A program made the translations under genes and the position numbers. Under the pieces are notes generated by a model that did not search any database, had not been told where the DNA came from, and saw nothing but the letters and a program-made list of their open reading frames with translations. This document shows, in pieces, positions 1 to 64,000 of a stretch of 64,000 nt of DNA. Each line of letters begins with the position of its first letter. Within the stretch, counting starts at the first letter, position 1. The DNA lies in NCBI GenBank assembly GCA_963710375.1, contig CAVPZX010000002.1:800001-864000 (forward strand), written 5' to 3'. The stretch is from Nitrospirota bacterium (GTDB lineage Bacteria > Nitrospirota > Thermodesulfovibrionia > Thermodesulfovibrionales > Dissulfurispiraceae).

Positions 1-316
1 TCTTGTTCTTGGCCAGGTGCCTGTCTATACAATTGTAGCTTGCATTGATCTTTCCTCCCACAAACCACTTCCAACATGGCGCGTCACTGGTATCAAGGGT
101 TGTATGCCAATACTCGTACCAGGTCAGCAGATCGGCATATTCCTTGAAACAATTGGGAAAGTTCTTCAGCGCAAACCGATCGTAAACTGCCGGATCCGTC
201 ACGTTCGCCTGAGCAATAAATTTTGCTGTGGGATAGAAAAACTGCTCTTCACCCCAATGCACCGCAATTTCAGCTTCAGATGTTTCAAGTACTTCTTTCT
301 TGTTTTTTTCAGCCAC
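1..316 (-). CDS. acs: Acetyl-CoA synthetase (acetate--CoA ligase), N-terminal part; runs off the window start
   Basis: Not in the ORF track. Hand translation from GTG at 316 (SD GGAGG upstream): MAEKNKKEVLETSEAEIAVHWGEEQFFYPTAKFIAQANVTD...WYEYWHTTLDTSDAPCWKWFVGGKINASYNCIDRHL, the ACAS_N / WF-GG-N-NC-DRH signature of Acs. Confidence 0.9.
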   Translation of the reverse strand, partial: MAEKNKKEVLETSEAEIAVHWGEEQFFYPTAKFIAQANVTDPAVYDRFALKNFPNCFKEYADLLTWYEYWHTTLDTSDAPCWKWFVGGKINASYNCIDRHLAKNK

Positions 317-375
317 GGCTTTTTCCTCCTTGAATCATTAGTTAGTTTATTAATGCGAGTTATGCTCGCGTTTTA

Positions 376-1692
376 TCATGCTGCTGCTTGCGATCTTGCG
401 GACCAACTCGGTCGCTGGGTAATTCTGCAAAGGACAACCGCAACGATCAGCACAGCTGCCGAAAGATAGAAGGCATAATCGAGACTGCCGGTAATGTCCT
501 TGATCGTTCCAGCCAGTCTGGCCATGAAGAAACCAAGTCCCCACCCCATAAATACCAGTCCGTAGTTGAAACCGAGGTTCTTTGCGCCGTAAAAATCCGC
601 CGTAAATGCAGGCAGGAGAGAAAGTCCGCCGCCGTACTGCCAGTAAGCTATGCCTACTGCCAGGAACAGTAAGAATACGTTCTTGGAAGCGATAATGGAA
701 GGCATTGCAAAGAGACACAAGGCAGAAACAATGCAGTTTAAAGTGTATGCATTAGCACGGCCTATTTTATCTGAATACAGCCCTGTGCCAACCCTGCCCA
801 GTGCATTGATAGCTCCTCCGAAAGAGACCAGTATCCAGGCATTTAACGCAAAGAAAGGTATCCCTTTTGCAGTTGTTGCCAATATCCCGGCTGCATTTGC
901 AATAATCATGAGGCCTGATTGAGTCGAACCGATGAACAGGACAACTAATGCATAGAACTGCCACGTCTTGGCCATTTCCCCAGCAGACCAGTCATGTGCC
1001 GACTGCTTCTTTGCTGTGGCTGCAGCTGATGCTGCAGTTACTCCTTTGGCAGCCGGCGGTACATATCCCGTTGGCGGCCATGCGAGGAGCTGTCCTGCAA
1101 CAACGACGACGATAGCAAACAAAATACCGAGGGCGATAAAACTCCCTGAAATACCATAGCTGTCGATCAGACTTTTTGCCAGTGGAGCAATATAAAGCGC
1201 TGCGCCGCCGTAACCGCCGACAACAAGTCCGGCAACCAGTCCGCGTTTATGTGGACCAAACCACTTTAGTGCAGCAGGTGTAGGAGCTGCATAGCCTATA
1301 CCCATGCCGATGCCGCCAAGAATACCGAAACCAATAATAAGTCCATTATAGCTCTTCATCAAACCGGCGAGTATGCATCCTGCCGCAAGGCATAGCCCCC
1401 CGAGTGTTGCTCCGACTTTGGGCCCGTATTTGTCCTGGATACGCCCGCCCAAAATCATAAATATTGCAAAAATAATGACGCACAAGGAAAATGGGGTTGC
1501 TGCCTCTGCATTGGTAAGGTAAGTCCAACCCTCATTGATCCCGGTCATAGGCTGGCCTGCCTGTTTTACATTGATCAGTGCCGCAGCCCATACACTCCAC
1601 GCATAAAGGATTCCGAGACACAGGTTTATTGCCGTTCCTGCGAAAGTGACTACCCATGCTTTGGCCGGCACTTTATTTTCTTCTGATGTCAT
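376..1692 (-). CDS. OFA-family (oxalate/formate antiporter-like) MFS transporter
   Basis: About 12 TM segments; GILYAWSV, GGRIQDKYGP, KWFGPHKRGL, DFYGAKNLGFNYG motifs; start moved to MTSEENK (ATG 1692) behind a GGAGGA SD. Confidence 0.85.
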   Translation of the reverse strand: MTSEENKVPAKAWVVTFAGTAINLCLGILYAWSVWAAALINVKQAGQPMTGINEGWTYLTNAEAATPFSLCVIIFAIFMILGGRIQDKYGPKVGATLGGLCLAAGCILAGLMKSYNGLIIGFGILGGIGMGIGYAAPTPAALKWFGPHKRGLVAGLVVGGYGGAALYIAPLAKSLIDSYGISGSFIALGILFAIVVVVAGQLLAWPPTGYVPPAAKGVTAASAAATAKKQSAHDWSAGEMAKTWQFYALVVLFIGSTQSGLMIIANAAGILATTAKGIPFFALNAWILVSFGGAINALGRVGTGLYSDKIGRANAYTLNCIVSALCLFAMPSIIASKNVFLLFLAVGIAYWQYGGGLSLLPAFTADFYGAKNLGFNYGLVFMGWGLGFFMARLAGTIKDITGSLDYAFYLSAAVLIVAVVLCRITQRPSWSARSQAAA

Positions 1693-1908
1693 TTTCTCCT
1701 CCTTACAGGATATAAATTTGTGCAACATCCTCAACCGCATTTCCAAAAAATTGCCTGACTGTTTTGCCAAAAAAGAAATTCCTGCCGATCACCCCCTTTA
1801 ACGGGCATAGAATCACGGAGCGGAATTTCCCCACCGGTATGTTTTCGTTCATCCCGGCTGCCGCATCTCTTTGATCCATGCAAGATTTCCGTACATGCTG
1901 TATGCTCT

Positions 1909-3810
1909 TTACCACATGAATGCCTTATACCGCTCAATAGTTGAGTCCTGAAGCCTTGCGATTAAGTGGAAGGCGTCCTTAACGGTTTTCTTCTCAAGGT
2001 TACTGAGCTTATTGGGATTAATAAAATTATCAATAGGCTTGCCTTCCTGCAGTAACTCCGCCTGATGGTGGACCCTGAGCAGTGTAATGAACTCGAAGGC
2101 ATGCTCGATCTCATCCGCATATTCTTTCACTATAGTGTGCTTATCTCTCAACGCTCCGATCCGTTCGAGTGTCGAGGTCTCTTTCACCCCCCGCTCAAGC
2201 GCAAAAAGCCTGACAATGTCCACAAGCGGCGCTAAGCCCTTTATCTTAATATTCAGTTCGTCTTTATGCTCTCCGCTCTTTTCAACAACAAAAGACTTCA
2301 GAAATCCCAGGGGAGGCCTGTTCTTCACCACTGTGTTCGCGAGATGTCCGAGATACACTTTCTGCCCCTCGATAATCTCTGTCAGATAAGAACGCAATTC
2401 ATCCGCAAGGGAAAAATCACCATAGAGAGGTCTGAAATCAAAAAATATAAGCGACTTCAATACTGCATCAGATGTCGGCGTTGATATCCAGTCCGAGAAG
2501 TATGTCTTCCACACTCTCAGGGGCTGGCGCCACTGGGAGTTGCTCGCCATGTACTGAGCCGGACAACTGGTAAAGCCGCATCTTTCGAGGCTTTCATTAA
2601 CAAAAGCGGTAAACCCGGAGAAATAATGGGAGACTGCGGCCTCCTGGTCCGCTGTGGCCGTATCCGCATGTATAAGAGCATTGTCCTGATCGGTCCTGAA
2701 TATCTGTTCCCTGCGGCCTTCGCTTCCCAACACTATCCAGCAATAGGGTACAGGCGCGGGACCGTATTTCCTCTCCGCAATCTTAAGCACTTTTTTAACC
2801 AGGCGGTCATTGAGTTCAGAGACAATCTTCATGATATTGCCTGCCTTAGTACCTTCTTTGAGTAGAAACCCAACAAGGTGGTTGATCTTTTTGGAGACAG
2901 ACTGCAGACCTTCGACGGTCTGCCTGCTCTCTATATCTTTTGCGAGCGAAAGCGGCGATTTCCCCTGAAGCAGCAAGAGATCATGATTGGTAACAACGCT
3001 CCTGAGTGCGCCGTCTTTTATAACGAGCAGGTGGTGGACATTGTATTTCAACATCTTGAGCACTGCCTCAAAGCAATAATCCTTTGCATCAACCCTTATG
3101 AGGGGCAGATTCATAATATTCTTCACTGTCTCACGGGGATTCCGTCCTCTTGCAACGACTTTCTCCCGCAGGTCCCTGTCTGTTACAAGACCCACCGGAA
3201 GATTGTTGCCGTCCACAACCACAACCGAACTGATCCTATGCTGAGACATTCCCTGGGCAGCCTCCTGTATGGTTGCTCCATCGCTGACAGTAATGGCCTC
3301 TTTATTGGCGATTTCCCCCACATGTGTTGTCAGCAGGATATGGTCACTGCTACCATAAAAAAAACTCCTGTTGCGCATTTCACTGCTGGTCTTGTCCACG
3401 TATTTCGTAAAGTGGGTCTGTAAAAAATATTCTCTGAACACTGGTTGGGAATCGATGAGTGAAAAAACTTTTTCCTTATCGAGCAGATAACATACTGTAT
3501 CATCAGTAGCTACTATCGTTGTCTTTTGCTTCTCCTTTCCCATAAGAGAGACAAGACCGAAGCTCTCACCTTCCCCCCGGTAATCTATGACAATATCCTC
3601 GCCATCGTTTGATCTCAAAGAGATTTTAACTCCGCCTTTTTTTATGATCCTGAGGGAATCACTTGCAGGGCCGTCCTGTCTTAAAATAACTCTGTCCTGT
3701 GGATAAAATTCCATTGATATTCCGCCTGCAACATCCCTTATTACAGACTCATCCAAAAACTGAAAGGGCGGAGTTTTCTTTAAAAAAATGACTACATCCT
3801 CAAAAAGCAT
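1909..3810 (-). CDS. cNMP-binding / CBS / DUF294 nucleotidyltransferase-like signalling protein
   Basis: N-terminal cNMP domain, CBS pair (LVTDRDLR), GSEGRREQ...TDQDNAL NTase motif, DUF294_C; typical neighbour of acetate uptake genes. Confidence 0.9.
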   Translation of the reverse strand: MLFEDVVIFLKKTPPFQFLDESVIRDVAGGISMEFYPQDRVILRQDGPASDSLRIIKKGGVKISLRSNDGEDIVIDYRGEGESFGLVSLMGKEKQKTTIVATDDTVCYLLDKEKVFSLIDSQPVFREYFLQTHFTKYVDKTSSEMRNRSFFYGSSDHILLTTHVGEIANKEAITVSDGATIQEAAQGMSQHRISSVVVVDGNNLPVGLVTDRDLREKVVARGRNPRETVKNIMNLPLIRVDAKDYCFEAVLKMLKYNVHHLLVIKDGALRSVVTNHDLLLLQGKSPLSLAKDIESRQTVEGLQSVSKKINHLVGFLLKEGTKAGNIMKIVSELNDRLVKKVLKIAERKYGPAPVPYCWIVLGSEGRREQIFRTDQDNALIHADTATADQEAAVSHYFSGFTAFVNESLERCGFTSCPAQYMASNSQWRQPLRVWKTYFSDWISTPTSDAVLKSLIFFDFRPLYGDFSLADELRSYLTEIIEGQKVYLGHLANTVVKNRPPLGFLKSFVVEKSGEHKDELNIKIKGLAPLVDIVRLFALERGVKETSTLERIGALRDKHTIVKEYADEIEHAFEFITLLRVHHQAELLQEGKPIDNFINPNKLSNLEKKTVKDAFHLIARLQDSTIERYKAFMW

Positions 3811-3822
3811 ATCCTAATAAAG

Positions 3823-3838
3823 AGCAATTAAGGTGCCA
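3823..3838 (-). promoter_or_regulatory. sigma54 (-24/-12) promoter of the DUF294-MFS-acs genes
   Basis: Minus strand TGGCACCTTAATTGCT matches TGGCAC-N5-TTGCW; IHF-like AATCAAAGAGTTT at 3868-3880; repeated GTAAC/GTTAC units at 3915-3986. Confidence 0.85.
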
Positions 3839-4019
3839 ATGCCTGGAATTAATAAAACCATCTTTTAAATCAAAGAGTTTTTAGAAATTCAGGTCTTTTT
3901 TAGAGTAGAGACCTTGTAACTTAAAGTAATGTATTAGCAGTAATGCTACAAAAGGTAACAAACAAGCGGGGTTTCAAAAAAGTTACTGAATTGGCGGCTT
4001 CACTGGCAGGACTTTAATA

Positions 4020-5366
4020 TCAGAATCTGTTAATCCCCCATCGTTTTCTCTTTTCCCATAAAGACTTTCTTGTGATGCCGAGCATATCTGCCAGTTGCTG
4101 TTCCGTACATTCATGCTGGTATCTTTGAATGACTGTCTTTGCATATTCTTCAATAGAAAGCCTCTCCTCCAGCACCTCCTGCATAAAAGGCCTCTTTGTT
4201 TTCACGTTGTCGGGCAGGTGTTCGGCACTTATAATGCCGTCATCAGCTATGAGAATGGCGCGTTCTATTATGTTCTGCAATTCTCTGATATTCCCCGGCC
4301 AGTTGTACTCAATGAGAAGTTGCAGCGTATCAGCTCCTATTTGCTTTAACGGCTTGCCCAAATCTCCGGAATATTTCTGGAAGAAATGTTTGACGAGAGG
4401 AGCTATATCCTCTCTTCTTTCTCTTAGGGGCGGCAACTTGATTGATATGACATTAATCCTGTAAAAGAGGTCCTCCCGGAACGCCCCCTCCTTTACAGCA
4501 GCATCAAGGTCCCTGTTCGTTGCACAAATAAAGCGGAGATCGATTTTGACGCTCTGTATTCCGCCGACCGGACGTACCTGATAATCCTCCAGAACTCTGA
4601 GCAGTTTTGACTGCAGCCCCATGCTCAAATTACCTATTTCATCGAGGAACACCGTGCCTCCATTGGCTTCTTCGAGTATCCCTTTTTTAAAGCTTGTTGC
4701 TCCGGTAAATGCCCCTTTGACATGACCGAAGAGTTCCGATTCCAGAAGGTTCTCAGGGATAGCGCTGCAGTTTATTGGAACAAATGGCTTGTCCGCTCTC
4801 TTACTGTTGAAGTGAATTGCCCGGGCAATCAATTCTTTGCCGGTGCCGGTTTCTCCGAGGAGGAGCACGTTGCTCTTCGCATCCGCAAACTTCTTTACCT
4901 CGTTGATGATTTTCTTTATTGCGGCGCTTTCCCCGATTATTCTGCTGAAATCATACTCTCTTTCCAGCTGTTTTCTAAGAAGAATATTCTCGCTTTTGAG
5001 TGCCTTCTGACTCAAGGCGTTTTTTACAATCTGCTTTATCTCCTCATGTATAATCGGCTTTACCACATAGTCATAGGTGCCGGCCCTGAGGGCCTCTATT
5101 GCAGTTTCGAGCGAGGCGTACGCAGTCATGATAACAACTAGTTGGTCGGGTATTCTTTCTTTTATAAGCTTCAGGAGCTCTATGCCGTTCATGCCGGGCA
5201 GAATAATATCGCTGATAATCAGACTGTAATATCCGTCCCCGAGTACGCCAAGGGCGGCCTCAGCACTTCCTGCCACATCAACTTCGTATCGCTCTCTTAA
5301 AAAAACCCTCTTAAGGGACTCACACAGAGTATCTTCATCCTCAACAATAAGTAATCTCTCAGCCAT
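4020..5366 (-). CDS. sigma54-dependent response regulator (NtrC/CbrB-like)
   Basis: Receiver domain, GETGTGKE Walker A, GAFTGA, Fis-type HTH; start at MAERLL overlaps the kinase stop. Confidence 0.92.
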   Translation of the reverse strand: MAERLLIVEDEDTLCESLKRVFLRERYEVDVAGSAEAALGVLGDGYYSLIISDIILPGMNGIELLKLIKERIPDQLVVIMTAYASLETAIEALRAGTYDYVVKPIIHEEIKQIVKNALSQKALKSENILLRKQLEREYDFSRIIGESAAIKKIINEVKKFADAKSNVLLLGETGTGKELIARAIHFNSKRADKPFVPINCSAIPENLLESELFGHVKGAFTGATSFKKGILEEANGGTVFLDEIGNLSMGLQSKLLRVLEDYQVRPVGGIQSVKIDLRFICATNRDLDAAVKEGAFREDLFYRINVISIKLPPLRERREDIAPLVKHFFQKYSGDLGKPLKQIGADTLQLLIEYNWPGNIRELQNIIERAILIADDGIISAEHLPDNVKTKRPFMQEVLEERLSIEEYAKTVIQRYQHECTEQQLADMLGITRKSLWEKRKRWGINRF

Positions 5367-8316
5367 TACTTTCCAGTGGAAGCCGTATCGTAAACGACGT
5401 TCCCTCTCCCTTTTTGCTTGAGAAATCAATAGTCCCTTTATGCTCCCTGATTATACCATAACAAATACTTAGACCCAGGCCGGTACCCTTGCCCAGCGGC
5501 TTCGTAGTAAAAAAAGGGTCAAATATTTTGTCCATTGCGTTTTCTTCAATACCCGGTCCAGTATCGGTAAAAACAATTGTTAAAAAAGCTCCGTCCTGCC
5601 TGGCAGTGATGACGAGGCTGCCTCCCTGCGGCATTGCATCAACCGCATTAATTATGAGATTAAGAAATACCTGTTGTATCTGGTCCGGATTAGCGAGTAT
5701 GCGCGGGACCTTCGATATATTTATAGTCAGCTTTATGTCCCTGAACCTCTTGTCGTATTTCACCAAGTTGAGAGTCCGTTCGAGAATATCGGGGATAGCG
5801 CATGCTGTTTTTTTCGTAGATGATATCCGTGCAAAATCTCCGAGGCTTCTCACTATGTTTGCGATTCTCTCAATATGGTTATTTATCGTTTTCAGCGATT
5901 CACCTCTAAACTCCTTTTCCTCAGGCGCGTCCATGTCCGGCGCGCTCAGCTCCTGCACGAGCGAAGAGATTGATGCGAGCGGATTGCCTATCTCATGGGA
6001 TATACCTGCAGTCAATTTTCCGATGCTGGCGAGCTTTGATGCCTGCTGCAGTTGCTCCTCCATCATTTGTTTCTCAGTGATATCCTCAAGAATGACCACA
6101 TAGCCTCCAGAAGGGTCCTTGAAGGGACTCATGTTTATCTTGAAGGTCAACTTTTCGCTGGTCTCGGCGAGCTCTTCATTTCCGTCATTCTTCAGCAGAG
6201 CATTTACCGGCAGCCAGGGCAGAAGGACCGCTATTGATTTGTTGAATGCCTCGGCCCTGGTTATGCCTGTAATCGCTGCCATCGACCTGTTCCAGTAATT
6301 CACTCTCAGAAGCACATCAACGGTAGCAATGCCGATTGGCAGACTTTCAATAATGTTTTCGCTGAATTCCTTGAGATAGGACAGCTCTTTATTGGCATCA
6401 GCCAATTCTTTGCGGGACAGCCTCAGGGTTTCAGTAATGCTTTTGATCGATTCTGAAAGCACTCCGCGTTCGTCTTCAGTCAGCGCCAGCTTATCTTCAA
6501 AAATAATTGCTGCCATGGAAGAACCGATTGCTCCCGCTAGAACTGTTTCAGCATCGTTCCTCAGTTCATAAATATCATGTGGGGTGAGTTCTCCGCGCTT
6601 TTTGTTCTTCTTCCGTAAAAAATTGGCGACAGCATTGCCCGCATCACTCCTGCCAAGGCACTGCGAAAGGACTTCCTCTATATCGTTAATGGTATATGAG
6701 CCCCCTCTCGCAATGTCTCTAGACTTTTCATAGGATTCAACAAAGATGAGGGACTGCAGTTCCTCCTCTTTCGTCTGGCGTGTAAACACCGATACCCCCA
6801 AATAAAACACCACGTTGGCAAGCATGCCCCAGAAGAGCGAATTGCCCCACTTGCCTAGGCCGCTGATACCGAACATGCTGTCGGGATTCAGCATCGTGGA
6901 ACCTGTCATTGCCGCAACAAGCCCGATATTTTTTACAATGCCCACTTCTATCAACGCAGGCATTATAAGGGTATAAAACCAGATGCTGAAGCCGGCTGCA
7001 AGCCCTGCTATAGCTCCTGCCTTGGTACCCCGCTTCCAGTAAAGGCCCAAAAAAAAGGCAGGGGCAAAAAGCGCCACTGCTTCAAATGATCGCAGCCCCA
7101 TATCCACAAGGCTGTAAAGCCCGCCCACAGAAGTAGTGTACCAATACCCTATGCAGATAATGGACATGATTACCAGTCGCTTAATATTCAGTATCACCGT
7201 AGGAAACCGGGGCGCGTCATGAAAATTAATAAACGCAGGCATAATGATGCTGTGCATAACCATAGTGCTTAATGCCAGAGTTTCGACAATAATCATGCTT
7301 GAGGCTGCGGAAAAACCTCCTATAAAAGCAAAAAGGGACAAGTACTTGGCGCCGTGTGTCAAAGGAAGGGTAAGCACAAAATAATCGGCCCCCTTTGCAT
7401 TGCCGGCTGTCAGTATGCCGCCTAAGGCTATAGGCAGCACAAAGACGTTTATCAACAGCAGATACAACGGGAAAAGCCATGCCGCCTTCCTTATATGATC
7501 TTCGTTGTAATTCTCCACCACTGCCATCTGAAATTGCCGTGGCAAAAACATTACGGCCATCATCGAAAGGAAAATAAGGGAAGACCATTCAAAATATCCG
7601 GTACCTGTACCCGGACCAAGAAGGAGAAGGGCTTTATAAGAGGACCCCTGAATCCTGTTTAATATGTCATCGGGTCCTTTAAAAAGGCTGAATGTGACAA
7701 AAATCCCTACAAAGATAAACGCAGCGAGTTTTACTATGGACTCAAATGCTATGGCGAAAACAAGGCCTACATGCCTTTCAGATGAATCAAGCCGTCGTGC
7801 CCCGAAAATAATGGCAAATACACCCAGAATAAAGGTGATGACCAACCCTGCTGCAACACTGCTGCCTGTATCTCCGGATATGATAGCGAAAGTGCCGAAG
7901 ATTGCCTTCATTTGCAGCCCGAGATATGGCGTAATACCAGCCACTGCAACAATAGTAACAAGGGCTGACAGAGCCAGCGATTTTCCGTAGCGCGCACCTA
8001 TGAAGTCCGATATAGTGGTAATCCTGTTGGCCTTTGCGGTCCTCACCACTTTCCTGAGCACGATCATCCATATGGACGCCATGAGGGTGGGACCCAAATA
8101 GGTGGTAAGGAATGAAAGCCCTGATGTGGCGGCCTTGCCTACACTGCCGTAAAATGTCCAGGAGGTGCAATAGACAGCAAGTGAAAGGGAATAAATATAA
8201 GGGTTATTTACAATGCTTTTCCCGGACTTCTCTTTCCGCTCCGCATAATAGGCAACAGCGAAGAGGAGCATGAGATAACATACTACAATAAGAAACAGGT
8301 TATAGGGAATAAACAC
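5359..8316 (-). CDS. Na+/solute symporter (SLC5)-PAS-histidine kinase (CbrA/CrbS-like)
   Basis: N-terminal SSS domain (SLAVYCTSWTFYGSVG, FLPRQFQ), PAS, H-box SHEIGNPL, HATPase (FFTTK, GTGLGL). Confidence 0.9.
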   Translation of the reverse strand: MFIPYNLFLIVVCYLMLLFAVAYYAERKEKSGKSIVNNPYIYSLSLAVYCTSWTFYGSVGKAATSGLSFLTTYLGPTLMASIWMIVLRKVVRTAKANRITTISDFIGARYGKSLALSALVTIVAVAGITPYLGLQMKAIFGTFAIISGDTGSSVAAGLVITFILGVFAIIFGARRLDSSERHVGLVFAIAFESIVKLAAFIFVGIFVTFSLFKGPDDILNRIQGSSYKALLLLGPGTGTGYFEWSSLIFLSMMAVMFLPRQFQMAVVENYNEDHIRKAAWLFPLYLLLINVFVLPIALGGILTAGNAKGADYFVLTLPLTHGAKYLSLFAFIGGFSAASSMIIVETLALSTMVMHSIIMPAFINFHDAPRFPTVILNIKRLVIMSIICIGYWYTTSVGGLYSLVDMGLRSFEAVALFAPAFFLGLYWKRGTKAGAIAGLAAGFSIWFYTLIMPALIEVGIVKNIGLVAAMTGSTMLNPDSMFGISGLGKWGNSLFWGMLANVVFYLGVSVFTRQTKEEELQSLIFVESYEKSRDIARGGSYTINDIEEVLSQCLGRSDAGNAVANFLRKKNKKRGELTPHDIYELRNDAETVLAGAIGSSMAAIIFEDKLALTEDERGVLSESIKSITETLRLSRKELADANKELSYLKEFSENIIESLPIGIATVDVLLRVNYWNRSMAAITGITRAEAFNKSIAVLLPWLPVNALLKNDGNEELAETSEKLTFKINMSPFKDPSGGYVVILEDITEKQMMEEQLQQASKLASIGKLTAGISHEIGNPLASISSLVQELSAPDMDAPEEKEFRGESLKTINNHIERIANIVRSLGDFARISSTKKTACAIPDILERTLNLVKYDKRFRDIKLTINISKVPRILANPDQIQQVFLNLIINAVDAMPQGGSLVITARQDGAFLTIVFTDTGPGIEENAMDKIFDPFFTTKPLGKGTGLGLSICYGIIREHKGTIDFSSKKGEGTSFTIRLPLESNG

Positions 8317-8333
8317 AGTGCGGCTGCGTCACC

Positions 8334-8495
8334 TCAGAAGGCGCGGAAGCCTGTAACAGCCCCCAGGATAATAAAGACAAGCCAGAAGAGAAACAGGTAG
8401 GCTGCCACTCCTCTGCTAAAAATCTCGATAAACGGCCAGTTAAAGCCCAAAATGCCGACTATAAAAAGCATTATCCACAGCTCGGCCTTTTTCAA
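8334..8495 (-). CDS. 53-aa two-TM membrane peptide upstream of the SSS kinase (CbrX-like position)
   Basis: Hand translation [53 protein letters not shown]; its TTG overlaps the gyrA TGA; stop lies 17 bp before the kinase start. Confidence 0.65.
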   Translation of the reverse strand: MKKAELWIMLFIVGILGFNWPFIEIFSRGVAAYLFLFWLVFIILGAVTGFRAF

Positions 8496-10904
8496 TCTTC
8501 GGCTACCCTTCCAATACTTACGATCCGGTCTTCAGCCTCCAGGTCCATAAGTTTAACTCCCTGAGTATTTCTTCCAAGCACCGAAATATTTCCCGCAACA
8601 GTCCTTATTAATTTTCCGGCGTTAGTGATAAGGACCACCTCATCCTCATTTTTTACCTGGAGGAGACCGACCGCATTGCCGCCTCTCTCCACTACCTTAA
8701 TTGAAATAACTCCTTTCCCGCCGCGGCCATGAACAGGATATTCCCCTATTTCGGTCCTCTTGCCAAGGCCTTTTTCCGTTACCGTTAAAAGGGTCATTCT
8801 TTCCTCGACAACATTGGCGGAAACAACTTCGTCGTCCTTACCCAGCCGGATGCCTATAACACCTCTGGCAGTCCGCCCGACTGACCTGACATCATCTTCC
8901 TCAAATCTGGCGGCAAGCCCGCGCTTAGTGCCGATAATAATGTCATTATTCCCAGAGGTCTTTTTAACGGCAATCAGACTCGTCGCCTTCGTCCAATGTC
9001 ACAGCTATTATACCTTTTGCCCTTGGGTTGCTGTATTCGCTGAGCTTTGTCTTTTTCACAATGCCGGCTTTGGTGAACATAACCAGATACCCATCGCTAA
9101 AATCTTTGACATTCAGAGCGGTCGTAATCCGTTCTCCATCTGAAAGAGAGAGGACGTTTACAAGCGCCTTACCCTTTGCCGCCCTACCAGCCTCTGGTAT
9201 CTGGTATATCTTAAGCCAATAGAGCCTGCCATTGTTGCTGAAAAACAGCATGTAGTCGTGAGTAGACCCTATAAAGAGCTGTTCAACAAAATCCTCTTCC
9301 CTGGTCTCCATCCCTGTCAGCCCCTTGCCTCCCCGGCGCTGGCTTCTGTATATCGACAGAGGATTCCGTTTGATGTACCCATTATGGGACACTGTTATAA
9401 CCATCTCCTCTTCTGTGATGAGGTCTTCTATGGTCAGATCAGCCGTCTCAGGGACAATATCTGTTCTTCTCTCGTCAGCGTATTTGTTTTTGACCTCGAC
9501 AAGCTCGTCTTTAACGATTTTCCATACGAGGGCTTCACTCCCGAGGATTGCCTTCAACCTCTCAATCTCTTTCAGCGTGTCTTCGTAATCCTTTATGATC
9601 TTATCACGCTCCAGCCCGGTCAGGCGCTGCAGGCGCATTTCCAGTATCGCCTGGGCCTGGATCTGGGACAGCGGGTATTTAGTCATTAGTCCTGTTCTGG
9701 CATCATCAGGGGTCTTTGACCGTCTGATAAGAGTGATGATTTCATCGAGGTGGTCCAGCGCTATCTTGAGACCTTCGAGGATATGTGCTTTTTCTTCAGC
9801 CTTCCTCAATTCGAAGCGCGTCCTGAAGAGTATTACATTCCTGCGGTGCTGAAGAAAATTGTCCAGCATATCCTTAAGCGTCAGGACAAGGGGCTTCCCT
9901 GCCACAATCGCAAGCATAATGACGCCGAACGTGGATTCCATTGCCGTGTGCTTGTAGAGATTATTGAGGATTACCTGAGCCATCTCTCCGCGCTTTATTT
10001 CCATAACTATCCTTATCCCGTCCCTGTCGGACTCGTCCCTGATATCAGAGATGCCCTCAATGCGCTTCTCGCGGACCAGCTCAGCGATCTTTTCAATAAG
10101 ACGCGCCTTGTTGACCTGGTATGGAAGTTCGCTGACAATTATGCTTTCGTTGCCGCGGGCTTCGCGTTCTACCAATACCTTTGCGCGAACTTTGATCAAA
10201 CCCCTGCCCGTGGTATAGGCACTGACAATGCCCCGGGTCCCGTGAATAATCGCGCCGGTAGGAAAATCAGGACCTTTTACGGCTGCCATCAACTCATTCA
10301 CCGTGACCTGGGGGTTCTCAAGCAGCATAATCAAGCCGTCCACAACCTCCCCGAGATTATGGGGCGGTATATTGGTAGCCATACCGACGGCGATACCAGC
10401 AGAGCCGTTGACAAGGAGATTGGGGACCCTTGTCGGAAGCACTACAGGCTCTTCAGTCGTTTCATCGAAATTAGGGGTAAAAGCAACTGTTTCCTTATCT
10501 ATATCGGCAAGGAGTTCTTCTGAAATCTTTGCCAGCCGCGCTTCGGTATACCGGTATGCAGCAGCAGGGTCGCCGTCAATAGAGCCGAAATTGCCCTGTC
10601 CGTCCACAAGTACGTACCTCATATTAAAATCCTGTGCCAGACGCACCAGAGCGTCATAGACCGCAGAGTCGCCATGGGGGTGGTATTTTTTCAAAACTTC
10701 GCCTACAACACCCGCGCATTTTGAGTATTTCTTATTGGGGAGAAGCCCTTCCCTGAACATGGCATAGAGTATTCTCCTCTGTACCGGCTTCAGGCCGTCC
10801 CGTACTTCAGGCAACGCCCTGCCGATGATTACGCTCATGGCGTAATCAAGATAGCTGACTTTCATCTCTTCTTCTATGCTGATCGACACCTTAGGCTGCA
10901 ACAT
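8492..10904 (-). CDS. gyrA: DNA gyrase subunit A, split by one extra base at about 8978 (probable sequencing error)
   Basis: [17 protein letters not shown], GyrA-box QRRGGKG; removing one base joins [19 protein letters not shown]...GRTARGV...GRGGKGV...GRNTQGV beta-pinwheel repeats. Confidence 0.95.
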
Positions 10905-11004
10905 TCATTTCCTCTCTTTTCTATAAAATATTGGTTATTATAACATATTGCTTCATTGCACCTTAAAAAAATCTGCCCGATATCTAAGGTATAATACAAC
11001 GACA

Positions 11005-11736
11005 ATGGCAATAGTGAAGGCAAGAGGACTCACAAAATTTTACGGTGACCTAAAGGCGGTTGATTCCGTTGACTTTCAGATCGAGAAGGGCGAATGCTTC
11101 GGGTTCCTGGGGCCGAACGGGGCAGGCAAAACAACAGTGATGAAGATCATTTACTGCTTCATGCCGCCGACTTCAGGCGATGTAACTGTATTCGGCATGC
11201 CTGTAACGGAAAAACCGAGCGCAATAAAGGCATGCATAGGTGTTATGCCACAGGAAGTCAATCTAGACCCCGACCTCACCGTGATCGAGAACCTTATCGT
11301 TTATGCACGGTATTTCGATATACCAAAAAAAAGGTCTCTCCCCATAGCCTGGGAACTGCTGGATTTTGCAGAGTTGCGGGAAAAGGCTGGCGCGAAAATA
11401 GAAAACCTGTCTGGAGGAATGAAGCACCGCCTGCTTCTTGCCCGCTCATTAGTCAACGATCCAGACCTGATGATTCTCGATGAGCCAACAACCGGGCTTG
11501 ATCCCCACAGCAGGCATGCGGTATGGGAAAAGCTGGAGAACCTGAAAGCAAAAGGGACGACACTGCTCCTGACCACTCACTACATGGAAGAAGCTGAAAA
11601 GCTCTGTGACCGGGTAGCGATCATGGATTCCGGAAAGATCGTGACTATCGATTCCCCTGAACATTTGATTGAGGCGCACGGCGGAAACCTCGAAGACGTA
11701 TATCTGAAACTCACCGGGAGGCAACTTGAAAGTTAA
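11005..11736 (+). CDS. ABC-2 exporter ATP-binding subunit (NodI-like)
   Basis: GPNGAGKTT, LSGGM, ILDEPTTGLDP, LTTHYMEEAE; ATG at 11005 preferred. Confidence 0.88.
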   Translation: MAIVKARGLTKFYGDLKAVDSVDFQIEKGECFGFLGPNGAGKTTVMKIIYCFMPPTSGDVTVFGMPVTEKPSAIKACIGVMPQEVNLDPDLTVIENLIVYARYFDIPKKRSLPIAWELLDFAELREKAGAKIENLSGGMKHRLLLARSLVNDPDLMILDEPTTGLDPHSRHAVWEKLENLKAKGTTLLLTTHYMEEAEKLCDRVAIMDSGKIVTIDSPEHLIEAHGGNLEDVYLKLTGRQLES

Positions 11737-12481
11737 GCGTGCATTCAGGGTTTGGCAGAGACACCTTTCTGTATATACTAAATTGTATAAATCGAGCTTC
11801 GCTCTCAATTTTGTCGAGCCGGTCCTGTACCTTGCAGCGCTGGGACTCGGGCTCGGAGCTTACATAAAAGAAATCAACGGGTCGCCGTATGTCAACTTCA
11901 TAGCACCAGGAATCATCGCTTCGTCATCAATGTTCGCATCCGTTTACGAGTGCACCTATGGCACCTTTGTGAGGATGACGTTTCAGAAAACCTTTGATGC
12001 GATACTCGCCACACCTGTCACAATTGATGACCTTATTGCCGGAGAATTGATGTGGGGCGCGACAAAAAGCGTCGTATACGGTACCATAATCATAGTAGTA
12101 ATATCGCTTTTCGGTCTTGTGGCCTCTCCCCTTGTGCTTGGTGTAATTCCTGTCCTCTTTATCAGCGGCCTTTTGTTTTCGGAAATATCATTGATCTTTG
12201 TAGCAAAAGTTCCGGGGATTGATTCCTTCAATTATTTTTACACTCTTTTTATGACTCCGATGTTTCTCTTTTCAGGCATTTTCTTTCCCATAGATACCCT
12301 CCCGCCACTAGTCGCCAAAATAGCATTCTTCACGCCGCTGTATCACCTTGTCAACATATGCCGGGCCTTTGCCCTCGGGAAGTTCTCAGCCGCTGCAGCA
12401 GATCTTGTTTGGCTCTTGGCTGTTTTTGCACTGCTTGCCGTTTATCCCTTCAGATTAATGCGCAGGCGTATAATAAAATAA
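11726..12481 (+). CDS. ABC-2 exporter permease (NodJ-like)
   Basis: 6 TM; EPVLYLAALGLGLG, FLFSGIFFP; overlaps the ATPase stop. Confidence 0.88.
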   Translation: MKVKRAFRVWQRHLSVYTKLYKSSFALNFVEPVLYLAALGLGLGAYIKEINGSPYVNFIAPGIIASSSMFASVYECTYGTFVRMTFQKTFDAILATPVTIDDLIAGELMWGATKSVVYGTIIIVVISLFGLVASPLVLGVIPVLFISGLLFSEISLIFVAKVPGIDSFNYFYTLFMTPMFLFSGIFFPIDTLPPLVAKIAFFTPLYHLVNICRAFALGKFSAAAADLVWLLAVFALLAVYPFRLMRRRIIK

Positions 12482-12483
12482 AT

Positions 12484-12975
12484 TTAACGCTCCTCCTTCC
12501 GGAGAACCCACATCCTGACATATACCTTATCGCCTTCCCTCCAATAAAATATGTTGAGAAGATCGGCGGCGCCATATACAAATGGCTGGTACAATGGCCG
12601 CACCTCATAACCGATTACCCTGCCGCTGCTGCTGTCAATGATCCTTGCTAACTGTGGCCTCGTAACATTCGGGTTCCGGCTGATGAAGTTGTATGCCCCG
12701 GCAAGCGCATCTTTTGCAGGCAAATCCTTTATAACCTTGTAATCGAAGTCCGGGGCATAGGGTACTATTGTATATGGGCTGTCTTCTTTGGCAAGAATGG
12801 CCACTGTTTCGAGAGCTTTCGCGTAAATGCCGCCATATAATATGAGAGAATAGGTTCCGGTAATTTCTTTTTCTGAGGCATCTTCTGTCCGGATCTCCTG
12901 TCTGAGCACGGCTCCGCATGCGGTGACCACAAGGGTGAAGAATAATCCCAGAACTGCAAGCATTAAATGTTTCAT
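12484..12975 (-). CDS. Hypothetical lipoprotein, tandem paralogue 1
   Basis: Lipobox VTAC after a hydrophobic stretch; strong SD before MKHLML; closely similar to the neighbour. Confidence 0.7.
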   Translation of the reverse strand: MKHLMLAVLGLFFTLVVTACGAVLRQEIRTEDASEKEITGTYSLILYGGIYAKALETVAILAKEDSPYTIVPYAPDFDYKVIKDLPAKDALAGAYNFISRNPNVTRPQLARIIDSSSGRVIGYEVRPLYQPFVYGAADLLNIFYWREGDKVYVRMWVLRKEER

Positions 12976-13067
12976 TAGTATCCCCTCCTCCTTTAACTTT
13001 TTCAGATTCCTCCCATATATCAAGCACCTTTTACACTATTCTTCGTAGAACTCATAAAATAAGGTCT

Positions 13068-13595
13068 TTATCGTTCATATTTCCGGAGCAAACTCATCCT
13101 GACAAATACCTTGTCGCCCTTCCTCCAATAATGGATGTCAACAATATCAGGGGCTGCTAATGTAAAGGTCAGGTAAAGAGGCCGGATCTCATACCCGATT
13201 ACCCTGCCGGTGCCGTCAACAATCCTGGCTGTCTGTGCCCTCGTAAAATCCGGATTCCGGCTGATGAAGCTGTATGCCACGGCAAGCGCCTCTTTTGCAG
13301 GCAGACGTTTTATAATCCTGTAATCGTATTCCGGGGTATAGGGTTCGATTGTATAGGGGCTATCTTCATCGGCGAGAATGGCCACAGTTTCCAGGGCCCT
13401 CGCGTAAATGCCGCCGTACAGTATGAGAGAATAGGTTCCCGTAATTTCTTTTTCAGAGGCATCTTCTGTCCGGATCTCATGCTTGAGCGAGAATCCGCAG
13501 GCGGTGACCACAAAGGAAAAGAATAATAACAGAACTGCCGACGACAAGTGTTTCAACTGTATCCTCATTCTAAAAACATACAACCCTTCTTTCAT
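13068..13595 (-). CDS. Hypothetical lipoprotein, tandem paralogue 2
   Basis: Lipobox VTAC; shares EIRTEDASEKEITGTYSLILYGGIYA and VIGYE.RPLY with the neighbour. Confidence 0.7.
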   Translation of the reverse strand: MKEGLYVFRMRIQLKHLSSAVLLLFFSFVVTACGFSLKHEIRTEDASEKEITGTYSLILYGGIYARALETVAILADEDSPYTIEPYTPEYDYRIIKRLPAKEALAVAYSFISRNPDFTRAQTARIVDGTGRVIGYEIRPLYLTFTLAAPDIVDIHYWRKGDKVFVRMSLLRKYER

Positions 13596-13621
13596 ATATC
13601 AATAACCTCTGACCCGCTGCC

Positions 13622-14236
13622 CTATTTTTCGTAAGACTCGAAGACCTTGCCAACCATCTTGGCCGATGGCTTCAGCGTCTTGTCACCTTCATCCTGCCAC
13701 TTAGCAGGGCATGCTTCGTCCCCAAACTTCGAGAGGTGGCTGTTAGCCTTGACCTTCCTTAAAAGCTCGACCATATTTCTTCCCATATTGTAGAAGTTGA
13801 CCTCGGCATTCAAAAGAATACCCTCGGGACTGATGATAAAGGTACCCCTCAGATCAAGTCCGGTCTCGTTGTTGTAGACGCCGAACATTTTAGATACAAC
13901 TCCACTGCGGTCGGCGCCCATTGGATATTTGGCATCTTTCAGCATTGTCTCCTCGCGCTGCCAGGCGAGATGGACAAATTTTGTGTCAGTGCTCACAGTT
14001 ATGACCTCGGCCCCAAGCTCCTTAAACTGATCGTACAACTCCGCAAGTGCGGCGAATTCGGTGGCGCATACAAAGGTAAAGTCAGCAGGATAAAACACAA
14101 GAACAGTCCATTGCTTGTTAGCCTTTAACATTTCGAGGCTGACTTCACCAAAATCGCCCTTTGTCGGTTCGTAGGTTTCGAGTTTGAAATCCGGTACCGT
14201 CTGCCCCACCCTTAATCCGCAACATATTTCACTCAT
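13622..14236 (-). CDS. ahpC: 2-Cys peroxiredoxin (AhpC family)
   Basis: FYPADFTFVCATE peroxidatic motif, RGTFII, resolving EACPAKW. Confidence 0.88.
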   Translation of the reverse strand: MSEICCGLRVGQTVPDFKLETYEPTKGDFGEVSLEMLKANKQWTVLVFYPADFTFVCATEFAALAELYDQFKELGAEVITVSTDTKFVHLAWQREETMLKDAKYPMGADRSGVVSKMFGVYNNETGLDLRGTFIISPEGILLNAEVNFYNMGRNMVELLRKVKANSHLSKFGDEACPAKWQDEGDKTLKPSAKMVGKVFESYEK

Positions 14237-14481
14237 AAGAACCTCCTGTAAAAAAATTATGCTCTTTATAGTAAAGCATATTATTTTTTTGCCCGTTCTG
14301 CAACTAAGTACTTCAGTTCATAAATACGGTGTCGCACCGAGAGGGTCGATGCGCCGTGCCGGCGAGGCGCACGACTGGTTGCGTACTGCGCGGGGATTGG
14401 TTTTGTCACCTGTTTTTTGTGTATAATTAAAGTTGGTGAAAAAGGCCTCAGTTTTGGAAATTAAATAGTTAGCAAGAGCCG

Positions 14482-16302
14482 GTGGAAATCAAAAACAAAT
14501 TCGACCCAACTACATCAACCGAAAGACTGCTTGACCTAATACGCGGCAAGAGTGATGGGACCGAAATTCATCAGGCCCAACAGCCCGTGAGACCCATAGT
14601 TATAAAGACAAGCAAATTAGTACGGCCGAAGTCAAAAACAAATTCTCAGTCGGTGACTGTGGGCATTGACATCGGATATGAAAATTTAAATCTGGTTAAG
14701 GCAGCTGGGTCTGCGCAAACATGGAAGATTTTAGAGTGCAAGAGCATCCCCATCCCTTCGGATATTGAAAAAGGATCAGACGCATTCAATGCTTTTTTGA
14801 AGTCAGCAGTGGTCCCTTTTTGCAGCGGTGCGAATAGGATCGAAACATGGGCCATCATGTCTTCTGCAGAGGTTGAGGTACGACTCATTCGCATTCCAAA
14901 GGTCCCTGCAAAAAATATCGAAGCAACCGTTTTCTGGACTCTTAAAAAAGAGGTGGCCATTAACGATACAGAATCTTTCCTGGACTATGAGGTGCGGGGA
15001 CAAATAAACGAATCCGGCATTGAAAAACTTAATGTCATGTGTTATGTGGCTCCCCTTGCAGCCATAGAAGAAACAAGGAAACTCTTCTCAAAAATCGGAG
15101 TGCAGCTGGCCGGCGTATCAATCATTTCGTTTGCAGTTCAGAATATCTTTTTGAATAACGTTATGCCCCTGCCTGAAAAACAGACCGCATGTCTGTTTAT
15201 CGGCAACAACTATTCCCGCATCGATCTGTACACCGACAGGAAACTGACAATGACGCGCGATATCATGACAGGTATTACCAGTATAGTTGAGACGCTGATA
15301 GAGGACATAAACAGCCTGACAAGCGAAGGCGGGAAGCATTCCCATGAGGAAGCCAGACAGATCCTTTTCGCCTTTACGCAGAGCAGCACCACTCCTCTTG
15401 TTCTCGCTGACGGCCTCTCTGTGGAAAGGGAAAAGGTTGACAGCATTGTCTCTCCTGTTCAGGAAAGGATAGTGCGTCAAATAGAGAGGACCTTCGAGCA
15501 TTTCACTTCGACCCTCGGATATGACAGGGTTGAAAAAATATATATTTCGAGTGTAATGCCTGTATCCAAAGCTATGGTCGATTATTGCGGCGCTCAACTT
15601 GGCATCGAGTGCGAAGTGTTTGACCCGCTTGAGCAGGTGCTGCAGACAAGCAGCTTTGAGAAACGGAATTCATTTATTCCTGCATTAGGCATTGCCCTGT
15701 CGGACAATGCTTATACTCCCAATTTCCTCCATTCCTTCAAGGACAAAAAAAAGGCCGAATATGTCGTGAAGTTTAACAAGGCTATTCTGATATGTTTAAT
15801 CGTTTCGCTGCTTGCATGTTCGGCCATTTTTGCATACGAATGGCTAGATATCGGCAACAAAAAGGCGGAATTGGCCCGGCTTGAGCAACAACTGCAAAAG
15901 AACTCTCCGCTCGTGAGTAAAGAAACATTCCTCCAGATAGCAGCTGCTGCAAAGCACAAACAGCAAAACTATGTCGAACTTAGCCATAGATACGTGGGAA
16001 TGGCCCTTATCGGAGAACTATCGTCCCTTACTCCGGAGTCCGTGAGCCTCACCAGTTTAAGGGCCGACTTTGCGGAAAAGCCAAAGGGAAACACATTAAA
16101 ATCTGAACACACCTCAGTAGTAGAGGGGATTATCAATGGCAATGAGAATATGCTCCAGACTCTGCTCGCCTCTTACGTGATGAAACTAAGATCCTCGCCG
16201 ATGTTTTCCGAAGTGAATGTTTCATCGAGCAAGATAGAAACATCAAAGCAGGGGTCTTCTCTCACTTTTGTGCTCAATCTTAAATTGGGGCCTAACAAAT
16301 GA
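14482..16302 (+). CDS. Type IV pilus alignment protein, PilM-PilN fusion
   Basis: Actin-like VGIDIG N-terminus, QIERTFEHF, single TM after NFL, then coiled-coil/PilN-like domain. Confidence 0.7.
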   Translation: MEIKNKFDPTTSTERLLDLIRGKSDGTEIHQAQQPVRPIVIKTSKLVRPKSKTNSQSVTVGIDIGYENLNLVKAAGSAQTWKILECKSIPIPSDIEKGSDAFNAFLKSAVVPFCSGANRIETWAIMSSAEVEVRLIRIPKVPAKNIEATVFWTLKKEVAINDTESFLDYEVRGQINESGIEKLNVMCYVAPLAAIEETRKLFSKIGVQLAGVSIISFAVQNIFLNNVMPLPEKQTACLFIGNNYSRIDLYTDRKLTMTRDIMTGITSIVETLIEDINSLTSEGGKHSHEEARQILFAFTQSSTTPLVLADGLSVEREKVDSIVSPVQERIVRQIERTFEHFTSTLGYDRVEKIYISSVMPVSKAMVDYCGAQLGIECEVFDPLEQVLQTSSFEKRNSFIPALGIALSDNAYTPNFLHSFKDKKKAEYVVKFNKAILICLIVSLLACSAIFAYEWLDIGNKKAELARLEQQLQKNSPLVSKETFLQIAAAAKHKQQNYVELSHRYVGMALIGELSSLTPESVSLTSLRADFAEKPKGNTLKSEHTSVVEGIINGNENMLQTLLASYVMKLRSSPMFSEVNVSSSKIETSKQGSSLTFVLNLKLGPNK

Positions 16303-16841
16303 AAAAAATCAGCGATATTATCTCTGTTCCAAGGGAGTGCGTGTCGAACCTGCTCTCAAGCCTCGCGACTGTTATCGTGTTCCTCTGCGTGGCTATTATT
16401 CCCGCCTACCTGTCCAGAGTAGCCGTTGAGCAAAAGATAACCAATGCAAAATATCGGCTTGATCAACATCAAACCCTGCTGCCGCTTTATGAGTCTCTTA
16501 AAAAAGCGCCCAGGGCTGACTTCCCGGCCCTTGCCGCACCAGTAAAAACCGCGCTTAAGAAGGCTGATGTCGGCAACGCCTTGTCAGCGGTGCGGGATAT
16601 TGCAGGCAAGTCCTCCATGACAGTTAATTACATTAACCCTGATCTAAGCGAAGCCTCCTCTCATACTCAGTCTCTTGCTGTGGATGTATCGCTCAAGGGG
16701 AGTTTTGAAAACTTTAGAACCATGCTGGCGGATATAGGCGCGCTGCCGTATGTGGAAAGTCTCGAAAACCTTTCAATACAGCGGGAGCCGAATGGACAGG
16801 CACTTGATATCAAAATGAAAATAATAGTGGCATTGAGTTGA
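16299..16841 (+). CDS. PilO-like pilus assembly protein
   Basis: N-terminal TM; V.LKGSFENFR..L..I..LP ferredoxin-like motif; operon position. Confidence 0.65.
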   Translation: MKKISDIISVPRECVSNLLSSLATVIVFLCVAIIPAYLSRVAVEQKITNAKYRLDQHQTLLPLYESLKKAPRADFPALAAPVKTALKKADVGNALSAVRDIAGKSSMTVNYINPDLSEASSHTQSLAVDVSLKGSFENFRTMLADIGALPYVESLENLSIQREPNGQALDIKMKIIVALS

Positions 16842-17347
16842 AAACATTTATTGATGCCAAGAAAAGACAGGGCATTATTTTAGGTGTCATGGTACTCGTC
16901 ATTATATATGGCTTTTACAGTCTGATAATGGCTTCGAGGGTAAAGCTGGCAGCGCCCAATTCGAATATGAGGGCAGCGGAACTCCAGTCATTTGTCACGC
17001 AGACCACTGCAACTATCGGCAGCGAGATGCCCTCTGCTTATGATATCTACGTTGCAAGCCGGGCCGGGAGCCCATGGGAAAGCAATCCTTTTTATCGGAA
17101 AGGCTGGGCTGAAAACAGCGGGCATAGCCGGTCAAAGGACAACACCTCCCTGCAATCTCTTTTCGTATATTCCGGCTATATAGAAACAGGCACTCGTAAG
17201 GTGGCCGTAATCAACGATACCGAATACATGGCCGGCGATCCCCTGGTGGATAAGAAGGGATTTTTTGTGAAAAAAATTTCACCTTCCAGTGTACTGATAG
17301 AGAACAGAAAAGAGAAAACAGAGTTCACGGTTCCATTATCTGAATAA
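16838..17347 (+). CDS. PilP/MshK/GspB-like pilus assembly protein
   Basis: TM, W..NPF motif, YSGYIE...AVIND...Y..GD. Confidence 0.6.
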   Translation: MKTFIDAKKRQGIILGVMVLVIIYGFYSLIMASRVKLAAPNSNMRAAELQSFVTQTTATIGSEMPSAYDIYVASRAGSPWESNPFYRKGWAENSGHSRSKDNTSLQSLFVYSGYIETGTRKVAVINDTEYMAGDPLVDKKGFFVKKISPSSVLIENRKEKTEFTVPLSE

Positions 17348-17481
17348 GAAGAAAGAGAATACTCAGAGTAAAAACAAACTGGCCCACTACCGCTAAGTTA
17401 CCTCCCTATCGCTCGATCTGGGATTAGAGTAGATAAGCTATAAAACCCTGCTGACAAAAAATAAAGATTATAATTTGTGGC

Positions 17482-17590
17482 ATTTTTCCATAGATATTGG
17501 AATTAATTCATATGCACATTGGATGATATTCCTCAAAACCTCAATAAATCAAAAAGATAATACGTTGTGCCACCTGGCACAGCCTTTGCT
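17482..17590 (+). promoter_or_regulatory. sigma54 promoter module upstream of pilQ (activator palindrome, IHF-like site, -24/-12)
   Basis: TTCCA-N7-TGGAA at 17486-17502; AATCAAAAAGATA; TGGCACAGCCTTTGCT at 17575-17590; homologous to 22462-22571. Confidence 0.82.
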
Positions 17591-17685
17591 ACACAATTGA
17601 CCCAAAGGGGATAAGAAATGCAACTACGGATATATGCGCCTCTAAGCAAGAAAAAGGGGAATAAAATGATAATAGGCGGCGGGTC

Positions 17686-19476
17686 ATGAGTCATGGGTCA
17701 TGGATTGTCGATAAAAATAAATCTATAGCCCTTAGCCTGTTGCCTATTGCCTATAGCGCTTCCTCTGCCGTCTCACGTAGAAGAGCATGCCTAAAGGCAG
17801 CTACTTCCGGTACTTTTGGGGCTGTGGTTAAAATTTGTGTTTTGATCCTTTTCCTGGCGCTGGCTGGTGGATGTGCAGGCAGTAAGCAGGAAGCTAAAGC
17901 TCCTTTTCAGGATAAGGAGGTAAACTGGGAAAAACTTGCGGAAATATCAAAAGGTCATTCACCTTCTCCGATTAAGAAAACCATTGATATTCATGATTAC
18001 CAGCAACAAATTGAGAAGGAAAGTTCTGGGGTCAAGGAAAAACCGCTGCCTTCCAAAAAGGTAAGCCTGAAAATGCGGAATGCTGATCTCAAATCCATAT
18101 TACGCGCTTTGGCCCGGGCAACGGACATTAATCTTTTTGTGAAGGATGACATCAAAGTGATGACGAGTGTTGATTTTGAGGCAGTGCCGTGGGACGAGGT
18201 GTTCAACAGCCTGCTGAAAGCTTATAGCCTGACCTATGTTTGGGAGGGTGATATCCTCCGCGTCTTATCTAATGATGATCTGGAGCAGCAGCTTAAGGCG
18301 GAAACAACCAGGGGAAAGCTCGAAACCCAGGAATTGCAGGACATGGCTTTGAGGCCGCTCTCCACCGTAGTAGTCCCGATAGACTACGCTGATACGAAAT
18401 CTCTAAGGGACGACCTGCAGGAGTTTCTGACAAAAGATAAGGACACAAAGGTAGCTCGCGGTACTGTCCGGGTGGACCAGCACAGCAACTCACTTATCAT
18501 ACAGGCATCGCACGAGGACATAGAGAAAATGCTGCCTGTAATAGAGAAAATAGACAAGCCGACGCCTCAAATACTTATCCGTGCCAATATTGTAGAGACT
18601 ACAAAGGATGTGGCGAGAAACCTCGGCATCCAGTGGGGCGGCATCATGAAGGCCGGCAATCTTTGGTTGACGCCTGGAGGAGGAACATCCTCTACTACCG
18701 GCACTTCAAGTACATCAAGCTCTTCCACCGGCCCTGCAAATCCTGTTACCACAGGCACCTCTGCTGTCACCAGCGGAGGCTATTCTCCCACCTCAGGGTC
18801 AACCGGGCTGAGCGGGCAGGGCATGGGCGTAAGTTTCCCTGTTTCATCAACTGCCATCAACGCTGCAGGCGGTGTTGGAGCACTCGGACTTATGTGGGGG
18901 ACTATAGGCGGCACCATTCTTGAGACCCAGCTGCAGGCCCTTCAAACTGAAGGAAAAGCCAACATAATATCGAGCCCATCCCTGACAACAGTTGACAACG
19001 AGAAGGCATTTACCGAAAGCGGCACGACAGTGCCCTATGTAACATATACGTTATCAGGCGGAAGTTCTACCCCGACCGTAAACTTTGTTGATGCTGTTCT
19101 CAGGCTTGAGATAACCCCGCACGTTATTGGCGGCAAGAATCTTAAAATGATTATTGTTGTGAAAAAGAATGATGTAGACACCTCACAAACAGTACAGGGG
19201 AACCCTTTCATAATCAAAAAACAGACCGAAACAACGCTGATTGTGGAGAATGGCGAGACTATTGTCATAGCAGGACTGACCAGTCTAAATCATACCCATA
19301 ATACGAATGGAGTGCCATTGCTTCAGGACGTTCCAGTGCTGGGAAATCTTTTCAAGGGAGACTCAAAGGAAGATTCCTCGGACCAAGTTCTCATATTCAT
19401 TACCCCTTACATTTTACCGAGATCCGGCGACTTGGCCGAAGCGAGTAATGATGGTCATGCAACGCCGAAGGAATAA
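17686..19476 (+). CDS. pilQ: Type IV pilus secretin (lipoprotein type); true start uncertain
   Basis: LAGGC lipobox, STN/N domains, PQILIRANIVE, LGIQWG, VPLLQDVPVLGNLFK, LIFITPYI. Confidence 0.88.
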   Translation: MSHGSWIVDKNKSIALSLLPIAYSASSAVSRRRACLKAATSGTFGAVVKICVLILFLALAGGCAGSKQEAKAPFQDKEVNWEKLAEISKGHSPSPIKKTIDIHDYQQQIEKESSGVKEKPLPSKKVSLKMRNADLKSILRALARATDINLFVKDDIKVMTSVDFEAVPWDEVFNSLLKAYSLTYVWEGDILRVLSNDDLEQQLKAETTRGKLETQELQDMALRPLSTVVVPIDYADTKSLRDDLQEFLTKDKDTKVARGTVRVDQHSNSLIIQASHEDIEKMLPVIEKIDKPTPQILIRANIVETTKDVARNLGIQWGGIMKAGNLWLTPGGGTSSTTGTSSTSSSSTGPANPVTTGTSAVTSGGYSPTSGSTGLSGQGMGVSFPVSSTAINAAGGVGALGLMWGTIGGTILETQLQALQTEGKANIISSPSLTTVDNEKAFTESGTTVPYVTYTLSGGSSTPTVNFVDAVLRLEITPHVIGGKNLKMIIVVKKNDVDTSQTVQGNPFIIKKQTETTLIVENGETIVIAGLTSLNHTHNTNGVPLLQDVPVLGNLFKGDSKEDSSDQVLIFITPYILPRSGDLAEASNDGHATPKE

Positions 19477-20689
19477 GTGATCATGGACTATTTCAGGATT
19501 CTGAATCTTAAAAGGGAACCTTTTTCCAATACCCCTGACCCCGAACTGTTTTATCCGTCACGCAATCACGTGGAATGTTTGCAGAGGATCGAAATGGCCA
19601 TTCGTCTCAAGCGGGGGTTGAACGTAGTAATCGCAGAGGTCGGAACAGGAAAAACGACTTTGTGCAGGCAGACTCATCCAGCAGATTTCTACAGCAGAGG
19701 GAAATGAATTGATAGATCTGCACCTCATACTGGATCCATCCTTCTCCAGTTCCAGTGAATTCCTTTCAGTTATAGCAGGGTGTTTTGGCCTGATCCCGCA
19801 CGGCGAAAACATCATTGACCGGAGCGATTGGCAACTGAAGGAATCGATCAAGAATTACCTTTTATCAAAGGGAGTGGAAGAGGGGAAAATAGTGGCACTT
19901 CTGATAGATGAGGGCCAAAAACTACCGGATTTTTGCCTTGAAATATTGCGCGAGTTTCTTAATTGTGAAACCAATGACAGCAAACTCCTCCAGATAGTGA
20001 TTTTCGCCCAAAATGAATTCAAGGAACAAATTAACGCGCAGGCCAATTTTGCAGATCGGATCAATTTGTGTTATTCCCTGACTCCGTTCGGTTTCAGGGA
20101 AACCTGCAGAATGATAAAGTACCGCATCAACGAAACGAGCGTGAATGGCGCAGGCCGGGTGCTGTTTACTTTGCCGGGACTGTTTGCCGTTTACAGGGTT
20201 ACGGCAGGCTACCCCCGCTCCATCAATATGCTTTGTCATCATGTAATGCTCGCGCTAATAATTCAGAACCGTGTCAAGGCTGGGTGGTCCCTGGTACGCT
20301 CCTGCGCCGGCAGGCTCGCCATCAAACGGCGGAGGCCGGTCAATCTGCGGTTGGCGTTCATGGTCACAATACTAATGGTGTCGTTCTCATTTCTCGCATT
20401 TGCCTATTATGAACCTTTATTGAAAACAGCCTCATCGATAACAGGACTTTTTCAGGCAGTGGCTGAGGACCAGCTCGCCGTCAACTCAAGGCCGCAACCA
20501 GATCCCTCTGAATCAGGCGAAAGAAAAAACGCACCGTCCGTTCCCTGGCAATGGTTCATGGAAAAAGGCCGGCCCCCGGCGATAAAATCAGTTTTCCAGA
20601 CAGTGCCGGAGCAACCGCTCGCCGTCAACTCAAGGCCGCAACCAGATCCCTCTGAATCAGGAGATAAGAATGCGGAGGACAGACTGTGA
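19477..20689 (+). CDS. ExeA/MshM-like AAA ATPase with TM, split by one extra A at 19672
   Basis: PFSNTPDP, AEVGTGKTT Walker A; after correction continues RQLIQQ... into LLIDEGQ Walker B and GYPRSINMLC. Confidence 0.82.
20473..20661 (+). repeat. 45-bp exact direct repeat, 144-bp period, in the ExeA C-terminal tail
   Basis: GCTCGCCGTCAACTCAAGGCCGCAACCAGATCCCTCTGAATCAGG at 20473-20517 and 20617-20661 (LAVNSRPQPDPSESG twice). Confidence 0.9.
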
Positions 20690-22389
20690 TTACCAAGCAA
20701 CGATTGGGAGAAATGCTGGTCGAGTCCGATCTTCTGACCGAGAATCAGCTTGAAAAAGCATTGGCCGGTCAAAAAAAGGAAGGGGTCAAGCTCGGACAGT
20801 ATCTTATAAGGCAGTCCATTGTTTCGGAAATGCAGATCGGCGACCTGCTCTGCAGACAACTGAAGATAGGCAAGTACCATCCGGACCAATTTCCGATAGA
20901 TATGGGTCTTTCCGGCGTTATTCCCTTTGAGCTGGCCCAGAAATATCAGGTTGCCCCTCTGCTGAAAAGGGGTCGCCTCCTCACAATAGCAATGGTTGAC
21001 CCCCTTGACATCACCGCGATGGACTCTATCGAGGCAAGCTCAAACTGCGAGGTGGAGCCGGTCGTCTGCACAGAAACAGAGCTGACGAACCTGCACAGGA
21101 GCATATACTCTGCACAAACTGGGCTGGAAGGCGTTGTGGAAGGCATCGAAGGTGAAGATTTTGCCTTTGAAAGGGCGGTAGACCAGCCTGAGGATATTCA
21201 GGTCGAAGCGGCACAGAATATGGCGCTAAATACTCCTGTCGTTATACGACTGGTGAACTCCATTTTTGCCAGTGCTGTTCAGGAGCGGGCCAGTGATATT
21301 CATATAAGCCCTCAGCAGAACGGAGTGCAGGTCAGATTCAGGATCGATGGGCGGCTCCACAGCATGCCGGCTCCACCCAAGTCGATGTTTCCAGCAGTGG
21401 TGGCCCGCATCAAGATTCTGTCTGATATGGATATAACACAATCGAGAATCCCTTTGGACGGGCGCTTCTCGCTGAAGCTGGGCAGCAGGCTGATCAACGT
21501 GCGTGTTTCTACTGTTCCCACTATTTACGGTGAGAACCTTGTCATGAGACTTCTGGATACCAGTTCCGGTATTTTCACCCTCGACCGTCTCGGAATGTCG
21601 GCTACTGACGTGGCAAGGATAAAGAGTATTATTCATAAACCATACGGAATGATCCTGAGCACCGGCCCCACCGGCAGCGGGAAGACCTCCAGTTTATACG
21701 CCATTCTGCAGGAGATCAACGAGCCGCATGCGCACATCATCACTCTCGAAGATCCCGTGGAGTACAAGATCGATACAATCCGCCAGATCCAATTGAATAT
21801 AAAAGCCGGCATGACCTTTGCGGGGGGTCTCAGGGCGATCCTTCGCCAGGACCCGGATGTCATCATGGTCGGGGAGATCCGCGATTCAGAGACAGCCTCC
21901 ATTGCGGTCAGGGCAGCACAGACAGGACACCGGCTGCTGAGCACCTTGCACACCAATGATGCTGCCGGGGCCATTTCCAGGCTCATTGATATGGGCATAG
22001 AGCCGTTCCTTGTCTCGTCGGTCCTATTGGTATCATTTGCCCAGAGACTTGTCCGAACCATCTGCCCTTACTGTAAGGAGGAATATACTCCTCCGATGAA
22101 GGTCCTCACTTCCTGGGGTCTCGATCGGGTGAAAGACGCGGTCTTTATGCATGGAAGGGGGTGCCAGCAGTGCCTTAATACAGGATACAAAGGAAGGACA
22201 GCCATTTTCGAGGTCCTCGTGAACAATGATAATATACAGGACATGATCCTGAAAAAAGCATCCGCGCATGAGATAGCCCACGAGGCTGTCTCCTCCGGCA
22301 TGATGACAACTCTTAAACAAAACGCTGCAGACAAAGTCGCCAGGGGCATTACCACGCTTGAAGAAGCGCAAGCAGTGGTGATGGCTTAA
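20686..22389 (+). CDS. pilB: Type IV pilus assembly ATPase (PilB/GspE/MshE)
   Basis: MshEN c-di-GMP motifs RLGEMLV / KLGQYLI, GPTGSGKT, TLEDPVEY, LRQDPDVIMVGEIRD, tetracysteine. Confidence 0.9.
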   Translation: MITKQRLGEMLVESDLLTENQLEKALAGQKKEGVKLGQYLIRQSIVSEMQIGDLLCRQLKIGKYHPDQFPIDMGLSGVIPFELAQKYQVAPLLKRGRLLTIAMVDPLDITAMDSIEASSNCEVEPVVCTETELTNLHRSIYSAQTGLEGVVEGIEGEDFAFERAVDQPEDIQVEAAQNMALNTPVVIRLVNSIFASAVQERASDIHISPQQNGVQVRFRIDGRLHSMPAPPKSMFPAVVARIKILSDMDITQSRIPLDGRFSLKLGSRLINVRVSTVPTIYGENLVMRLLDTSSGIFTLDRLGMSATDVARIKSIIHKPYGMILSTGPTGSGKTSSLYAILQEINEPHAHIITLEDPVEYKIDTIRQIQLNIKAGMTFAGGLRAILRQDPDVIMVGEIRDSETASIAVRAAQTGHRLLSTLHTNDAAGAISRLIDMGIEPFLVSSVLLVSFAQRLVRTICPYCKEEYTPPMKVLTSWGLDRVKDAVFMHGRGCQQCLNTGYKGRTAIFEVLVNNDNIQDMILKKASAHEIAHEAVSSGMMTTLKQNAADKVARGITTLEEAQAVVMA

Positions 22390-22461
22390 GACGCGTTATA
22401 GTGTTGTATCAAAAAGTGCTATACTGCCTTTTTTTGTTCGGTCATTAATTGCAAATATGTA

Positions 22462-22571
22462 ATTTTTCCATAGACATTGGAATTAATCCATTTCCACGCT
22501 GTATCACGTTCCTCGGAAATCCCAATAAACCAAAAAGATAATATATTGTCTTGCCTGGCATAATCCTTGCT
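22462..22571 (+). promoter_or_regulatory. sigma54 promoter module upstream of pilC (second copy)
   Basis: TTCCA-N7-TGGAA at 22466-22482; TGGCATAATCCTTGCT at 22556-22571. Confidence 0.82.
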
Positions 22572-22582
22572 GAATCATTATT

Positions 22583-23800
22583 ATGACCTATAAATATCAC
22601 GCAATAGACAGTTTGGGTAAGTCGATGAGGGGCTTGATAGAGGCAGCCTCTATACCGGCTGCCGAAAATGCGATCGCTTCCGGAGGATTGATACCGGTCC
22701 AGGTCGCTGCTACAAAAGCAAAAAAAGGATATTCCGACAGCTGGCTTCAGAGGGTGACCTCAAAAGTTAAAGCCAATGACCTGATCCTTTTCTCTAAGCA
22801 GTTCCGTTCGATGTTCCGCTCAGGGATACCCCTGTTGCGTCTACTTGCGGTCATAGAACAGCAGACGGAGAGCCCTGCATTGAAAAAAGCAGCTGCTTCC
22901 ATGAAGGAAGATGTCAGGCAGGGAGCGTCGCTCAGGGATGCAATGGAGAGGCACCCATCCATCTTTTCTCCTTTGTATTGCGGCATGATGGGCGCCGGCG
23001 AGATGAGCGGCAATGTTCCCGAGGTGCTGGAAAGATTGACTTACATCCTGGAGCATGAAAACAGGGTGAAATCTGATATCCGTACTGCGCTCCAGTATCC
23101 TAAGATTGTTGTTGTCGCACTCGGAATCGCATTTTTCATCCTCCTGGCCTTCGTGGTGCCGAAGTTTGCAGCGATATTTGAAAAAGCACGCATTGAGCTC
23201 CCGCTTCCGACAAGAATTGCGATATCAATGCACCATGTCCTTCTGGGATACTGGCCTATTATGCTGTTGGGGATATTTGCCCTTGTTTTCGGACTAAAAT
23301 TATACTTCAAAACAGAAAACGGCAGGTTCGCAAAAGACTCCTTTCTTCTTCGTCTGCCGGTTTTCGGCCCCCTCTTCATAAAGGCTGCAATGTCCCGCTT
23401 TTCGAGCATCCTTGCTATACTGATATCAAGCGGCATACCCATAATGAATGCTATGACGATTCTTTCCGAGACTATCGGAAACTCGGCCATATCCCGCGCC
23501 TTTAATTCAATCAGGGACCAGATGGAGGAGGGAAAGGGTATCGCAGGGCCGCTGACAAGTGCGAAGTTCTTTACTCCCATGGTGGTCAACATGGTTGCCA
23601 TAGGGGAAGAGTCCGGCAATCTTGAAGGAATGCTCAGGGAAATCACAGTGCATTACGACGAGGAGGTAGAACATTCAGTAAAAGGGCTGTCTGATTTGAT
23701 AGCACCGGTGCTGACAGTTGCCCTGGCTGTGGTTGTCGGTTTCTTTGCGTTGGCAATATTCCTGCCGATGTGGGACCTGACCAAGATTGTCGGACATTAA
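22583..23800 (+). CDS. pilC: Type IV pilus platform protein (PilC/GspF/MshG)
   Basis: Two T2SSF domains (GEMSG, GEESG), ALQYP, AIFLPMW. Confidence 0.9.
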   Translation: MTYKYHAIDSLGKSMRGLIEAASIPAAENAIASGGLIPVQVAATKAKKGYSDSWLQRVTSKVKANDLILFSKQFRSMFRSGIPLLRLLAVIEQQTESPALKKAAASMKEDVRQGASLRDAMERHPSIFSPLYCGMMGAGEMSGNVPEVLERLTYILEHENRVKSDIRTALQYPKIVVVALGIAFFILLAFVVPKFAAIFEKARIELPLPTRIAISMHHVLLGYWPIMLLGIFALVFGLKLYFKTENGRFAKDSFLLRLPVFGPLFIKAAMSRFSSILAILISSGIPIMNAMTILSETIGNSAISRAFNSIRDQMEEGKGIAGPLTSAKFFTPMVVNMVAIGEESGNLEGMLREITVHYDEEVEHSVKGLSDLIAPVLTVALAVVVGFFALAIFLPMWDLTKIVGH

Positions 23801-23901
23801 GGCTGCGAGCGTCGTGCTTAAGTGAAGCTTTTGGTAGCTTTTTGTCTTGGACAAATGATATAAAACTTAACTAGAATCGATCCCAAAAGGAGAAAATATC
23901 T

Positions 23902-24324
23902 ATGAACAACATGAAGAAAACTCTCAGGAATCAGGAAGGTTTTACCCTTATTGAAGTTATCGCTGTAATGGTAATAATCGGCATTTTAGCGGCTGTTGCT
24001 ATTCCAAAATATATTAATATGCAGACTAATGCCCAGAATGCAGCAGCACAGGGCGCATTGGGTGCAGCTGCGTCAGGCGTATCTTTGGCTTACGCCAACT
24101 GCATAGTAAACGGCTTGACACCTAGCGCCATAACAGCCACTGGTGGTTTTACGGGTACAGGGACTGCCTGTGCTGCCTCTGCAGGAACAACTTTTGGTGA
24201 TTTTACTGTAACATATCCTACTGCCACATGGCCGTCAGTATCAATTACATTAAGCACAACAAGTCCAGCATGGTTGAGCGCAGTACCCACTGCAAGCCTT
24301 AGTAAACTTTTAGTTTTACAATAA
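23902..24324 (+). CDS. Major type IV pilin (MshA-like), Ser/Thr-rich
   Basis: Class III signal G|FTLIE, AVAIPKY, AAQGALGAA; strong SD. Confidence 0.85.
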   Translation: MNNMKKTLRNQEGFTLIEVIAVMVIIGILAAVAIPKYINMQTNAQNAAAQGALGAAASGVSLAYANCIVNGLTPSAITATGGFTGTGTACAASAGTTFGDFTVTYPTATWPSVSITLSTTSPAWLSAVPTASLSKLLVLQ

Positions 24325-24442
24325 CTGTAATTTTGCGAGCGTGTGTAACTTGCTCAATTCGGCCAATTGCGCAGGCAGCACCGTCAGGTTTTTTGGTGTT
24401 GTTCACATATGACGCTTTGGCAAATTTACGTGAATTTTGGAG

Positions 24443-26894
24443 TTATTTCAGCTTAAGACGCGCACAGGCGTCAGGGTCCTTGAGGGCGCAGCCCCTTCGC
24501 AAATCAGTCAGAGCCTCTTGAGTTCTCACCTGTCCTGAGATAAAGTTTCCCCCGGTCTGTGTAGGCAACGGCGAGATTGGGGTCCAGTGAGAGCGCTTTA
24601 TTGAAGTCTGCAAACGCATGATCAAATTCTTTTAATTCCGAATAAGCGAGCCCCCTGCTGACATAAGTGGGGGCATATGCAGGGTTGAGTTCGATCGCCT
24701 TTGTATAGTCCCCAATCGAACGGAAGTAATCTTTTTTGGAATAAAAAGAGAGACCCCGGCCGTCATACAATGCAGGACTTTTATCGTATAATGCAATAGC
24801 CCTGGTATATTCCCGAATAGCGAAATCATACTGCCCCAAATAATTATAAGCAACAGCAGACTTGTAATGAGCTACTATGTCTTTTTGATCAATTCTGACT
24901 GCTGAGGCGAAATCGGCAATAGCATTTGCGTATTCTTTACGTGCCATAAACATTTCCCCCCTGTTACGGTAGGCGTCTGAATCGTATGGAAAGTCGCGTA
25001 ATATTTTGCCGAACAACTGCATTGCTTCATTATATTTCCCATTACGGCCATAACACACAGCGAGGGCATAAAGCGGTCCTTCAGAATGTGGATTCATTGC
25101 AAGGGCCTTGAAAAGGTTATCCATAGCAAGCGATGGTTCTCCTTTTTCAAGATACGCTATGCCCATTCCTGTATAGGTCTTTGAATTTTTTTGTAGGGCA
25201 TCTGCTTTGGCAAAGTTTTCGAGGGCAATTTCATATTCCTTTTTCAGCAGGAATGCCTCTCCCTTGTTATGCCAGGCTAATACAGATTTTGGGGAGAGAA
25301 TGAGAGCCCTGTCAAGCGCCTCAAGGGCCTTATCAGGCTGATTTACGGCAATATAGGCATTGCCCATATTGTTCCAGGCCTGGCTGCTATTGGGGCTCTT
25401 CTCAGTGACATCTTTCCAAAAGGCAACCTTGTTTGACCAGACATCGTTCCTTGCATAGGTCATCCCGAACAATACGGCGATTACCACAAAGCAGAGCTGA
25501 AGCAGCATTCTCCTTTCCCTGTCGAATCTTATACGCTCTGCGACCACGAACAGGGCTGTACAGAGCGCTATGAAAAAACCGGCCGAAGGCAGATACAGCC
25601 TGTATTCATCGATGAGAGTAGGCAAGGGTATAATGCTCGATTCAACCGAGAGCGTCATAAAATACCAGAGTATACCGAACCCGATAAGGCGAAACTCAGG
25701 ACTGAGGCCAGAGGACTGAGGACTGAGACGCGAGGACTGAGAGATGAGGACTGAGGACTTAGCAGAAAGGTTTTGGTCTTCGCGCTTTGCTCTCAGTCCT
25801 TCGCCCTCAGTCCTTGTTCTTTTCGCAGTCTTCTTCACCAAGTATACCCCAAGGACAAAGAGCGCTGATAAACATATGAACGACAGCATCACCTGCGGAT
25901 TGAAGAATGATTTATAGAGGGGATAATCATAAATAAGGGTCTGGTTTACAGGCACAAACATCAATCTGAGATAAGTAATAATTACCCTGAATTGGGTAAA
26001 GAAATAGGGCCAGCGCGGCATCTCCGGGTATCCTACGTCGGCCACCGCCACCGTGGCCATTATCTGATGAAGATGTTTGCCCGACCCCATCATTGTCCGG
26101 ATGATTGTCAGAGGCACGATGCATGAAGTCAGCAACAGAGGAGCGAGATAAAGTAGCCGCTGAAAAAAACTGACGCGGGGATGCGGAGACGCGGAGACAC
26201 GGGGATAAGGACTGAAAAAGCAAAACTCATATAAAGTGATCACAAAAGGCAGGGTAAAGGCGTTCTCCTTTGTCTTCATGGCTGCGATCGAGGATAAAAT
26301 CGAGAGGGCGTAAAATATATACCGGCTTTTTTTACCGGCGGATAAGCGCCAACATGCATAGGAAACAATCGACAGGAGGTAAAACAGTGCGGCCAACGAT
26401 GCCAGCCGCTGAAAAACATAAGTCACAGCTTCAGTTTGGATGGGATGTATTGCAAAAAGCAGAGAGATTGAAAATGCGATAGCTTTCGACTTCTCGCTTA
26501 ACCGGGAGTCCCGTAAAAATGGAGACCTGAATGTAAGCAAAACAAGGAAGTATATAAGCGCGGCATTAATTAAATGTATACAGACATTTACAATATGGTA
26601 ACCCAACACAGCGAAGCCGTGGAGTTTATAGTTGACTGCAAACGTAAGATAGCCTAAATACCTTATTATGAAGCCGTCATAAAACGTAAGTCCCGCTGCT
26701 TTTGAAGGCTCCAGAAAATAGGTCAGATTTTTGATAATCGGATTTTCACGAAGAAAAATGTCTTCATCCCACTGAAAAGGGGCATTAAAGGTATTGGAGT
26801 ATGCCAAAAAACCGATAACAGCAATCAGCAGAATATGGAAAACCGGGTTACCAGGAATATTCTTTTTTATGGTTTGTGCGATTTTTCTCAGCAT
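24443..26894 (-). CDS. GT-C membrane glycosyltransferase (TMTC/DUF1736-like) with C-terminal TPR repeats; probable frameshift near 24523
   Basis: YSNTFNAPFQWDE acidic loop, HPIQTEAVTY, KENAFTLP, EYRLYLPS, RNDVW, about 9 TPRs; natural-looking end QEALTDLRRGCALKDPDAC lies in the adjacent frame. Confidence 0.8.
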
Positions 26895-27017
26895 CCGGCG
26901 GTAATCCGAAACAGTTGATATCTCCAGGCTTCCAATAGATTTTATTATACCATTTGACAGTGTTACCGGACAATTTACAATTGCTTCTCTGACTAAAACA
27001 ATTATAAAATTAACTAT

Positions 27018-27485
27018 ATGGCTTTTTTGAGCTCGAAGACCAAAACCGGATCGCATCAAGCCGGCTTCACCCTGATCGAGGTGATTGCGGTGATGATTAT
27101 TATAGTTGTTATAGCCGCAGTGGCGATTTCAAAGGCTACATCCACTTCCGCATACAGCGTTACATCCGAGGTTGCGATACTTAAGAAAAATATCCGTTTC
27201 GCTCAGATCAAATCATTAGGTGACGTGTCTCCAAATACCTGGGGGATAAACATAGGCAGCAATTCTTATACTCTTCTGAACAACGGCTCGACAGCTTCAA
27301 TAAATCTTCCCGGAGAGAGCTCTCCAACTCATACGTTCACAGGCAGCGTGGCTGCTAATCCGGCGGCTATAATAACGTTTGATAATTGGGGAAGCCCGGG
27401 CGCAGCTAACAGCACTATTACGCTTACCGGCGGCTCTCAGACTGCAACAATCACGGTGACGGAAAATACAGGGTTTGTACCGTGA
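27018..27485 (+). CDS. Minor pilin (MshC/FimT-like)
   Basis: G|FTLIE, IRFAQIKS, ITFDNWGSP. Confidence 0.8.
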   Translation: MAFLSSKTKTGSHQAGFTLIEVIAVMIIIVVIAAVAISKATSTSAYSVTSEVAILKKNIRFAQIKSLGDVSPNTWGINIGSNSYTLLNNGSTASINLPGESSPTHTFTGSVAANPAAIITFDNWGSPGAANSTITLTGGSQTATITVTENTGFVP

Positions 27486-27949
27486 AGAGGCCAGAGTCAA
27501 GAGTCTTTAGTCAAAACGGAAGTGGGTTTACACTTATAGAAGTGATAATCACTATCGTCGTTGTCGCTGTCCTTGCGACTATGATATATTCCTATTTCAG
27601 TACAGCCATAACTCAAAGCTCAACCCCGGTGAACAGGCTGGTGACTGCGTTGCAGTCCCAGACAGTCATGGAGAATATAACTGCCGACTGGATGGACCCT
27701 TCGCATCCGCAAAATACCTCTTATCTTACCAGTTTAAGCGTTAATATTGGACCCGAGGGTTCGTCAAACCATACACCTGCTTACGGGCAATACACGGTTA
27801 TTGACAACCATTTCATAACCTGGAACTCTAACAATGACGTTCAAACCGGGGCGAGTAATTGTCTGAAGGTGACGGTGCAGGACAATCTCGGTGAGACACT
27901 CACGGAAATATATGTTGCTCAAAATATCGGGTCCGCCAATTGCAACTGA
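27482..27949 (+). CDS. Minor pilin (MshD/PilV-like)
   Basis: G|FTLIE, MENI, LKVTV. Confidence 0.8.
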   Translation: MKRPESRVFSQNGSGFTLIEVIITIVVVAVLATMIYSYFSTAITQSSTPVNRLVTALQSQTVMENITADWMDPSHPQNTSYLTSLSVNIGPEGSSNHTPAYGQYTVIDNHFITWNSNNDVQTGASNCLKVTVQDNLGETLTEIYVAQNIGSANCN

Positions 27950-27962
27950 AGGACAAAAGGTC

Positions 27963-28511
27963 ATGACGCACTACAACAGTAAACATCAATGTCGTAAGCG
28001 GGATGTGTCATTCAACGAGAATGGTTTCACCCTGATCGAGATGATCCTGGTTATTGTGATCCTTGGGATTATTGTTATCATAGCAGGCGTTGGCATAGTC
28101 AATGTGACTAATGGCCTGCTACTGACAAACCAAACTGCCTTAACGGTTCTGAAAGCACAGGCCGCTATGACCAGGATTCAAAAAGAGATGTACATATTAA
28201 ATTCGGTCGCTACCGGTAATTCGAATTCGATTACGTTTACGAACGATAAAGGAGGAGGCTCGGCCACTTATACGCTGTCCCAGTCCGGTAATAGCATTAT
28301 CCTTAGTGACGCTAACGGTAACAACGACACCCTCATCGACAGCGTAGTAGCATCCACTTTTTCATTGACATATAACAATACGTATAACGGAACGCCAGGG
28401 TCAACGTTTATTCCCTCAACAACCAAGATCATTAATGTCAGCTTCACCCTGTCAGGCTATGGCGGAGCGCAGAGTACATTTAACATGCGTATCAGGCCAA
28501 GAAGTTTATGA
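27963..28511 (+). CDS. Minor pilin (MshO/PilW-like)
   Basis: G|FTLIE, AMTRIQKEM, terminal IRPR. Confidence 0.8.
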   Translation: MTHYNSKHQCRKRDVSFNENGFTLIEMILVIVILGIIVIIAGVGIVNVTNGLLLTNQTALTVLKAQAAMTRIQKEMYILNSVATGNSNSITFTNDKGGGSATYTLSQSGNSIILSDANGNNDTLIDSVVASTFSLTYNNTYNGTPGSTFIPSTTKIINVSFTLSGYGGAQSTFNMRIRPRSL

Positions 28512-29792
28512 CCATGGATAGTAAACATCAGAATCGGGGAAAAAGCAAAATCGGGAGCCGGAGAGGGTCCATTCTAATAGGATTGGTCATTACCCTGCTT
28601 ATTATGGTGATTGCCGGCGTTGCAACCGTTTATTTGACCACAGGCTCAACATACACTGAGATCCTGAAAAACAATAATGTGAAAGCTTACTATCTTGCAG
28701 AGTCAGGCGGTCGGGTTGCCTACCCTCTCATATACTCGGATTTGCTTAATGGGAATCAGACAAACATGCAGGCCCTGTTTGGGACCAATTTATCGAACAC
28801 TCCTACCTATACCCTTTCAACCGGAACGTTCACCCTTTCCATTAGCAACGTTACCTCTACATCAGCGCTTCTAACTTCTGTTGGCACAGTCAATTCAGGT
28901 AGTTGGCTTCAAACCAAGAGAAATGTCGTATATTCAGTTGGTGCTGTGCCAGTGTCTGGCAGCGGTCCAAGTAACAGCCCCAGCAGCAGTTTTTACAATC
29001 AGACTAATTTCAACAACGATTGGATTACCGGACCTGGCACGACGGCATCGCCGGGCACAAGCACCGGACCTTCCGCAGGAACTGCATTGATGTTTAAAGG
29101 GGGCAGTGGTTTCATTGCCATGAATTGGACGGCCGGAAGTGTTGTTCCTTCGTCTTACGATATCCAGCTGAAAATTAACGTAAATGCTCAAGGAAGTCAC
29201 GGAAAGTTTTACCTGTTAGGTCTGTCATTCCGCCTGAGCCTAGACAGACTCAAATAATCCTCAAAATTGTTATGGTATTTCATTTTTTAGAAACGATGGG
29301 TCCGCCCCGTCCTCCTGGCCTTCTTCTTTGGTTACCGCACTGAGTAGCATCCCTGGTTCTGCTAATGAATACATAGTGTTATGGAAGGAGATCAACGGGA
29401 CATATTCTTTAATCGATTACAGACAGTTAACCCAAAGTGACGGCGTTTTGAATTCTGATGGAACATTGGCAACTTGGTCTACTATCATCATTACACTAAA
29501 TCAGACAATTGCTGGTGGTTCGAATAGTATATCATCTTATATTGCTGGACCTGCGACATATCCATACGGAACGGTCAATTGGCAATTTTCTAGTTTTACG
29601 CCAGTATCCTGGCATGCTAACGGGACTAACCCAATTGTGGATAGTTCTCTCACAACAGCGCAAGCTCCTGAAATAGGGATTCACAGCTTCTATGATAGCA
29701 ATGCTGCAAATGACCAGTTTTTTGCTGATTTCACAGTGCTTCCGACAAGCAGTGGAAACGGAGGAACCGGAAGCTCACAGCAGTATTATTAG
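28508..29792 (+). CDS. PilX/MshP-like minor pilin with C-terminal beta-rich domain, split by one extra A at 29248
   Basis: G|SILI (no Glu5), AYYLAESG; removing one base joins ...SLD-SSNNPQNCYGISFFR... in frame to ORF 29328-29792. Confidence 0.75.
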
Positions 29793-29924
29793 AGAACAAG
29801 CAGGGTTGTGGTTCCACATAGGAAGTAGCCCTTCAATCACTTTGAGAGGCAACCGGGTAATGCACCCGATACTGTTTCCCCCTGATCTTGAATCATCCCT
29901 CTTTAATCCTGTATCCTTTAATCT

Positions 29925-30887
29925 ATGCTAGGCGTGATACTTTTAAACTTGGGCGGTCCTGATTCTATAGATGCTGTCAGGCCGTTCCTCTATAACCTTT
30001 TTTCTGACAGGGACATAATCAGGCTCGGGCCCTCATTCCTCCAAAAACCGATAGCAGCTCTCATAATCGGGATGAAGCTCGGAAAGACGCTGGCTGCCTA
30101 TAACATGATCGGCGGCAAATCTCCCCTGCTTGATATTACGTCAGCTCAGGCAAGGACACTGGAGGAAAATCTCAATGCCACCGTAGCCTCGCGACAGGCG
30201 AAATTCAGGGTATACGTCGGAATGCGTTACTGGCATCCGTTTACTGAAGAGAGTCTTGAACAGATGCACAAGGAAGGGATAACCCGGATAATTGCGTTGA
30301 GCCTCTATCCGCACTACTCTTTTGCGACAACCGGTTCTTCCATTAAACATTTCAAAGACGCTGCTGCAAAATATTCTTTTGAATATTCCTGCATCACCTC
30401 CTGGTTCAATCATCCTCTCTACATAGACGCACTCGCAGAACAGATTGAGGAGGGGCTGAAGGGTTTCGACACTAAACCTGCCGTGCTGTTCAGCGCCCAC
30501 AGTCTCCCGCAGAAACTTGTCACTTCAGGAGATCCCTATGTAAATGAAATCCGGGGCACCATTGATGCACTCACTAAAAGAATGGACCTTCAGTGGTACC
30601 TCTCCTACCAGAGCAAGACCGGCCCTGTCAAATGGCTTGAGCCCTCTACGGAACAGATGCTCCATGAACTTGCCGGCAAAGGAATAAAAGACCTCCTCGT
30701 AGTGCCGATCAGCTTTGTGTCCGACCACATTGAAACTCTATATGAAATAGATATACTATACAGAGAGATGGCAAAGCATCTCGGAATTACCCTCAGGCGC
30801 ACTGAATCGCTTAATACGTCCGCCAAATTTATAGAGGCGATTGCAGATATCGTAATAAAAAAAGTTGCGGACTCCGGATGGATTTAA
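29925..30887 (+). CDS. hemH: Ferrochelatase
   Basis: LLNLGGP, GMRYWHP, FSAHSLP, SFVSDHIETLYEID. Confidence 0.95.
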   Translation: MLGVILLNLGGPDSIDAVRPFLYNLFSDRDIIRLGPSFLQKPIAALIIGMKLGKTLAAYNMIGGKSPLLDITSAQARTLEENLNATVASRQAKFRVYVGMRYWHPFTEESLEQMHKEGITRIIALSLYPHYSFATTGSSIKHFKDAAAKYSFEYSCITSWFNHPLYIDALAEQIEEGLKGFDTKPAVLFSAHSLPQKLVTSGDPYVNEIRGTIDALTKRMDLQWYLSYQSKTGPVKWLEPSTEQMLHELAGKGIKDLLVVPISFVSDHIETLYEIDILYREMAKHLGITLRRTESLNTSAKFIEAIADIVIKKVADSGWI

Positions 30888-30890
30888 ACC

Positions 30891-32102
30891 ATGCCTGAAT
30901 ATGAAGTAATCGTTATAGGGGCCGGCATCAGCGGATTGAGTTTTGCTCACTACTGCGGCAGGACAGGAATGAAAACTCTTGTCCTCGAAAAGGATGAACA
31001 TGTAGGCGGCACACTGCATTCCCATAGCTTTGAAGACACTGATGGGTTTTGGTTGGAACTGGGCGCACACACCTGTTACAATTCATATCGAAACTTGCTG
31101 GGGATTATAGAGAATTGCGGCATTCTCGACCAGTTGGTCCACCGTGAAAAAGTGCCCTTCAAAATGCTGGTTGACAGCCGGATAAAATCCATTCCGTCGG
31201 AGCTCAATTTTTTAGAGCTTCTACTTTCGGCGCACCGGTTTTTTACACTAAAGCCCGGCGGTCAAAGCGTTGAATCATACTATTCCAGGATCGTCGGCTG
31301 TTCAAACTTTGGGCGGGTTATAGGTCCTGCGATGGATGCAGTAATATCTCAAAAATCAAATGAGTTTCCTGCAGACATGTTATTTAAGAAACGCCTGCGC
31401 AGAAAAGACATCGTAAAGAAATTCACCTTGACAGGCGGTCTTGGGTCAATTGCCGACGCTTTAGCATTACAAAAGAATATCGAGATTGTTAAAGGAAAAG
31501 TGCGTGCGGTTACATCTAAAGGCCGTGGGTTCGAGATCACTACCGACAATGCGCTTTACTATGCGGACATTTTGGCAATGGCAACACCGGCATCTGTAAC
31601 AGCACGGCTATTGCAAGAATCCTTCCCAGGCGTATCGGCAAAATTGTCACAAATTAAGGTTGAAGCGGTCGAGTCAGTAGGAACAGCTCTCGATAACGGG
31701 ATAGTTTCTATCGCACCAGTTGCAGGACTGATTCCGTATTCCGACAGTTTCTACTCTGTTGTCACCAGAGATACTGTTCGTCATTGCAAGTATAGAGGCT
31801 TTACGTTCCATTTCAAACCCGGTCTTGTAAGCCTCGAAGGCAAACTCAAGCGCATTGCGGAGGTGCTTGGGGTAAAGCAGGAACAGCTTGCGCATGTTGT
31901 CGAAAAAGTGAATTTTGTCCCGTCTCTCAAAGTCGGCCACAACATATTGGTCAGCGCGATAGAAAAATCCATTGCAGGCAGCCGTCTCTTCCTGACAGGT
32001 AATTATTTCGACGGCATGGCAATAGAAGACTGCGTTACGCGATCACTTAAGGAATTCTCACGCCTGAAAGGCCATCTCTCTGCAGCCTCGCACGGAGGCT
32101 AA
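30891..32102 (+). CDS. Protoporphyrinogen/coproporphyrinogen oxidase-like FAD oxidoreductase (HemY-like)
   Basis: GAGISGL Rossmann motif, ELGAH, GNYFDG.AIEDCV; adjacent to hemH. Confidence 0.75.
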   Translation: MPEYEVIVIGAGISGLSFAHYCGRTGMKTLVLEKDEHVGGTLHSHSFEDTDGFWLELGAHTCYNSYRNLLGIIENCGILDQLVHREKVPFKMLVDSRIKSIPSELNFLELLLSAHRFFTLKPGGQSVESYYSRIVGCSNFGRVIGPAMDAVISQKSNEFPADMLFKKRLRRKDIVKKFTLTGGLGSIADALALQKNIEIVKGKVRAVTSKGRGFEITTDNALYYADILAMATPASVTARLLQESFPGVSAKLSQIKVEAVESVGTALDNGIVSIAPVAGLIPYSDSFYSVVTRDTVRHCKYRGFTFHFKPGLVSLEGKLKRIAEVLGVKQEQLAHVVEKVNFVPSLKVGHNILVSAIEKSIAGSRLFLTGNYFDGMAIEDCVTRSLKEFSRLKGHLSAASHGG

Positions 32103-32110
32103 CAGTTTCT

Positions 32111-32653
32111 TCAGAGACTGCTGGCTATGATCCGTTTAGTGCCATCAGCAATAAGGTGGCAATCTACCCGTATGGAATGGTCTTTTAAGTGGCCTTCCAT
32201 CTGTCGCTTAGCTGCATGGCAAATTTTTCTCAAAACATCAAATCGTTTTCCGTAATAAAGCCAGGGGAAAAGGTCATTGATGTCAGCGGTCTTAAACGGC
32301 TGGAGTTCCTGGGTACTGACTCCCGAATTTTTAAGAAGAATAAACGCATCACCTACATCAGGGCGCCTCAATTTCCATGAGGAAACTCTTAAAATGTTTT
32401 CCCATCCGAGAACTATGTGAATCCTTGAGGGGCCTGTTGCAGGGGCTGCATTAAATGTATTCATCATCTCGAGAATCGTATCAAACACATTATCCTGTTC
32501 TCCGGCAAGTATGTAAACTTCATCACTGAAATGAAAGATTTCCTTGTGCGCAAGTCGTGAACTTTCGCTGTCGCAAATAACCAGCTCGCGGCTCTCTTTA
32601 AGCTTTTCTATGGGACACAGAAGCGGCATATCGTTGTAACATGATTGTAACAT
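32111..32653 (-). CDS. Hypothetical protein
   Basis: 180-aa ORF filling the gap; no recognised motif. Confidence 0.5.
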   Translation of the reverse strand: MLQSCYNDMPLLCPIEKLKESRELVICDSESSRLAHKEIFHFSDEVYILAGEQDNVFDTILEMMNTFNAAPATGPSRIHIVLGWENILRVSSWKLRRPDVGDAFILLKNSGVSTQELQPFKTADINDLFPWLYYGKRFDVLRKICHAAKRQMEGHLKDHSIRVDCHLIADGTKRIIASSL

Positions 32654-32741
32654 TGGGGGGAGGTTCTATCTAATAAAATTAATTAATAAACTTATTATGT
32701 TAAACTTCAATAATCATTCTGTATTTATTGACAAGGATTCT

Positions 32742-33311
32742 ATGAAAAGAATACTGCCTTGCATTTTGGCGCTTATTGTTCTTGTGAGCTGCTCATCACC
32801 AAAGGAGATTGTTAAACAAGGTCCTGCGGTGCCCATGGAAGATTACAGGTCTATAGCAATTGCAAAATTTGTATCTCCTGACCCAGCTATCGGGCAAAGG
32901 GTAAGTGAGCGGCTCGCAGTAAAGTTCTATGAATCCGGCTTCTCGGTAACACGCTATGAAAAACTTAAAAAACTATCAGGCAGAAATGTTTTGACCTCTC
33001 CCGAACTGACACCCGATGACAAAGCCGTACTGGAGTCAAACAACATTGAAGCAGTGCTGTACGGGACAATTGACCGTTATGAGTGTCTGACTAAGAAAAA
33101 ATTGACATGGACCGGATATAAACCGGAAAAAGAAGATATAGAATCCTGCAGCGCTTCGCTTTCGATAAAGGTGGTTGATTCCGCCACGGGTGAAACAGTA
33201 TGGCATACCCAAGGAGCCGCTTCAGAAGAGAAGCCGGACATGACCGCGCGTATGGTTATGGAAAGGGTGCTTACCAGGATAGAAGATGAAGTCCCCAAAA
33301 TTAATCGATGA
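32742..33311 (+). CDS. Lipoprotein (CsgG/LpoB/DUF799-like fold)
   Basis: LVSC lipobox; SIAIAKF, VLYGTI, IKVVDSATGETVW. Confidence 0.65.
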   Translation: MKRILPCILALIVLVSCSSPKEIVKQGPAVPMEDYRSIAIAKFVSPDPAIGQRVSERLAVKFYESGFSVTRYEKLKKLSGRNVLTSPELTPDDKAVLESNNIEAVLYGTIDRYECLTKKKLTWTGYKPEKEDIESCSASLSIKVVDSATGETVWHTQGAASEEKPDMTARMVMERVLTRIEDEVPKINR

Positions 33312-33336
33312 ATGGGCTCGCGAGCCCAAAGGTCAA

Positions 33337-34140
33337 TTATTTATCTACTATCCCTCCAAAGACTGCCTGCACTTCCTTCAGCAGTTCCACCTGTATTGCC
33401 CTGTTTCCAGCAACAATATTTCCTGTTGACAGATAGTCATCGCCTCCACTAAAATCGGTGATGACACCTCCAGCCTCCTCGATAATAAGGCTTCCGGCAG
33501 CAATATCCCACGCGCTCAGGCCAAGCTCAAAAAAGCCCTCGCACCGACCAGCAGCAAGGTATGCCAGGTCTAGCGCGGCTGAACCAGCCCGCCTCAGGTC
33601 GCTTACCTTGAAGAGAACATTTTTGAACAGTTTCAGATACTGATCTATAAACTCCTTTCTTCTAAAAGGAAATCCTGTCGTAATAAGACTGTCCGGGCAG
33701 GCGGCAATGGTTGACACTATTATAGGCTGTTCGTTAAGGTAAGCGCCCTTGCCTTTTTCTGCGAAGAAAAGGTCTTTTCTAAGCGGGTCAAAAATTACAC
33801 CGGCAATTACTTCGCGGTGTAATTCCAGGGCAATTGAAACGCAAAAGACAGGATACTGGTGAATATAATTAGTTGTGCCGTCCAGGGGATCGATTATCCA
33901 TCGATAGCCCTCGCGCACTGTCTGTTTCACCGTCTCTTCTGCAAGTATATGGTGGTCCGGATACCGCTCCCTTATTATCCTGATAATGCAGGCTTCGGAC
34001 TCTTTATCCACGCGCGTCACAAAGTCGGATACCTGTTTGAGGCCTACATCGTCTTTAGTGAGCCTGCCGAGGTTGTCTGAAATAATCTGCCCTGCCGATA
34101 GTGCGGCAAAGACAGCTGTTTCCAAGAATGTTTCGGTCAT
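33337..34140 (-). CDS. suhB: Inositol monophosphatase family protein
   Basis: WIIDPLDGTTNY, RRAGSAALDL, WDIAAG. Confidence 0.92.
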   Translation of the reverse strand: MTETFLETAVFAALSAGQIISDNLGRLTKDDVGLKQVSDFVTRVDKESEACIIRIIRERYPDHHILAEETVKQTVREGYRWIIDPLDGTTNYIHQYPVFCVSIALELHREVIAGVIFDPLRKDLFFAEKGKGAYLNEQPIIVSTIAACPDSLITTGFPFRRKEFIDQYLKLFKNVLFKVSDLRRAGSAALDLAYLAAGRCEGFFELGLSAWDIAAGSLIIEEAGGVITDFSGGDDYLSTGNIVAGNRAIQVELLKEVQAVFGGIVDK

Positions 34141-35372
34141 TATTTCCGATTGAGCAGCGCAAGTGATTCGATATGATATGTTTGGGGAAAGAAATCGATC
34201 ATTCGAATGGATTCGATGTCATAGTGAACAGACAATTTTTTCAGGTCCCTCGCGAGCGTTGTAGGGTTACATGATATATAGGCAATCTTTTCAGGCAACG
34301 CCCTGAGAATGTTATCAATTGTTCTATCTGTCAGCCCGGGTCTAGGGGGATCGACAATAAGCGTATCGACATTATCGTTAATGCCGGCCGAATCCATGGA
34401 GGAATTGATGAAAGTACAATTTTTAATGTTGTTGATCTCTGCGTTTCTAATGCCATCAGCTACCGCGTCACTGCTCTCTTCTACCGCTACCACATAATCG
34501 GCGGCTGCGGCAAGTGGAAAAGAAAAATTGCCGGCGCCCGAGCAGATATCCATGACTCTTTTGCCCTTCAGTGGCTGAAGTATAGTTTTAAGGAATCCGA
34601 CAACTGCCTGATTCAACGACCAGTTGCTCTGGAAAAAGCTCAGTGGCGATACAGTGTAGCTCAGATTTTCGAGATCGAGCGTCAGGTATTGCATCCCCAG
34701 CCTGATTGCTTGCCTGTGCGGCATCTGGATAATAACTCCGGAAAAACCGCTGTCCAGAAAATCCCGGGAGAGTTTGCCATAATCCATATCGTCAGGATGC
34801 GAAGTTTTTAACAATGCAACAGCTCCGCCTCCAAAAGAAATATGTATTTCTCCGGCTGTCATATTACCCACAAGTGATCTCGCTTTTGCAAGGTATTGAT
34901 TGACTTCTTCCGACATCAGCGGACAGGCTTTGATATCGACAACTTCACGAGATTTCTCCTTATAAAAACCGGTCCTGCCGCGCGCTATTTTAAACTGTCC
35001 CCTGAGCCTGTAGTTCCAGGGGCTGGAACTCACAATCGATGGGGAAAGCTCCATTTCCGTCTTTGCTATGCGTTTGATGCAGTCCCTGAGAATTTCCTCT
35101 TTAAGCCGCACCTGCCGACTGTAGGCAATAAATTGAAGCTGGCACCCGCCGCACAAGCTGAAATAACCGCATTCCGGCACGCACCTGTCAGGAGAGGGGT
35201 TGGGGATTGAAACCGCCGTACCGAGACTGTAATCTTTCTTCTCCTCTTCGATCTTTACCTCAGCCGTTTCGCCGGGAATTGCGCCTTTTATCATTATAAC
35301 CTTCCCGTGCAGCTTGCTGATTGAACGGCCTCCGTAAGCGGGTATCTCAGCTTTGATTGTAATTAATGGCAT
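34140..35372 (-). CDS. rlmD: 23S rRNA (uracil-5)-methyltransferase, RlmD/TrmA family
   Basis: TRAM domain, CGGCQLQ Fe-S motif, SFFQ, VDPPRPG, YISCNP, DFFPQTYHIES. Confidence 0.88.
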   Translation of the reverse strand: MPLITIKAEIPAYGGRSISKLHGKVIMIKGAIPGETAEVKIEEEKKDYSLGTAVSIPNPSPDRCVPECGYFSLCGGCQLQFIAYSRQVRLKEEILRDCIKRIAKTEMELSPSIVSSSPWNYRLRGQFKIARGRTGFYKEKSREVVDIKACPLMSEEVNQYLAKARSLVGNMTAGEIHISFGGGAVALLKTSHPDDMDYGKLSRDFLDSGFSGVIIQMPHRQAIRLGMQYLTLDLENLSYTVSPLSFFQSNWSLNQAVVGFLKTILQPLKGKRVMDICSGAGNFSFPLAAAADYVVAVEESSDAVADGIRNAEINNIKNCTFINSSMDSAGINDNVDTLIVDPPRPGLTDRTIDNILRALPEKIAYISCNPTTLARDLKKLSVHYDIESIRMIDFFPQTYHIESLALLNRK

Positions 35373-35470
35373 CTGTTTATTCTACCATATTGGTTATCAG
35401 CAGCGGGCAGTGGTGCTTTCATCGCGTCGAAAAACAAGCCTTTCTCTTCCTATTCTTCCACTACAGATAC

Positions 35471-35499
35471 TTGACAAGATTCAACTAAGGTATTATTAT
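35471..35499 (+). promoter_or_regulatory. sigma70-type promoter of the dnaJ-hspR-clpB-hsp20 operon
   Basis: TTGACA-17 bp-TATTAT; overlaps a degenerate HAIR-like CTTGACA-N7-ACTAAG. Confidence 0.65.
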
Positions 35500-35520
35500 A
35501 TGGTTAAAGAGAGGTAAAAA

Positions 35521-36603
35521 ATGGCTACATCGGTGAAAGATTACTACAAAATACTGGGCGTTAATGAAAATGCCGCGCAGGATGACATCAAGAAGGCTTT
35601 CAGAAAGCTCGCCAGAAAGTACCATCCAGACCTGAATCCCGGAGACAAAACCTCTGAAGAAAAGTTTAAGGAACTTAATGAGGCCTATGCAGTGCTCGGC
35701 GACAAAGATAAGCGGGCGCAGTATGACAGTGCGGGGACGACGTATGAGCAGTTTGGCGGATCAGATGCATTCAGGGGGTATGGCGGCGGTGAAGCGTTCG
35801 ATTTCAGTGATATCTTTGGTGATATCTTTGCGTCACGGACCGAGGGTCTGTCCCGTAATGCGAGAGGGTCTGACCTACTGGCAGGCATTGAACTTACTCT
35901 TGAGGAGGCCTTCAACGGACTGACGAGACCGCTTACCTTAAAGCGGACAATCCATTGCGATAAATGCGGTGGAAGCGGGGCCGAGGCTTCCCAGACCTGT
36001 CCTGCATGTAAAGGGACCGGCCATATTCAAACAGCAAAAGGCTATTTCAAAATGGCCCAGGTCTGTCCTGAATGCAAGGGTACCGGGAAAAAAATTATCT
36101 CTGTATGTAAAAAATGCGCCGGAAGAGGAGATATCCTTAATACAGAAAACTTAAATGTAAAAATACCTGCAGGAGTTGATAACGGGTCGGTTGTCAAATT
36201 AAAAGGCATGGGCAATGCCGGTACAGGCAAAGGGCCCGCGGGAGACCTTCTTCTGGAAATAACTGTCAGGCCACACCCGGTATTCACAAGGAAAGGAAAT
36301 GACATTTACCTGCAGCTGCCGGTAACCTTTGGAGAAGCGGCACTCGGCGCAAAAGTGGAAGTCCCGACTATTGACGGGGTCTCGATCATGAAGCTGCCGC
36401 CTGGAACGCAGGGTTCCCAGAAATTCAAACTTTCAGGAAAGGGCTTCATTCATCACAATACTAAAGCGAGGGGCGATGAATATGTTGAGATTAAAATCGT
36501 GGTGCCTGTCGACATCCCTGAAAAGGCACGAGAGGCGATACATGTTATAGACTCTTTATATAAGAAAGATCCCAGGAAGGGAATGGTGCATCATGCGGAT
36601 TAA
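35521..36603 (+). CDS. dnaJ: Chaperone DnaJ
   Basis: HPD J-domain, four CxxCxGxG repeats, C-terminal domain. Confidence 0.93.
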   Translation: MATSVKDYYKILGVNENAAQDDIKKAFRKLARKYHPDLNPGDKTSEEKFKELNEAYAVLGDKDKRAQYDSAGTTYEQFGGSDAFRGYGGGEAFDFSDIFGDIFASRTEGLSRNARGSDLLAGIELTLEEAFNGLTRPLTLKRTIHCDKCGGSGAEASQTCPACKGTGHIQTAKGYFKMAQVCPECKGTGKKIISVCKKCAGRGDILNTENLNVKIPAGVDNGSVVKLKGMGNAGTGKGPAGDLLLEITVRPHPVFTRKGNDIYLQLPVTFGEAALGAKVEVPTIDGVSIMKLPPGTQGSQKFKLSGKGFIHHNTKARGDEYVEIKIVVPVDIPEKAREAIHVIDSLYKKDPRKGMVHHAD

Positions 36604-36949
36604 CAAGAGGCAGGACAAAAGCAGCCCTGTATACATGATAAGCGTCGTATCGAGAATACTCGAAGTCCATCCGCAGACACTTCGCATGTACGAGCGGGAA
36701 GGATTTGTGAGTCCTCATCGGATAAACCGCCAGCGGCTCTATTCGGAAGAGGACATTGAGCGGCTCGATTTGGTAATAAACCTCATCAAAGAACTCGGGG
36801 TCAATAAGGCTGGAGTAGATATTATCCTCCGTATGCGCAAGCGCCTTAAAGCGCTGCATGCTGAAATGATGGAAATGATGCAATTTTTAGACGACGACGT
36901 GAAAGAGGAGTTTGAAAGCCATATTCACAATATATTGAGTGAAGAGTAG
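36593..36949 (+). CDS. hspR: MerR-family heat-shock repressor HspR
   Basis: YMISVVS...VHPQTLRMYEREG...RLYS...LGVN.AGV. Confidence 0.88.
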   Translation: MRINKRQDKSSPVYMISVVSRILEVHPQTLRMYEREGFVSPHRINRQRLYSEEDIERLDLVINLIKELGVNKAGVDIILRMRKRLKALHAEMMEMMQFLDDDVKEEFESHIHNILSEE

Positions 36950-36964
36950 GCAGGAGGAATAGTT

Positions 36965-39612
36965 ATGAGATTAGATAAATTAACGGTCAAAAGCCAGGAA
37001 GCTATGCAGGAAGCGCAGGGCATTGCTGAAAGAAACGGCAATCAGCAGCTCGATGTAGAACATCTGCTCTTAGCGCTCCTCGTTGATGAAGAAGGCATTG
37101 CGCTTCAAATACTCAGAAGGCTCGGAGCCGATATTGCTGAGATAAGGAAAGAGACTGAAAAAGAGATAGAGCGTTTTCCAAAGGTATCCGGAGCTGCCCC
37201 TATGGGCCAGCTATACATCGCACCACGCTTGAAAACCGTACTTGAGAAGGCGTATGAAGAGGCAACCCATCTGACAGATGAGTTTATCAGTGTCGAGCAC
37301 CTGCTGCTGGCCATCGCCAACACCTACGGTCCTGCATCTGAGATCCTCAAACGGAGCAGCGCTCCACCCGATGCAATCCTTACCGCTATGCGCGAGATCC
37401 GCGGTGTCCATCGGGTTACGGACCCAAATCCGGAAGAGAAATACCAGGCCCTTGCCAGGTACGGCAAGGACCTCACCGATCTTGCGCGAAAAGGGAAGCT
37501 CGATCCTGTTATCGGAAGAGACGAAGAAATACGCAGGATTATCCAGGTGCTCTCGAGAAGAACAAAAAACAATCCTGTGCTCATCGGAGATCCGGGCGTA
37601 GGGAAAACAGCAATCGCTGAAGGACTTGCCCAGAGAATTGTTGCCGGGGATGTGCCTGAAACACTGAAAGACAAGCGCCTGATAACCCTAGATATAGCAA
37701 GTCTCGTTGCAGGCTCAAAATTCCGCGGCGAATTTGAAGAGCGCCTCAAAGCTGTATTAAAAGAGATCGAGCAGTCGGAAGGCAAGGTCATAACCTTTAT
37801 CGACGAACTCCATACCCTGGTCGGCGCGGGCGCGGCCGAGGGGTCGGTTGATGCATCCAACATGCTCAAACCTGCTCTTTCCCGGGGTGAGTTGCGCTGT
37901 GTCGGGGCAACAACCGTAAATGAATACAGGAAGTATATAGAAAAAGATCCTGCATTAGAGCGGAGGTTCCAGCCTGTTTATGTTAAAGAGCCTTCTGTCG
38001 AAGATACTATTTCGATTCTCAGGGGACTAAAGGATAAATATGAGGTCCACCACGGAGTAAAGATAAAAGATTCCGCCCTTGTCGCAGCAGCGGTCCTTTC
38101 TCACAGATATATAACCGACAGGTTCCTTCCTGACAAGGCCATAGACCTGATCGATGAATCTGCCTCAAAGTTGAGAATGGAAATAGACAGCATGCCGACC
38201 GAACTTGACGAAATCGAAAGAAAATTGAGGCAGCTCGAGATCGAGAAACGGGCTGTAATGCGCGACGACGGCTCTCAGGACGCGAGGGAGAAGCTCGAAA
38301 AACTGTCAAGGGAAATGGCTGAACTTCAATCAAAACGGGACGTGCTCAGAGCGCAGTGGTTGAGCGAAAAAGAAGCAATTCAGAAGATCAGGGACCTTAA
38401 AGAGCAGCTCGAAACAACAAAAATCGAATCAGAGAGGGCCGAGCGTGAGGGAGACCTTGCCAAGGCTGCCGAGTTGAAGTACGGCAAGCTCCTGCAACTG
38501 CAGAAACTCCTTGAAGAGGACAACCTTAAGCTTCGCGAGACCCAGTCAAGGAGAAAGATGCTGAAGGAAGAGGTCGATGAAGAAGACATCGCTGAAGTAG
38601 TTTCGAAATGGTCCGGGGTGCCGGTGTCGAGAATGCTCGAAAGCGAAGTCCAGAAGTTGATCAAAATGGATGATAATCTCAGGAAAAGGGTCGTAGGCCA
38701 GGATGAGGCAATCGCCGCAGTATCCAATGCCATCAGAAGGGCGCGTGCCGGCATCCAGGACCCGAACAGGCCTATTGGATCATTCCTGTTCCTCGGCCCT
38801 ACAGGTGTAGGCAAAACCGAACTGGCAAAGGCGCTTGCCGAATTTCTCTTTGATGATGAAGCAGCGGTCATACGGATAGATATGTCCGAATATCAGGAGC
38901 GCCACACTACCTCACGGCTGATTGGAGCGCCTCCCGGCTATGTTGGCTACGAGGAAGGCGGGCAACTGACCGAAGCGGTGCGGAGAAGGCCGTATTCGGT
39001 GATATTATTTGACGAGGTTGAAAAGGCGCACCCTGAAGTATTCAACCTCCTCCTGCACTCCTCGATGACGGCAGGCTGACTGATGGGCATGGAAGAACAG
39101 TGGACTTCAGAAACGCCGTTGTCATTATGACATCCAACATAGGTAGTACACACATACAGGAGATACTCGAGGAGAGGGCCCGGAGGCCTGTGGCGCGCTG
39201 GTACGACGAAAACAGGCAGGACCTGCGGGACAAGATAATGAGCGACCTGAAATCCTTCTTCAGGCCTGAGTTCCTTAACAGGGTCGATGATATCATAATC
39301 TTCAACCCGCTCAATGAGGAGTTGCTGAAGAGCATTGTAGAAATTCAGGTTGCGAGGATGAAAAAGTATCTGCTGGAGAAGAAGTTAGATATAGTGCTCA
39401 CCGATGCGGCGAAAAAACATATCGCTCATGTGGGATACGACCCTGTTTTCGGCGCCCGTCCGCTCAAACGGGCCATACAGAATGAAATCCTCAACCCGCT
39501 CGCACTTAAAATACTTGACAGGACATTTAAAGAAGGCAGTGTGGTTGAAGTGGACTACGATGGGGGGAATATTGTATTTAGAAGCCTGGCAGTAGACAAA
39601 GTTAAATGTTAA
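36965..39612 (+). CDS. clpB: ATP-dependent chaperone ClpB, split by one missing base at about 39057
   Basis: Two AAA modules and M-domain; adding one base restores [22 protein letters not shown] and joins ORF 39100-39612. Confidence 0.95.
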
Positions 39613-39644
39613 CAGCTGAATGCTTGAACGTTAAGGAGGGTGTC

Positions 39645-40103
39645 ATGTCGGTGATCAACTGGGGGTCAGTTAAAGAACTCGAAGAAATGAGGAGGGACAT
39701 GGACCGGCTTTTTGATGAAATCTTTTCTCCCCTGCAGAGAAGACGGAGAACATGGGGCGAAAAGCCTCAGGCAGGGCCCATTGTTCCGAATGTTGAGATC
39801 TATGACAGAAAAAACGAGATCGTGTTCAGGGCCGAGCTCCCTGGAGTGAAGAAAGAGGATATTGATCTTTCTATTTCAAAAGACTCTCTCACCCTGAAAG
39901 GAGAGATCAAAAAAGAAGAAGAGGTTGGGACTGTATACTACGTCAGTGAAATAAGCTACGGCAGCTTTGCCAGGACCGTCGCGCTGCCGGTCGAGGTCGA
40001 AAGCGAAAAGGCAAAAGCCACATTCAAAGATGGACTCCTTGAACTCATTCTTCCAAAGCAGGAGGAGGCAAAGCCGAAAGAAATAAAAATTGAAGTGTTT
40101 TAG
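39645..40103 (+). CDS. Hsp20/alpha-crystallin small heat-shock protein
   Basis: AELPGVKKEDI, YGSFARTVALP, ATFKDGLLEL; SD AAGGAGG before ATG 39645. Confidence 0.92.
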   Translation: MSVINWGSVKELEEMRRDMDRLFDEIFSPLQRRRRTWGEKPQAGPIVPNVEIYDRKNEIVFRAELPGVKKEDIDLSISKDSLTLKGEIKKEEEVGTVYYVSEISYGSFARTVALPVEVESEKAKATFKDGLLELILPKQEEAKPKEIKIEVF

Positions 40104-40293
40104 GGCTCGCAAATAAACAACTTGTGCATTCAGGCGCTCAGCTTTGGGTCAGATTTGGCTGATCCGACTGAGCAAAACCGCAGGCGTAGCATAGCTACGT
40201 TCCGCACTCGGGCGGGATTTTGCGACTGAGGATCAGGCAAAGATGGCCTGAATCTGAGATGCATCAATGTGCAAGTTATTTATTCGCGAGCCC
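40103..40293. mobile_element. 191-bp palindromic MITE-like element
   Basis: Imperfect terminal inverted repeats GGGCTCGCAAATAAACAACTTG / CAAGTTATTTATTCGCGAGCCC, flanked by TTA on both sides; internal arms also pair. Confidence 0.75.
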
Positions 40294-40341
40294 TTAGTAA
40301 TTGACAACCCAACAATCGTTTTGTTATAAAAGAAGTTCTAT

Positions 40342-40417
40342 TCCCGGGTAGCTCAGCTGGCAGAGCAGGTGGCTGTTAACCACCCTGTCGGGGGTTCGAA
40401 TCCCTCCCCGGGAGCCA
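40342..40417 (+). tRNA. tRNA-Asn (GTT)
   Basis: Acceptor TCCCGGG/CCCGGGA, anticodon arm GGTGG-CTGTTAA-CCACC, GGTTCGAATCC, encoded CCA; TTGACA (40301) and TATAAA (40325) promoter boxes. Confidence 0.97.
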
Positions 40418-40450
40418 GCCGTTACTCTCAGCAAAACCATTTGCTGTTTG

Positions 40451-40522
40451 TGTCGCGGAACCATAGTTTGAGACGAAATCTCATACTATGGTTCTTTTGC
40501 ACTCTGTCTCAAACTATGGTTC
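40451..40522 (+). repeat. Tn7-like transposon end with three 17-bp TnsB-binding-type repeats
   Basis: TGTCGCG followed by GAACCATAGTTTGAGAC (40458-40474); inverted copies at 40478-40494 (2 mismatches) and 40506-40522 (exact). Confidence 0.8.
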
Positions 40523-41054
40523 GGATTATTTTAAATAATAATCTGTATGGCCGTTATCTGGCTGTATACGCCCACCATTGTAGGCGATATCTGAAAGTGA
40601 CCTAATAATTATACGGCCCAAGCCCACTCTAAATTAGTCGCATGTTCCGATTCGCCCCGAAACATGCACAGTGAAGTTCTTCCTCGACACCAGCTGCAAT
40701 TTCCTGAACCTCTCTTTTCCCCTTTGAACTGCGCAAAATTGCGAGGACTCAGTCGGCGGGCAGTACTCCCTACAATCGTTATTTCGTAAGATAGCAGTTT
40801 TTATAAAGCTTTCAACCCGCAATTAATAAAACACTGCCCTTTTTTGTGAAGAATACCCTGTGCTGCACGTAAAAATCGAAACGAGGCTCCGCAGCCCCGG
40901 AACAGCCGATATCCGTTTCAGACGTACATCCATCGGTGTACTGTTGTATGGCGGTAATATTCACTGGAATGTGTTCACTGAAACTTGTATGAGAAAGTGG
41001 TATCTGCTAATATTTGAATCAATAACACATTAAATTTTAAAGGAGACCTTATGT

Positions 41055-41582
41055 ATGCGTGCAAATAAGAGTAGCTTGATCAAAGCGGTTTTGGCCTGTC
41101 TGCTTCTCTTATCATTTGTATCTGTTGTCCATGCCGCTGGAAGTAAGCGATTCACTCTAAAAGGTGGCGTTATTTATGACTCATCAACCGGGCTCCAATG
41201 GGCACCCGCCCCTAACGACGCAGGATATGTCATGCCGAACCAAAGGAAGGCCGCGAATAAAAGCCTGATGAGGAAAATGAATTATCATCAGGCAGATGAA
41301 TATGCCCGGAATTTAAACCTTGCCGGAGGCGGATGGCGTCTGCCGACAATAGAGGAACTAAAGAGCTTGTATGACACAACCAAACCCGGTAATGTGGATC
41401 CTGTTTTTAATATTATTAAAAATTGGGCATGGACATCAGAGTCGCGTGGTACTGGTACGATGGACGCGTGGGCCTTCTGTTTCGACGGTAGCGGATGCGG
41501 TGGCGACGGTACCGGCGGTCATGGCGTCAACATTTACCGCGCCGGCATCTTTCCAGTTCTGGCAGTGCGGTCCCGAAAGTGA
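41055..41582 (+). CDS. Secreted DUF1566 (Lcl C-terminal) domain protein
   Basis: Signal peptide; D..TGLQW, GWRLPTIEELKSL, WAWTS, VLAVR. Confidence 0.8.
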   Translation: MRANKSSLIKAVLACLLLLSFVSVVHAAGSKRFTLKGGVIYDSSTGLQWAPAPNDAGYVMPNQRKAANKSLMRKMNYHQADEYARNLNLAGGGWRLPTIEELKSLYDTTKPGNVDPVFNIIKNWAWTSESRGTGTMDAWAFCFDGSGCGGDGTGGHGVNIYRAGIFPVLAVRSRK

Positions 41583-41814
41583 TGTGGATCATTTGATCCT
41601 TTGATAAAGACCTGTTTTCACGCAAAGGCCCAAAGGGTGCAAAGAAAGGCAAGGCGAACCACATAGGCACGAATACAGAGAGAAAAACAATAAATAATTT
41701 CTCACAATGCAGCAAAAACCTGGAAAAAATTGAAACCACGGTAACGGCGATTTTTGTTTGGAGCAACCATAAAAAAGGAGAAAGGTTCTGGAAAATAGAT
41801 ACATAGGATATAAC

Positions 41815-42468
41815 GTGAATGATTTGGACATACAAATTGAGGTGACAGATTCAGATAACCCATCCCCGAAACCTCCAGTTCAACCTTCTGATGATGTCAA
41901 GGCACTCATACGAACAAAATTCCGGGATATTGCCCTTATGGCTCTACCCTTAATTGGGTTACCCAATCCCGCATTTAAGAATTATAAACTGCGGTTTGAA
42001 ATAGAGAGTACAATAAATCCTGGCAATGATCGAGGTCCTTTTACATTTGTGCCTGTTGATACAACTGTAGTAATTCTTCTCCCCGATTACAAATGTATAA
42101 ACTATAGCGAGGAGTCCTGGGATTTCAAGAATACTCTTCATCAGCTTGCTCATGAATGTGTGCACGCCTTTGGCCCGCCTCTTCGCATACCGTTGACTAT
42201 TTTAGAAGAAGGCATGGCTGCTTATTTTTCAGATTATTATGCTCAGAGTCTCTCGATTAATTTAAGACAGCATCCTTGTAGCAATCATGAAAAAGCAAAG
42301 TATGCTGTTCGGGATCTATTGGACATGAAAGCTACAGTAATTACAGAACTACGTATTAACAATCCCCAGCTGCGCATTTCACAAATAACTGAAGATATGC
42401 TGCGTAACGCTTGCCCAAGCATAACAGATTCTTTAGCTCAACTCTTGGCAAGTGAATTTAAAAAGTAA
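41815..42468 (+). CDS. Hypothetical HExxH metallopeptidase-like protein
   Basis: HQLAHECVH followed by LEEGMA.YFS. Confidence 0.6.
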   Translation: MNDLDIQIEVTDSDNPSPKPPVQPSDDVKALIRTKFRDIALMALPLIGLPNPAFKNYKLRFEIESTINPGNDRGPFTFVPVDTTVVILLPDYKCINYSEESWDFKNTLHQLAHECVHAFGPPLRIPLTILEEGMAAYFSDYYAQSLSINLRQHPCSNHEKAKYAVRDLLDMKATVITELRINNPQLRISQITEDMLRNACPSITDSLAQLLASEFKK

Positions 42469-42739
42469 AGAACAGTGTTCGATCTTATTTACATTTAAAG
42501 AGAAAGAATAGCTATATGCAACATCTGCTCATATATTATACTATTGTGTCGTAAAGCAATTAGTCCGGCCTACTTACATAAATTGCTGAAACTGGCATCA
42601 AATTTGTTCTTCACCGTGCTATGCGTAAAATCACGCAAGGACCGAGACTGAAGATTCACAGTAAAAACAAATGTATGATGCGGAACTGAGCGGCTCCCGA
42701 CGAGGAGTCTGTTCGAAATACGTCCGCTGGATTAGCGGG

Positions 42740-44176
42740 TTAGATCGGTTTCTCGATTGAGTTTTGTAGTTTTTTGATTGGGAAACCGATTGAGTAGTAA
42801 TCAATGTAATCATCACTCCCGTTGGTTATGCAAAGTAAAACCCTATGACATAATACCTTAAGTAGTTTTACTTCTTTTATTAAATCGATATAGTCCTGTT
42901 CTTTTGTCATTGAACCATGAGCAGCTCGATTTCTTTGTTTCCAAGCGAGAGATTCAATATTACTAAGCTGAAGATTCAATGCACCCAGAAATTCTTCCGT
43001 TAGTACACTCTGGGGTTTTTGATTAAGCGAAGCTATCTTGTTGTTTATTATTTTAAGAAGATCCCCGTTTATACTTTTACTTCTAACAACTTCCAATATA
43101 TCCTTTTGTAAAGATTCCCACGCTGTTTTCTCAAGCACTGAAGTTTTGAATAAAGAGCCATTTGCTGCGACAAATGCGTTTTGTATAGCTTCAAATGTTG
43201 CTCCAAAATGAACTGCTGCGATATGGATAGGAGCAGAAACAGAATGCCAATAAAGCCAGCCTACATGACCAAGATTGTAGTCATCATATTTTTTATAGAA
43301 GGCATTTACCATTCGAGAGAATTTTTCTCTGTTTAGTTCGTTCCCGAATTTCTCATACAAGGGAGACGGAGGTAGAGTAAGCAATTTGAAGGCCTTTCCA
43401 TCAATGGTATAAGCACTTATTGATTTAAAGGAAACTAATTGCCATTTACTGTTGAAAATGGAATGCCCCAGATGAATAAATGGACGGCCAAAAGCAAATG
43501 ATAAAGCCAATCTGATCTTTGACCTTATTTCCTCAGAAGGAGTTCCATTATAAATAACAAACCCTGGCATTTTTTCGTCGCTGACAGCAACCTTATTGCA
43601 AACACCAAAATATAATTCCTGGCCATCAACGCTAATGTTTACACATTTCCAAGAGAAAGAACTTGTTTTTTCAGATGACGTAAGCAGCAACGAACTTCCG
43701 TTTTTGCAAAAAATTCTATTTGATAATACTTCAACTTCTTCATCCAGTGAATCCGGCCAAATATAATAGCTGTCATCTACATTTACTAACCATTCGATTA
43801 GATATTGACCCTCAGACAGATTTGTCACTATGCACTCAAGATTTTGTATTGATGCCTTTTCATGTCGGTAACATGTACCTGTTTCATTCATAGACCTTGA
43901 GTTGGTCAACGGCTGAACGCCATATGCAATTGCCTTTATACCAGATTTATTTTCAAATTCAATTGAGTCGATGTTTGATCGAACCGTTCCTGGTGGATAG
44001 TTAACGGAACAAGTTGTCGTATCATGGTTAGACACAGTGTCAATAAAGATATTTAAATCTTCATCCCTTTTTATCGTGAATTTATTGACCGGCGAATATA
44101 GAGACCCGGCCTTTGTTAATGAAAAAAGACCTTCATTTAAAAAGCTATCAAATATCTCCCATTTCCAAACAACCAT
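42740..44176 (-). CDS. ApeA/HEPN-like protein (putative anti-phage)
   Basis: 478 aa, AT-rich; LSFAFGR, C-terminal RNRAAHG (Rx4H HEPN motif). Confidence 0.6.
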   Translation of the reverse strand: MVVWKWEIFDSFLNEGLFSLTKAGSLYSPVNKFTIKRDEDLNIFIDTVSNHDTTTCSVNYPPGTVRSNIDSIEFENKSGIKAIAYGVQPLTNSRSMNETGTCYRHEKASIQNLECIVTNLSEGQYLIEWLVNVDDSYYIWPDSLDEEVEVLSNRIFCKNGSSLLLTSSEKTSSFSWKCVNISVDGQELYFGVCNKVAVSDEKMPGFVIYNGTPSEEIRSKIRLALSFAFGRPFIHLGHSIFNSKWQLVSFKSISAYTIDGKAFKLLTLPPSPLYEKFGNELNREKFSRMVNAFYKKYDDYNLGHVGWLYWHSVSAPIHIAAVHFGATFEAIQNAFVAANGSLFKTSVLEKTAWESLQKDILEVVRSKSINGDLLKIINNKIASLNQKPQSVLTEEFLGALNLQLSNIESLAWKQRNRAAHGSMTKEQDYIDLIKEVKLLKVLCHRVLLCITNGSDDYIDYYSIGFPIKKLQNSIEKPI

Positions 44177-44529
44177 CTTATGTTTCCCTATAATCTAACG
44201 CTGCGCTGAGCGGCCCCGGAAGTGGAGTGCGTTCCCGTGCATAGTTCACCCTCTGCAGTGAGGAGACGGAACACGTAATTATATAGTTTCTGCTCATCTC
44301 CGCAAATTCTATCATAGCCACTCAGAATTTTAACAGATTTTGATAAGCCAATAGCTCCCAAGCCTAACCCCGCCGATATTATGAACATCGGCAAATAAAT
44401 ATATCTGCTCAGGCCAAAATTGGGAGTTCTGCGGTGACATCTTCAGGTGATAGAGGAACTCATTATCTCCCAATCTCGAAATCCTTCTGGACTTTTTTGC
44501 CCTATTCTCCTAAACTCTGAATATGCTGT

Positions 44530-44865
44530 TTGCAGATGACAGTATACCCTACCGCAACTATAACGGAGAACTGGAGGGTGCACTTCTTGGCGTCAGACAT
44601 TATGGCCTCATACGCAGGCATTGCGCTGGGCATGTCGATTCTTTATGTATTTATTAAATGGGTGAAGCTCCGCCATATTTATTTCACCATGCTTTACCTG
44701 GCCGGCACTGCACTTTCTTCCGTTGGCGGCCTTTTCCTTGCATGGCCGTTGACCCATCATATAATTCTCCCGATGCTCATCGCCGCCCTCTGCTGGAGCG
44801 GACTTTGCTTGCGTCTTTTTGTACAACATAAGTCGCAAACAGCCACGCTTTCGCTTCGGGGTTGA
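44530..44865 (+). CDS. Small membrane protein (possibly a fragment)
   Basis: Three hydrophobic segments; weak start. Confidence 0.3.
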   Translation: MQMTVYPTATITENWRVHFLASDIMASYAGIALGMSILYVFIKWVKLRHIYFTMLYLAGTALSSVGGLFLAWPLTHHIILPMLIAALCWSGLCLRLFVQHKSQTATLSLRG

Positions 44866-44958
44866 GCTCCAACTCGCTAACGACGCCGAATGTTATCGGC
44901 TCTTCGTATTTGTAATATCTTGCCAAGCATTCATAAACGAACTCTGTCCCGTCTGACC

Positions 44959-45429
44959 TTACAAAGGCCGCACCTTCCCAGCCGACGCCATTGACACGAG
45001 TTCGCCAGCTTCCCGAAGCAATTCCGTATCTCCAAGTTTCCGGCGCAGTAGCGCGATTTTCATAAGCACCTGCTCAGGATGAGTTGCAGACGCATATTCT
45101 GCTGTCTGCGTCAGTAGATCAATTTTGCCTCGGAGATCTTTGTCCGATTTAATACTCTCCAAGATGTAATCATTTGCCCGGCTGAGAAATCTCAGTGCCC
45201 TGAGTTTCCGCTCTTGGCGTTCCGATAATTTGCCTGGATCGCTGTGAAGCGTCCACTTGCAGCCTGTCTGTTTCTCCAGTTTCTCGATTCGCTTTTTTGC
45301 TATTTTTTCTGCTGTGTCGGATCGAAAAGTTTTGATCCTCATCAAGCGGATTGGCCTATTGCTGACCGTTCTTGGATCGACATTGTTTGCTATGCCTAAA
45401 AACTTATATGTCTTTTCTTTCCTGGTCAT
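44959..45429 (-). CDS. Hypothetical basic protein, last gene of the tns-strand run
   Basis: SD GGAGG upstream; co-oriented with tniQ. Confidence 0.55.
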   Translation of the reverse strand: MTRKEKTYKFLGIANNVDPRTVSNRPIRLMRIKTFRSDTAEKIAKKRIEKLEKQTGCKWTLHSDPGKLSERQERKLRALRFLSRANDYILESIKSDKDLRGKIDLLTQTAEYASATHPEQVLMKIALLRRKLGDTELLREAGELVSMASAGKVRPL

Positions 45430-45458
45430 TTATTTCCACCCTCCATTGTTCATCACCG

Positions 45459-45701
45459 TTAGAGTTCCTCCTTCGCTACCTTATAGGCCTTTTTAATCAT
45501 GGTCCGTGTTATCATTTCATTAGGCTCAATGCCCTGCACATCAAATATCTCATCACCTACAACCTGTATCTTTGTGATATCCTCGCCTATCCTTTTACAA
45601 CCGGCTTTGTGCAAAGCATTCAGGAACTTCTTTTTCGTCGGTTCATCCAACTTATTGTAAAGCCACTCAAAATACCGGAAGTCCTCTTTTTTGATGTACA
45701 T
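45459..45701 (-). CDS. Hypothetical 80-aa protein
   Basis: SD AAGGGGG upstream; operon-like spacing. Confidence 0.55.
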   Translation of the reverse strand: MYIKKEDFRYFEWLYNKLDEPTKKKFLNALHKAGCKRIGEDITKIQVVGDEIFDVQGIEPNEMITRTMIKKAYKVAKEEL

Positions 45702-45734
45702 AATTTCCCCCTTGTTTGTGGTTCCGTAGGACAG

Positions 45735-46295
45735 TTATAAAGATGCCCCATCTCTGATAGCGGCAAGGATAACATCAACATCTTTAGCCCCCTCATCAGT
45801 CTTAAGCATCTCCAGCGGGCTCTTCCCCTGAAAGGAAAAGTGGGGAGCCAAAAGCCACTTGCGGGCATTCTCCGCACCGCCCAGAACCTCGACAGCAAGA
45901 GCGTATGTCTCCGTCAAGCGGTATGGTCTTATGGCAAAACATTCATCACACAGCGTCCTGAGCCATTCATGAAATTTACCCTCGTTGAGCGTCCTTCTCT
46001 GTCCGGGCTTTCCGCAATCCTCACATGTTACAGACGCTCTTTCGGCAGCGGTGGCGATTAGTTCAGCAATAGCGTTATTTTCGCCAGCCACATAAACCAT
46101 CAAGTCGCCAAACTTTTCCTTGACCTGCTCTACTTTGAATCTGGTAAGCGCGGAACTCTTTACAACTTCATCAATCTTTACAAATAAATCCTCAAGGATA
46201 GGCAGCCAGCCGTCACCGCACGAAAAGCCGATTGGCCTGAGAAAATCATACTTATTCTGTAGATTATGCCTGCGTTTTTCTTGTATTTCACCCAT
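45735..46295 (-). CDS. Phage-type Zn-finger protein (GW...QVKEKFG...CxxCG) fused to an Xre/MbcA/ParS C-terminal (DUF2384)-like domain
   Basis: CGDGW, QVKEKFGDL, CEDCGKPG, TLCDEC; C-terminal AVEVLGGAENARKWLLAP...GKSPLEML.TDEG...V..IL.AI..G. Confidence 0.65.
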   Translation of the reverse strand: MGEIQEKRRHNLQNKYDFLRPIGFSCGDGWLPILEDLFVKIDEVVKSSALTRFKVEQVKEKFGDLMVYVAGENNAIAELIATAAERASVTCEDCGKPGQRRTLNEGKFHEWLRTLCDECFAIRPYRLTETYALAVEVLGGAENARKWLLAPHFSFQGKSPLEMLKTDEGAKDVDVILAAIRDGASL

Positions 46296-46316
46296 TCCGT
46301 TCTCCTTTGGTTAATC

Positions 46317-47712
46317 TTATTTCTGGTTATCAATCCCTACTAACCTTGACCTCTTAATTACTTCCCTGCAGATTCTACTGCACGCGATCCGCTCATCTTC
46401 TTTATTACCAACTATCCCTATGCCTTTGATATCGAAAGCAACCAGTCTTTGTGTTGGCCTTATCCCCTGCTGCATCAGCATCACCGCACTCTGATGATAT
46501 AAGTCGCACTTATCCGCAAATCTCCGCATTTTCCCAGAGTGTCTATGTGCCTGGAAGCGCTGGTTCATTCTCTTGGCGATATCCCCGAACCTATTGAAAA
46601 GAGTACGACGGTTAACCCCGAGTTTCTCTGCTGCCGTGGCTACGCTGATCGGCGGGTTTTCATTAGACAGCATTTCCAGTTGACGCTTAATCAATTCTCT
46701 GTCGAGTTTCTGAGTCTTCCTTGTGCGGGTTGATATTTGGGCTACGGTATGCGTGGCAATGATCTCTGTCCCCTCAAATGTGGTGTTCGTACCCAACATG
46801 ACATCAGCTATGGAAGATCGACATGCGAACGACATTTCAACCATCTGTGGGAAACTCGGGATGAATTTACCATTCATCCATCCATGTAACGTATTTTTCT
46901 TAATCCCCAACAGTTTTCCCAAAAGTGCCGCATTACCTCCGGTAAAATGCTGCGCGGCACTTTTAAGGAACTCAGAAATTCCTACTATGCCCCTATGACT
47001 TTTAGGCTTTAGTCTTTCTATATCACCTAACATAACGACGATAAGCTGCGCTCTTTTTACTTCATCCTCTGAGGCGCTTTCTATCAATTCTTCATAATTT
47101 TCTGTCAAGGAGTATCCGCACGAGCCACAAAACCCCGACAGGTGTTTAACATGCCGTGTAGACAGAGGCGATGACCCGTTACACCTGCATTGGCTTACCA
47201 ACTTAATCCCGTGTTTTGGGCATGCTTCGATAGCAGCTATCTCCCATAAAAGCTGTCCGTAGGCTCGCCCTTCTTGAGCCGCCTCAGAAAGACATATGGG
47301 GCACCATTTCTTTGTACTACTCATAAGCCGCTGCACGTTCATATATGGCCTCAAAGGAACAAGCGTTAAATCAATGAGACCTTGCTGCCCTGTAAGTTCA
47401 CTCAGGATATTCGCCCACGTTTCAGGAACAGAAGCTGATACCATTAAATAGCGGGAGTTTCCAGATCGTGAAAGCATCGTCGCTTTGGCGTGCATTACCG
47501 TCTTTTATCCTTGGGATTATTAGCTCCCTTGCCAAAGTCTTCGGAGAAACATGGTGGAGATGGGCGAGCCCCAGGTAGTAGCTGCTAAGACTTTCCCTGT
47601 ATGGTGTACCTAAACCCATTGGCCTTAGCGATGCCAACAGCGACCTTGGAGGGATCCGGGCATCCGGATCAACTCCCACCAACGGATAATCGTCCACACA
47701 TTCCACGTTCAT
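46317..47712 (-). CDS. tniQ: TniQ/TnsD target selector with C-terminal HTH domains, split by one extra base at about 47432
   Basis: GTPYRESLSSY N-terminus, WCPICL, LLW...CPKH...C.C...CGSCG zinc motifs; corrected junction FNGISSVPETWANILSELTG; about 464 aa; ATG overlaps the tnsC stop. Confidence 0.88.
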
Positions 47713-48749
47713 CAGGCCGCCTTCTTATCTGTAGTTGGTTTGAAATTAAACTTCCCGGTTCCGTAAACAGCCTTTGCTATATCCACCTCGCCCTTCAATG
47801 TCTCTTCAAGGATGGCCACAATCTGTCCTTCAGTGAGAAGAGCCTTGGAAAGACAGGCATCGGTCCATTTGCCCCCATTTCTCAGAGCGAATGTCAGTGC
47901 CCTTTGAAGGGTTTCTTTCAAAGTTCCCACGCATCCGATGCAGGAATCCATCAACTCGTTGGACATTTCTGTCAGGTCTGGTACTCCACTTAGGGGCAAG
48001 TATTTCTGCAATTTATCGACGCTTTTCTTGAAAACCTTTTCATCCTCGGCGTTTCCCCGGCAATACCTCTGGAAGTGGACAATAGCGGTCCGTCGTGCAA
48101 CCTGACCGCTTAAGCACATCAGCTGATAAAGATCGTAGGAACCGATCAGCGCCAGAGTTAGTGTAACTCCATCAAGTAGAGTTAAAGACTTTAAGGCATC
48201 CATATGTGCGGCTAACACAGCGCCTTTAGCGTTCCTGATCAAGTGAACCGCTTCGTCGATAATTAGCAGGATTGTGTGTCGATATCTCAACGCGTCTTCA
48301 ACAGCCATTCTAAGTCCAGCCACTGTGCTCCCTGTCGTAACATGACTAACCGACATACGGCCATCCTGTAGCCTGAATTCCTGTTTCTTGTCTATAAGCG
48401 GTTCAATAAGGGCGGTCCCGATTTTGATATAAAAAATACGCCATGAGAATTTATTCTCACCGGAAGACGGTGCGGTGATCATGACTACTGGAATAAAACT
48501 CAGATCTTTCGCCATTTGCGCCTGATGCAATTTAACTATACGCTCCATAAGCGATACGCTCAACGTTGACTTGCCCGCTCCAGTCGGGCCGACCAGAAGC
48601 GCAATATCTGTCCCGGACCCCGGCAAGACCATTGTCTCAAGGTCATCTAGAATAGTGCCTACCCTTGGATGTTTCACCCGCACCTGATGGAAGTAGGCAA
48701 GCTTTTCGTCGTCCGAGAGCAACATTGCCTGTTCGGGCGTCATAGTCAT
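47712..48749 (-). CDS. tnsC: TnsC/TniB AAA+ transposition regulator
   Basis: VKHPR, GPTGAGKS Walker A, LIIDEA Walker B, LIGSYDL, QVARR, GCVGTLK. Confidence 0.9.
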   Translation of the reverse strand: MTMTPEQAMLLSDDEKLAYFHQVRVKHPRVGTILDDLETMVLPGSGTDIALLVGPTGAGKSTLSVSLMERIVKLHQAQMAKDLSFIPVVMITAPSSGENKFSWRIFYIKIGTALIEPLIDKKQEFRLQDGRMSVSHVTTGSTVAGLRMAVEDALRYRHTILLIIDEAVHLIRNAKGAVLAAHMDALKSLTLLDGVTLTLALIGSYDLYQLMCLSGQVARRTAIVHFQRYCRGNAEDEKVFKKSVDKLQKYLPLSGVPDLTEMSNELMDSCIGCVGTLKETLQRALTFALRNGGKWTDACLSKALLTEGQIVAILEETLKGEVDIAKAVYGTGKFNFKPTTDKKAA

Positions 48750-48759
48750 TGGATTGATC

Positions 48760-51519
48760 TCAGAATAGTTCGTATTCTTCCTCCTCAATAGTAGCCATGG
48801 ATTCATTGATCGATGGCGATAAAGTATCTATCGGTAAAACCGAAGGCGGAATCATGGGGGCACTTGTCGAATCAATCTGAGTCTGAGGAGATGTCATTCC
48901 CAGTCTCTCGTATACAAACCGTGCCTCACTCTGCTGTTCCTTCAGACGGGGGTCGAAATTCCTTGCATCCAGAACCTTCATCCATTCTGCTATCCGTTCA
49001 GGAGACAAGTCTTTTTTCTTAATATTATTTTCTTTCGCCAATTCTTCAAAGGCATAGCGCAGTTCTATAACGGTATATTGGCGAAGCCGCCACTTCAATT
49101 TCGACTCGCATTGATGCCATTGACCATTGACCAGCGCATATATATATCGGACATCCCAGGGATCGATGCGGATATCGATGGGCTTTTTATGCAGGTTGAC
49201 GCCCCTGAAGGCATTGGTCCAATACCAAATATGGTTGATCTTGACGCCGCGCTGACCATCGACTATGCGTGTTCCACCAGCTTCAGGAGCCGGGCATGTT
49301 TCAATCAGGAACCTGCGGTCGTATCTGACAATACGATGGAGGCGCATGCCGGTCTCGGCCATTCGTGATACGAAATGCTTCACAGGTTCTTCGCCATGCG
49401 CCGAATGATTTTCAGTTCCATAGAGATTATCGAAATAATAATCAAGAGCGCCATGCAGTGCCGGCAGCGTCCATTCAACAAAGTTTTTCGGATTCACGGA
49501 TTTAGTGACCGTGCGAACATACTTCATGAGTTGGGTATTTCCGCTCAGATTATGGATAAGCTGCGATTGAGTCGTCCCGAATAGACGCTCCATTACAGAG
49601 CCGTGGCGCGGCTGGCCTGCCGGACGATACCTGATGCTGCACCCATAAAGTCTGCAAACACGTTTGAACTCACGAGACTTGAATTCCTTGCCATTATCGA
49701 CGACGAGCATATCCGGCATGCGGCCATGTCTACGGACAATATCGCGCAGAACCATCATGCAGGACCTATAACTCGGCGGCTCAAAGGACAGATAAAAGCC
49801 AACCACTCTGCGAGATTCGGCGTCAATTGCTAAAGAAAGCCATGCATGCCACGTTGACTTCAATACATTGGGCGAGCAGAGCAGTATGTCCAGAGGTGTA
49901 TGATCGATATGCACATACTGAAATGGCCTGACACCATGTATGGGCTCGTTGAGCTTCAGATACCAGACGATGGGTTGTGTCTGGTAAAAGACTCGTTTGC
50001 CTCTGCGCTTGCGAACAGACGTAAGTTTATCAACCTCTTTGTTGAATGTTTTTGCCGAACAAGGCTCAAGACCTGCAGTCTGGCATGCATCCACTAACTT
50101 TTTGTACGCCATGCCTTTGTTAATATTGGTGGCATTATTGAAGTCTTCTCTAACAATTAGAGCTATCAGATCGATTAGTTCCTTCGGGATTTTCCGCTCC
50201 CGGTTTCCGCTTTTTATAAGTTGGGGAACAAGTGCCAGATGCTGGTCAATGACACTGTCACCCGCGTCTCTCACTGCTTTCTTGTACCTGTGCAACGTGC
50301 TTCTCGACACTGTTACCAGCTCCGGCGCGAAATTTGAAAATTCGAGCTGTCGCGCCCTTGCGAGCGCTTTATCCATATATTCCGGCGATACGCAAGCTAT
50401 TGATTCATCATCACTCGAATCAGGATGCACAGACGATCTGACGTTAAGCTTTCCGGCGGCATACTGTTTTTCCAATACTTCCAGCGAAATCTCAGTGGTA
50501 CCGTCATCTGCCGAGAGCATCACGGAATTCTGACCGACAAGAGCAATCCTGTAGGTTTTGCCATCATAATCGACTTCAGTCCCAACTTCAAACGATACGT
50601 CAAGGCGGCATTCCTCATTAATAACTCCGGAATGTTCAATCCGCTGATAAAAGGCAAGCATGGTTTGATCGCGATAAACACGCGCCCTATACGTTTCGGC
50701 GATATCATCATTCATAAGGTCGAAAGCTATGTGCCCGTCGGCAATTGCTTTGTAAATATCGTCAGCCGTAACTACAAAACCGCCAGCACCAGTAATTGGG
50801 TCTTCTATTGCATCACCAGGAATCCCGTAGTTACATTCAGCCGTTTGTAATAGGTCCATAATGGTAAGCACGGCCTTTTCGGTGAGAATGCTCTGTAGAA
50901 TATTAATTTTCTGCTGTTCTACAGGCGGGCAGTCCTGAGAGAAGTAGTCCGACAGGAATTCAAGGTTCCTAACAAACTGATGTGGATGCTCATTCGCTGA
51001 CCGGAGGCGGTAGGTTATTCCCATCTCGGCAAGATGTTCCTCTGCCAAAGGGAAATGCCATCCGTCATCTCCCTTAATGTATCTGCCAGGATAATCCTTA
51101 GCGAGCTTTTCGAGCCGTTTTTCCTGCCGCCATTCCTCTATGAGTATCTGGTCAGCCATAATAATAAGGAAATCCGGAAAATGTTGTACCCGTGACGATT
51201 GCTTCCTCCCGTCAGCAGTTATAAGGTCAAGTTCGCAGGGTTGAGGGTAGTACTCAATTACCAAAGGATTATGCTCGTATTGAATCGCTGCCGGGAATTC
51301 GCCAGTTCTGCTTTCCGTACCAACAGCTCGGCCCATTTTCCGGCTTGAGTACCAAGTAATCACATTGCCGGAATTCGATTGGATATCCCTGACTGGCGCT
51401 TCTCTCCTAGCCTTCTCCACTAATCGACGCCCGGCCAATGGAGTACCCAGTCGATCAAATAAAGCATTCAATTCTATGGAGTTCATTATCATTCTCTTTC
51501 CCTCAAGCTTCGGTGGCAT
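48760..51519 (-). CDS. Fused TnsA endonuclease-TnsB DDE transposase
   Basis: N-terminal TnsA (YSSRKMG...ES..E...EYYPQP...PDFL...EEWR); C-terminal DDE (HIDHT, VDNGKEF, ERLFGT) and Mu-transposase C-terminal (IRIDPWD). Confidence 0.9.
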   Translation of the reverse strand: MPPKLEGKRMIMNSIELNALFDRLGTPLAGRRLVEKARREAPVRDIQSNSGNVITWYSSRKMGRAVGTESRTGEFPAAIQYEHNPLVIEYYPQPCELDLITADGRKQSSRVQHFPDFLIIMADQILIEEWRQEKRLEKLAKDYPGRYIKGDDGWHFPLAEEHLAEMGITYRLRSANEHPHQFVRNLEFLSDYFSQDCPPVEQQKINILQSILTEKAVLTIMDLLQTAECNYGIPGDAIEDPITGAGGFVVTADDIYKAIADGHIAFDLMNDDIAETYRARVYRDQTMLAFYQRIEHSGVINEECRLDVSFEVGTEVDYDGKTYRIALVGQNSVMLSADDGTTEISLEVLEKQYAAGKLNVRSSVHPDSSDDESIACVSPEYMDKALARARQLEFSNFAPELVTVSRSTLHRYKKAVRDAGDSVIDQHLALVPQLIKSGNRERKIPKELIDLIALIVREDFNNATNINKGMAYKKLVDACQTAGLEPCSAKTFNKEVDKLTSVRKRRGKRVFYQTQPIVWYLKLNEPIHGVRPFQYVHIDHTPLDILLCSPNVLKSTWHAWLSLAIDAESRRVVGFYLSFEPPSYRSCMMVLRDIVRRHGRMPDMLVVDNGKEFKSREFKRVCRLYGCSIRYRPAGQPRHGSVMERLFGTTQSQLIHNLSGNTQLMKYVRTVTKSVNPKNFVEWTLPALHGALDYYFDNLYGTENHSAHGEEPVKHFVSRMAETGMRLHRIVRYDRRFLIETCPAPEAGGTRIVDGQRGVKINHIWYWTNAFRGVNLHKKPIDIRIDPWDVRYIYALVNGQWHQCESKLKWRLRQYTVIELRYAFEELAKENNIKKKDLSPERIAEWMKVLDARNFDPRLKEQQSEARFVYERLGMTSPQTQIDSTSAPMIPPSVLPIDTLSPSINESMATIEEEEYELF

Positions 51520-51527
51520 GTTGTTTA

Positions 51528-51650
51528 GTTAGGTTTATCTAACTGTACTTACAAAGTTAAAAACCTTATTTAACAGAATCATATCATCGTTAGAAATATC
51601 TAACACAATTATTTACTTGACTGTCAAGAGTAAAGTAAGATATTATTTAC
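51528..51650. promoter_or_regulatory. Divergent promoter/operator region with 16-bp palindromes
   Basis: GTTAGGTTTATCTAAC (51528-51543), GTTAGAAATATCTAAC (51589-51604), weaker GTAAGATATTATTTAC (51635-51650); back-to-back TTGACT (+, 51617) and TTGACA (-, 51627). Confidence 0.65.
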
Positions 51651-51652
51651 AT

Positions 51653-52276
51653 ATGACAGTCGGTGCCTATATGAAGAATAAGAGGATGCATCTCGGGATG
51701 TCCTTGCGAGAGGCGGCCAAATCGGCAGGTATATCACATGTGCATGTTAAAGATATAGAGGCTGATAAAATAAAGCCGAGCTTTGAAAAGGTTGTGAATC
51801 TTCTCCGGGCCTATAGTGCCGACATTCAGGAGTTCTTAGAACAAATAGGGTATTTACCTCAAAATGTTGAGTCAGCGTCTATTGGAAAATTGAATTCTGT
51901 ACCGATTATCTCGTTGGTGACTGCTGGTAGTTGGAATGAGGCCTGCGAGGTATTTGAACCGGGCGAAGCGGATGAATGGGTATCTTCAGATTATAAGGGA
52001 CAAAACATTTTTGCAGTAAGAGTCAAAGGCGATTCCATGGAGCCAGAGTTTACCGAGGGGGACATTATTATTTTGGACCCTCATATGAAGCCCAATCCTG
52101 GTGATTATGTGATTGTAAGAAACGATGAAGGTGAAGCAACGCTCAAGCAGTTTAAACAGTATGGGCAAACCAAAGTGTTGCATCCTCTGAATCCAAAGTA
52201 TGACGATATCGAATTAAAGCATGGCCATCAGTATGTGATTGTTGGGAGGGTTGTGGAGAAGAAAAAGAAGTATTGA
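51653..52276 (+). CDS. LexA/CI-type repressor (XRE HTH + S24 peptidase)
   Basis: HTH MSLREAAKSAGISH, Ala-Gly cleavage site (VTAG), catalytic Ser GDSMEP and Lys ATLKQ. Confidence 0.9.
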   Translation: MTVGAYMKNKRMHLGMSLREAAKSAGISHVHVKDIEADKIKPSFEKVVNLLRAYSADIQEFLEQIGYLPQNVESASIGKLNSVPIISLVTAGSWNEACEVFEPGEADEWVSSDYKGQNIFAVRVKGDSMEPEFTEGDIIILDPHMKPNPGDYVIVRNDEGEATLKQFKQYGQTKVLHPLNPKYDDIELKHGHQYVIVGRVVEKKKKY

Positions 52277-52375
52277 ATTAGGAGGGTAATATTTCATATA
52301 AGAATCGAATAAATTATGACACGAATAAATTATACACTTGACAAACTATACCGATAAATTTATAGGATTACAATT

Positions 52376-53359
52376 ATGGCAGTCAATAGAGACAAAACAG
52401 ATTTGTGGAAGGCCGATATCGCCCGTTCAGTTGATATGTATAACAACTGGTTTGTGAACTTCGCGCCCGAAGCTTACCGAAACACCCGAATTGAAACCAC
52501 CAAAGACGTAGAGCAAACCCTTAGGACAACGGAAAATCTAACCAACATTACAACAACGATCCTTAAAGCAAATCCGTCTATATTGCCAACGTTACGTATG
52601 TCCACTTGTCCCCCTTTGGCAGTCGACAGACTTATTGGGTTGGCATGTGTTTCAAAAAATCTTGTTCAAGTTATGGAAGAAGGAAAACTGCCACCACGTA
52701 TGTTTACGCGTGAATTGGACCAGCAACTTCAACAGATTAGCGAGATAATTGCAAAAATGGCTGACCCCGATATTTTTGTTTGGTTAGGTCGAAAACAGAA
52801 GCCTTCTGAACAAGAGGTCTATCGCGCCGCGACAATTGTTGCAGATCGGCTTTGCGGTTCAGTGGCAAATCCCATCATTCGTAATGCTCAAGAAAAACGG
52901 CAATTAGCAACTATTGCAGATTGGCTCGATGCCCGAGACTATGAGCAAGTCCCCACTCGCGACGGGACAAAATTCGACGCCATGCGACCGGCGACTTACA
53001 CTTTCCGGCTAAATGTCCCCGTAAAACAGAAAGAGATACATAAAGAAAAACCGGGGGAAAAAACAAAAAGCATCAATATCCCTGTTGATGCAGTTGTCAT
53101 GCCTAAGAAGGCAAAGACTGGCGACTTCCCCTTGTTGATCGAAGCGAAATCGGCGGGAGATTTTACCAATGTGAACAAACGCCGCAAGGAAGAGGCAACT
53201 AAAATCGCTCAACTTCGTTATACTCACGGAGATCGCGTTTCTTTTATCCTCTTCCTCTGTGGCTACTTTGACAGCGGTTACTTGGGCTATGAAGCCGCTG
53301 AAGGCATCGATTGGGTTTGGGAACACCGTATTGATGATCTTGCTATGTTTGGGTTGTAA
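52376..53359 (+). CDS. Type II restriction endonuclease, XamI family
   Basis: W..DI..SVD.YN.WF, PPLAVDRLIGL, NPIIRNAQEKRQL, IEAKSAGDFTNVNKRRKEEA. Confidence 0.82.
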   Translation: MAVNRDKTDLWKADIARSVDMYNNWFVNFAPEAYRNTRIETTKDVEQTLRTTENLTNITTTILKANPSILPTLRMSTCPPLAVDRLIGLACVSKNLVQVMEEGKLPPRMFTRELDQQLQQISEIIAKMADPDIFVWLGRKQKPSEQEVYRAATIVADRLCGSVANPIIRNAQEKRQLATIADWLDARDYEQVPTRDGTKFDAMRPATYTFRLNVPVKQKEIHKEKPGEKTKSINIPVDAVVMPKKAKTGDFPLLIEAKSAGDFTNVNKRRKEEATKIAQLRYTHGDRVSFILFLCGYFDSGYLGYEAAEGIDWVWEHRIDDLAMFGL

Positions 53360-54889
53360 ATGAAAGCAATCGACCATCTTTCCCAAAAGGAAAAAACAAG
53401 GCTTAGACTCCAGGTTTCGCTTGACGCCGCAAAAACACAGGAAGAACGCAACCGCCTAGGACAATTTTCCACACCCACCCCTCTTGCTTTGGACATGTTG
53501 ACCTATGCAAAAAAGCTCATGCCCATTATACGGAAAGTCCATTTTCTTGACCCTGCTCTTGGAACCGGCGCTTTCTATTCCGCTTTATTGAGGACATTTC
53601 CTGCAAGTCGTATTGCCACCGCTACGGGCTACGAGGTCGATCCTTATTATGGTGATGCATCTCGTTCCCTTTGGTCCGACATGGGGATTGATCTTCGGTT
53701 GATGGATTTTACAAGCGCTATTCCACCTAAAAAAGGCTTCAATTTGGTAATTTGCAACCCGCCGTATGTTCGGCACCATCACATTTTGAATGGTGAGAAA
53801 GCGAGGATTCAGGCAGCTACCTATAAGGCTTGCGACATTCAGTTAAGTGGCTTATCTGGCCTTTACTGCCACTTTCTGGGACTGTCTCATAACTGGATGG
53901 CTGAAGGGGGACTTGCCGGATGGTTGATCCCAAGCGAGTTTATGGATGTGAACTACGGCAAGGCGGTGAAGCAATACCTTCTCGATAAGGTTAGGTTATT
54001 GCATATCCACAGATTCGATCCCCATGATGTGCAATTTAATGACGCTCTTGTGTCCTCTGCCGTTGTCTGGTTCAAGAAAGAGACGCCGCCGCAGGATTAT
54101 AAAGTTGAGTTTTCTTTTGGCGGGACACTGTCCGCGCCCAAAATATCTCGCAATATTTCCACTCAGGTATTAAGGACTGAATCAAAGTGGACGCGCTTTC
54201 CCCTTGCAAAAGCACGCACCAAGGAGAAATTACCAACGCTTTCGGACTTTTTTTCAATCCATCGCGGTATAGCCACAGGTAACAATAATTATTTTATCCT
54301 CACGGCTGAGCAGATTGCCGCCTGCAGGCTCCCTCAAGAGGTTTTCAAGCCAATCCTGCCAAGCCCAAGGTATTTACCTGAAATGGAGATTCAGTCCGAT
54401 GAAATGGGGAACCCAATCCTAGAGAAACCCTTATATCTTTTGGACTGCCGCCTTCCTGAAAAGGTGGTCAAGAAACGTTACCCGAGCTTGTGGCTCTATC
54501 TCTCGGAAGGCAAGAAACGAGGTGTTGCCAGCCGATACTTGTGCAGTCATCGTTCTCCGTGGTATTCGCAGGAAAACAGACCGGCGGCTCCTTTCGTCTG
54601 CACTTACCTTGGTCGTGGGAATGTGAAAAGCGGTCGTCCCTTCCGTTTTATCCTTAACCTGTCCAACGCAACCATAACCAACGTCTATTTGGCCCTGTAT
54701 CCCAAGGGACCCTTGGCCGAGGCCATTGCGAGTGATCCGTCTTTTGCGCGGCACGTTTGGGAAAGCCTGAACCGCATATGCCCAAAAACAATGCTGTCTG
54801 AAGGACGCGTTTATGGCGGAGGTCTCTACAAGCTTGAACCGAAAGAGCTGGCGAATGTTCCGGCAACTGATCTTGCTGATCTGCTATAA
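53360..54889 (+). CDS. N6-adenine DNA methyltransferase (gamma class), partner of the REase
   Basis: GQFSTP, FLDPALGTG, NPPYVRHH, GRVYGGGLYKLEPKEL. Confidence 0.9.
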   Translation: MKAIDHLSQKEKTRLRLQVSLDAAKTQEERNRLGQFSTPTPLALDMLTYAKKLMPIIRKVHFLDPALGTGAFYSALLRTFPASRIATATGYEVDPYYGDASRSLWSDMGIDLRLMDFTSAIPPKKGFNLVICNPPYVRHHHILNGEKARIQAATYKACDIQLSGLSGLYCHFLGLSHNWMAEGGLAGWLIPSEFMDVNYGKAVKQYLLDKVRLLHIHRFDPHDVQFNDALVSSAVVWFKKETPPQDYKVEFSFGGTLSAPKISRNISTQVLRTESKWTRFPLAKARTKEKLPTLSDFFSIHRGIATGNNNYFILTAEQIAACRLPQEVFKPILPSPRYLPEMEIQSDEMGNPILEKPLYLLDCRLPEKVVKKRYPSLWLYLSEGKKRGVASRYLCSHRSPWYSQENRPAAPFVCTYLGRGNVKSGRPFRFILNLSNATITNVYLALYPKGPLAEAIASDPSFARHVWESLNRICPKTMLSEGRVYGGGLYKLEPKELANVPATDLADLL

Positions 54890-55156
54890 TCGGCAATTCC
54901 TCCCGAGAGAGCGAAAAACATATACTAAACCGGGATAGTTATTTGTAGGGGGAACACTTGTCGAGTTCCAATAGTAATAATCTTCCCGGAAAAATAAAGA
55001 TGAAGTTACTGGAAACATGCAATTATTGAGGGTTCAAAAGCGCAATATCGCCAATGACTATATTGATAATATTAGATTAATTAATTGAATATAGCTTAAA
55101 CTGATAAGGGAATACACTTTGCGGTTCAATGAAACGAAGAGCGCAAAAGTGATTAG

Positions 55157-55945
55157 TTAGACATGCATCTTGCCCAAATCAAGTTCTTCGGCTATACGTT
55201 TCTTTTTAAGGTCAATCATACGCTTGACAAATTTATCAAAATCTTCCTGTGGATAGTTAGGATTTGGCTCAGAGAATAAACTCGTTAGGGTGGATAAAGC
55301 CCCAATGCCAAAACCCTTCTGACGGTATTGCGAAATTTCCGAAAAAAGCGCGCGCAACTGTTCAAGATGCGACTTCAGATCAATTTCTTTTTGCGTAGAA
55401 TAACCTGTCTCAACACGAGCATTTATAATTTTCTGAAGTTCATCATGATTTGCCTCTTCAGTGATTCCTTCACGACGTATATAGATTGCATTTGCTCTGA
55501 TACTCGATCCACCTTTTAAAGTCACGAACGGTAAGTGGTCAAGGCTATATCCTATAAAAAGAACCTGAAATTTCTTGCCGACAAGCTTTGGATACTCAGA
55601 TGCATCAAATGAGAAATCGACAGTATCCAGCAGGTCCATTAATGGATTAGGCAGATAATGCTTGATGCCATTGGTAATGTCTGCCTTGTCTTTCAGAACG
55701 GTCAGCCCTATTGGATCCAGTGTATTATCATCTTTTTCATCAACACCTATAACCAAACAGCCACCTCCAGAGTTTGCCATCCCAAGAATATGTTTTGAAA
55801 TGGCTGATTGTTCGGGCCATTCTGACTTAAAGTCACAAAAACGCAACTCTCCGATATTAGTCTTGATCAGTTCTCTAAAGCCTTCCCGCGTTGGATCTTC
55901 AAAGAATGTGGCAAAAGACTCGTGAAAAGATTTTGTTTTCCCCAT
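55157..55945 (-). CDS. Schlafen/AlbA_2 domain protein
   Basis: E...DFK, MANSGGG.LVIGVDE, IYIRR; start at MGKTK behind a GGAAGGGG SD. Confidence 0.8.
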   Translation of the reverse strand: MGKTKSFHESFATFFEDPTREGFRELIKTNIGELRFCDFKSEWPEQSAISKHILGMANSGGGCLVIGVDEKDDNTLDPIGLTVLKDKADITNGIKHYLPNPLMDLLDTVDFSFDASEYPKLVGKKFQVLFIGYSLDHLPFVTLKGGSSIRANAIYIRREGITEEANHDELQKIINARVETGYSTQKEIDLKSHLEQLRALFSEISQYRQKGFGIGALSTLTSLFSEPNPNYPQEDFDKFVKRMIDLKKKRIAEELDLGKMHV

Positions 55946-56047
55946 GCCTGTTTTCCCCTTCCATTGTTTTACATTATCGTTTATGTTTATTCTGTCCTGC
56001 AATACGCACAGTTTTTTGCAGAGTTAGGCATCATCCGGCGTGCCTTT

Positions 56048-56473
56048 TCAGTCACTACGCTCGAAGTACACCTTTCCAGTGATCTCCCGGTTCGGGTCGT
56101 GACTACTCAGGTTAGGGTCATAGAACACCCATTCTTCGTCACGATTCAAGATGCATTCCCATACGAACAGACCAAAAATCAAGCCGGCCTGATCCTGCAC
56201 ATCCTGTTCCTCGGCGGCCTCGCCCAGAATCTCTCTGGCGACATCGTACAAATGAGCAAGAGGATACGGCCACGGTGTCAGCTCTGAGCCCAGGAAGGAA
56301 CTGCTGAAGGAACGGTTACCTGTCTGAGTGTCAGGTGCCATCTCGTCAATTATGCGGTTCAAATCGGCGCGAACTGCCGCGAGCCGTTCAGGGCCAAGGC
56401 TCCGCTGGACTGCCACAAAGTCCGCCAGGTGTGGTACCCGATTAATGCTCTTTCCATCGATTGTGCTCAGCAT
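56048..56473 (-). CDS. Hypothetical protein
   Basis: ORF with AAGGA SD before MLSTIDG; SSFLG..W, AGLIFGLFVW. Confidence 0.55.
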   Translation of the reverse strand: MLSTIDGKSINRVPHLADFVAVQRSLGPERLAAVRADLNRIIDEMAPDTQTGNRSFSSSFLGSELTPWPYPLAHLYDVAREILGEAAEEQDVQDQAGLIFGLFVWECILNRDEEWVFYDPNLSSHDPNREITGKVYFERSD

Positions 56474-56551
56474 AGGTTTGTCCTTAATTGTACCACCATC
56501 AGCTTCTGGTATCCATAGCAACTGATAGCCATGCGCCTTGTCCTCAGTGGG

Positions 56552-57223
56552 TTAAACCCCAAGTATGCGATTGATATCTGACATAGGTGTTTGCTTCCTG
56601 TGAAATATCCAGTTTTGTATAGTTACATTAATGGCATAAATAAAGCCTCCTGCGGCACTAGCGGCCATATAAAGAAGTTCATCTGCTTCTTTGACAGATT
56701 TAATTCCAGATGAGGTCCCATGAACAAGCAACGATTGGAAGCCGTAATACATCGTATATATCCGTTCAAAGTTCGCGTTCTTAGCCATTTCTTCAATCCG
56801 CAGCCGCTTCGGAATCTCCTTCATTACGGATGACTGAATAAAGTCAGATGTTTTATCCTCCTGATTTTTCTTATTGAGGATTTTGGCATATCCGCTCAGC
56901 AAATTCTTTCTTGCAAGTCTCTTCATCTCGTTTATGCCGGCATTATTGAACATCTGAACATTCTCATCAGACTGCATTAGCCATCGGGTCACAACGAGAG
57001 TTTCAAACAGACTTCTCTCTAAAATATTGGCCGATTCTATCAGACTCGTCTCAGCAGCCAGGACAAAACCATCTGTTATATCGGCAGCTCTTCTTAGACA
57101 ACAAATAAGCGCGTGTTCTGCTTCACCATTAAAATGCCGCTTGCTAAAATCATTAGCATTTTGCCGTGCGATCTGCGCTTCCTTGCGAAGGTTCTCAATT
57201 ACTTCTTTGAGTCTATGCTTCAT
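56552..57223 (-). CDS. DUF5677-like helical protein
   Basis: A.ILERSLFE...W, IEEMAK, Y...S.LVHG pattern. Confidence 0.6.
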   Translation of the reverse strand: MKHRLKEVIENLRKEAQIARQNANDFSKRHFNGEAEHALICCLRRAADITDGFVLAAETSLIESANILERSLFETLVVTRWLMQSDENVQMFNNAGINEMKRLARKNLLSGYAKILNKKNQEDKTSDFIQSSVMKEIPKRLRIEEMAKNANFERIYTMYYGFQSLLVHGTSSGIKSVKEADELLYMAASAAGGFIYAINVTIQNWIFHRKQTPMSDINRILGV

Positions 57224-57281
57224 GTCGTTCCTATTATATAGATTTCAACTGATGTGGCGAGGGCAACTACAAAAGAATAAG

Positions 57282-58061
57282 TCACAGATGGTATTCTTGT
57301 CTAATCGCAGTACGGACAATATTTGTGAATTCATAAACCCGCTGCGATATTTCCTGTCTTGTTGCTTCATGATCAACATCACGATGCATGATCTCGTTGC
57401 GCAATCTTGTATAACAAGTTTCCCATACACTTGGATTTCTGGGATCAGGAGTCTGATCTACACCGGGAGCAATTGCTATAATCAGTTCATCTATTTCACG
57501 TTGTAAGGATCGTAAGAGGTTCAAAATAAGATAAAGCATCAGAAACTTTACAATTTCGTCATCAGCATCCATTGCATAACGAAAAATCCTCAGCAATGAG
57601 CCTTCCCCAAATGTGGATATCCGTGAAAAAGCAATCTCAATACTGTGAATTTCATCGTTGGCAAGACGGCGAGGCTCACTATGACCACTCAAGCGTAATC
57701 TTAAAACAGGGAAAATACCATGTATTTGTCCACCCTCTCCAGGCCGAGGCACAAGGTTATGCCCCACTATCCGAGTTCTGCTAACTCTACACCCTACGAT
57801 CAGAGAAAATAATTCGAGCAATTGATCTTTAATGGAATCTGCTATTTGGTCAGCATCTTCGATTGAGACAACTGGCCCAAGAAATAACATTAGAGTGCAA
57901 TTATTATCTTCGGGATTGACTCCTTCCCTCATTATAAATCGCGCTTCAGTGAACCTGGGATCACTTAATGGCACAGAAAAAGGTTCGAAGGTAACCCCAA
58001 CAATATGGAAGGAGTATTCAACGTGTGCGCCTGGATAAGTTTCTGTATTTCCTTGGCACAT
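57282..58061 (-). CDS. MauL/ApeA-like HEPN-type protein
   Basis: KFLMLY.IL, ETCYTRLRNEIMH (Rx4H). Confidence 0.55.
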   Translation of the reverse strand: MCQGNTETYPGAHVEYSFHIVGVTFEPFSVPLSDPRFTEARFIMREGVNPEDNNCTLMLFLGPVVSIEDADQIADSIKDQLLELFSLIVGCRVSRTRIVGHNLVPRPGEGGQIHGIFPVLRLRLSGHSEPRRLANDEIHSIEIAFSRISTFGEGSLLRIFRYAMDADDEIVKFLMLYLILNLLRSLQREIDELIIAIAPGVDQTPDPRNPSVWETCYTRLRNEIMHRDVDHEATRQEISQRVYEFTNIVRTAIRQEYHL

Positions 58062-58091
58062 AAAAAAGTTACTTCCCTTAGTGCTGATTGT

Positions 58092-58226
58092 TCAGCTTTT
58101 GGTATTCATAGCATCCCCAAATAACCTCAACAGTGGTGACGCCGAAAAGATTTCTTCTGACTCTTCCTCAAGAGCCTGGAAACACTGGTCACACAATTTA
58201 CTCAGATCCTCTTCCTTGAACACCAT
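58092..58226 (-). CDS. 44-aa CxxC mini-protein, paralogue of the divergent neighbour
   Basis: MVFKEEDLSKLCDQCFQALEEESEEIFSASPLLRLFGDAMNTKS aligns with the C-terminal half of 58462-58722. Confidence 0.55.
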   Translation of the reverse strand: MVFKEEDLSKLCDQCFQALEEESEEIFSASPLLRLFGDAMNTKS

Positions 58227-58461
58227 CGTGCTAGATATGATAGTGTAAACAAAACAAAAACATATTGTAAATAAATCCATATTTATGCAGGCAGGTAGGC
58301 AAATATTGGGAGCAGTGTAAACTATAGTATGTGTAACTTACCGCCGAACTGGCGGGGATATGCTATGTACTATCACTGTGGCGGCAGAGACTCACTCCTC
58401 AGTGCCTTCTTTGCTCCCTTATCAGGGAATATAGGATGCCGGTTTATGCTACACTACCGCT

Positions 58462-58722
58462 ATGGACATTCAGGAGCAAAGAGAGGACACTTTCGCCGGA
58501 CAACTGGCTTTTGAAGTGGCAAAAAACATCGATGACATTTCAGAGATTATAGCTGCTTCCAAAGTAGGGGCGTGCGGCGGCAAGTGCAATGGCTATACTG
58601 AAAAAGAACTGAGTGGCCTCTGCCCTGTTTGCCTTGAAGCTCTTGAAAGCGAATCATACAAAATATTTTCCGCATCGCCTATGCTAAAGCTTCTTGGTAA
58701 TGCGATGAACAGTCAGGATTAA
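58462..58722 (+). CDS. 86-aa Cys-rich small protein
   Basis: CGGKC...LCPVCLEALESESYKIFSASPMLKLLGNAMN; extended -10 TGcTACACT 6 nt before ATG. Confidence 0.6.
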   Translation: MDIQEQREDTFAGQLAFEVAKNIDDISEIIAASKVGACGGKCNGYTEKELSGLCPVCLEALESESYKIFSASPMLKLLGNAMNSQD

Positions 58723-58780
58723 ACGAAATGATTCTGCAAATATCATCAAGAACTAAACGCTGCGAACGAATCTCGCCGAC

Positions 58781-59506
58781 CTATTTTCTGATATTCACTT
58801 TGTCCTGATGGATCGTGTTAATGAGCATCAAAGCCGACCGTATCGTGTCATTATGGATGCTGAATAGGGCATGGTTCCTGTCGGTTTCGGTCATGGCGCA
58901 CATGGCGCTGCCTGCTATCGCCAAGAGTGTTTGCAAGTCTTCCTTTCCATGTTCTGATGAGGATATGTGTTTGGCCATTGCATCCAGCTTTGTGGGGCCG
59001 GTATCCGCGACTGAATCGGGATCGGGTTCGCTGAGAAATGTCCATGCCTTCTCAATCTGCTCTCGGAAATCGGGGTCCTTGATTTCATTCAACAACACAA
59101 CCCTAAGCTGAGGTTCGTACAAGGCAACTGCGGCGAAGAAAAACAGGGCCATGTTGTCTTCGATGAACTGTCGCTTTAACCTGGCCTTCTCTTCCGCCTC
59201 ACGACCTACTGCGGCTTCCCGCCTCCGGCGGACCTCATCATAGAGTGCTTGTCGATACTTCCTTGCTTCATACTCTGAATAGTTCTTGGTCTGGCTGCTT
59301 TTGCTGTCATACTCATCGTGATGGGTAAGGCACATCCATGCAAGGTTCTCATATGCGCTATTTGCTGGGTCGTGGTCGAGATGGGCAACCTGCCCCCTCT
59401 TCTCAGCGTAGTCGTGATTCACGCCAAAGCAAAGGCAGCAACGGCGCGCGCTCGATTCCAGTACCCGAAACTCGGTGAAGTCAGTTGGACGTTTTCTCTC
59501 CGCCAT
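58781..59506 (-). CDS. HNH endonuclease domain protein
   Basis: RRCCLC...QVAHLDHDPAN...NLAWMCLTHHDEYD. Confidence 0.72.
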   Translation of the reverse strand: MAERKRPTDFTEFRVLESSARRCCLCFGVNHDYAEKRGQVAHLDHDPANSAYENLAWMCLTHHDEYDSKSSQTKNYSEYEARKYRQALYDEVRRRREAAVGREAEEKARLKRQFIEDNMALFFFAAVALYEPQLRVVLLNEIKDPDFREQIEKAWTFLSEPDPDSVADTGPTKLDAMAKHISSSEHGKEDLQTLLAIAGSAMCAMTETDRNHALFSIHNDTIRSALMLINTIHQDKVNIRK

Positions 59507-59691
59507 GATTGTCTTATGTCCCGTGACAAGTTGCCTCTCAGGTTAGCGACTGTTTTATACCCTGTTGACTGAATGAGTGTCAAGGAAAATCTGTTTATTT
59601 TCTGTAGGAACCTGTTGTTGCAGAGCCTCCGTGATGCAAGATTACAGGAAACGTTGTGTCCTGAACTGTGTCAACCCGATGCGGACTATAA

Positions 59692-59729
59692 GGGGTCACC
59701 TCACGAAATGTACAAAATCGTACGTTAAG
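59692..59729 (+). repeat. 38-bp Tn3-family terminal inverted repeat
   Basis: GGGGTCACCTCACGAAATGTACAAAATCGTACGTTAAG; overlaps the tnpA stop; candidate 5-bp TSD TATAA to the left. Confidence 0.88.
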
Positions 59730-62691
59730 ACTTGTCAACGGATTGTAACTGTCTGAATTTGCCTTGTTCGACTTTTTTGCTTTGTTTCCATATATAATCA
59801 CCGGTCAGGTTAATATGTTCCCAGCCCAGCGGTGACAAATGCTGCAGCAGATTTTCATCTACCCTCTGGCCTTGAGCTTTTAGCGCGGTCACTGCACGTT
59901 CCAGGTAGACAGTATTCCAGAGTATGATTGCTGCCACAACTATATTGAGTCCGCTGGCACGGTAACGCTGGTTTTCAAAACTGCGATCGCGCATTTCACC
60001 CAGGCGGTTGAAGAAAACGGCGCGAGCCAGGGCGTTCTTGGCTTCGCCCTTGTTCAGACCGATCTGCACGCGGCGGCGCAACTCGACGTTTTGCATCCAT
60101 TCGAGAGTAAACAAAGTGCGCTCAATGCGACCCAGCTCGCGCAGCGCTACTGCAAGCCCATTCTGACGGGGATAGCTTCCCAGTTTTCTCAGCATTAACG
60201 ACGCAGTCACCGTCCCCTGTTTAATCGAGGTCGCCAAGCGCAGGATATCGTCCCAATGTGCTCGAATCTGTTTTTGGTTAATGCCGCCCCCGATCAATCC
60301 CGATAACACCGGGTATGCCTTCTGTTTTCCCGGCACAAAGAGCCGCTTGTCAGCTAGGTCTCGGATGCGCGGAGCGAAGCGGAATCCTAACAGGTGCATC
60401 AAGGCGAAGACATGATCGGTAAAGCCCGCCGTATCGGTGTAATGTTCTTCGATCCGGAGGTCAGATTCATGATGCAGCAGGCCATCCAGGACGTAGGTTG
60501 CATCGCGGACCGTCGCGTTGATGACCTGACTATGAAAGGGCGCGTACTGGTCGGATATATGCGTGTAGAACAGCACGCCGGGCTCGCTGCCATATTTGGC
60601 ATTGACGTGGCCGGATGCTCCACCGCTTCCTCCAGCACGGAACCGCTGGCCGTCAGATGATGATGTTGTACCATCACCCCAATAAGCGGCAAAAGATTGT
60701 TGATATTGTGCATTGACCAAGTCAGCCAAGGCAGTCGAATAGGTTTCATCACGGATATGCCAAGCCTGTAGCCATGAAAGCTTGGCATAAGTAGTGCCGG
60801 GGCAGGATTCCGCCATCTTGGTCAGCCCCAAATTGATAGCATCCGCCAGAATTGCCGTCAACAGCAGCACCCGGTCTGTTGCGGCATCCCCGCTTTTAAG
60901 GTGGGTGAAGTGGCGAGCAAATCCTGTCCAGTTATCAACCTCCAGTAATAGCTCGGTGATTTTAAGGTGAGGAAGAAGAGCATAAGCCTGCCGCATCAGC
61001 AACTCAGCCTCTTCCGGCACAGCGTTGGTCAAAGGGGTGATCTTGAGCCCCGCTTCAGTTACACTCGCATCGGGCAACTGATCTTTCCCAGCCATGCCAT
61101 TAACAGTTTCGAACTCTTTTTCCAGCAGTGCGAGCTGCTCAGCAAGGTATGAATCACAGTCTGGGACAACCGCCAAGGGCAATTCTTCACGCTCACGTAA
61201 AGATGCGAACATTTCCCTTGGAAGAAGGTACTCCTCGAAATCCTTGAATTGGCGGGAGCCCTGTATCCAAATATCACCTGAGCGCAGGGCATTCTTCAAC
61301 TCGGTCAGGGCGCACAGCTCATAGAACCGACGGTCAATGCCAGTATCGGTAAAGACAAGACTCTCCCAGCGCTTTCGGACAAAGCCGGTCGGCGCGTCAG
61401 TGGGCACCTTGCGGGAGCTGTCGACATTCATTACTCTCAGCATATCGACAGCGTCCATTAAATCCTGTGCAGCGGGAGTAGCCTTCAGTTGCAGGGCTTG
61501 AAGAAATGCGGGGGCATAGCGCCGTATCTGCGTATATCCATCACCGATCCGATTCAAATAGTCGAAGTCCTCGGCCCGAGCAAGTTTCTGTGCTTCATTA
61601 ATGCTCCGGGTGAAATCCTCCCACGGTATGATAGCCTCGATTGCAGCAAATGGGTCTCTACCGTTCTGCTTGGCGTCCAACAGCGCTTGACCAATCCGAC
61701 AGTACATACGGACTTTTTCATTGATTACCTTTCCTGACTGCTGGAACTCCTCGGCGTGGTTGCGTTTTGCACGACTGAACAGGGCGCCGATAATACGGTC
61801 GTGCATATCCACGACCTCATCGATTAGCGTCGCACGGGTTTCAAGCGCTATTGCTGCCAGTGTGGCATGACGGCGGACAGATTCGAAATCACGCAAGTGC
61901 TGAGCTGTCATTTGTCCACCTTCCCGCGCTATTTTAAGTAAACGGTTTTGGTGTACTTGCCTTTCCAGCCCTACAGGCAGGTTAAGTTCTGCGATTGATT
62001 TCAGACGCTCTATGTGTTCAAGAAGATGTCTGGCTTTAGGAGCGCCTGATGGTTGCCTAAGCCATGCCATTACACTGGTTTTGGACTGCGGCCGTAGTTC
62101 CAATAGCGCATTGAGCTGAGCGCATTGTTTTTTGTCCAATGACCCAGCCAAAGTATTATAGATTCGTCGTGTTCCACGAACGATGGCTTCCTTGCAAAGC
62201 CGCTCGATGACATTGATGGCCGGAATGATAATCTGCTTTTTGCGAAGATCCTGCACCACAGCAGTTGCCAGTACAACGCCTTTGTCTGTCTGCGTAGCCA
62301 TATCAGCGAGCCATTGCACATGATTTCGGTAATGAGAGACAGAAAAAGGTTTAAAGCCGAATGCAGCCTGCAACTCAAGCAGGTGCTCCCGGCGCGTTTC
62401 CGCTCTTTCGGCATATTCGGGCCACCCTGCAGGGTCCGCCTTTACCTGCTGAGCCACAATCTGAAGCACAGTATTAGGCGGCGTATCATTGACCGGTAAC
62501 GCATAGCCCGGATACCGAAGGTAGCATAGCTGGACGGCAAAGCCCAATCGGTTATGATCTCCGCGATGCTGGAAGATGAGCGACAAGTCTTTTTCAGAAA
62601 ATGAATAGTGCTGGACCAGTTCATCTTCATCGCTCGGAAAAGCAAACAATGATGCGCGTTCGGCAGCTGTTAGTAAGGAGCGTCGGGACAT
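59725..62691 (-). CDS. tnpA: Tn3-family transposase
   Basis: 988 aa; [54 protein letters not shown]. Confidence 0.97.
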
Positions 62692-62704
62692 GCTTGATTC
62701 CGTG

Positions 62705-63262
62705 TCACTTTAAGTACTGATACAGGGTTTCCCGACTTATTCCAAATTCACTGGCAACCAGCGTTTTTTTCTCCCCCGCCTTGATCCTCGCCTTAAGATC
62801 GGCGATCTGGTCAGGGGTTAATTTAGGTTTTCTGCCCTTAAAGGCACCTCTTTGTTTGGCAAGAGAGATTCCTTCAAGCTGCCGCTCGCGGATCAACGCG
62901 CGTTCGAATTCCGCAAAAGCTCCCATGACGGACAACAAGAGATTCGACATAGGAGAATCCTCCCCCGTAAAGGTTAGGTTTTCTTTAATAAACTGTATTT
63001 TGATGCCCCGCGCTGTAAATGTTCGCACAATCTTACGCAGATCGTCCAGATTGCGAGCCAGGCGATCCATGCTGTGAACAATTACCGTATCGCCATCCCG
63101 TGCAAACTGCATTAGAGCTCCGAGCTCCGGTCGCCGGGTATCTTTGCCCGAGGCTTTATCAGTAAACACCTTGTCGAGGACAAGATCGTCAAGCTGGCGG
63201 GCAGTGTTCTGCTCAAAGGTGCTGACGCGAATATAACCGATTCTCTGGCCGTTCATTGTCAT
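62705..63262 (-). CDS. tnpR: Serine resolvase
   Basis: GYIRVST, DRLARN, FAEFER, C-terminal [13 protein letters not shown]. Confidence 0.95.
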
Positions 63263-63275
63263 CCTTCCATGAAAG

Positions 63276-63394
63276 TGTCAGAATGAAGTCTAAAATATTG
63301 GCGATGTCTTGTCAAGAAATAAAGATAATAAGCCTATTCTGACGGAATTATGAGTGTCACCTGACATCAAGTTAGAGTAGACTTCAACCTGACA
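63276..63394. promoter_or_regulatory. Resolvase res site
   Basis: Half-sites TGTCAGAATGAAGTCTA (63276-63292) and TAGACTTCAACCTGACA (63378-63394) in inverted orientation, plus CTATTCTGACG, upstream of tnpR. Confidence 0.75.
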
Positions 63395-63486
63395 TTAATG
63401 AGGAGGAGAAGAAGAAGAATATCATCTGTACACAATATATCTGCATGTGTTACAATGTGATTAGCTAAAATGAGAGGAGGGCAGGT

Positions 63487-63756
63487 ATGAGCACAACATT
63501 AACCATTAGGGTTGACAGCCAAACAAAAGACAGGCTTGATAAACTCGCAAAAGCAACAGATCGCAGTAAGTCGTACCTTGTTGCGAACGCCATTCAGGAT
63601 TTCCTTTCAATCAATGAGTGGCAGATTCAGGAAACATTGAAAACCATTCATAGGGCCGACCAGCCCGGAGCTGAGTTAGTTGACCATGAGAAAGTCGCGT
63701 CATGGCTTGATACGTGGGGTTCGAGTAAAGAGGAGGGGCCCCCGAAGTGCAAATAA
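63487..63756 (+). CDS. CopG/RHH antitoxin (ParD/RelB-like)
   Basis: TLTIRVD...RLDKLA.ATDRSKSYL; V.SWLDTWG C-terminus. Confidence 0.88.
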   Translation: MSTTLTIRVDSQTKDRLDKLAKATDRSKSYLVANAIQDFLSINEWQIQETLKTIHRADQPGAELVDHEKVASWLDTWGSSKEEGPPKCK

Positions 63757-64000
63757 AATGGACGGGGGACGCAATATCGGACCTTATAGAAATCAGGCGT
63801 TATATCGCTCAGGACAATCCTCGCGCGGCCAATGACGTTGCTCTGCGCATCAAAAAAACAGTACAGCTTTTGAGTGACCAGCCAAATATTGGGAAGCTGG
63901 GAAGGGCCGACGGAACGAGGGAGATTGTGATTTCAGGACTGCCCTACATTATCCCATACAGAGTAAAAAATAATGTAGTTCAGATTCTGCGAGTCTTTCA
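63747..64000 (+). CDS. RelE/ParE-family toxin, truncated by the window end
   Basis: Hand translation from GTG 63747: MQIKWTGDAISDLIEIRRYIAQDNPRAA...PNIGK.GR..GTRE.VI.GLPYIIPYRV....VQILRVF. Confidence 0.9.
   Translation, partial: MQIKWTGDAISDLIEIRRYIAQDNPRAANDVALRIKKTVQLLSDQPNIGKLGRADGTREIVISGLPYIIPYRVKNNVVQILRVF

Follow-up and report, generated by a model that had tools for sequence, protein, structure and literature searches.

Why should one stretch of DNA in an uncultured Nitrospirota bacterium (64,000 nucleotides, here called the window) hold six genes that are each broken by a one-base frameshift? A sequence-only reading had described five of these breaks, in gyrA, an exeA/mshM-type ATPase gene, pilX, clpB and tniQ, and had taken them for assembly artefacts left by host modification of AGCT or CAGCTC/GAGCTG; all five strings lie where it placed them, and all five genes are split in the assembly. 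It had also set aside a sixth frameshift, at about 24523, as not fitting the motif. This break is at 24514 and does fit the word SAGCTS, in which S is C or G and which covers CAGCTG, CAGCTC/GAGCTG and GAGCTC. The affected sites are as follows, with an extra base, or a dash for a missing one, in brackets.

8975..8981, no strand assigned: gyrA break, CAG[A]CTC for true CAGCTC; the A at 8978 is an assembly insertion (short reads, 4/4)
13137..13142, no strand assigned: hidden substitution error at a second motif, assembly GTCAAC, true GTCGAC (A>G at 13140, 4/4 runs)
15889..15894, no strand assigned: pilM, hidden substitution error with CAACTG in the assembly for true CAGCTG (A>G at 15891, 4/4 runs)
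19669..19675, plus strand: exeA/mshM-type ATPase break, CAG[A]CTC for true CAGCTC; base 19672 absent in 4/4 runs
24511..24517, no strand assigned: sixth break, GAG[C]CTC for true GAGCTC; base 24514 absent in 4/4 runs
29245..29251, plus strand: break in the pilX-like gene, CAG[A]CTC where CAGCTC is likely true, judged from homologs
39056..39060, plus strand: clpB break, CA[-]CTC lacking one base where CAGCTC is likely true, judged from a relative
47431..47437, minus strand: tniQ break, GA[A]GCTG where GAGCTG is likely true, judged from homologs

Short-read contigs from four runs (two studies) cover positions 8000-27900 of the window (19.9 kb), and all four lack the extra base at 8978, 19672 and 24514, the three checkable sites, so that the breaks in gyrA, exeA and the TPR protein gene are one-base assembly errors. 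Accurate reads, which had been proposed as a check on the artefact reading, thus do not confirm the indels, and since the DNA carries none at these positions the three genes are intact. The earlier claim that the broken genes are whole in vivo therefore holds for gyrA and exeA, and is likely for pilX, clpB and tniQ, where it draws on intact homologs only. The A at 8978 is also missing from 9/9 relative loci, and its removal lengthens the open frame of gyrA from 646 to 803 aa; the sixth break sits close to the 3′ end of the gene for the 851-aa TPR protein on the minus strand. The same runs also correct a hidden substitution each at 13140 and 15891, and only five differences are common to all four over the 19.9 kb, four at SAGCTS and one at GTCGAC. 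Eight further runs (X6-X13), whose share was 0.28 or less, are left aside here. Differences thus fall on 4 of 21 true SAGCTS sites and, among 38 other sites with AGCT, on none (P = 0.013); this SAGCTS rate is above the genome-wide lower bound (35 in ~1220 sites), probably owing to the selection of the window.

At the remaining three breaks, comparison with other genomes makes one-base assembly errors likely. The G001 homolog of pilX is a single 556-aa frame whose match to the window shifts frame at 29236-29247, and removal of a base extends the open frame from 257 to 435 aa; a frame longer than 400 aa arises from only 17 deletion positions (29241-29257), among which CAGACTC is the sole motif-type word. 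A DNA search with pilX found a match in only 1 of 20 relatives. For clpB, the close relative G003 has the G, reading CTGCAGCTCCTC against CTGCA-CTCCTC in the window. The tniQ gene is a single frame in 4/4 homologs tested, the two closest of which shift frame exactly at 47437/47435; a search of the metagenome contigs for tniQ gave no match.

Genome-wide, the frameshifts gather on the same word. In the alignment of this genome (G000) with G003, of which 2.63 of about 4.2 Mb was taken in and 1.44 Mb aligned, G000 is disrupted by one-base frameshifts at 43 places and G003 at four. Thirty-five of the 43 lie at SAGCTS (3-10% expected by chance), four at GTYRAC, one at another AGCT and three at no motif, while 0/4 of those breaking G003 fall on these motifs. 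Extra-base frameshifts alone give 31/38 at SAGCTS vs 3.0% expected (P = 7e-41). The 35 events are spread over ~1190 SAGCTS sites; the other AGCT sites, 3435 in number and expected to receive 6% of events by chance, have a single one. A motif-blind ranking returned AGCT as the top 4-mer and CAGCTG and CAGCTC as the top 6-mers. The prediction that frameshift contexts would be enriched for AGCT is strongly borne out, and the AGCT core of the proposed motif stands; the footprint itself is wider than CAGCTC/GAGCTG and narrower than AGCT. A motif specific to CAGCTC is ruled out, since only 11/27 clean cases against G003 are at CAGCTC/GAGCTG. Errors cluster at the G|C junction and usually consist of a single additional base, whichever it may be; AGCT flanked by A/T is spared. 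Two features of modification-mediated long-read errors were found, namely correction by short reads and concentration on a motif genome-wide.

A test independent of any relative agrees for the insertion class: when SAGnCTS is stripped of its middle base, two long frames become one at 104/3657 sites (2.8%), against 1.0-1.9% for eight control words and 1.4% at random. The same test gave no excess for the tniQ-type class (duplicated A, 1.5%) or the clpB-type class (missing base, 1.3%). Substitutions are harder to see. G>A/C>T changes at SAGCTS against G003 are symmetric (172 vs 173), and an error of the 15891 type is therefore invisible genome-wide; G>T/C>A changes show a weak asymmetry (57 vs 28). 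Non-synonymous fractions at SAGCTS are equal, with no excess, and whole-genome k-mer counts alone do not reveal the SAGCTS errors.

The artefact reading is thus supported, and we consider it probable, with good confidence, that the frameshifts are one-base consensus errors on SAGCTS arising from host methylation misread by a long-read base caller. The pile-up of errors on SAGCTS is likely due to methylation of this word by the cell, and the nine long contigs together with the error pattern are indirect hints of a Nanopore origin of the assembly. Native-DNA Nanopore reads would systematically miscall the methylated base, and the error would survive into the consensus at about 3% of SAGCTS sites or more. 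Consensus errors at the Dcm methylation motif CCWGG have been described for Oxford Nanopore assemblies (excerpt of Wick et al., 2019, PMC6591954), as have modification-induced long-read errors, for which substitutions are stressed (excerpt of Liu et al., 2024, PMC11610603). As far as these excerpts go, the likeness is close: such errors are systematic at a methyltransferase motif, survive consensus, are absent from short reads and include substitutions of the G>A/C>T kind seen here at 13140 and 15891. They differ in that the commonest SAGCTS error here is a one-base insertion leading to a frameshift, whereas the excerpt of PMC11610603 stresses substitutions, and in that other motifs are hit, in an uncultured organism whose errors are known from assembly comparison.

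The proposed search for a fitting methyltransferase gene yielded a candidate, its specificity being suggested by homology:

G000:C2:522189-523358, outside the window: M.PvuII-like beta-class N4-cytosine methyltransferase candidate, by homology

The gene is intact and belongs to an element integrated at the tmRNA gene, away from the window, where its neighbour is an MTaX1-HNH nuclease. Its product matches M.PvuII (PDB 1BOO) with E = 2e-101 over residues 13-300 and contains PF01555; the homology is full-length and a TSPPF motif IV precedes the C-terminal SAM-binding motif, an order that places it in the beta class of N4-cytosine methyltransferases. No ortholog occurs in 30 relatives (best 34%), and G003, which is among them, shows no SAGCTS-type errors either. 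M.PvuII produces CAG(m4C)TG. The candidate shares with it the TSPPF catalytic motif and domain order, and CAGCTG is among the error sites; it differs by a C-terminal extension of about 90 aa and by a footprint that also takes in CAGCTC/GAGCTG and GAGCTC. We suggest, from footprint and homology, that this enzyme writes N4-methylcytosine at SAG(m4C)TS. The PvuII restriction-modification system proper was rejected, as 16/27 clean errors are at CAGCTC/GAGCTG or GAGCTC and the neighbour is MTaX1-HNH and not the PvuII endonuclease; a literature search on PvuII with AGCT and m4C found no relevant paper.

The same degenerate hexamer is the published m4C target of M.Ble402III/M.Ble401III in Beggiatoa leptomitoformis (PMC4675945; also in an excerpt of PMC5920184), and SAGCTS has also been described for Burkholderia sp. 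FERM BP-3421 and for Robbsia (excerpt of PMC10589681). M.Ble402III targets the hexamer of the error footprint seen here, and its m4C mark fits the class of our candidate; in Beggiatoa the mark was established from SMRT kinetics, whereas here it is deduced from errors. Motif-linked long-read errors and m4C at SAGCTS are thus both published and neither is new; the papers on SAGCTS that were consulted do not treat sequencing errors. The methyltransferase and the MTaX1-HNH nuclease occur together in 59/80 homolog loci across many phyla. Around the 80 homologs CAGCTG has an observed/expected ratio of 0.34 and CAGCTC one of 1.1 in pooled, non-independent homologous loci, an avoidance that, over the whole family, agrees more closely with CAGCTG than with SAGCTS. 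The same error footprint is unsupported in the homolog loci, the break in one long-contig locus (L190) being off SAGCTS. Only tentatively, and with doubt prevailing, might the pair be a mobile restriction-modification system of type II with SAGCTS as its target, and its specificity, like the methylome (SAGCTS, GTCGAC), be readable from public assembly errors without raw signal.

The second motif, GTCGAC, had been missed by the sequence-only reading; a candidate enzyme for it lies inside the window itself.

46317..51519, minus strand: tniA/tniB/tniQ transposition genes (Pfam rve, TnsA-like N, TniB, TniQ), adjoining the XamI-type system
52376..53359, plus strand: XamI-family restriction endonuclease, 327 aa (Pfam RE_XamI, E = 2e-119; PADLOC REase_II, E = 6e-109)
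53360..54889, plus strand: type II amino-methyltransferase, 509 aa, NPPY motif (Pfam Eco57I; PADLOC MTase_II, E = 1e-126)

XamI/SalI-type restriction-modification systems have the specificity GTCGAC and an m6A mark. In the intact pair at 52376-54889 an NPPY methyltransferase comes straight after a RE_XamI endonuclease; the pair belongs to this type and is a candidate GTCGAC system whose methyltransferase may write the mark. The assembly is poor in GTCGAC and misreads it, and the pair differs from the known type in adjoining tniABQ and in having a C5 enzyme as alternative writer. GTCGAC occurs 149 times here vs 393-626 times in four congeners, and at in-frame GTC GAC a G4>A change (Asp>Asn) is seen in 20/170 vs 21/1129 controls (P = 2e-8). 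Errors at this motif are mostly substitutions: if methylated by the pair, GTCGAC would be misread mostly as GTCAAC/GTTGAC, perhaps at half of true sites, with GT[T]CRAC as an occasional outcome. A list of premature stops was discarded because antisense frames dominated it. A literature search for XamI together with GTCGAC found no paper. Elsewhere the genome holds at least eight other DNA methyltransferase candidates, including a C5 methyltransferase beside a Vsr gene (G000:C5:474780-476000); no CTCGAG footprint was seen, although an XhoI-type system is present, and Dam-like PF02086 has no match in the genome.

Methylation might instead extend to all AGCT, as AG(m4C)T or AG(m5C)T, with the base caller failing only between C/G flanks, so that SAGCTS would describe the error model. 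AGCT is indeed the top 4-mer of the motif-blind ranking, k-mer context is known to shape long-read errors, and enzymes for both products are known (excerpt of PMC3287169). This reading is nevertheless improbable, as other AGCT sites gave one frameshift in 3435 and 0/38 short-read differences, AGCT with mixed flanks has no non-synonymous excess and SAGCTS is a real published specificity (PMC4675945); the first two counts also led us to reject an all-AGCT target of the M.EsaBC1I or M.AluI type. We give an equally small chance to SAGCTS being written by another enzyme, such as the C5 methyltransferase beside the Vsr gene, or by two, the same C5 enzyme perhaps writing GTCGAC in place of the XamI-type pair. 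Several further candidates are at hand in the genome, the word avoided around the PvuII-like family is CAGCTG, and C5 enzymes exist for GAGCTC and AGCT (excerpt of PMC3287169) and, with M.HgiDII, for GTCGAC (excerpt of PMC6329791). Against this, one PvuII-like enzyme with relaxed outer bases covers all three hexamers, a CAGCTG-only and a GAGCTC-only enzyme together cannot yield CAGCTC/GAGCTG, and the published SAGCTS mark is m4C (PMC4675945).

That sequence context alone, through a base-caller or polisher weakness at SAGCTS, produced the errors is very unlikely: the modification is indeed deduced, and G003, which lacks the errors, may come from a different platform, but two separate motifs are hit, each with a matching strain-specific methyltransferase family in the genome, and excerpts of PMC6591954 and PMC11610603 have motif-linked consensus errors following methylation. 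Least credible, with a vanishingly small probability, are real repair scars or strain mutations left by a blunt nuclease cut at AG|CT and error-prone repair. The indels do lie exactly at the G|C junction, the cut point of PvuII and AluI, and an HNH nuclease adjoins the methyltransferase; yet the three tested indels are absent from 4/4 runs, including a possible source sample, in otherwise nearly identical DNA, which already refutes scars at these sites. Moreover, gyrA is essential, and ~95 broken genes are implausible for a genome that is 98.8% complete and diverges from its relative to an ordinary degree.

Extrapolation from the 43 frameshifts in 1.44 Mb makes it likely that about 95 or more false ones are present in this reference genome. 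A further set of substitutions at GTCGAC, which go unseen and produce spurious Asp>Asn changes, is likely as well. Pseudogene calls for gyrA, the pilus genes, clpB and tniQ are unwarranted, and the low GTCGAC count is not to be taken solely as restriction-site avoidance. The errors can serve as an assembly quality warning and, as an indirect methylome hint, suggest at low cost and in testable form which two motifs an uncultured soil bacterium methylates and with which enzymes.

Comparison with G003, a close relative (91% identity over gyrA; 2.63 of about 4.2 Mb fetched, 1.44 Mb aligned), revealed a footprint of one-base assembly errors at SAGCTS (S being C or G) in the genome under study (3.19 Mb, 9 contigs, completeness 98.8%). 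Only isolated one-base gaps were kept, the broken genome being told by third-codon periodicity and an open frame, a strict filter that left 41 of 2573 gaps in the first pass. In the final pass, 43 one-base frameshifts break the genome under study, at SAGCTS (35, counting C3:200208, which matches GT[T]CAAC just as well), GTYRAC (4), another AGCT (1) or no motif (3), while four break G003, none of them at any of these motifs. The aligned DNA holds 1188 SAGCTS and 3435 other AGCT sites; SAGCTS claims 31 of the 38 extra-base breaks (chance 3.0%, P = 7e-41) and 4/5 of those with a missing base (chance 9.7%, P = 4e-4), and although the motif was picked after part of these events had been seen, the same words emerged when contexts were ranked blind to motif. 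The sequence-only reading had named AGCT or CAGCTC/GAGCTG, and the genome-wide contexts bear out the AGCT core, but CAGCTC/GAGCTG covers just 11 of 27 clean SAG[N]CTS cases, the other 16 being CAGCTG (11) or GAGCTC (5). Transitions at SAGCTS are symmetric between the two genomes (172 vs 173). A test that uses no relative points the same way: with the middle base of SAGnCTS deleted, two long frames merge into one at 104 of 3657 sites (2.8%). Eight control words gave 1.0-1.9% and random sites 1.4%, and this test shows no excess in the duplicated-A and missing-base classes. Scaled up, 43 breaks per 1.44 Mb would correspond to at least some 95 false frameshifts genome-wide.

The five sequencing runs that best contain this genome are soil metagenomes. 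Over 8000-27900 the assembly was compared with short-read contigs from four runs of two studies; one of these runs, X1, is possibly that of the source sample. Six differences were seen in one run each, and five are common to all four runs (bracketed bases are extra in the assembly or substituted):

8978, CAG[A]CTC in gyrA, extra base absent in 4/4 runs
19672, CAG[A]CTC, extra base absent in 4/4 runs
24514, GAG[C]CTC, extra base absent in 4/4 runs
13140, GTC[A>G]AC, substitution in 4/4 runs
15891, CA[A>G]CTG, substitution in 4/4 runs

In this interval 4/21 true SAGCTS sites are wrong vs 0/38 other AGCT sites (P = 0.013), and its sole true GTCGAC site is misread, while 17 of 18 GTCAAC/GTTGAC words are upheld by the short reads.

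All five strings on which the sequence-only reading based its frameshifts are found where it placed them in the window, which spans C2:800001-864000; a sixth, said to lie off-motif near 24523, is the site at 24514, where GAG[C]CTC fits the AGCT core. Short reads establish the artefact at 8978, 19672 and 24514, and for gyrA, which like clpB is in two pieces in the assembly, the A at 8978 is missing from 9/9 relative loci. The pilX, clpB and tniQ sites lie beyond 27900 and were judged from homologs, which make an artefact likely: the G001 homolog of pilX is a single 556-aa frame (switch at 29236-29247), G003 has the clpB base G absent from the window, and tniQ is a single frame in 4/4 homologs tested, the two closest switching at 47437/47435. 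The pilX-like gene (28508-29792) has a DNA match in just 1 of 20 relatives searched, and this stretch of the pilus cluster therefore seems to vary among members of the genus.

We infer that host methylation misread in long native reads left these errors, a further instance of a known artefact with its motif corrected and a second added. Dcm motifs took about 70% of consensus errors in PMC6591954, and de novo motif discovery has made use of the C>T/G>A errors that occur where motifs are modified (PMC11610603). The assigned writer of m4C at SAGCTS is M.Ble402III (PMC4675945, PMC5920184); the mark is also seen in Burkholderia (PMC10589681), related m4C motifs around CAGCT are given in PMC6329791, and the papers on SAGCTS consulted are not about sequencing errors. 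Family searches found about 10 methyltransferase-like genes in the genome, and the proposed search for a fitting enzyme yielded one candidate, which would be the SAGCTS writer:

C2:522189-523358, M.PvuII-like methyltransferase, 389 aa (M.PvuII match E = 2e-101)
C2:519000-527000, element (L031) after smpB and the tmRNA gene, in order: Rep-like gene (PF23343), this methyltransferase, MTaX1-HNH nuclease, HhH-GPD

A search of 30 relatives gave no ortholog (best 34%), which would fit the absence of such errors from G003 if that assembly comes from a comparable platform. Homologs of 60-88% identity are spread over many phyla, the 88% match, in a Nitrospirae record, being the closest homolog of one methyltransferase of this genome, and 59 of 80 homolog loci have an MTaX1-HNH homolog. 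Around these homologs CAGCTG is depleted and CAGCTC is not, so that SAGCTS is not supported for the whole family. One homologous gene, in a long-contig genome (L190:3110-3130), has a one-base frameshift away from SAGCTS.

The second motif, GTCGAC, occurs 149 times vs 393, 588, 626 and 439 in four congeners (3.3-4.2 Mb), with observed/expected of 0.33 vs 0.87 in G003. GTCGAC of G003 aligns to GTTGAC/GTCAAC here 82 times, and 8 times in the opposite direction. In-frame GTC GAC shows G4>A (Asp>Asn) at 20/170 vs 21/1129 controls (P = 2e-8; some antisense frames passed the segment filter), and a separate framing gives non-synonymous changes at 13/46 vs 13/215. If errors are strand-symmetric, about 34 sites would be misread vs 24 read correctly, roughly half; the shortage of GTCGAC may also owe something to genuine avoidance of the site.

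Candidate systems for this motif, their surroundings and an XhoI-type system are as follows:

45735-46295, Xre/ParS-type antitoxin gene directly downstream of tniQ; an adjoining 156-aa ORF has no Pfam match
48760-51519, 919-aa transposase (TnsA-like N-terminal match, DDE/Mu-C region) upstream of tniB and tniQ
51617-52276, LexA-like regulator beside the following pair
52376-53359, XamI-family endonuclease, candidate GTCGAC system
53360-54889, adjoining methyltransferase, candidate GTCGAC writer
55157-58061, cargo in between, including Schlafen/AlbA_2, DUF5677 and MauJ-like genes
59725-63262, Tn3-family transposase (988 aa) and serine resolvase near the tniABQ cargo region
C3:40172-41825 (L032), XhoI-family endonuclease and adjoining beta-class methyltransferase
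C5:473429-476000 (L033), C5 methyltransferase and Vsr gene, with unassigned ORFs and an integrase nearby

The XhoI-type system leaves no error footprint at CTCGAG, and the errors are therefore an incomplete readout of the methylome. Alternatively, the C5 methyltransferase with Vsr could write the GTCGAC mark; XamI and SalI recognise GTCGAC, the XamI/SalI-type pair is the likely source of the GTCGAC errors, and RE_XamI was found in 1/30 relatives. This pair adjoins tniA/tniB/tniQ and is a candidate for a defence system carried by a transposon; the 919-aa transposase is possibly a TnsA-TnsB fusion.

Follow-up and report, generated by a model that had tools for sequence, protein, structure and literature searches.

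Gene content of the locus

The analysed window is a 64,000-nt stretch of DNA (G000:C2:800001-864000) from a 3.19-Mb genome assembled in 9 contigs (G000); positions above 64000 are given as window equivalents, that is, as C2 coordinates minus 800000. The window contains a tRNA-Asn gene followed by a mobile element, whose right end lies outside the window. The following features were assigned:

40342..40417, plus strand: intact tRNA-Asn(GTT) gene, the attachment gene (ARAGORN)
40444..40448, plus strand: left copy of the 5-bp target-site duplication CTGTT
40449..64000: part of the whole element that lies in the window
40449..40522, plus strand: tRNA-proximal left end with TGT terminus and three predicted TnsB sites
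41055..46295: left-side cargo block of five ORFs, comprising an Lcl_C protein (41055-41582), a 478-aa ORF with a weak HEPN match below the cut-off (42740-44176), two unknown proteins of 217 aa and 156 aa, and a 186-aa ORF with an Xre/MbcA/ParS C-terminal domain
46317..47712, minus strand: tnsD, 464 aa, TniQ core with the zinc ligands of a CCCH finger (C137/C140/C164/H167) and C-terminal HTH domains
47712..48806, minus strand: tnsC, AAA+ ATPase with Walker A (GPTGAGKS) and Walker B (LIIDE) motifs
48760..51519, minus strand: tnsAB fusion, 919 aa (910 aa from the second Met)
51520..51652: divergent intergenic region, predicted operator/promoter, conserved in four elements
51653..52276, plus strand: XRE-HTH and S24 peptidase (LexA/cI-like) repressor of 207 aa when read from its likely start
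52376..54889, plus strand: type II restriction-modification pair (XamI-family endonuclease and methyltransferase), cargo
55157..59506, minus strand: cargo genes for Schlafen AlbA_2, DUF5677, a weak MauJ-like ORF and two unknown proteins
59692..64000: in-window part of a nested Tn3-family transposon, which continues to G000:C2:866418 (window 66418)
G000:C2:867341-870421, plus strand: UvrD-like helicase, cargo outside the window
G000:C2:870434-870566 (window 70434-70566): right end with four sites of the same orientation and ACA terminus
G000:C2:870567-870571: right copy of the duplication CTGTT
G000:C2:870571-870643 (window 70571-70643): orphan left end of an older element

In total, the cargo exceeds 20 kb. 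The nested Tn3-family transposon is 6.7 kb long, is bounded by identical inverted repeats of 38 bp, is flanked by a separate duplication (TATAA) and contains tnpA, a resolvase gene, an RHH-ParE pair and genes coding for a beta-propeller IPTL-CTERM protein and an exosortase.

Element boundaries and target-site duplication

The tRNA-Asn gene at 40342-40417 is the sole tRNA-Asn gene that ARAGORN detected among the 45 tRNA genes of the genome. The left terminus at position 40449, which reads TGTGTCGCGG, is located 31 bp after the CCA and 34 bp after the discriminator base of this gene. The element spans window positions 40449 to 70566 (30,118 bp), begins with TGT, ends with ACA and carries CTGTT on both flanks. 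Three 17-bp sites are found in the left end, at 40458 (plus), 40478 (minus) and 40506 (minus), and the right end contains four sites (70434, 70465, 70519 and 70542) that share a single orientation. An earlier sequence-only reading of this DNA had described the intact tRNA-Asn gene and the repeated 17-bp sites behind it, both of which were confirmed, and had pointed to the region beyond position 64,000 for the second end, where a cognate right end, an ACA terminus and a 5-bp duplication are indeed present. However, it had placed the terminus 33 bp after the CCA (40451), which is 2 bp off, with GTTTG as the duplication. This candidate was rejected, as GTTTG has no such partner downstream, whereas CTGTT, which goes with a terminus at 40449, does. 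Position 52276, which had been given as the extent of the element, is not a boundary.

A scan of the 3.19-Mb genome with a site matrix yielded 14 matches scoring at least 16, ten of which fall into end clusters and four of which are scattered; this test is partly circular, as the matrix was built from the element's own sites and three sites of a sister element (L002). Support for the ends that is independent of the matrix is provided by the duplication, which matches at five of five positions between the two flanks (chance of about 1 in 1,000), and by a contig branch point, which falls exactly on base 70566, the right terminus. A duplicated 3' fragment of tRNA-Asn, the mark of an integrase island, was not found in the genome. 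The element behind tRNA-Asn is a complete Tn7-like transposon of the known fused-TnsAB family.

The tns genes and their products

The genes tnsAB, tnsC and tniQ (tnsD) are all located on the minus strand and read toward tRNA-Asn. The predicted 919-aa fusion of TnsA and TnsB was confirmed by Pfam matches to TnsA-N, rve and Mu-C. Its TnsA part contains the residues E69, D116 and E129-x-R131, and the catalytic triad of the TnsB part consists of D539, D608 and E644. R131 replaces the lysine that is usual in TnsA. Arginine is present at this position in five of five aligned clade members, 17 of the 20 closest homologues and 46 of 109 homologues, of which all 109 possess the acidic Glu and 107 the acidic Asp. 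The conservation of both acidic residues suggests that the site is still under selection, and the idea of a dead TnsA is thereby weakened.

TnsC, which matches AAA_22/TniB in Pfam, and a single TniQ of about 464 aa had likewise been predicted correctly, and an intact 464-aa TniQ protein is present in a public collection (P0002, P0035). In the assembly, tniQ is split into two frames by one extra base at 47432; P0035 corresponds to frame one of the window for residues 1-93 and to frame two for residues 94-464. The Logan contigs of the sequencing runs X1, X3 and X5 have one base fewer at 47432 and one more at 39057, where the neighbouring housekeeping gene clpB is broken by the same kind of assembly error. 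X1 and X3 stem from one study and X5 from another, and X1 may be the source sample; run X7, which provided scattered short pieces without coverage of the tniQ break, was left out. Since the extra base is absent from the contigs of all three covering runs, the tnsD frameshift is an assembly error, a real frameshift is rejected, and the repaired TniQ that the sequence-only reading had called for is not needed. Three intact 464-aa versions belong to the same protein cluster as the TnsD of the element. Intact reading frames are thus present in the population, and the element is probably active.

A TnsD profile of 33 sequences has its best solved-structure match in the TnsD of PDB entries 8v32/9bw1 (E 2.5e-75, positions 18-433 of 461), which, going by the entry titles and the abstract, are taken as the TnsABCD-att complex of a Peltigera cyanobiont. 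The AlphaFold model of TnsD (pLDDT 76.8) finds the same chain as its top Foldseek match (E 1.6e-17, TM 0.56), and the fold match to TnsD of the prototype Tn7 is weak (E 0.01). The best solved match of TnsAB, 9bw1, covers nearly its full length (E 3e-141). Because the TnsD profile aligns nearly full-length to 8v32, the HTH regions, which had been regarded as extras, are the ordinary DNA-reading part of a protein of the TnsD type. Of the two HTH labels given to them, the XRE-like one is weak (HTH_3 with E 0.0075, below the cut-off; Foldseek matches to P22 c2/HppE with E around 1), and for the TetR-like one no TetR family match was seen. At E 1e-30 or better, the TnsD family comprises 1,846 clusters.

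A divergently oriented repressor gene

The gene for the XRE-S24 repressor, which is divergent to tnsAB, also adjoins tnsAB in L002 and G466 and, in G003, lies beside the tns genes of a distant element. The TnsAB of the G003 element is 32% identical to that of the element described here, and its repressor is 83% identical. A palindrome in the intergenic region (51616-51628) doubles as back-to-back -35 boxes and is kept together with its flanks in four elements, including that of G003. A literature search for an S24 repressor beside tnsAB revealed nothing evident.

Related ends and TnsD proteins at other tRNA genes

Among the eight genomes of the genus with an assembled tRNA-Asn gene (G000 included), three carry a clear left end behind it, at +34 (G000), +32 (G001) and +31 (G006), and one carries a degenerate left end at +33 (G009). 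Comparison with empty tRNA-Asn loci, as the sequence-only reading had suggested, revealed relatives with a free site that lack the repeats; G393, for instance, has nearly the same 30-nt trailer and no end and is an empty-site analogue. In other genera, left ends at tRNA-Asn were found in none of 49 genomes with enough downstream sequence; two further genomes were excluded from the tRNA-Asn count, as they had too little of it. As the offsets and the intervening sequences differ, several of the arrivals at tRNA-Asn were independent, and since genomes differ in what lies between tRNA and end, the tRNA gene is their common feature.

The 17-base left-end pattern occurs at 27 places in 23 of 390 genomes of the class, compared to nine for the reversed control. 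Six of the 27 matches, each with one mismatch and no further site, were dropped as chance matches. Fifteen of the 21 kept ends immediately follow a tRNA gene or the 3' fragment of one (Asp 5, Asn 3, His 3, Phe 2, Ser 1, Leu 1); the others comprise one tandem end in G000, one end at a contig edge and four ends without a tRNA gene within 1.5 kb. All 19 measured junctions, which include four added from other loci (His, Glu, tmRNA and the degenerate Asn), are located 29-34 nt past the discriminator base. Spacings of 29+/-1 and 30-33 are stated in the text of PMC10293859 and PMC9881144.

TnsD is much rarer than the ends and was found in nine of the 390 class genomes; none was found in the assemblies of G001, G006 and G009, despite their ends at tRNA-Asn, or in viral contigs. 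TnsD homologues sit at tRNA genes; with the cognate end and duplication and the repeat-free empty sites, this means that none of the three outcomes named as refuting in the sequence-only reading came about. The TnsD of L002 (64% identical) belongs to a sister element at tRNA-Leu-CAG, which is complete, measures 19,660 bp and is flanked by a duplication of its own. TnsD proteins linked to tRNA-His are found in L069 (65% identical) and G012 (60% identical over the part that lies on one contig), and both ends on G012:C28 follow tRNA-His. A TnsD linked to tRNA-Glu (L072) is 38% identical, a tmRNA-linked one (G117) 29%, and no tRNA lies close to the element of G052, whose TnsD is 47% identical. The first HTH helix is near-identical among the Asn, Leu and His TnsDs, and the later HTHs of the Asn and His TnsDs differ at several positions. 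The TnsD tree does not separate the branching of the Asn, Leu and His proteins.

In a midpoint-rooted TnsAB tree of 14 rows, two of which are cyanobacterial, the element falls into a clade of its own (100/100), whose sister is a betaproteobacterial pair from Ralstonia and Caballeronia. The nearest TnsABs (74% and 68% identical) are found in records labelled Nitrospirota, and the TnsD of a genome of the same family is labelled Dissulfurispiraceae. The runs that contain the element are soil metagenomes, and the host is probably a Nitrospirota soil bacterium.

An older left end and a second right flank

A second left end overlaps the right copy of the duplication by one base: it starts at 70571, where the duplication ends. 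The site sequences of the second left end differ from those of the present element, and a matrix scan combined with a search for the expected duplication revealed no partner right end up to C2:975000. In the simplest reading, an older element was inserted at +33 from the discriminator base, and the present element was then placed at +34, in the first base of the older one. Sequence shared with relatives resumes only near C2:961,300, and tRNA-Asn thus heads about 120 kb of variable DNA. Insertion beside a left end that is already present is at odds with target immunity; stacked Tn7-like ends despite target immunity are described for Tn6022 in the text of PMC11014353.

In the contigs of X1 and X3, the sequence splits exactly at 70566, where one branch is the assembled flank and the other a second flank, with depths of 11.6 and 4.4 in X1 and of 4.5 and 4.5 in X3 (element: 17.7 in X1 and 9.0 in X3). 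The main contig of X5 continues into the second flank. No branching occurs at the left junction in any of the three runs, and the second right flank lacks the CTGTT duplication. Its source was not found in G000, nine genus genomes, the locus set or the viral contigs. The best guess is a rearrangement by the right end alone, and the second flank confirms the right terminus and hints at recent activity.

Proposed mechanism and alternative explanations

We assign a probability of roughly 0.85 to the reading that the locus holds an intact 30,118-bp element whose TnsD likely binds the 3' half of tRNA-Asn and whose TnsC and TnsAB would insert it around 31 bp past the gene. The ends, the duplication, the orientation, the spacing, the gene set, the intact frames and the full-length homology are established here, and it is likewise established that this end family has reached tRNA-Asn several times independently in the genus. 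By analogy with its family, TnsD would bind and bend the 3' half of the tRNA-Asn gene (T-arm/acceptor region) and recruit and load TnsC, which in turn would direct TnsAB. TnsAB would then excise the element by cut-and-paste and insert it with the left end leading, about 31 bp downstream of the intact gene. The arrangement of the divergent XRE-S24 gene suggests that its product might repress the tns operon, and this LexA/cI-like repression might be released upon DNA damage.

The assembly, with tniQ in two frames, gives the impression of a dead relic inactivated by a frameshift; however, the contigs without the extra base from X1, X3 and X5, the three intact 464-aa versions and the same kind of error in clpB make this very improbable. 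Even less credible is a placement of the element that was guided in trans by the RNA of a CRISPR system. According to PMC10293859 and PMC9881144, the fused-TnsAB family includes the I-B2 and I-D CASTs, but neither Cascade genes nor an array nor a second small TniQ were found inside the element ends, and, as the sequence-only reading had claimed for the window, cas families are absent from the 27 window ORFs scanned (35521-63756) and from the remaining ORFs of the element. Furthermore, Cas1 was not found in the genome, which is 98.8% complete, a simple repeat scan of it revealed no CRISPR array, and the one further TniQ that it encodes is part of a separate tnsA-B-C-Q element (C2:1,010,120-1,014,906), about 143 kb from the right end. 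The spacing fits the TnsD pathway rather than the 75-bp spacing that the text of PMC9881144 gives for guide RNAs of I-D systems. It could also be argued that TnsA is weakened by the Lys-to-Arg exchange and that the element moves via replicative or one-ended nick-and-join events, which would account for the many orphan left ends and, by way of an adjacent deletion, for the second right flank. R131 in the clade members and closest homologues, the branching that is confined to the right terminus in three runs, and cointegrates reported for PmcCAST (PMC9881144) agree with such a mode; yet arginine is found in 46 of the 109 homologues with the acidic residues conserved, a resolvase is absent from the conserved core, the location of the second flank was not found in the sequences searched, and the related McCAST TnsAB is described in PMC9881144 as cutting and pasting. 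We therefore consider nick-and-join transposition unlikely and favour cut-and-paste insertion directed by TnsD.

A separate question is which feature of the target is read by TnsD. Both insertions in G000 are found at tRNA-Asn and none at the other 44 tRNA genes or the tmRNA gene, and this, together with the pattern in the genus, leads us to lean towards a TnsD variant that prefers tRNA-Asn over other tRNAs. A TnsD that reads features common to many tRNA genes, such as the T-loop and the spacing, with Asn being incidental in the genus, is possible, although less probable. Near-identical left ends are located behind Asn, His, Asp, Phe, Ser and Leu genes, end subtypes do not follow tRNA identity, the T-loop motif is the only visibly shared feature across targets, and the Asn TnsD has the same first recognition helix as both His TnsDs, all of which would fit such a generalist. 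On the other hand, not only the two ends in G000 but also those on the G012 contig share one tRNA, Asn is used in one genus only even though the gene is near-identical across the family, and no genome carries the end family at two different tRNAs, in numbers that are small and among kin that are not independent. The new TnsD specificity that the sequence-only reading had proposed is accordingly not established: a single TnsD, that of the element itself, is paired with tRNA-Asn, and TnsDs with 60-65% identity are located at Leu and His. It is tempting to speculate that the Nitrospirota branch of fused-TnsAB elements rapidly switches landing sites, with TnsDs of 60-65% identity reading different tRNAs through few changes in HTH2/HTH3, with the tns genes under a LexA/cI-like damage-inducible switch, with the repressor traded between distant Tn7 lineages, and with a right end that still undergoes one-ended rearrangements in a living soil population; we regard this scenario as tentative. 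If it were true, these elements would form a natural series for deriving a TnsD recognition code.

Comparison with known Tn7-like systems

The prototype Tn7 encodes separate TnsA and TnsB proteins as well as TnsE, and its right end is oriented toward the target. The element described here shares with Tn7 (TnsD, attTn7 at glmS) a selector with a TniQ core, a fixed offset and a 5-bp duplication, but possesses a fused TnsAB and a tRNA site, and no TnsE family match was found among its ORFs.

Fused-TnsAB elements that home to tRNA genes are established according to PMC9881144, PMC10293859, PMC11837452 and PMC11406308, and the last of these, a review, notes that such elements have repeatedly acquired different tRNA sites. 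As described in the accounts of these systems, PmcCAST (I-B2; 8v32, 9bw1; tRNA-Val) and McCAST/CyCAST (I-D; tRNA-Leu) likewise consist of a fused TnsAB, TnsC and a TnsD of about 460 aa, and TnsD homing of PmcCAST and McCAST also generates a 5-bp duplication about 30 bp past the intact tRNA with the left end proximal to the target. In contrast to PmcCAST and McCAST, the element lacks Cascade, an array and a second TniQ, uses tRNA-Asn, carries Arg for Lys in TnsA and possesses a divergent LexA/cI-like repressor; its TnsAB is only around 33% identical to the cyanobacterial members. The layout of its ends, with one inward and two inverted sites in the left end and four direct sites in the right end, corresponds to that given for cyanobacterial TnsAB ends in PMC9881144, as does the site core. 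The Cas-free cyanobacterial TnsAB elements are likewise rich in cargo (PMC9881144, PMC11837452), but usually encode two TniQ proteins, with Val, Ala and Leu genes among the targets named in PMC11837452, whereas a single TniQ is present here. The same source describes CRISPR-array-targeting TnsAB elements, which insert into arrays, whose TnsD lacks the last HTH and which carry no cargo; the element differs from these by its tRNA target, the full C-terminus of TnsD and its cargo of more than 20 kb. An archaeal clade V element (10.1101/2025.07.27.667033), likened here by its description and not by sequence, also has a fused tnsAB, tnsC and one tniQ next to a tRNA gene, but resides in an archaeal host at tRNA-Thr.

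The sequence-only reading had proposed a Cas-free, protein-guided member of the fused-TnsAB, tRNA-homing lineage at tRNA-Asn in a non-cyanobacterial host, and this is supported. The novelty of the host range, however, was overstated: apart from the archaeal tRNA-Thr element, similar three-gene elements are found next to tRNA-like genes on replicons of Ralstonia and Caballeronia, and PMC8649781 records Tn7-like elements from eight species of Nitrospirae. The element is thus of a known kind, and non-cyanobacterial single-TniQ TnsAB elements at tRNAs already appear in the preprint text of 10.1101/2025.07.27.667033. A literature search, whose scope did not extend to the target-labelling figure of PMC9881144, revealed no paper naming tRNA-Asn as a site of Tn7-like elements; 'Asn' is absent from the supplement of that paper, whose table lists no targets.

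The element brings a restriction-modification system and other cargo to an uncultured soil lineage, and its compact three-gene integrator at a universal, harmless site could serve engineering. Related TnsDs at Asn, Leu and His genes with nearly the same ends make a change of target testable, and close relatives behind at least six different tRNA genes are a possible series for studying TnsD retargeting. Taken together, one complete and probably active member and one more tRNA are added to a family whose homing complex has been solved.

Relatives of the main element and its proposed regulatory module

L117:15327-19937, distant TnsAB element of another genome (G003), in the order repressor, tnsD, tnsAB, tnsC
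G000:C2:1010120-1016611 (contig C2 of the source genome, G000), second Tn7-like element, carrying tnsA, tnsB and tnsC as individual genes along with a 290-aa tniQ and a 261-aa ORF

The repressor of the G003 element is 83% identical to the XRE-S24 repressor of the main element, and both elements have an intergenic motif in common. This comparison suggests that the regulatory module is transferred between lineages. Within the source genome, the second Tn7-like element has a 71% identical homologue of a 156-aa cargo ORF of the main element (window 44959-45429).

Four TnsD homologues (P0079, P0081, P0085 and P0098) are 870-1,100 aa long with 8-11 matched stretches, and the two of them that were inspected both carry long tandem arrays of HTH repeats behind the TniQ core. 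The 633-aa protein P0224 has a TnsA-like N-terminus and AAA/TniB Pfam domains and is apparently a TnsA-TnsC deletion fusion; the contigs bearing P0224, P0208 and P0013 are all equally long.

The left ends at L077, L088, L100 and L125:18516 are well formed and lack a tRNA gene within 1.5 kb; genome G432 has two such ends, which are separated by approximately 1.4 kb. Possibly, these ends were shifted by later insertions, or they are the product of a second targeting route.

Nested and neighboring DNA

Window 59692 to G000:C2:866418, complete Tn3-family transposon; cargo at L001:2309-4329
G000:C2:870571-961300, about 90 kb more of variable DNA, past the right end of the main element
Window 40102-40294, 193-bp non-coding repeat element with long inverted termini

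The Tn3-family transposon is a mobile surface-display cassette. Its cargo encodes an RHH-ParE pair together with an exosortase and a protein in which a 42-aa repeat is present in six copies, with an IPTL-CTERM tail. Besides nested IS elements and long gene clusters, the variable DNA contains a split ORF with a 5-hmdU kinase helical domain, a radical SAM/SPASM gene and an ORF of 1,917 aa. At window 39057, a base that is present in short-read contigs is absent from the assembly, which splits clpB; further split genes of this genome may be assembly errors as well.

The tRNA-Asn trailer (window 40415-40447), which contains a small hairpin, matches the tRNA-Asp trailer of the same genome (G000:C4:324307-324339) at 29 of 33 positions (88%). 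Similar trailers lie behind tRNA-Asp in G471 and behind tRNA-Asn in G393 (loci L085 and L179), and the shared trailer could represent the terminus of a distinct family of integrase-type elements. Just upstream of tRNA-Asn sits the 193-bp repeat, of which the source genome has around 30 copies (77-90% identical) and genomes of the same genus also have many; it resembles MITE or REP elements.

Follow-up and report, generated by a model that had tools for sequence, protein, structure and literature searches.

The repressor gene and the transposase operon described here belong to a 30,118-bp Tn7-like transposon that encodes a TnsAB fusion, targets tRNA-Asn and is flanked by a 5-bp duplication; positions refer to the window, the whole 64,000-nucleotide stretch of DNA analysed. 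The attachment target, tRNA-Asn (40342..40417, plus strand), is the sole match of an Rfam scan of 39500-56000 and lies 31 bp before the left end (40449..40522, plus strand), which carries a TGT terminus and, among its three TnsB-type sites, one in forward and two in reverse orientation. The target duplication CTGTT (40444..40448, plus strand) is repeated directly after the right end, which lies outside the window at G000:C2:870566, 19 kb upstream of tnsAB, and comprises four direct TnsB-type sites. An alternative flank at the right end (C2:870566) is absent from the assembled genome.

The transposition genes are located on the minus strand: tnsAB (48760..51492; 910 aa, with a TnsA-like N-terminus, rve and Mu-transpos_C), tnsC, an AAA+ ATPase gene recognised by domain profile search (47712..48806), and a tniQ/tnsD-like target selector (46317..47712), which a single additional base near 47432 interrupts in the assembly. 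Public contigs from three of the four sequencing runs lack this base, so the split gene is not taken as a sign of a dead element, a reading that we rejected; the assembly itself may derive from one of these three runs, and the fourth is silent at this place. The element has a single, tRNA-targeting TniQ and no second targeting pathway, and no cas genes are found among its annotated ORFs. Canonical Tn7 has separate tnsA and tnsB, tnsE, a glmS site and tnsA beside the right end. Here, in contrast, tnsA and tnsB are fused, the site is a tRNA and the tns operon is internal. The original prediction put the switch upstream of tnsAB, where a Tn7 right end normally lies; the switch is indeed there but does not take the place of a right end, which is 19 kb away.

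Divergently from tnsAB, the plus strand encodes a 207-aa CI-like repressor (51653..52276) with an XRE HTH (residues 8-61), an S24 domain (84-201), an A91-G92 cleavage site and an S128/K165 dyad. Domain profile searches assign the N-terminus to HTH_3 (PF01381, 36.8 bits vs a cut-off of 23) and the C-terminus to Peptidase_S24 (PF00717, 96.3 bits); the LexA equivalog profile TIGR00498 scores 53 bits, below its cut-off of 110.95, and does not identify the protein as LexA. A start at TTG 51617 was rejected since ATG 51653 gives 207 aa, as in most close homologs. A91-G92, S128 and K165 align with their lambda CI counterparts, and lambda CI is the top PDB match both by sequence (E 2.5e-13) and by the predicted fold (pLDDT 84.2 for the alignment-based model, 37.8 for the single-sequence version). 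The four key residues are kept in 37/37 homologs of at least about 65% identity, and 110 of 118 homologs overall retain them all. The host genome contains recA, as do the other three genomes carrying the repressor-operon pairing. Directly downstream of the repressor, a XamI-family restriction endonuclease and a type II methyltransferase form the adjoining cargo (52376..54889, plus strand).

The gap between tnsAB and the repressor measures 133 bp at 25% GC when counted from ATG 51519, and 160 bp when counted from 51492, the likelier start of tnsAB. It holds two exact GTTAG-N6-CTAAC palindromes, both predicted operators: O1 (51528..51543) lies within the tnsAB 5' leader and O2 (51589..51604) over the predicted tnsAB -10 box and the predicted transcript start near 51591. 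A weaker palindrome, GTAAG-N6-TTTAC (O3, 51635..51650), is a third predicted operator and contains the repressor's own -10 box. Two -35 hexamers, TTGACT on the plus and TTGACA on the minus strand, lie back to back and overlap in TTGAC-T-GTCAA (51617..51627), with 10/11 columns invariant across four elements; overlapping -35 boxes are a feature of phage 434 rather than of lambda. The predicted repressor -10 box, TATTAT (51641..51646, plus strand), ends 6 nt before ATG 51653, and no Shine-Dalgarno sequence is present, predicting a leaderless mRNA that would start at 51653. The same combination, a -10-like hexamer 5-8 nt before the start without a Shine-Dalgarno sequence, recurs in 29/40 homolog loci and in all four transposon-linked ones. 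On the other strand, the predicted tnsAB -10 box, TTAGAT (51598..51603, minus strand; 18-bp spacer, 3/6 match), is weak in this copy: the three relatives have TAAGAT, with a conserved A that is missing here, and the box in G458 and G414 is nearer the consensus. The arrangement that had been described from the letters alone, an XRE-S24 repressor with intact Ala-Gly, Ser and Lys divergent from tnsAB across an AT-rich gap of about 130 bp with two 16-bp palindromes, a weaker third beside the repressor start, back-to-back -35 boxes and a -10 box 6 nt before the ATG, was confirmed.

O1 and O2 are the only exact GTTAG-N6-CTAAC copies in the 64-kb window and two of the three in the 3.19-Mb genome. Among 5000 dinucleotide shuffles of the gap, 36 had some 5-bp-arm palindrome occurring twice, and none did when the arm was required to have at least two G/C. 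With two mismatches allowed, the window shows no excess of the motif (13 found vs 18.9 expected), and a matrix scan found no operator-like sites in the element outside the tns-repressor gap. A promoter scan returned 5 sites vs 3.4 +/- 2.1 expected and called no tnsAB-side promoter; a terminator scan of 51400-52450 found none.

Across 317 genomes of the order, 25 contain a repressor homolog at E<=1e-55. Four repressors, that of the host genome included, share at least 70% identity; all four face a Tn7-like operon and form one group in the tree (support 100/99). The palindromes lie at -125/-124, -64 and -18 from the repressor start in all four elements, and in an alignment of these four related sequences 26/30 half-site columns are invariant, vs 13/74 of the other gap columns; their relatedness makes the p-value of this contrast too favourable. 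A matrix built from the three relatives only ranks O1, O2 and O3 first, second and third in the 3.19-Mb genome. The gap runs directly into tnsAB or tniQ in 4/4 elements, with no cro between; the genes after the repressor differ among all four, and the facing Tn7-like operon is constant. A search for the operator and -35 pattern matched 2/301 genomes of the class, both already among the known elements, and the four switch-bearing elements known here all come from one order. The expected conservation of the repressor-tnsAB pairing is partial: it recurs with all three palindromes in three other genomes but is missing from four of the eight TnsAB-carrying genomes of the order. Two of these four encode a divergent HTH protein that lacks S24, and the other two have no evident regulator; among the five closest TnsAB loci with upstream DNA, two lack S24. 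The switch thus belongs to a subgroup, as a module that can be exchanged. The G551 locus, one of the four with the switch, points the same way: its repressor is sister to the one studied here (support 100/93), and its TnsAB is only 31% identical to this TnsAB. A single clade of S24-linked TnsAB proteins is rejected (p-AU 6e-59, tested on 11 of the 15 rows of the TnsAB tree). Since closely related repressors drive unrelated transposase lineages, the switch probably travelled as a module.

More distant repressor homologs are prophage CI genes facing cro; opposite them lie cro-like HTH, phage replication O, RusA, Mor or terminase genes, and an HTH gene of 64-85 aa occupies the place of the tns operon. 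In viral contigs, a single repressor query found no close repressor, a search with the repressor alignment kept 80 loci, mostly of 32-52% identity, and no TnsAB was found. One operator-motif match in these contigs, inside an unrelated gene, was rejected as chance. The likeness to the CI-cro switch of lambda and lambdoid phages spans the best sequence and fold match, the same cleavage residues, divergent promoters and prophage homologs in the same phylum that face cro and replication genes; it ends at the output, which here comprises transposition genes, with no cro and no phage genes. Together, these comparisons make it likely that a Tn7-like transposon borrowed a prophage-type CI switch. The cassette (the repressor and about 130 bp) is likely prophage-derived; the transposition operon would have taken the place of cro and the lytic genes, and the cassette was probably exchanged later between Tn7-like lineages.

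We estimate a probability of roughly 0.7 that the CI-like protein of this complete transposon binds the three palindromes and silences tnsAB-tnsC-tniQ until DNA damage triggers its RecA-dependent self-cleavage. Bound to the two perfect sites, O2 and O1, repressor dimers would block the tnsAB promoter, and the weaker O3, once filled, would limit the leaderless mRNA of the repressor itself. Self-cleavage at A91-G92 would free the operon for a pulse of expression, which could reset itself because there is no Cro; entry into a repressor-free cell would cause a burst by the same design. Damage-induced expression of the transposition genes by this switch is predicted from the intact cleavage residues and by analogy; in prophages, a complete CI-like repressor is a predictor of induction by damage (10.64898/2026.06.25.734096). 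The lack of Cro makes an inducible repressor likely, rather than a bistable switch; the proposed dedicated CI-like switch at tnsAB thus stands as regards the repressor, the palindromes and the divergent pairing, which recur in relatives, but not as a full bistable prophage switch. Counting against this explanation, the tnsAB -10 box is weak in this copy and received no call in the promoter scan. The absence of the pairing from half of the TnsAB-carrying genomes of the order, and the small number of elements with the switch, four from one order, also speak against it. Tn7-type transposases are also gated by target recognition (PMC11406308), so more transcript need not mean more transposition. 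In a Shewanella CAST, tnsB was not induced by mitomycin C, although no such repressor is reported for that element (PMC12452197, which cites Shi et al. 2008 on DNA damage and Tn7).

It is also conceivable, though rather unlikely, that the repressor silences the tns operon but zygotic induction is what matters in nature, with S24 serving dimerisation and damage hardly raising transposition. Close relatives use HTH proteins without S24 for the job, the Xre regulators of I-F3 CASTs act by zygotic induction (10.1101/2020.07.02.184150), and a single tRNA-targeting TniQ with no second pathway would leave induction few targets inside an occupied host. However, dimerisation alone requires neither the cleavage site nor the dyad, which are kept in all 37 close homologs, and two distant relatives carry an XRE protein with an IrrE/ImmA-like peptidase at the repressor's position, suggesting repeated selection for a cleavable repressor. 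Restriction or methylase genes lie behind the repressor on the same strand in 3/4 elements, and they, the lack of a called terminator in 51400-52450 and the degenerate tnsAB -10 box would fit a switch that mainly governs the repressor's own transcript and the defence cargo, with a weak tnsAB promoter little affected. We consider this improbable: the two strongest palindromes are on the tns side, O1 keeps its distance of 124-125 bp to the start of the repressor in each of the four elements, the cargo is different every time, and the endonuclease is preceded by a gap that contains a separate TTGACA promoter-like site but no operator.

That the repressor and its palindromes are a prophage remnant, carried passively beside tnsAB, is very unlikely. 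The nearest non-transposon homologs are indeed prophage CI genes with a similar promoter layout, yet no further phage gene accompanies the repressor, the cassette faces the first gene in two different operon layouts, and repressors 70-83% identical retain the three sites at constant distances while the intervening DNA has diverged. The position upstream of tnsAB and a LexA-type protein in the host could suggest that the palindromes serve as end sites for TnsB or as LexA boxes of the host instead of operators, which we regard as scarcely credible and rejected: the real ends lie elsewhere, with TGT/ACA termini, repeated TnsB-type sites of other sequence and the 5-bp duplication; the host LexA-type gene has a GAAC-N4-GTTC box that is absent from the whole element; and, by eye, the palindrome sequence shifts with the repressor recognition helix across homologs.

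Tn7-family elements are thought to control movement mainly by target selection, and we know of no damage input to the element-encoded regulators described so far (Xre, CvkR). A literature search found no RecA-cleavable repressor on a Tn7-like operon, although supplementary element tables could list some. The RecA*-cleavable SetR guards the mobility genes of SXT/R391 ICEs and resembles the present repressor in its HTH_3 and S24 domains, its leaderless mRNA (predicted here), several palindromic operators between divergent promoters (predicted here) and a low-affinity O3 over its own -10 box, matched here by the weaker predicted operator O3 (PMC4542580). SetR, however, acts via a Cro-like protein and the SetCD activator in a conjugative element (PMC4542580), whereas this repressor directly faces a Tn7-like transposase operon without Cro or an activator. 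CvkR of type V-K CASTs, whose regulators were acquired several times, is likewise an element-encoded leaderless repressor and directly represses tnsB in a Tn7-like element; it is of MerR type, with no protease domain and no known inducing signal, and its report contains neither 'SOS' nor 'DNA damage' (PMC9938897). The Xre proteins RtaC and RtbC of type I-F3 CASTs are XRE-family repressors co-opted by Tn7-like elements and show zygotic induction, but they are 68-100 aa relatives of C proteins without S24 and target tniQ-cas and guide RNAs; no control of tnsAB is reported for them (10.1101/2020.07.02.184150, PMC11406308). Unlike the small, HTH-only controller (C) proteins of restriction-modification systems, this repressor has 207 aa, S24 and, within the element, no operator-like site outside the tns-repressor gap.

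The transposon itself resembles the PmcCAST/McCAST branch in its fused TnsAB, TnsC, TnsD-like TniQ, 5-bp duplication, left end about 30 bp after a tRNA and left-end sites in both orientations (PMC9881144); the main text of that report does not contain 'repress'. It differs in its single TniQ and its lack of cas genes among annotated ORFs. Its TnsAB is about 33% identical to cyanobacterial plasmid TnsAB proteins; the TnsAB tree includes one cyanobacterial protein and neither PmcCAST nor McCAST.

We give even odds to a broader reading, in which the operon of this Tn7-like branch is preceded by a swappable regulatory slot filled more than once with damage sensors: a prophage-derived, RecA-cleavable CI cassette, which moves from one transposase lineage to another and controls IS91-like transposases as well, and the independent XRE-IrrE/ImmA-like pair. 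Defence-island transposition would then be wired directly to DNA damage, unlike in any described Tn7-family element. In the literature searched, a self-contained RecA-sensing switch on a TnsAB-fusion element would be the first case in which DNA damage is linked to Tn7-type transposition at the level of transcription. It would explain the timing of movement of restriction and defence gene islands and show that a prophage control cassette is reused by transposons.

The adjacent accessions MDA8172200/MDA8172201 encode a TnsAB and a repressor; they are possibly a near copy of G414 and were left out of the counts. In Logan, two TnsAB/repressor pairs on equal-sized contigs are only suggestive, most close homologs there having no readable context. 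The G458 element lies 28 bp after tRNA-Leu, with GTTCA on both sides.

The gene that faces the tns operon encodes a 207-aa protein (51653..52276, + strand) with HTH_3 and Peptidase_S24 domains, which scores below the LexA equivalog cut-off and finds its best family match in the phage repressor family phrog_4 (E 4e-39). Among solved structures, lambda CI comes closest to it in sequence and, in an alignment-based model (pLDDT 84.2), also in predicted fold. As the original prediction of an XRE-S24 repressor with intact Ala-Gly, Ser, and Lys had it, repressor residues A91-G92, S128, and K165 align with the cleavage site and dyad of lambda CI. K192 of lambda CI is named in its PDB entries; the other aligned CI positions are those of its cleavage site and dyad. 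All four key residues are kept in 37/37 close homologs and in 110 of the 118 homologs examined (120 listed minus two identical to the query). The host genome contains recA and also a separate LexA-type gene (G000:C4:56500-57300, L002), where a GAAC-N4-GTTC box lies between the -35 and -10 hexamers and a dinB-like gene is next. The motif is absent from the whole element, and the ~490 bp upstream of recA likewise showed none.

Between the repressor gene and tnsAB lie two exact GTTAG-N6-CTAAC palindromes, the predicted operators O1 (51528-51543) and O2 (51589-51604), a weaker palindrome, O3 (51635-51650), overlapping -35 hexamers (51617-51627), and a TATTAT hexamer that ends 6 nt before the repressor ATG at 51653, all as predicted. 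Two of only three exact copies of GTTAG-N6-CTAAC in the whole genome are inside this gap; when the gap was shuffled, one palindrome occurred twice in 36/5000 cases. A loosened palindrome pattern was not enriched across the window, and a promoter scan on its own performed at chance level and called no tnsAB-side promoter. The -35 palindrome is common to both predicted promoters, whose predicted start points are ~62 bp apart. The predicted tnsAB -10 hexamer, TTAGAT in the window's copy and TAAGAT in three relatives, is in the former the weak point of the proposed mechanism. A -10-like hexamer 5–8 nt before the start, with no Shine-Dalgarno sequence, is present at 29/40 homolog loci.

We surveyed all 317 genomes of the order and found a repressor homolog (E<=1e-55) in 25. 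Those of at least 70% identity number four, from the window's genome (G000), G551, G414, and G458. Each of them faces a Tn7-like operon, and in a tree of 40 homologs they cluster together with good support. Palindromes at -125/-124, -64, and -18 and the -35 pair at -36 are kept in all four elements, with 26/30 half-site columns invariant versus 13/74 of the others. A matrix built from the three relatives only ranks the window's sites 1, 2, and 3 in 3.19 Mb, with no further sites above threshold within the element. The feature is real and conserved. Conservation of the pairing itself, which the original prediction had put forward for checking, is partial: among the eight genomes of the order with a TnsAB homolog, the pairing and palindromes are kept in the four with this repressor, but the other four either have a divergent HTH protein without S24 (G288, G382) or show no evident regulator (G396, G328). 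In a sample of the phylum outside the order, G024 and G246 likewise have HTH proteins without S24. At distant TnsAB elements in G053 (L095:9632-10508) and G097 (L096:3095-4003), a divergent XRE gene is followed by an IrrE/ImmA-like M78 peptidase gene, possibly a second damage-responsive switch at the same position. None of four plasmid relatives opened has an S24 annotation; one has a divergent DUF6471 gene and one divergent CopG/HTH genes.

The perfect operators O2 and O1 would cover the tnsAB promoter and leader, and the weaker O3 would cover the repressor's own -10. That would be the logic described for SetR (PMC4542580), which tightly represses mobility genes, limits its own expression, is made from a leaderless message, and is released by RecA*. 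With no Cro, the system would respond in a pulse that resets itself, and zygotic induction would be a built-in second output. The main rival holds that zygotic induction is what the switch is for; a lesser one is that it governs the restriction-modification genes downstream. It is highly probable that the repressor binds these sites and keeps the operon silent. For the whole chain through to damage-induced expression of the transposition genes, we estimate a probability of roughly two in three (0.68).

Published accounts describe Xre regulators co-opted by Tn7-like elements (10.1101/2020.07.02.184150, PMC11406308), CvkR, which represses tnsB in a Tn7-like element with no inducing signal known (PMC9938897), a Vibrio CAST acted on by host regulators (PMC12150760), and a Shewanella CAST that mitomycin C did not induce, a result that its authors describe as consistent with Tn7 (PMC12452197). 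The main text of PMC8649781 does not mention LexA, S24, SOS, or a repressor, and that of PMC10293859 does not mention a repressor, LexA, or XRE. The literature searched, which included few subscription papers, showed no Tn7-like operon under a repressor that RecA can cleave. Repressor and transposon are both of known kinds; their combination appears unreported.

The G551 repressor, sister to the window's and 83% identical, faces a tniQ-tnsAB-tnsC operon near tRNA-Met (L134:324-6386) whose TnsAB is only 31% identical. A single clade of S24-linked TnsAB proteins was rejected (p-AU 6e-59, 11 rows). The repressor with its control region is thus probably a portable cassette. In G382, a tniQ-first operon beside tRNA-Met has a non-S24 HTH regulator instead. 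The operator/-35/operator/ATG layout is kept in repressor homologs at 42–59% identity, and none of the 14 genome and 5 metagenome loci extended showed a tns gene. Pfam searches of selected ORFs from the 14 genome loci identified a divergent cro-like HTH gene at six, phage replication protein O at four, Mor at two, and a terminase at one. Repressor-family homologs with similar palindromes also face IS91-like (Y2) transposases at six metagenome loci (L018, L019, L020, L025, L026, L036; Pfam-confirmed in the three scanned). The repressor tree is midpoint-rooted; that the cassette probably moved from phage to transposon is judged from how much more widely the prophage version is distributed.

The fused tnsAB, tnsC, and tniQ genes all run leftwards. 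The element's left end begins at 40449, 31 bp past tRNA-Asn, and its right end is at G000:C2:870566, giving a length of 30,118 bp bordered at both ends by a CTGTT duplication. TnsB-type sites number four, all direct, at the right end and three, in both orientations, at the left. The tRNA target, fused TnsAB, duplication, and end-site arrangement match the tRNA-targeting TnsAB-fusion branch as described in PMC9881144. The right end lies 19 kb from the tns operon, so the operon is internal and the switch is no stand-in for a transposon end; the original prediction correctly placed the repressor region upstream of tnsAB, at the position where a Tn7 right end normally lies. The G458 element is of the same build, with a tRNA-Leu target, a GTTCA duplication, and a right end ~12.7 kb upstream.

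The tniQ reading frame is broken (47422-47495) by one extra base at 47432. Three public runs, from two studies, have contigs without that base, which makes an assembly error likely. A clpB-like gene at 36965-39612, apparently split into 704-aa and 170-aa frames, is possibly another assembly indel. Contigs of runs X1 and X3, from two studies, follow the assembly up to the right end's final base (G000:C2:870566; L152:7567) and part from it there; their alternative flank does not start with CTGTT and is absent from the assembled genome. That the break falls on the terminal base itself points to another insertion, or to a neighbouring rearrangement, by the element's transposase. Directly past the right end lies another sequence that resembles a left end of this family (G000:C2:870570-870645); a search for its partner end found none. 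The present element apparently went in ahead of an older insertion that had used this tRNA site too. Just before tRNA-Asn, a ~190-bp element with 34-nt inverted ends (40102-40294) has very high depth in metagenome contigs and would therefore be a multi-copy repeat or MITE. The cargo has a Tn3-family transposase and resolvase nested within it (59725-63262). An Xre/MbcA/ParS antitoxin-like gene stands directly past tniQ (45735-46295), and a similar gene is found past the operon in G414 and G396. The genome also carries a second Tn7-like operon, without this repressor, at G000:C2:1010120-1015941, with apparently separate tnsA and tnsB, tnsC, and tniQ.
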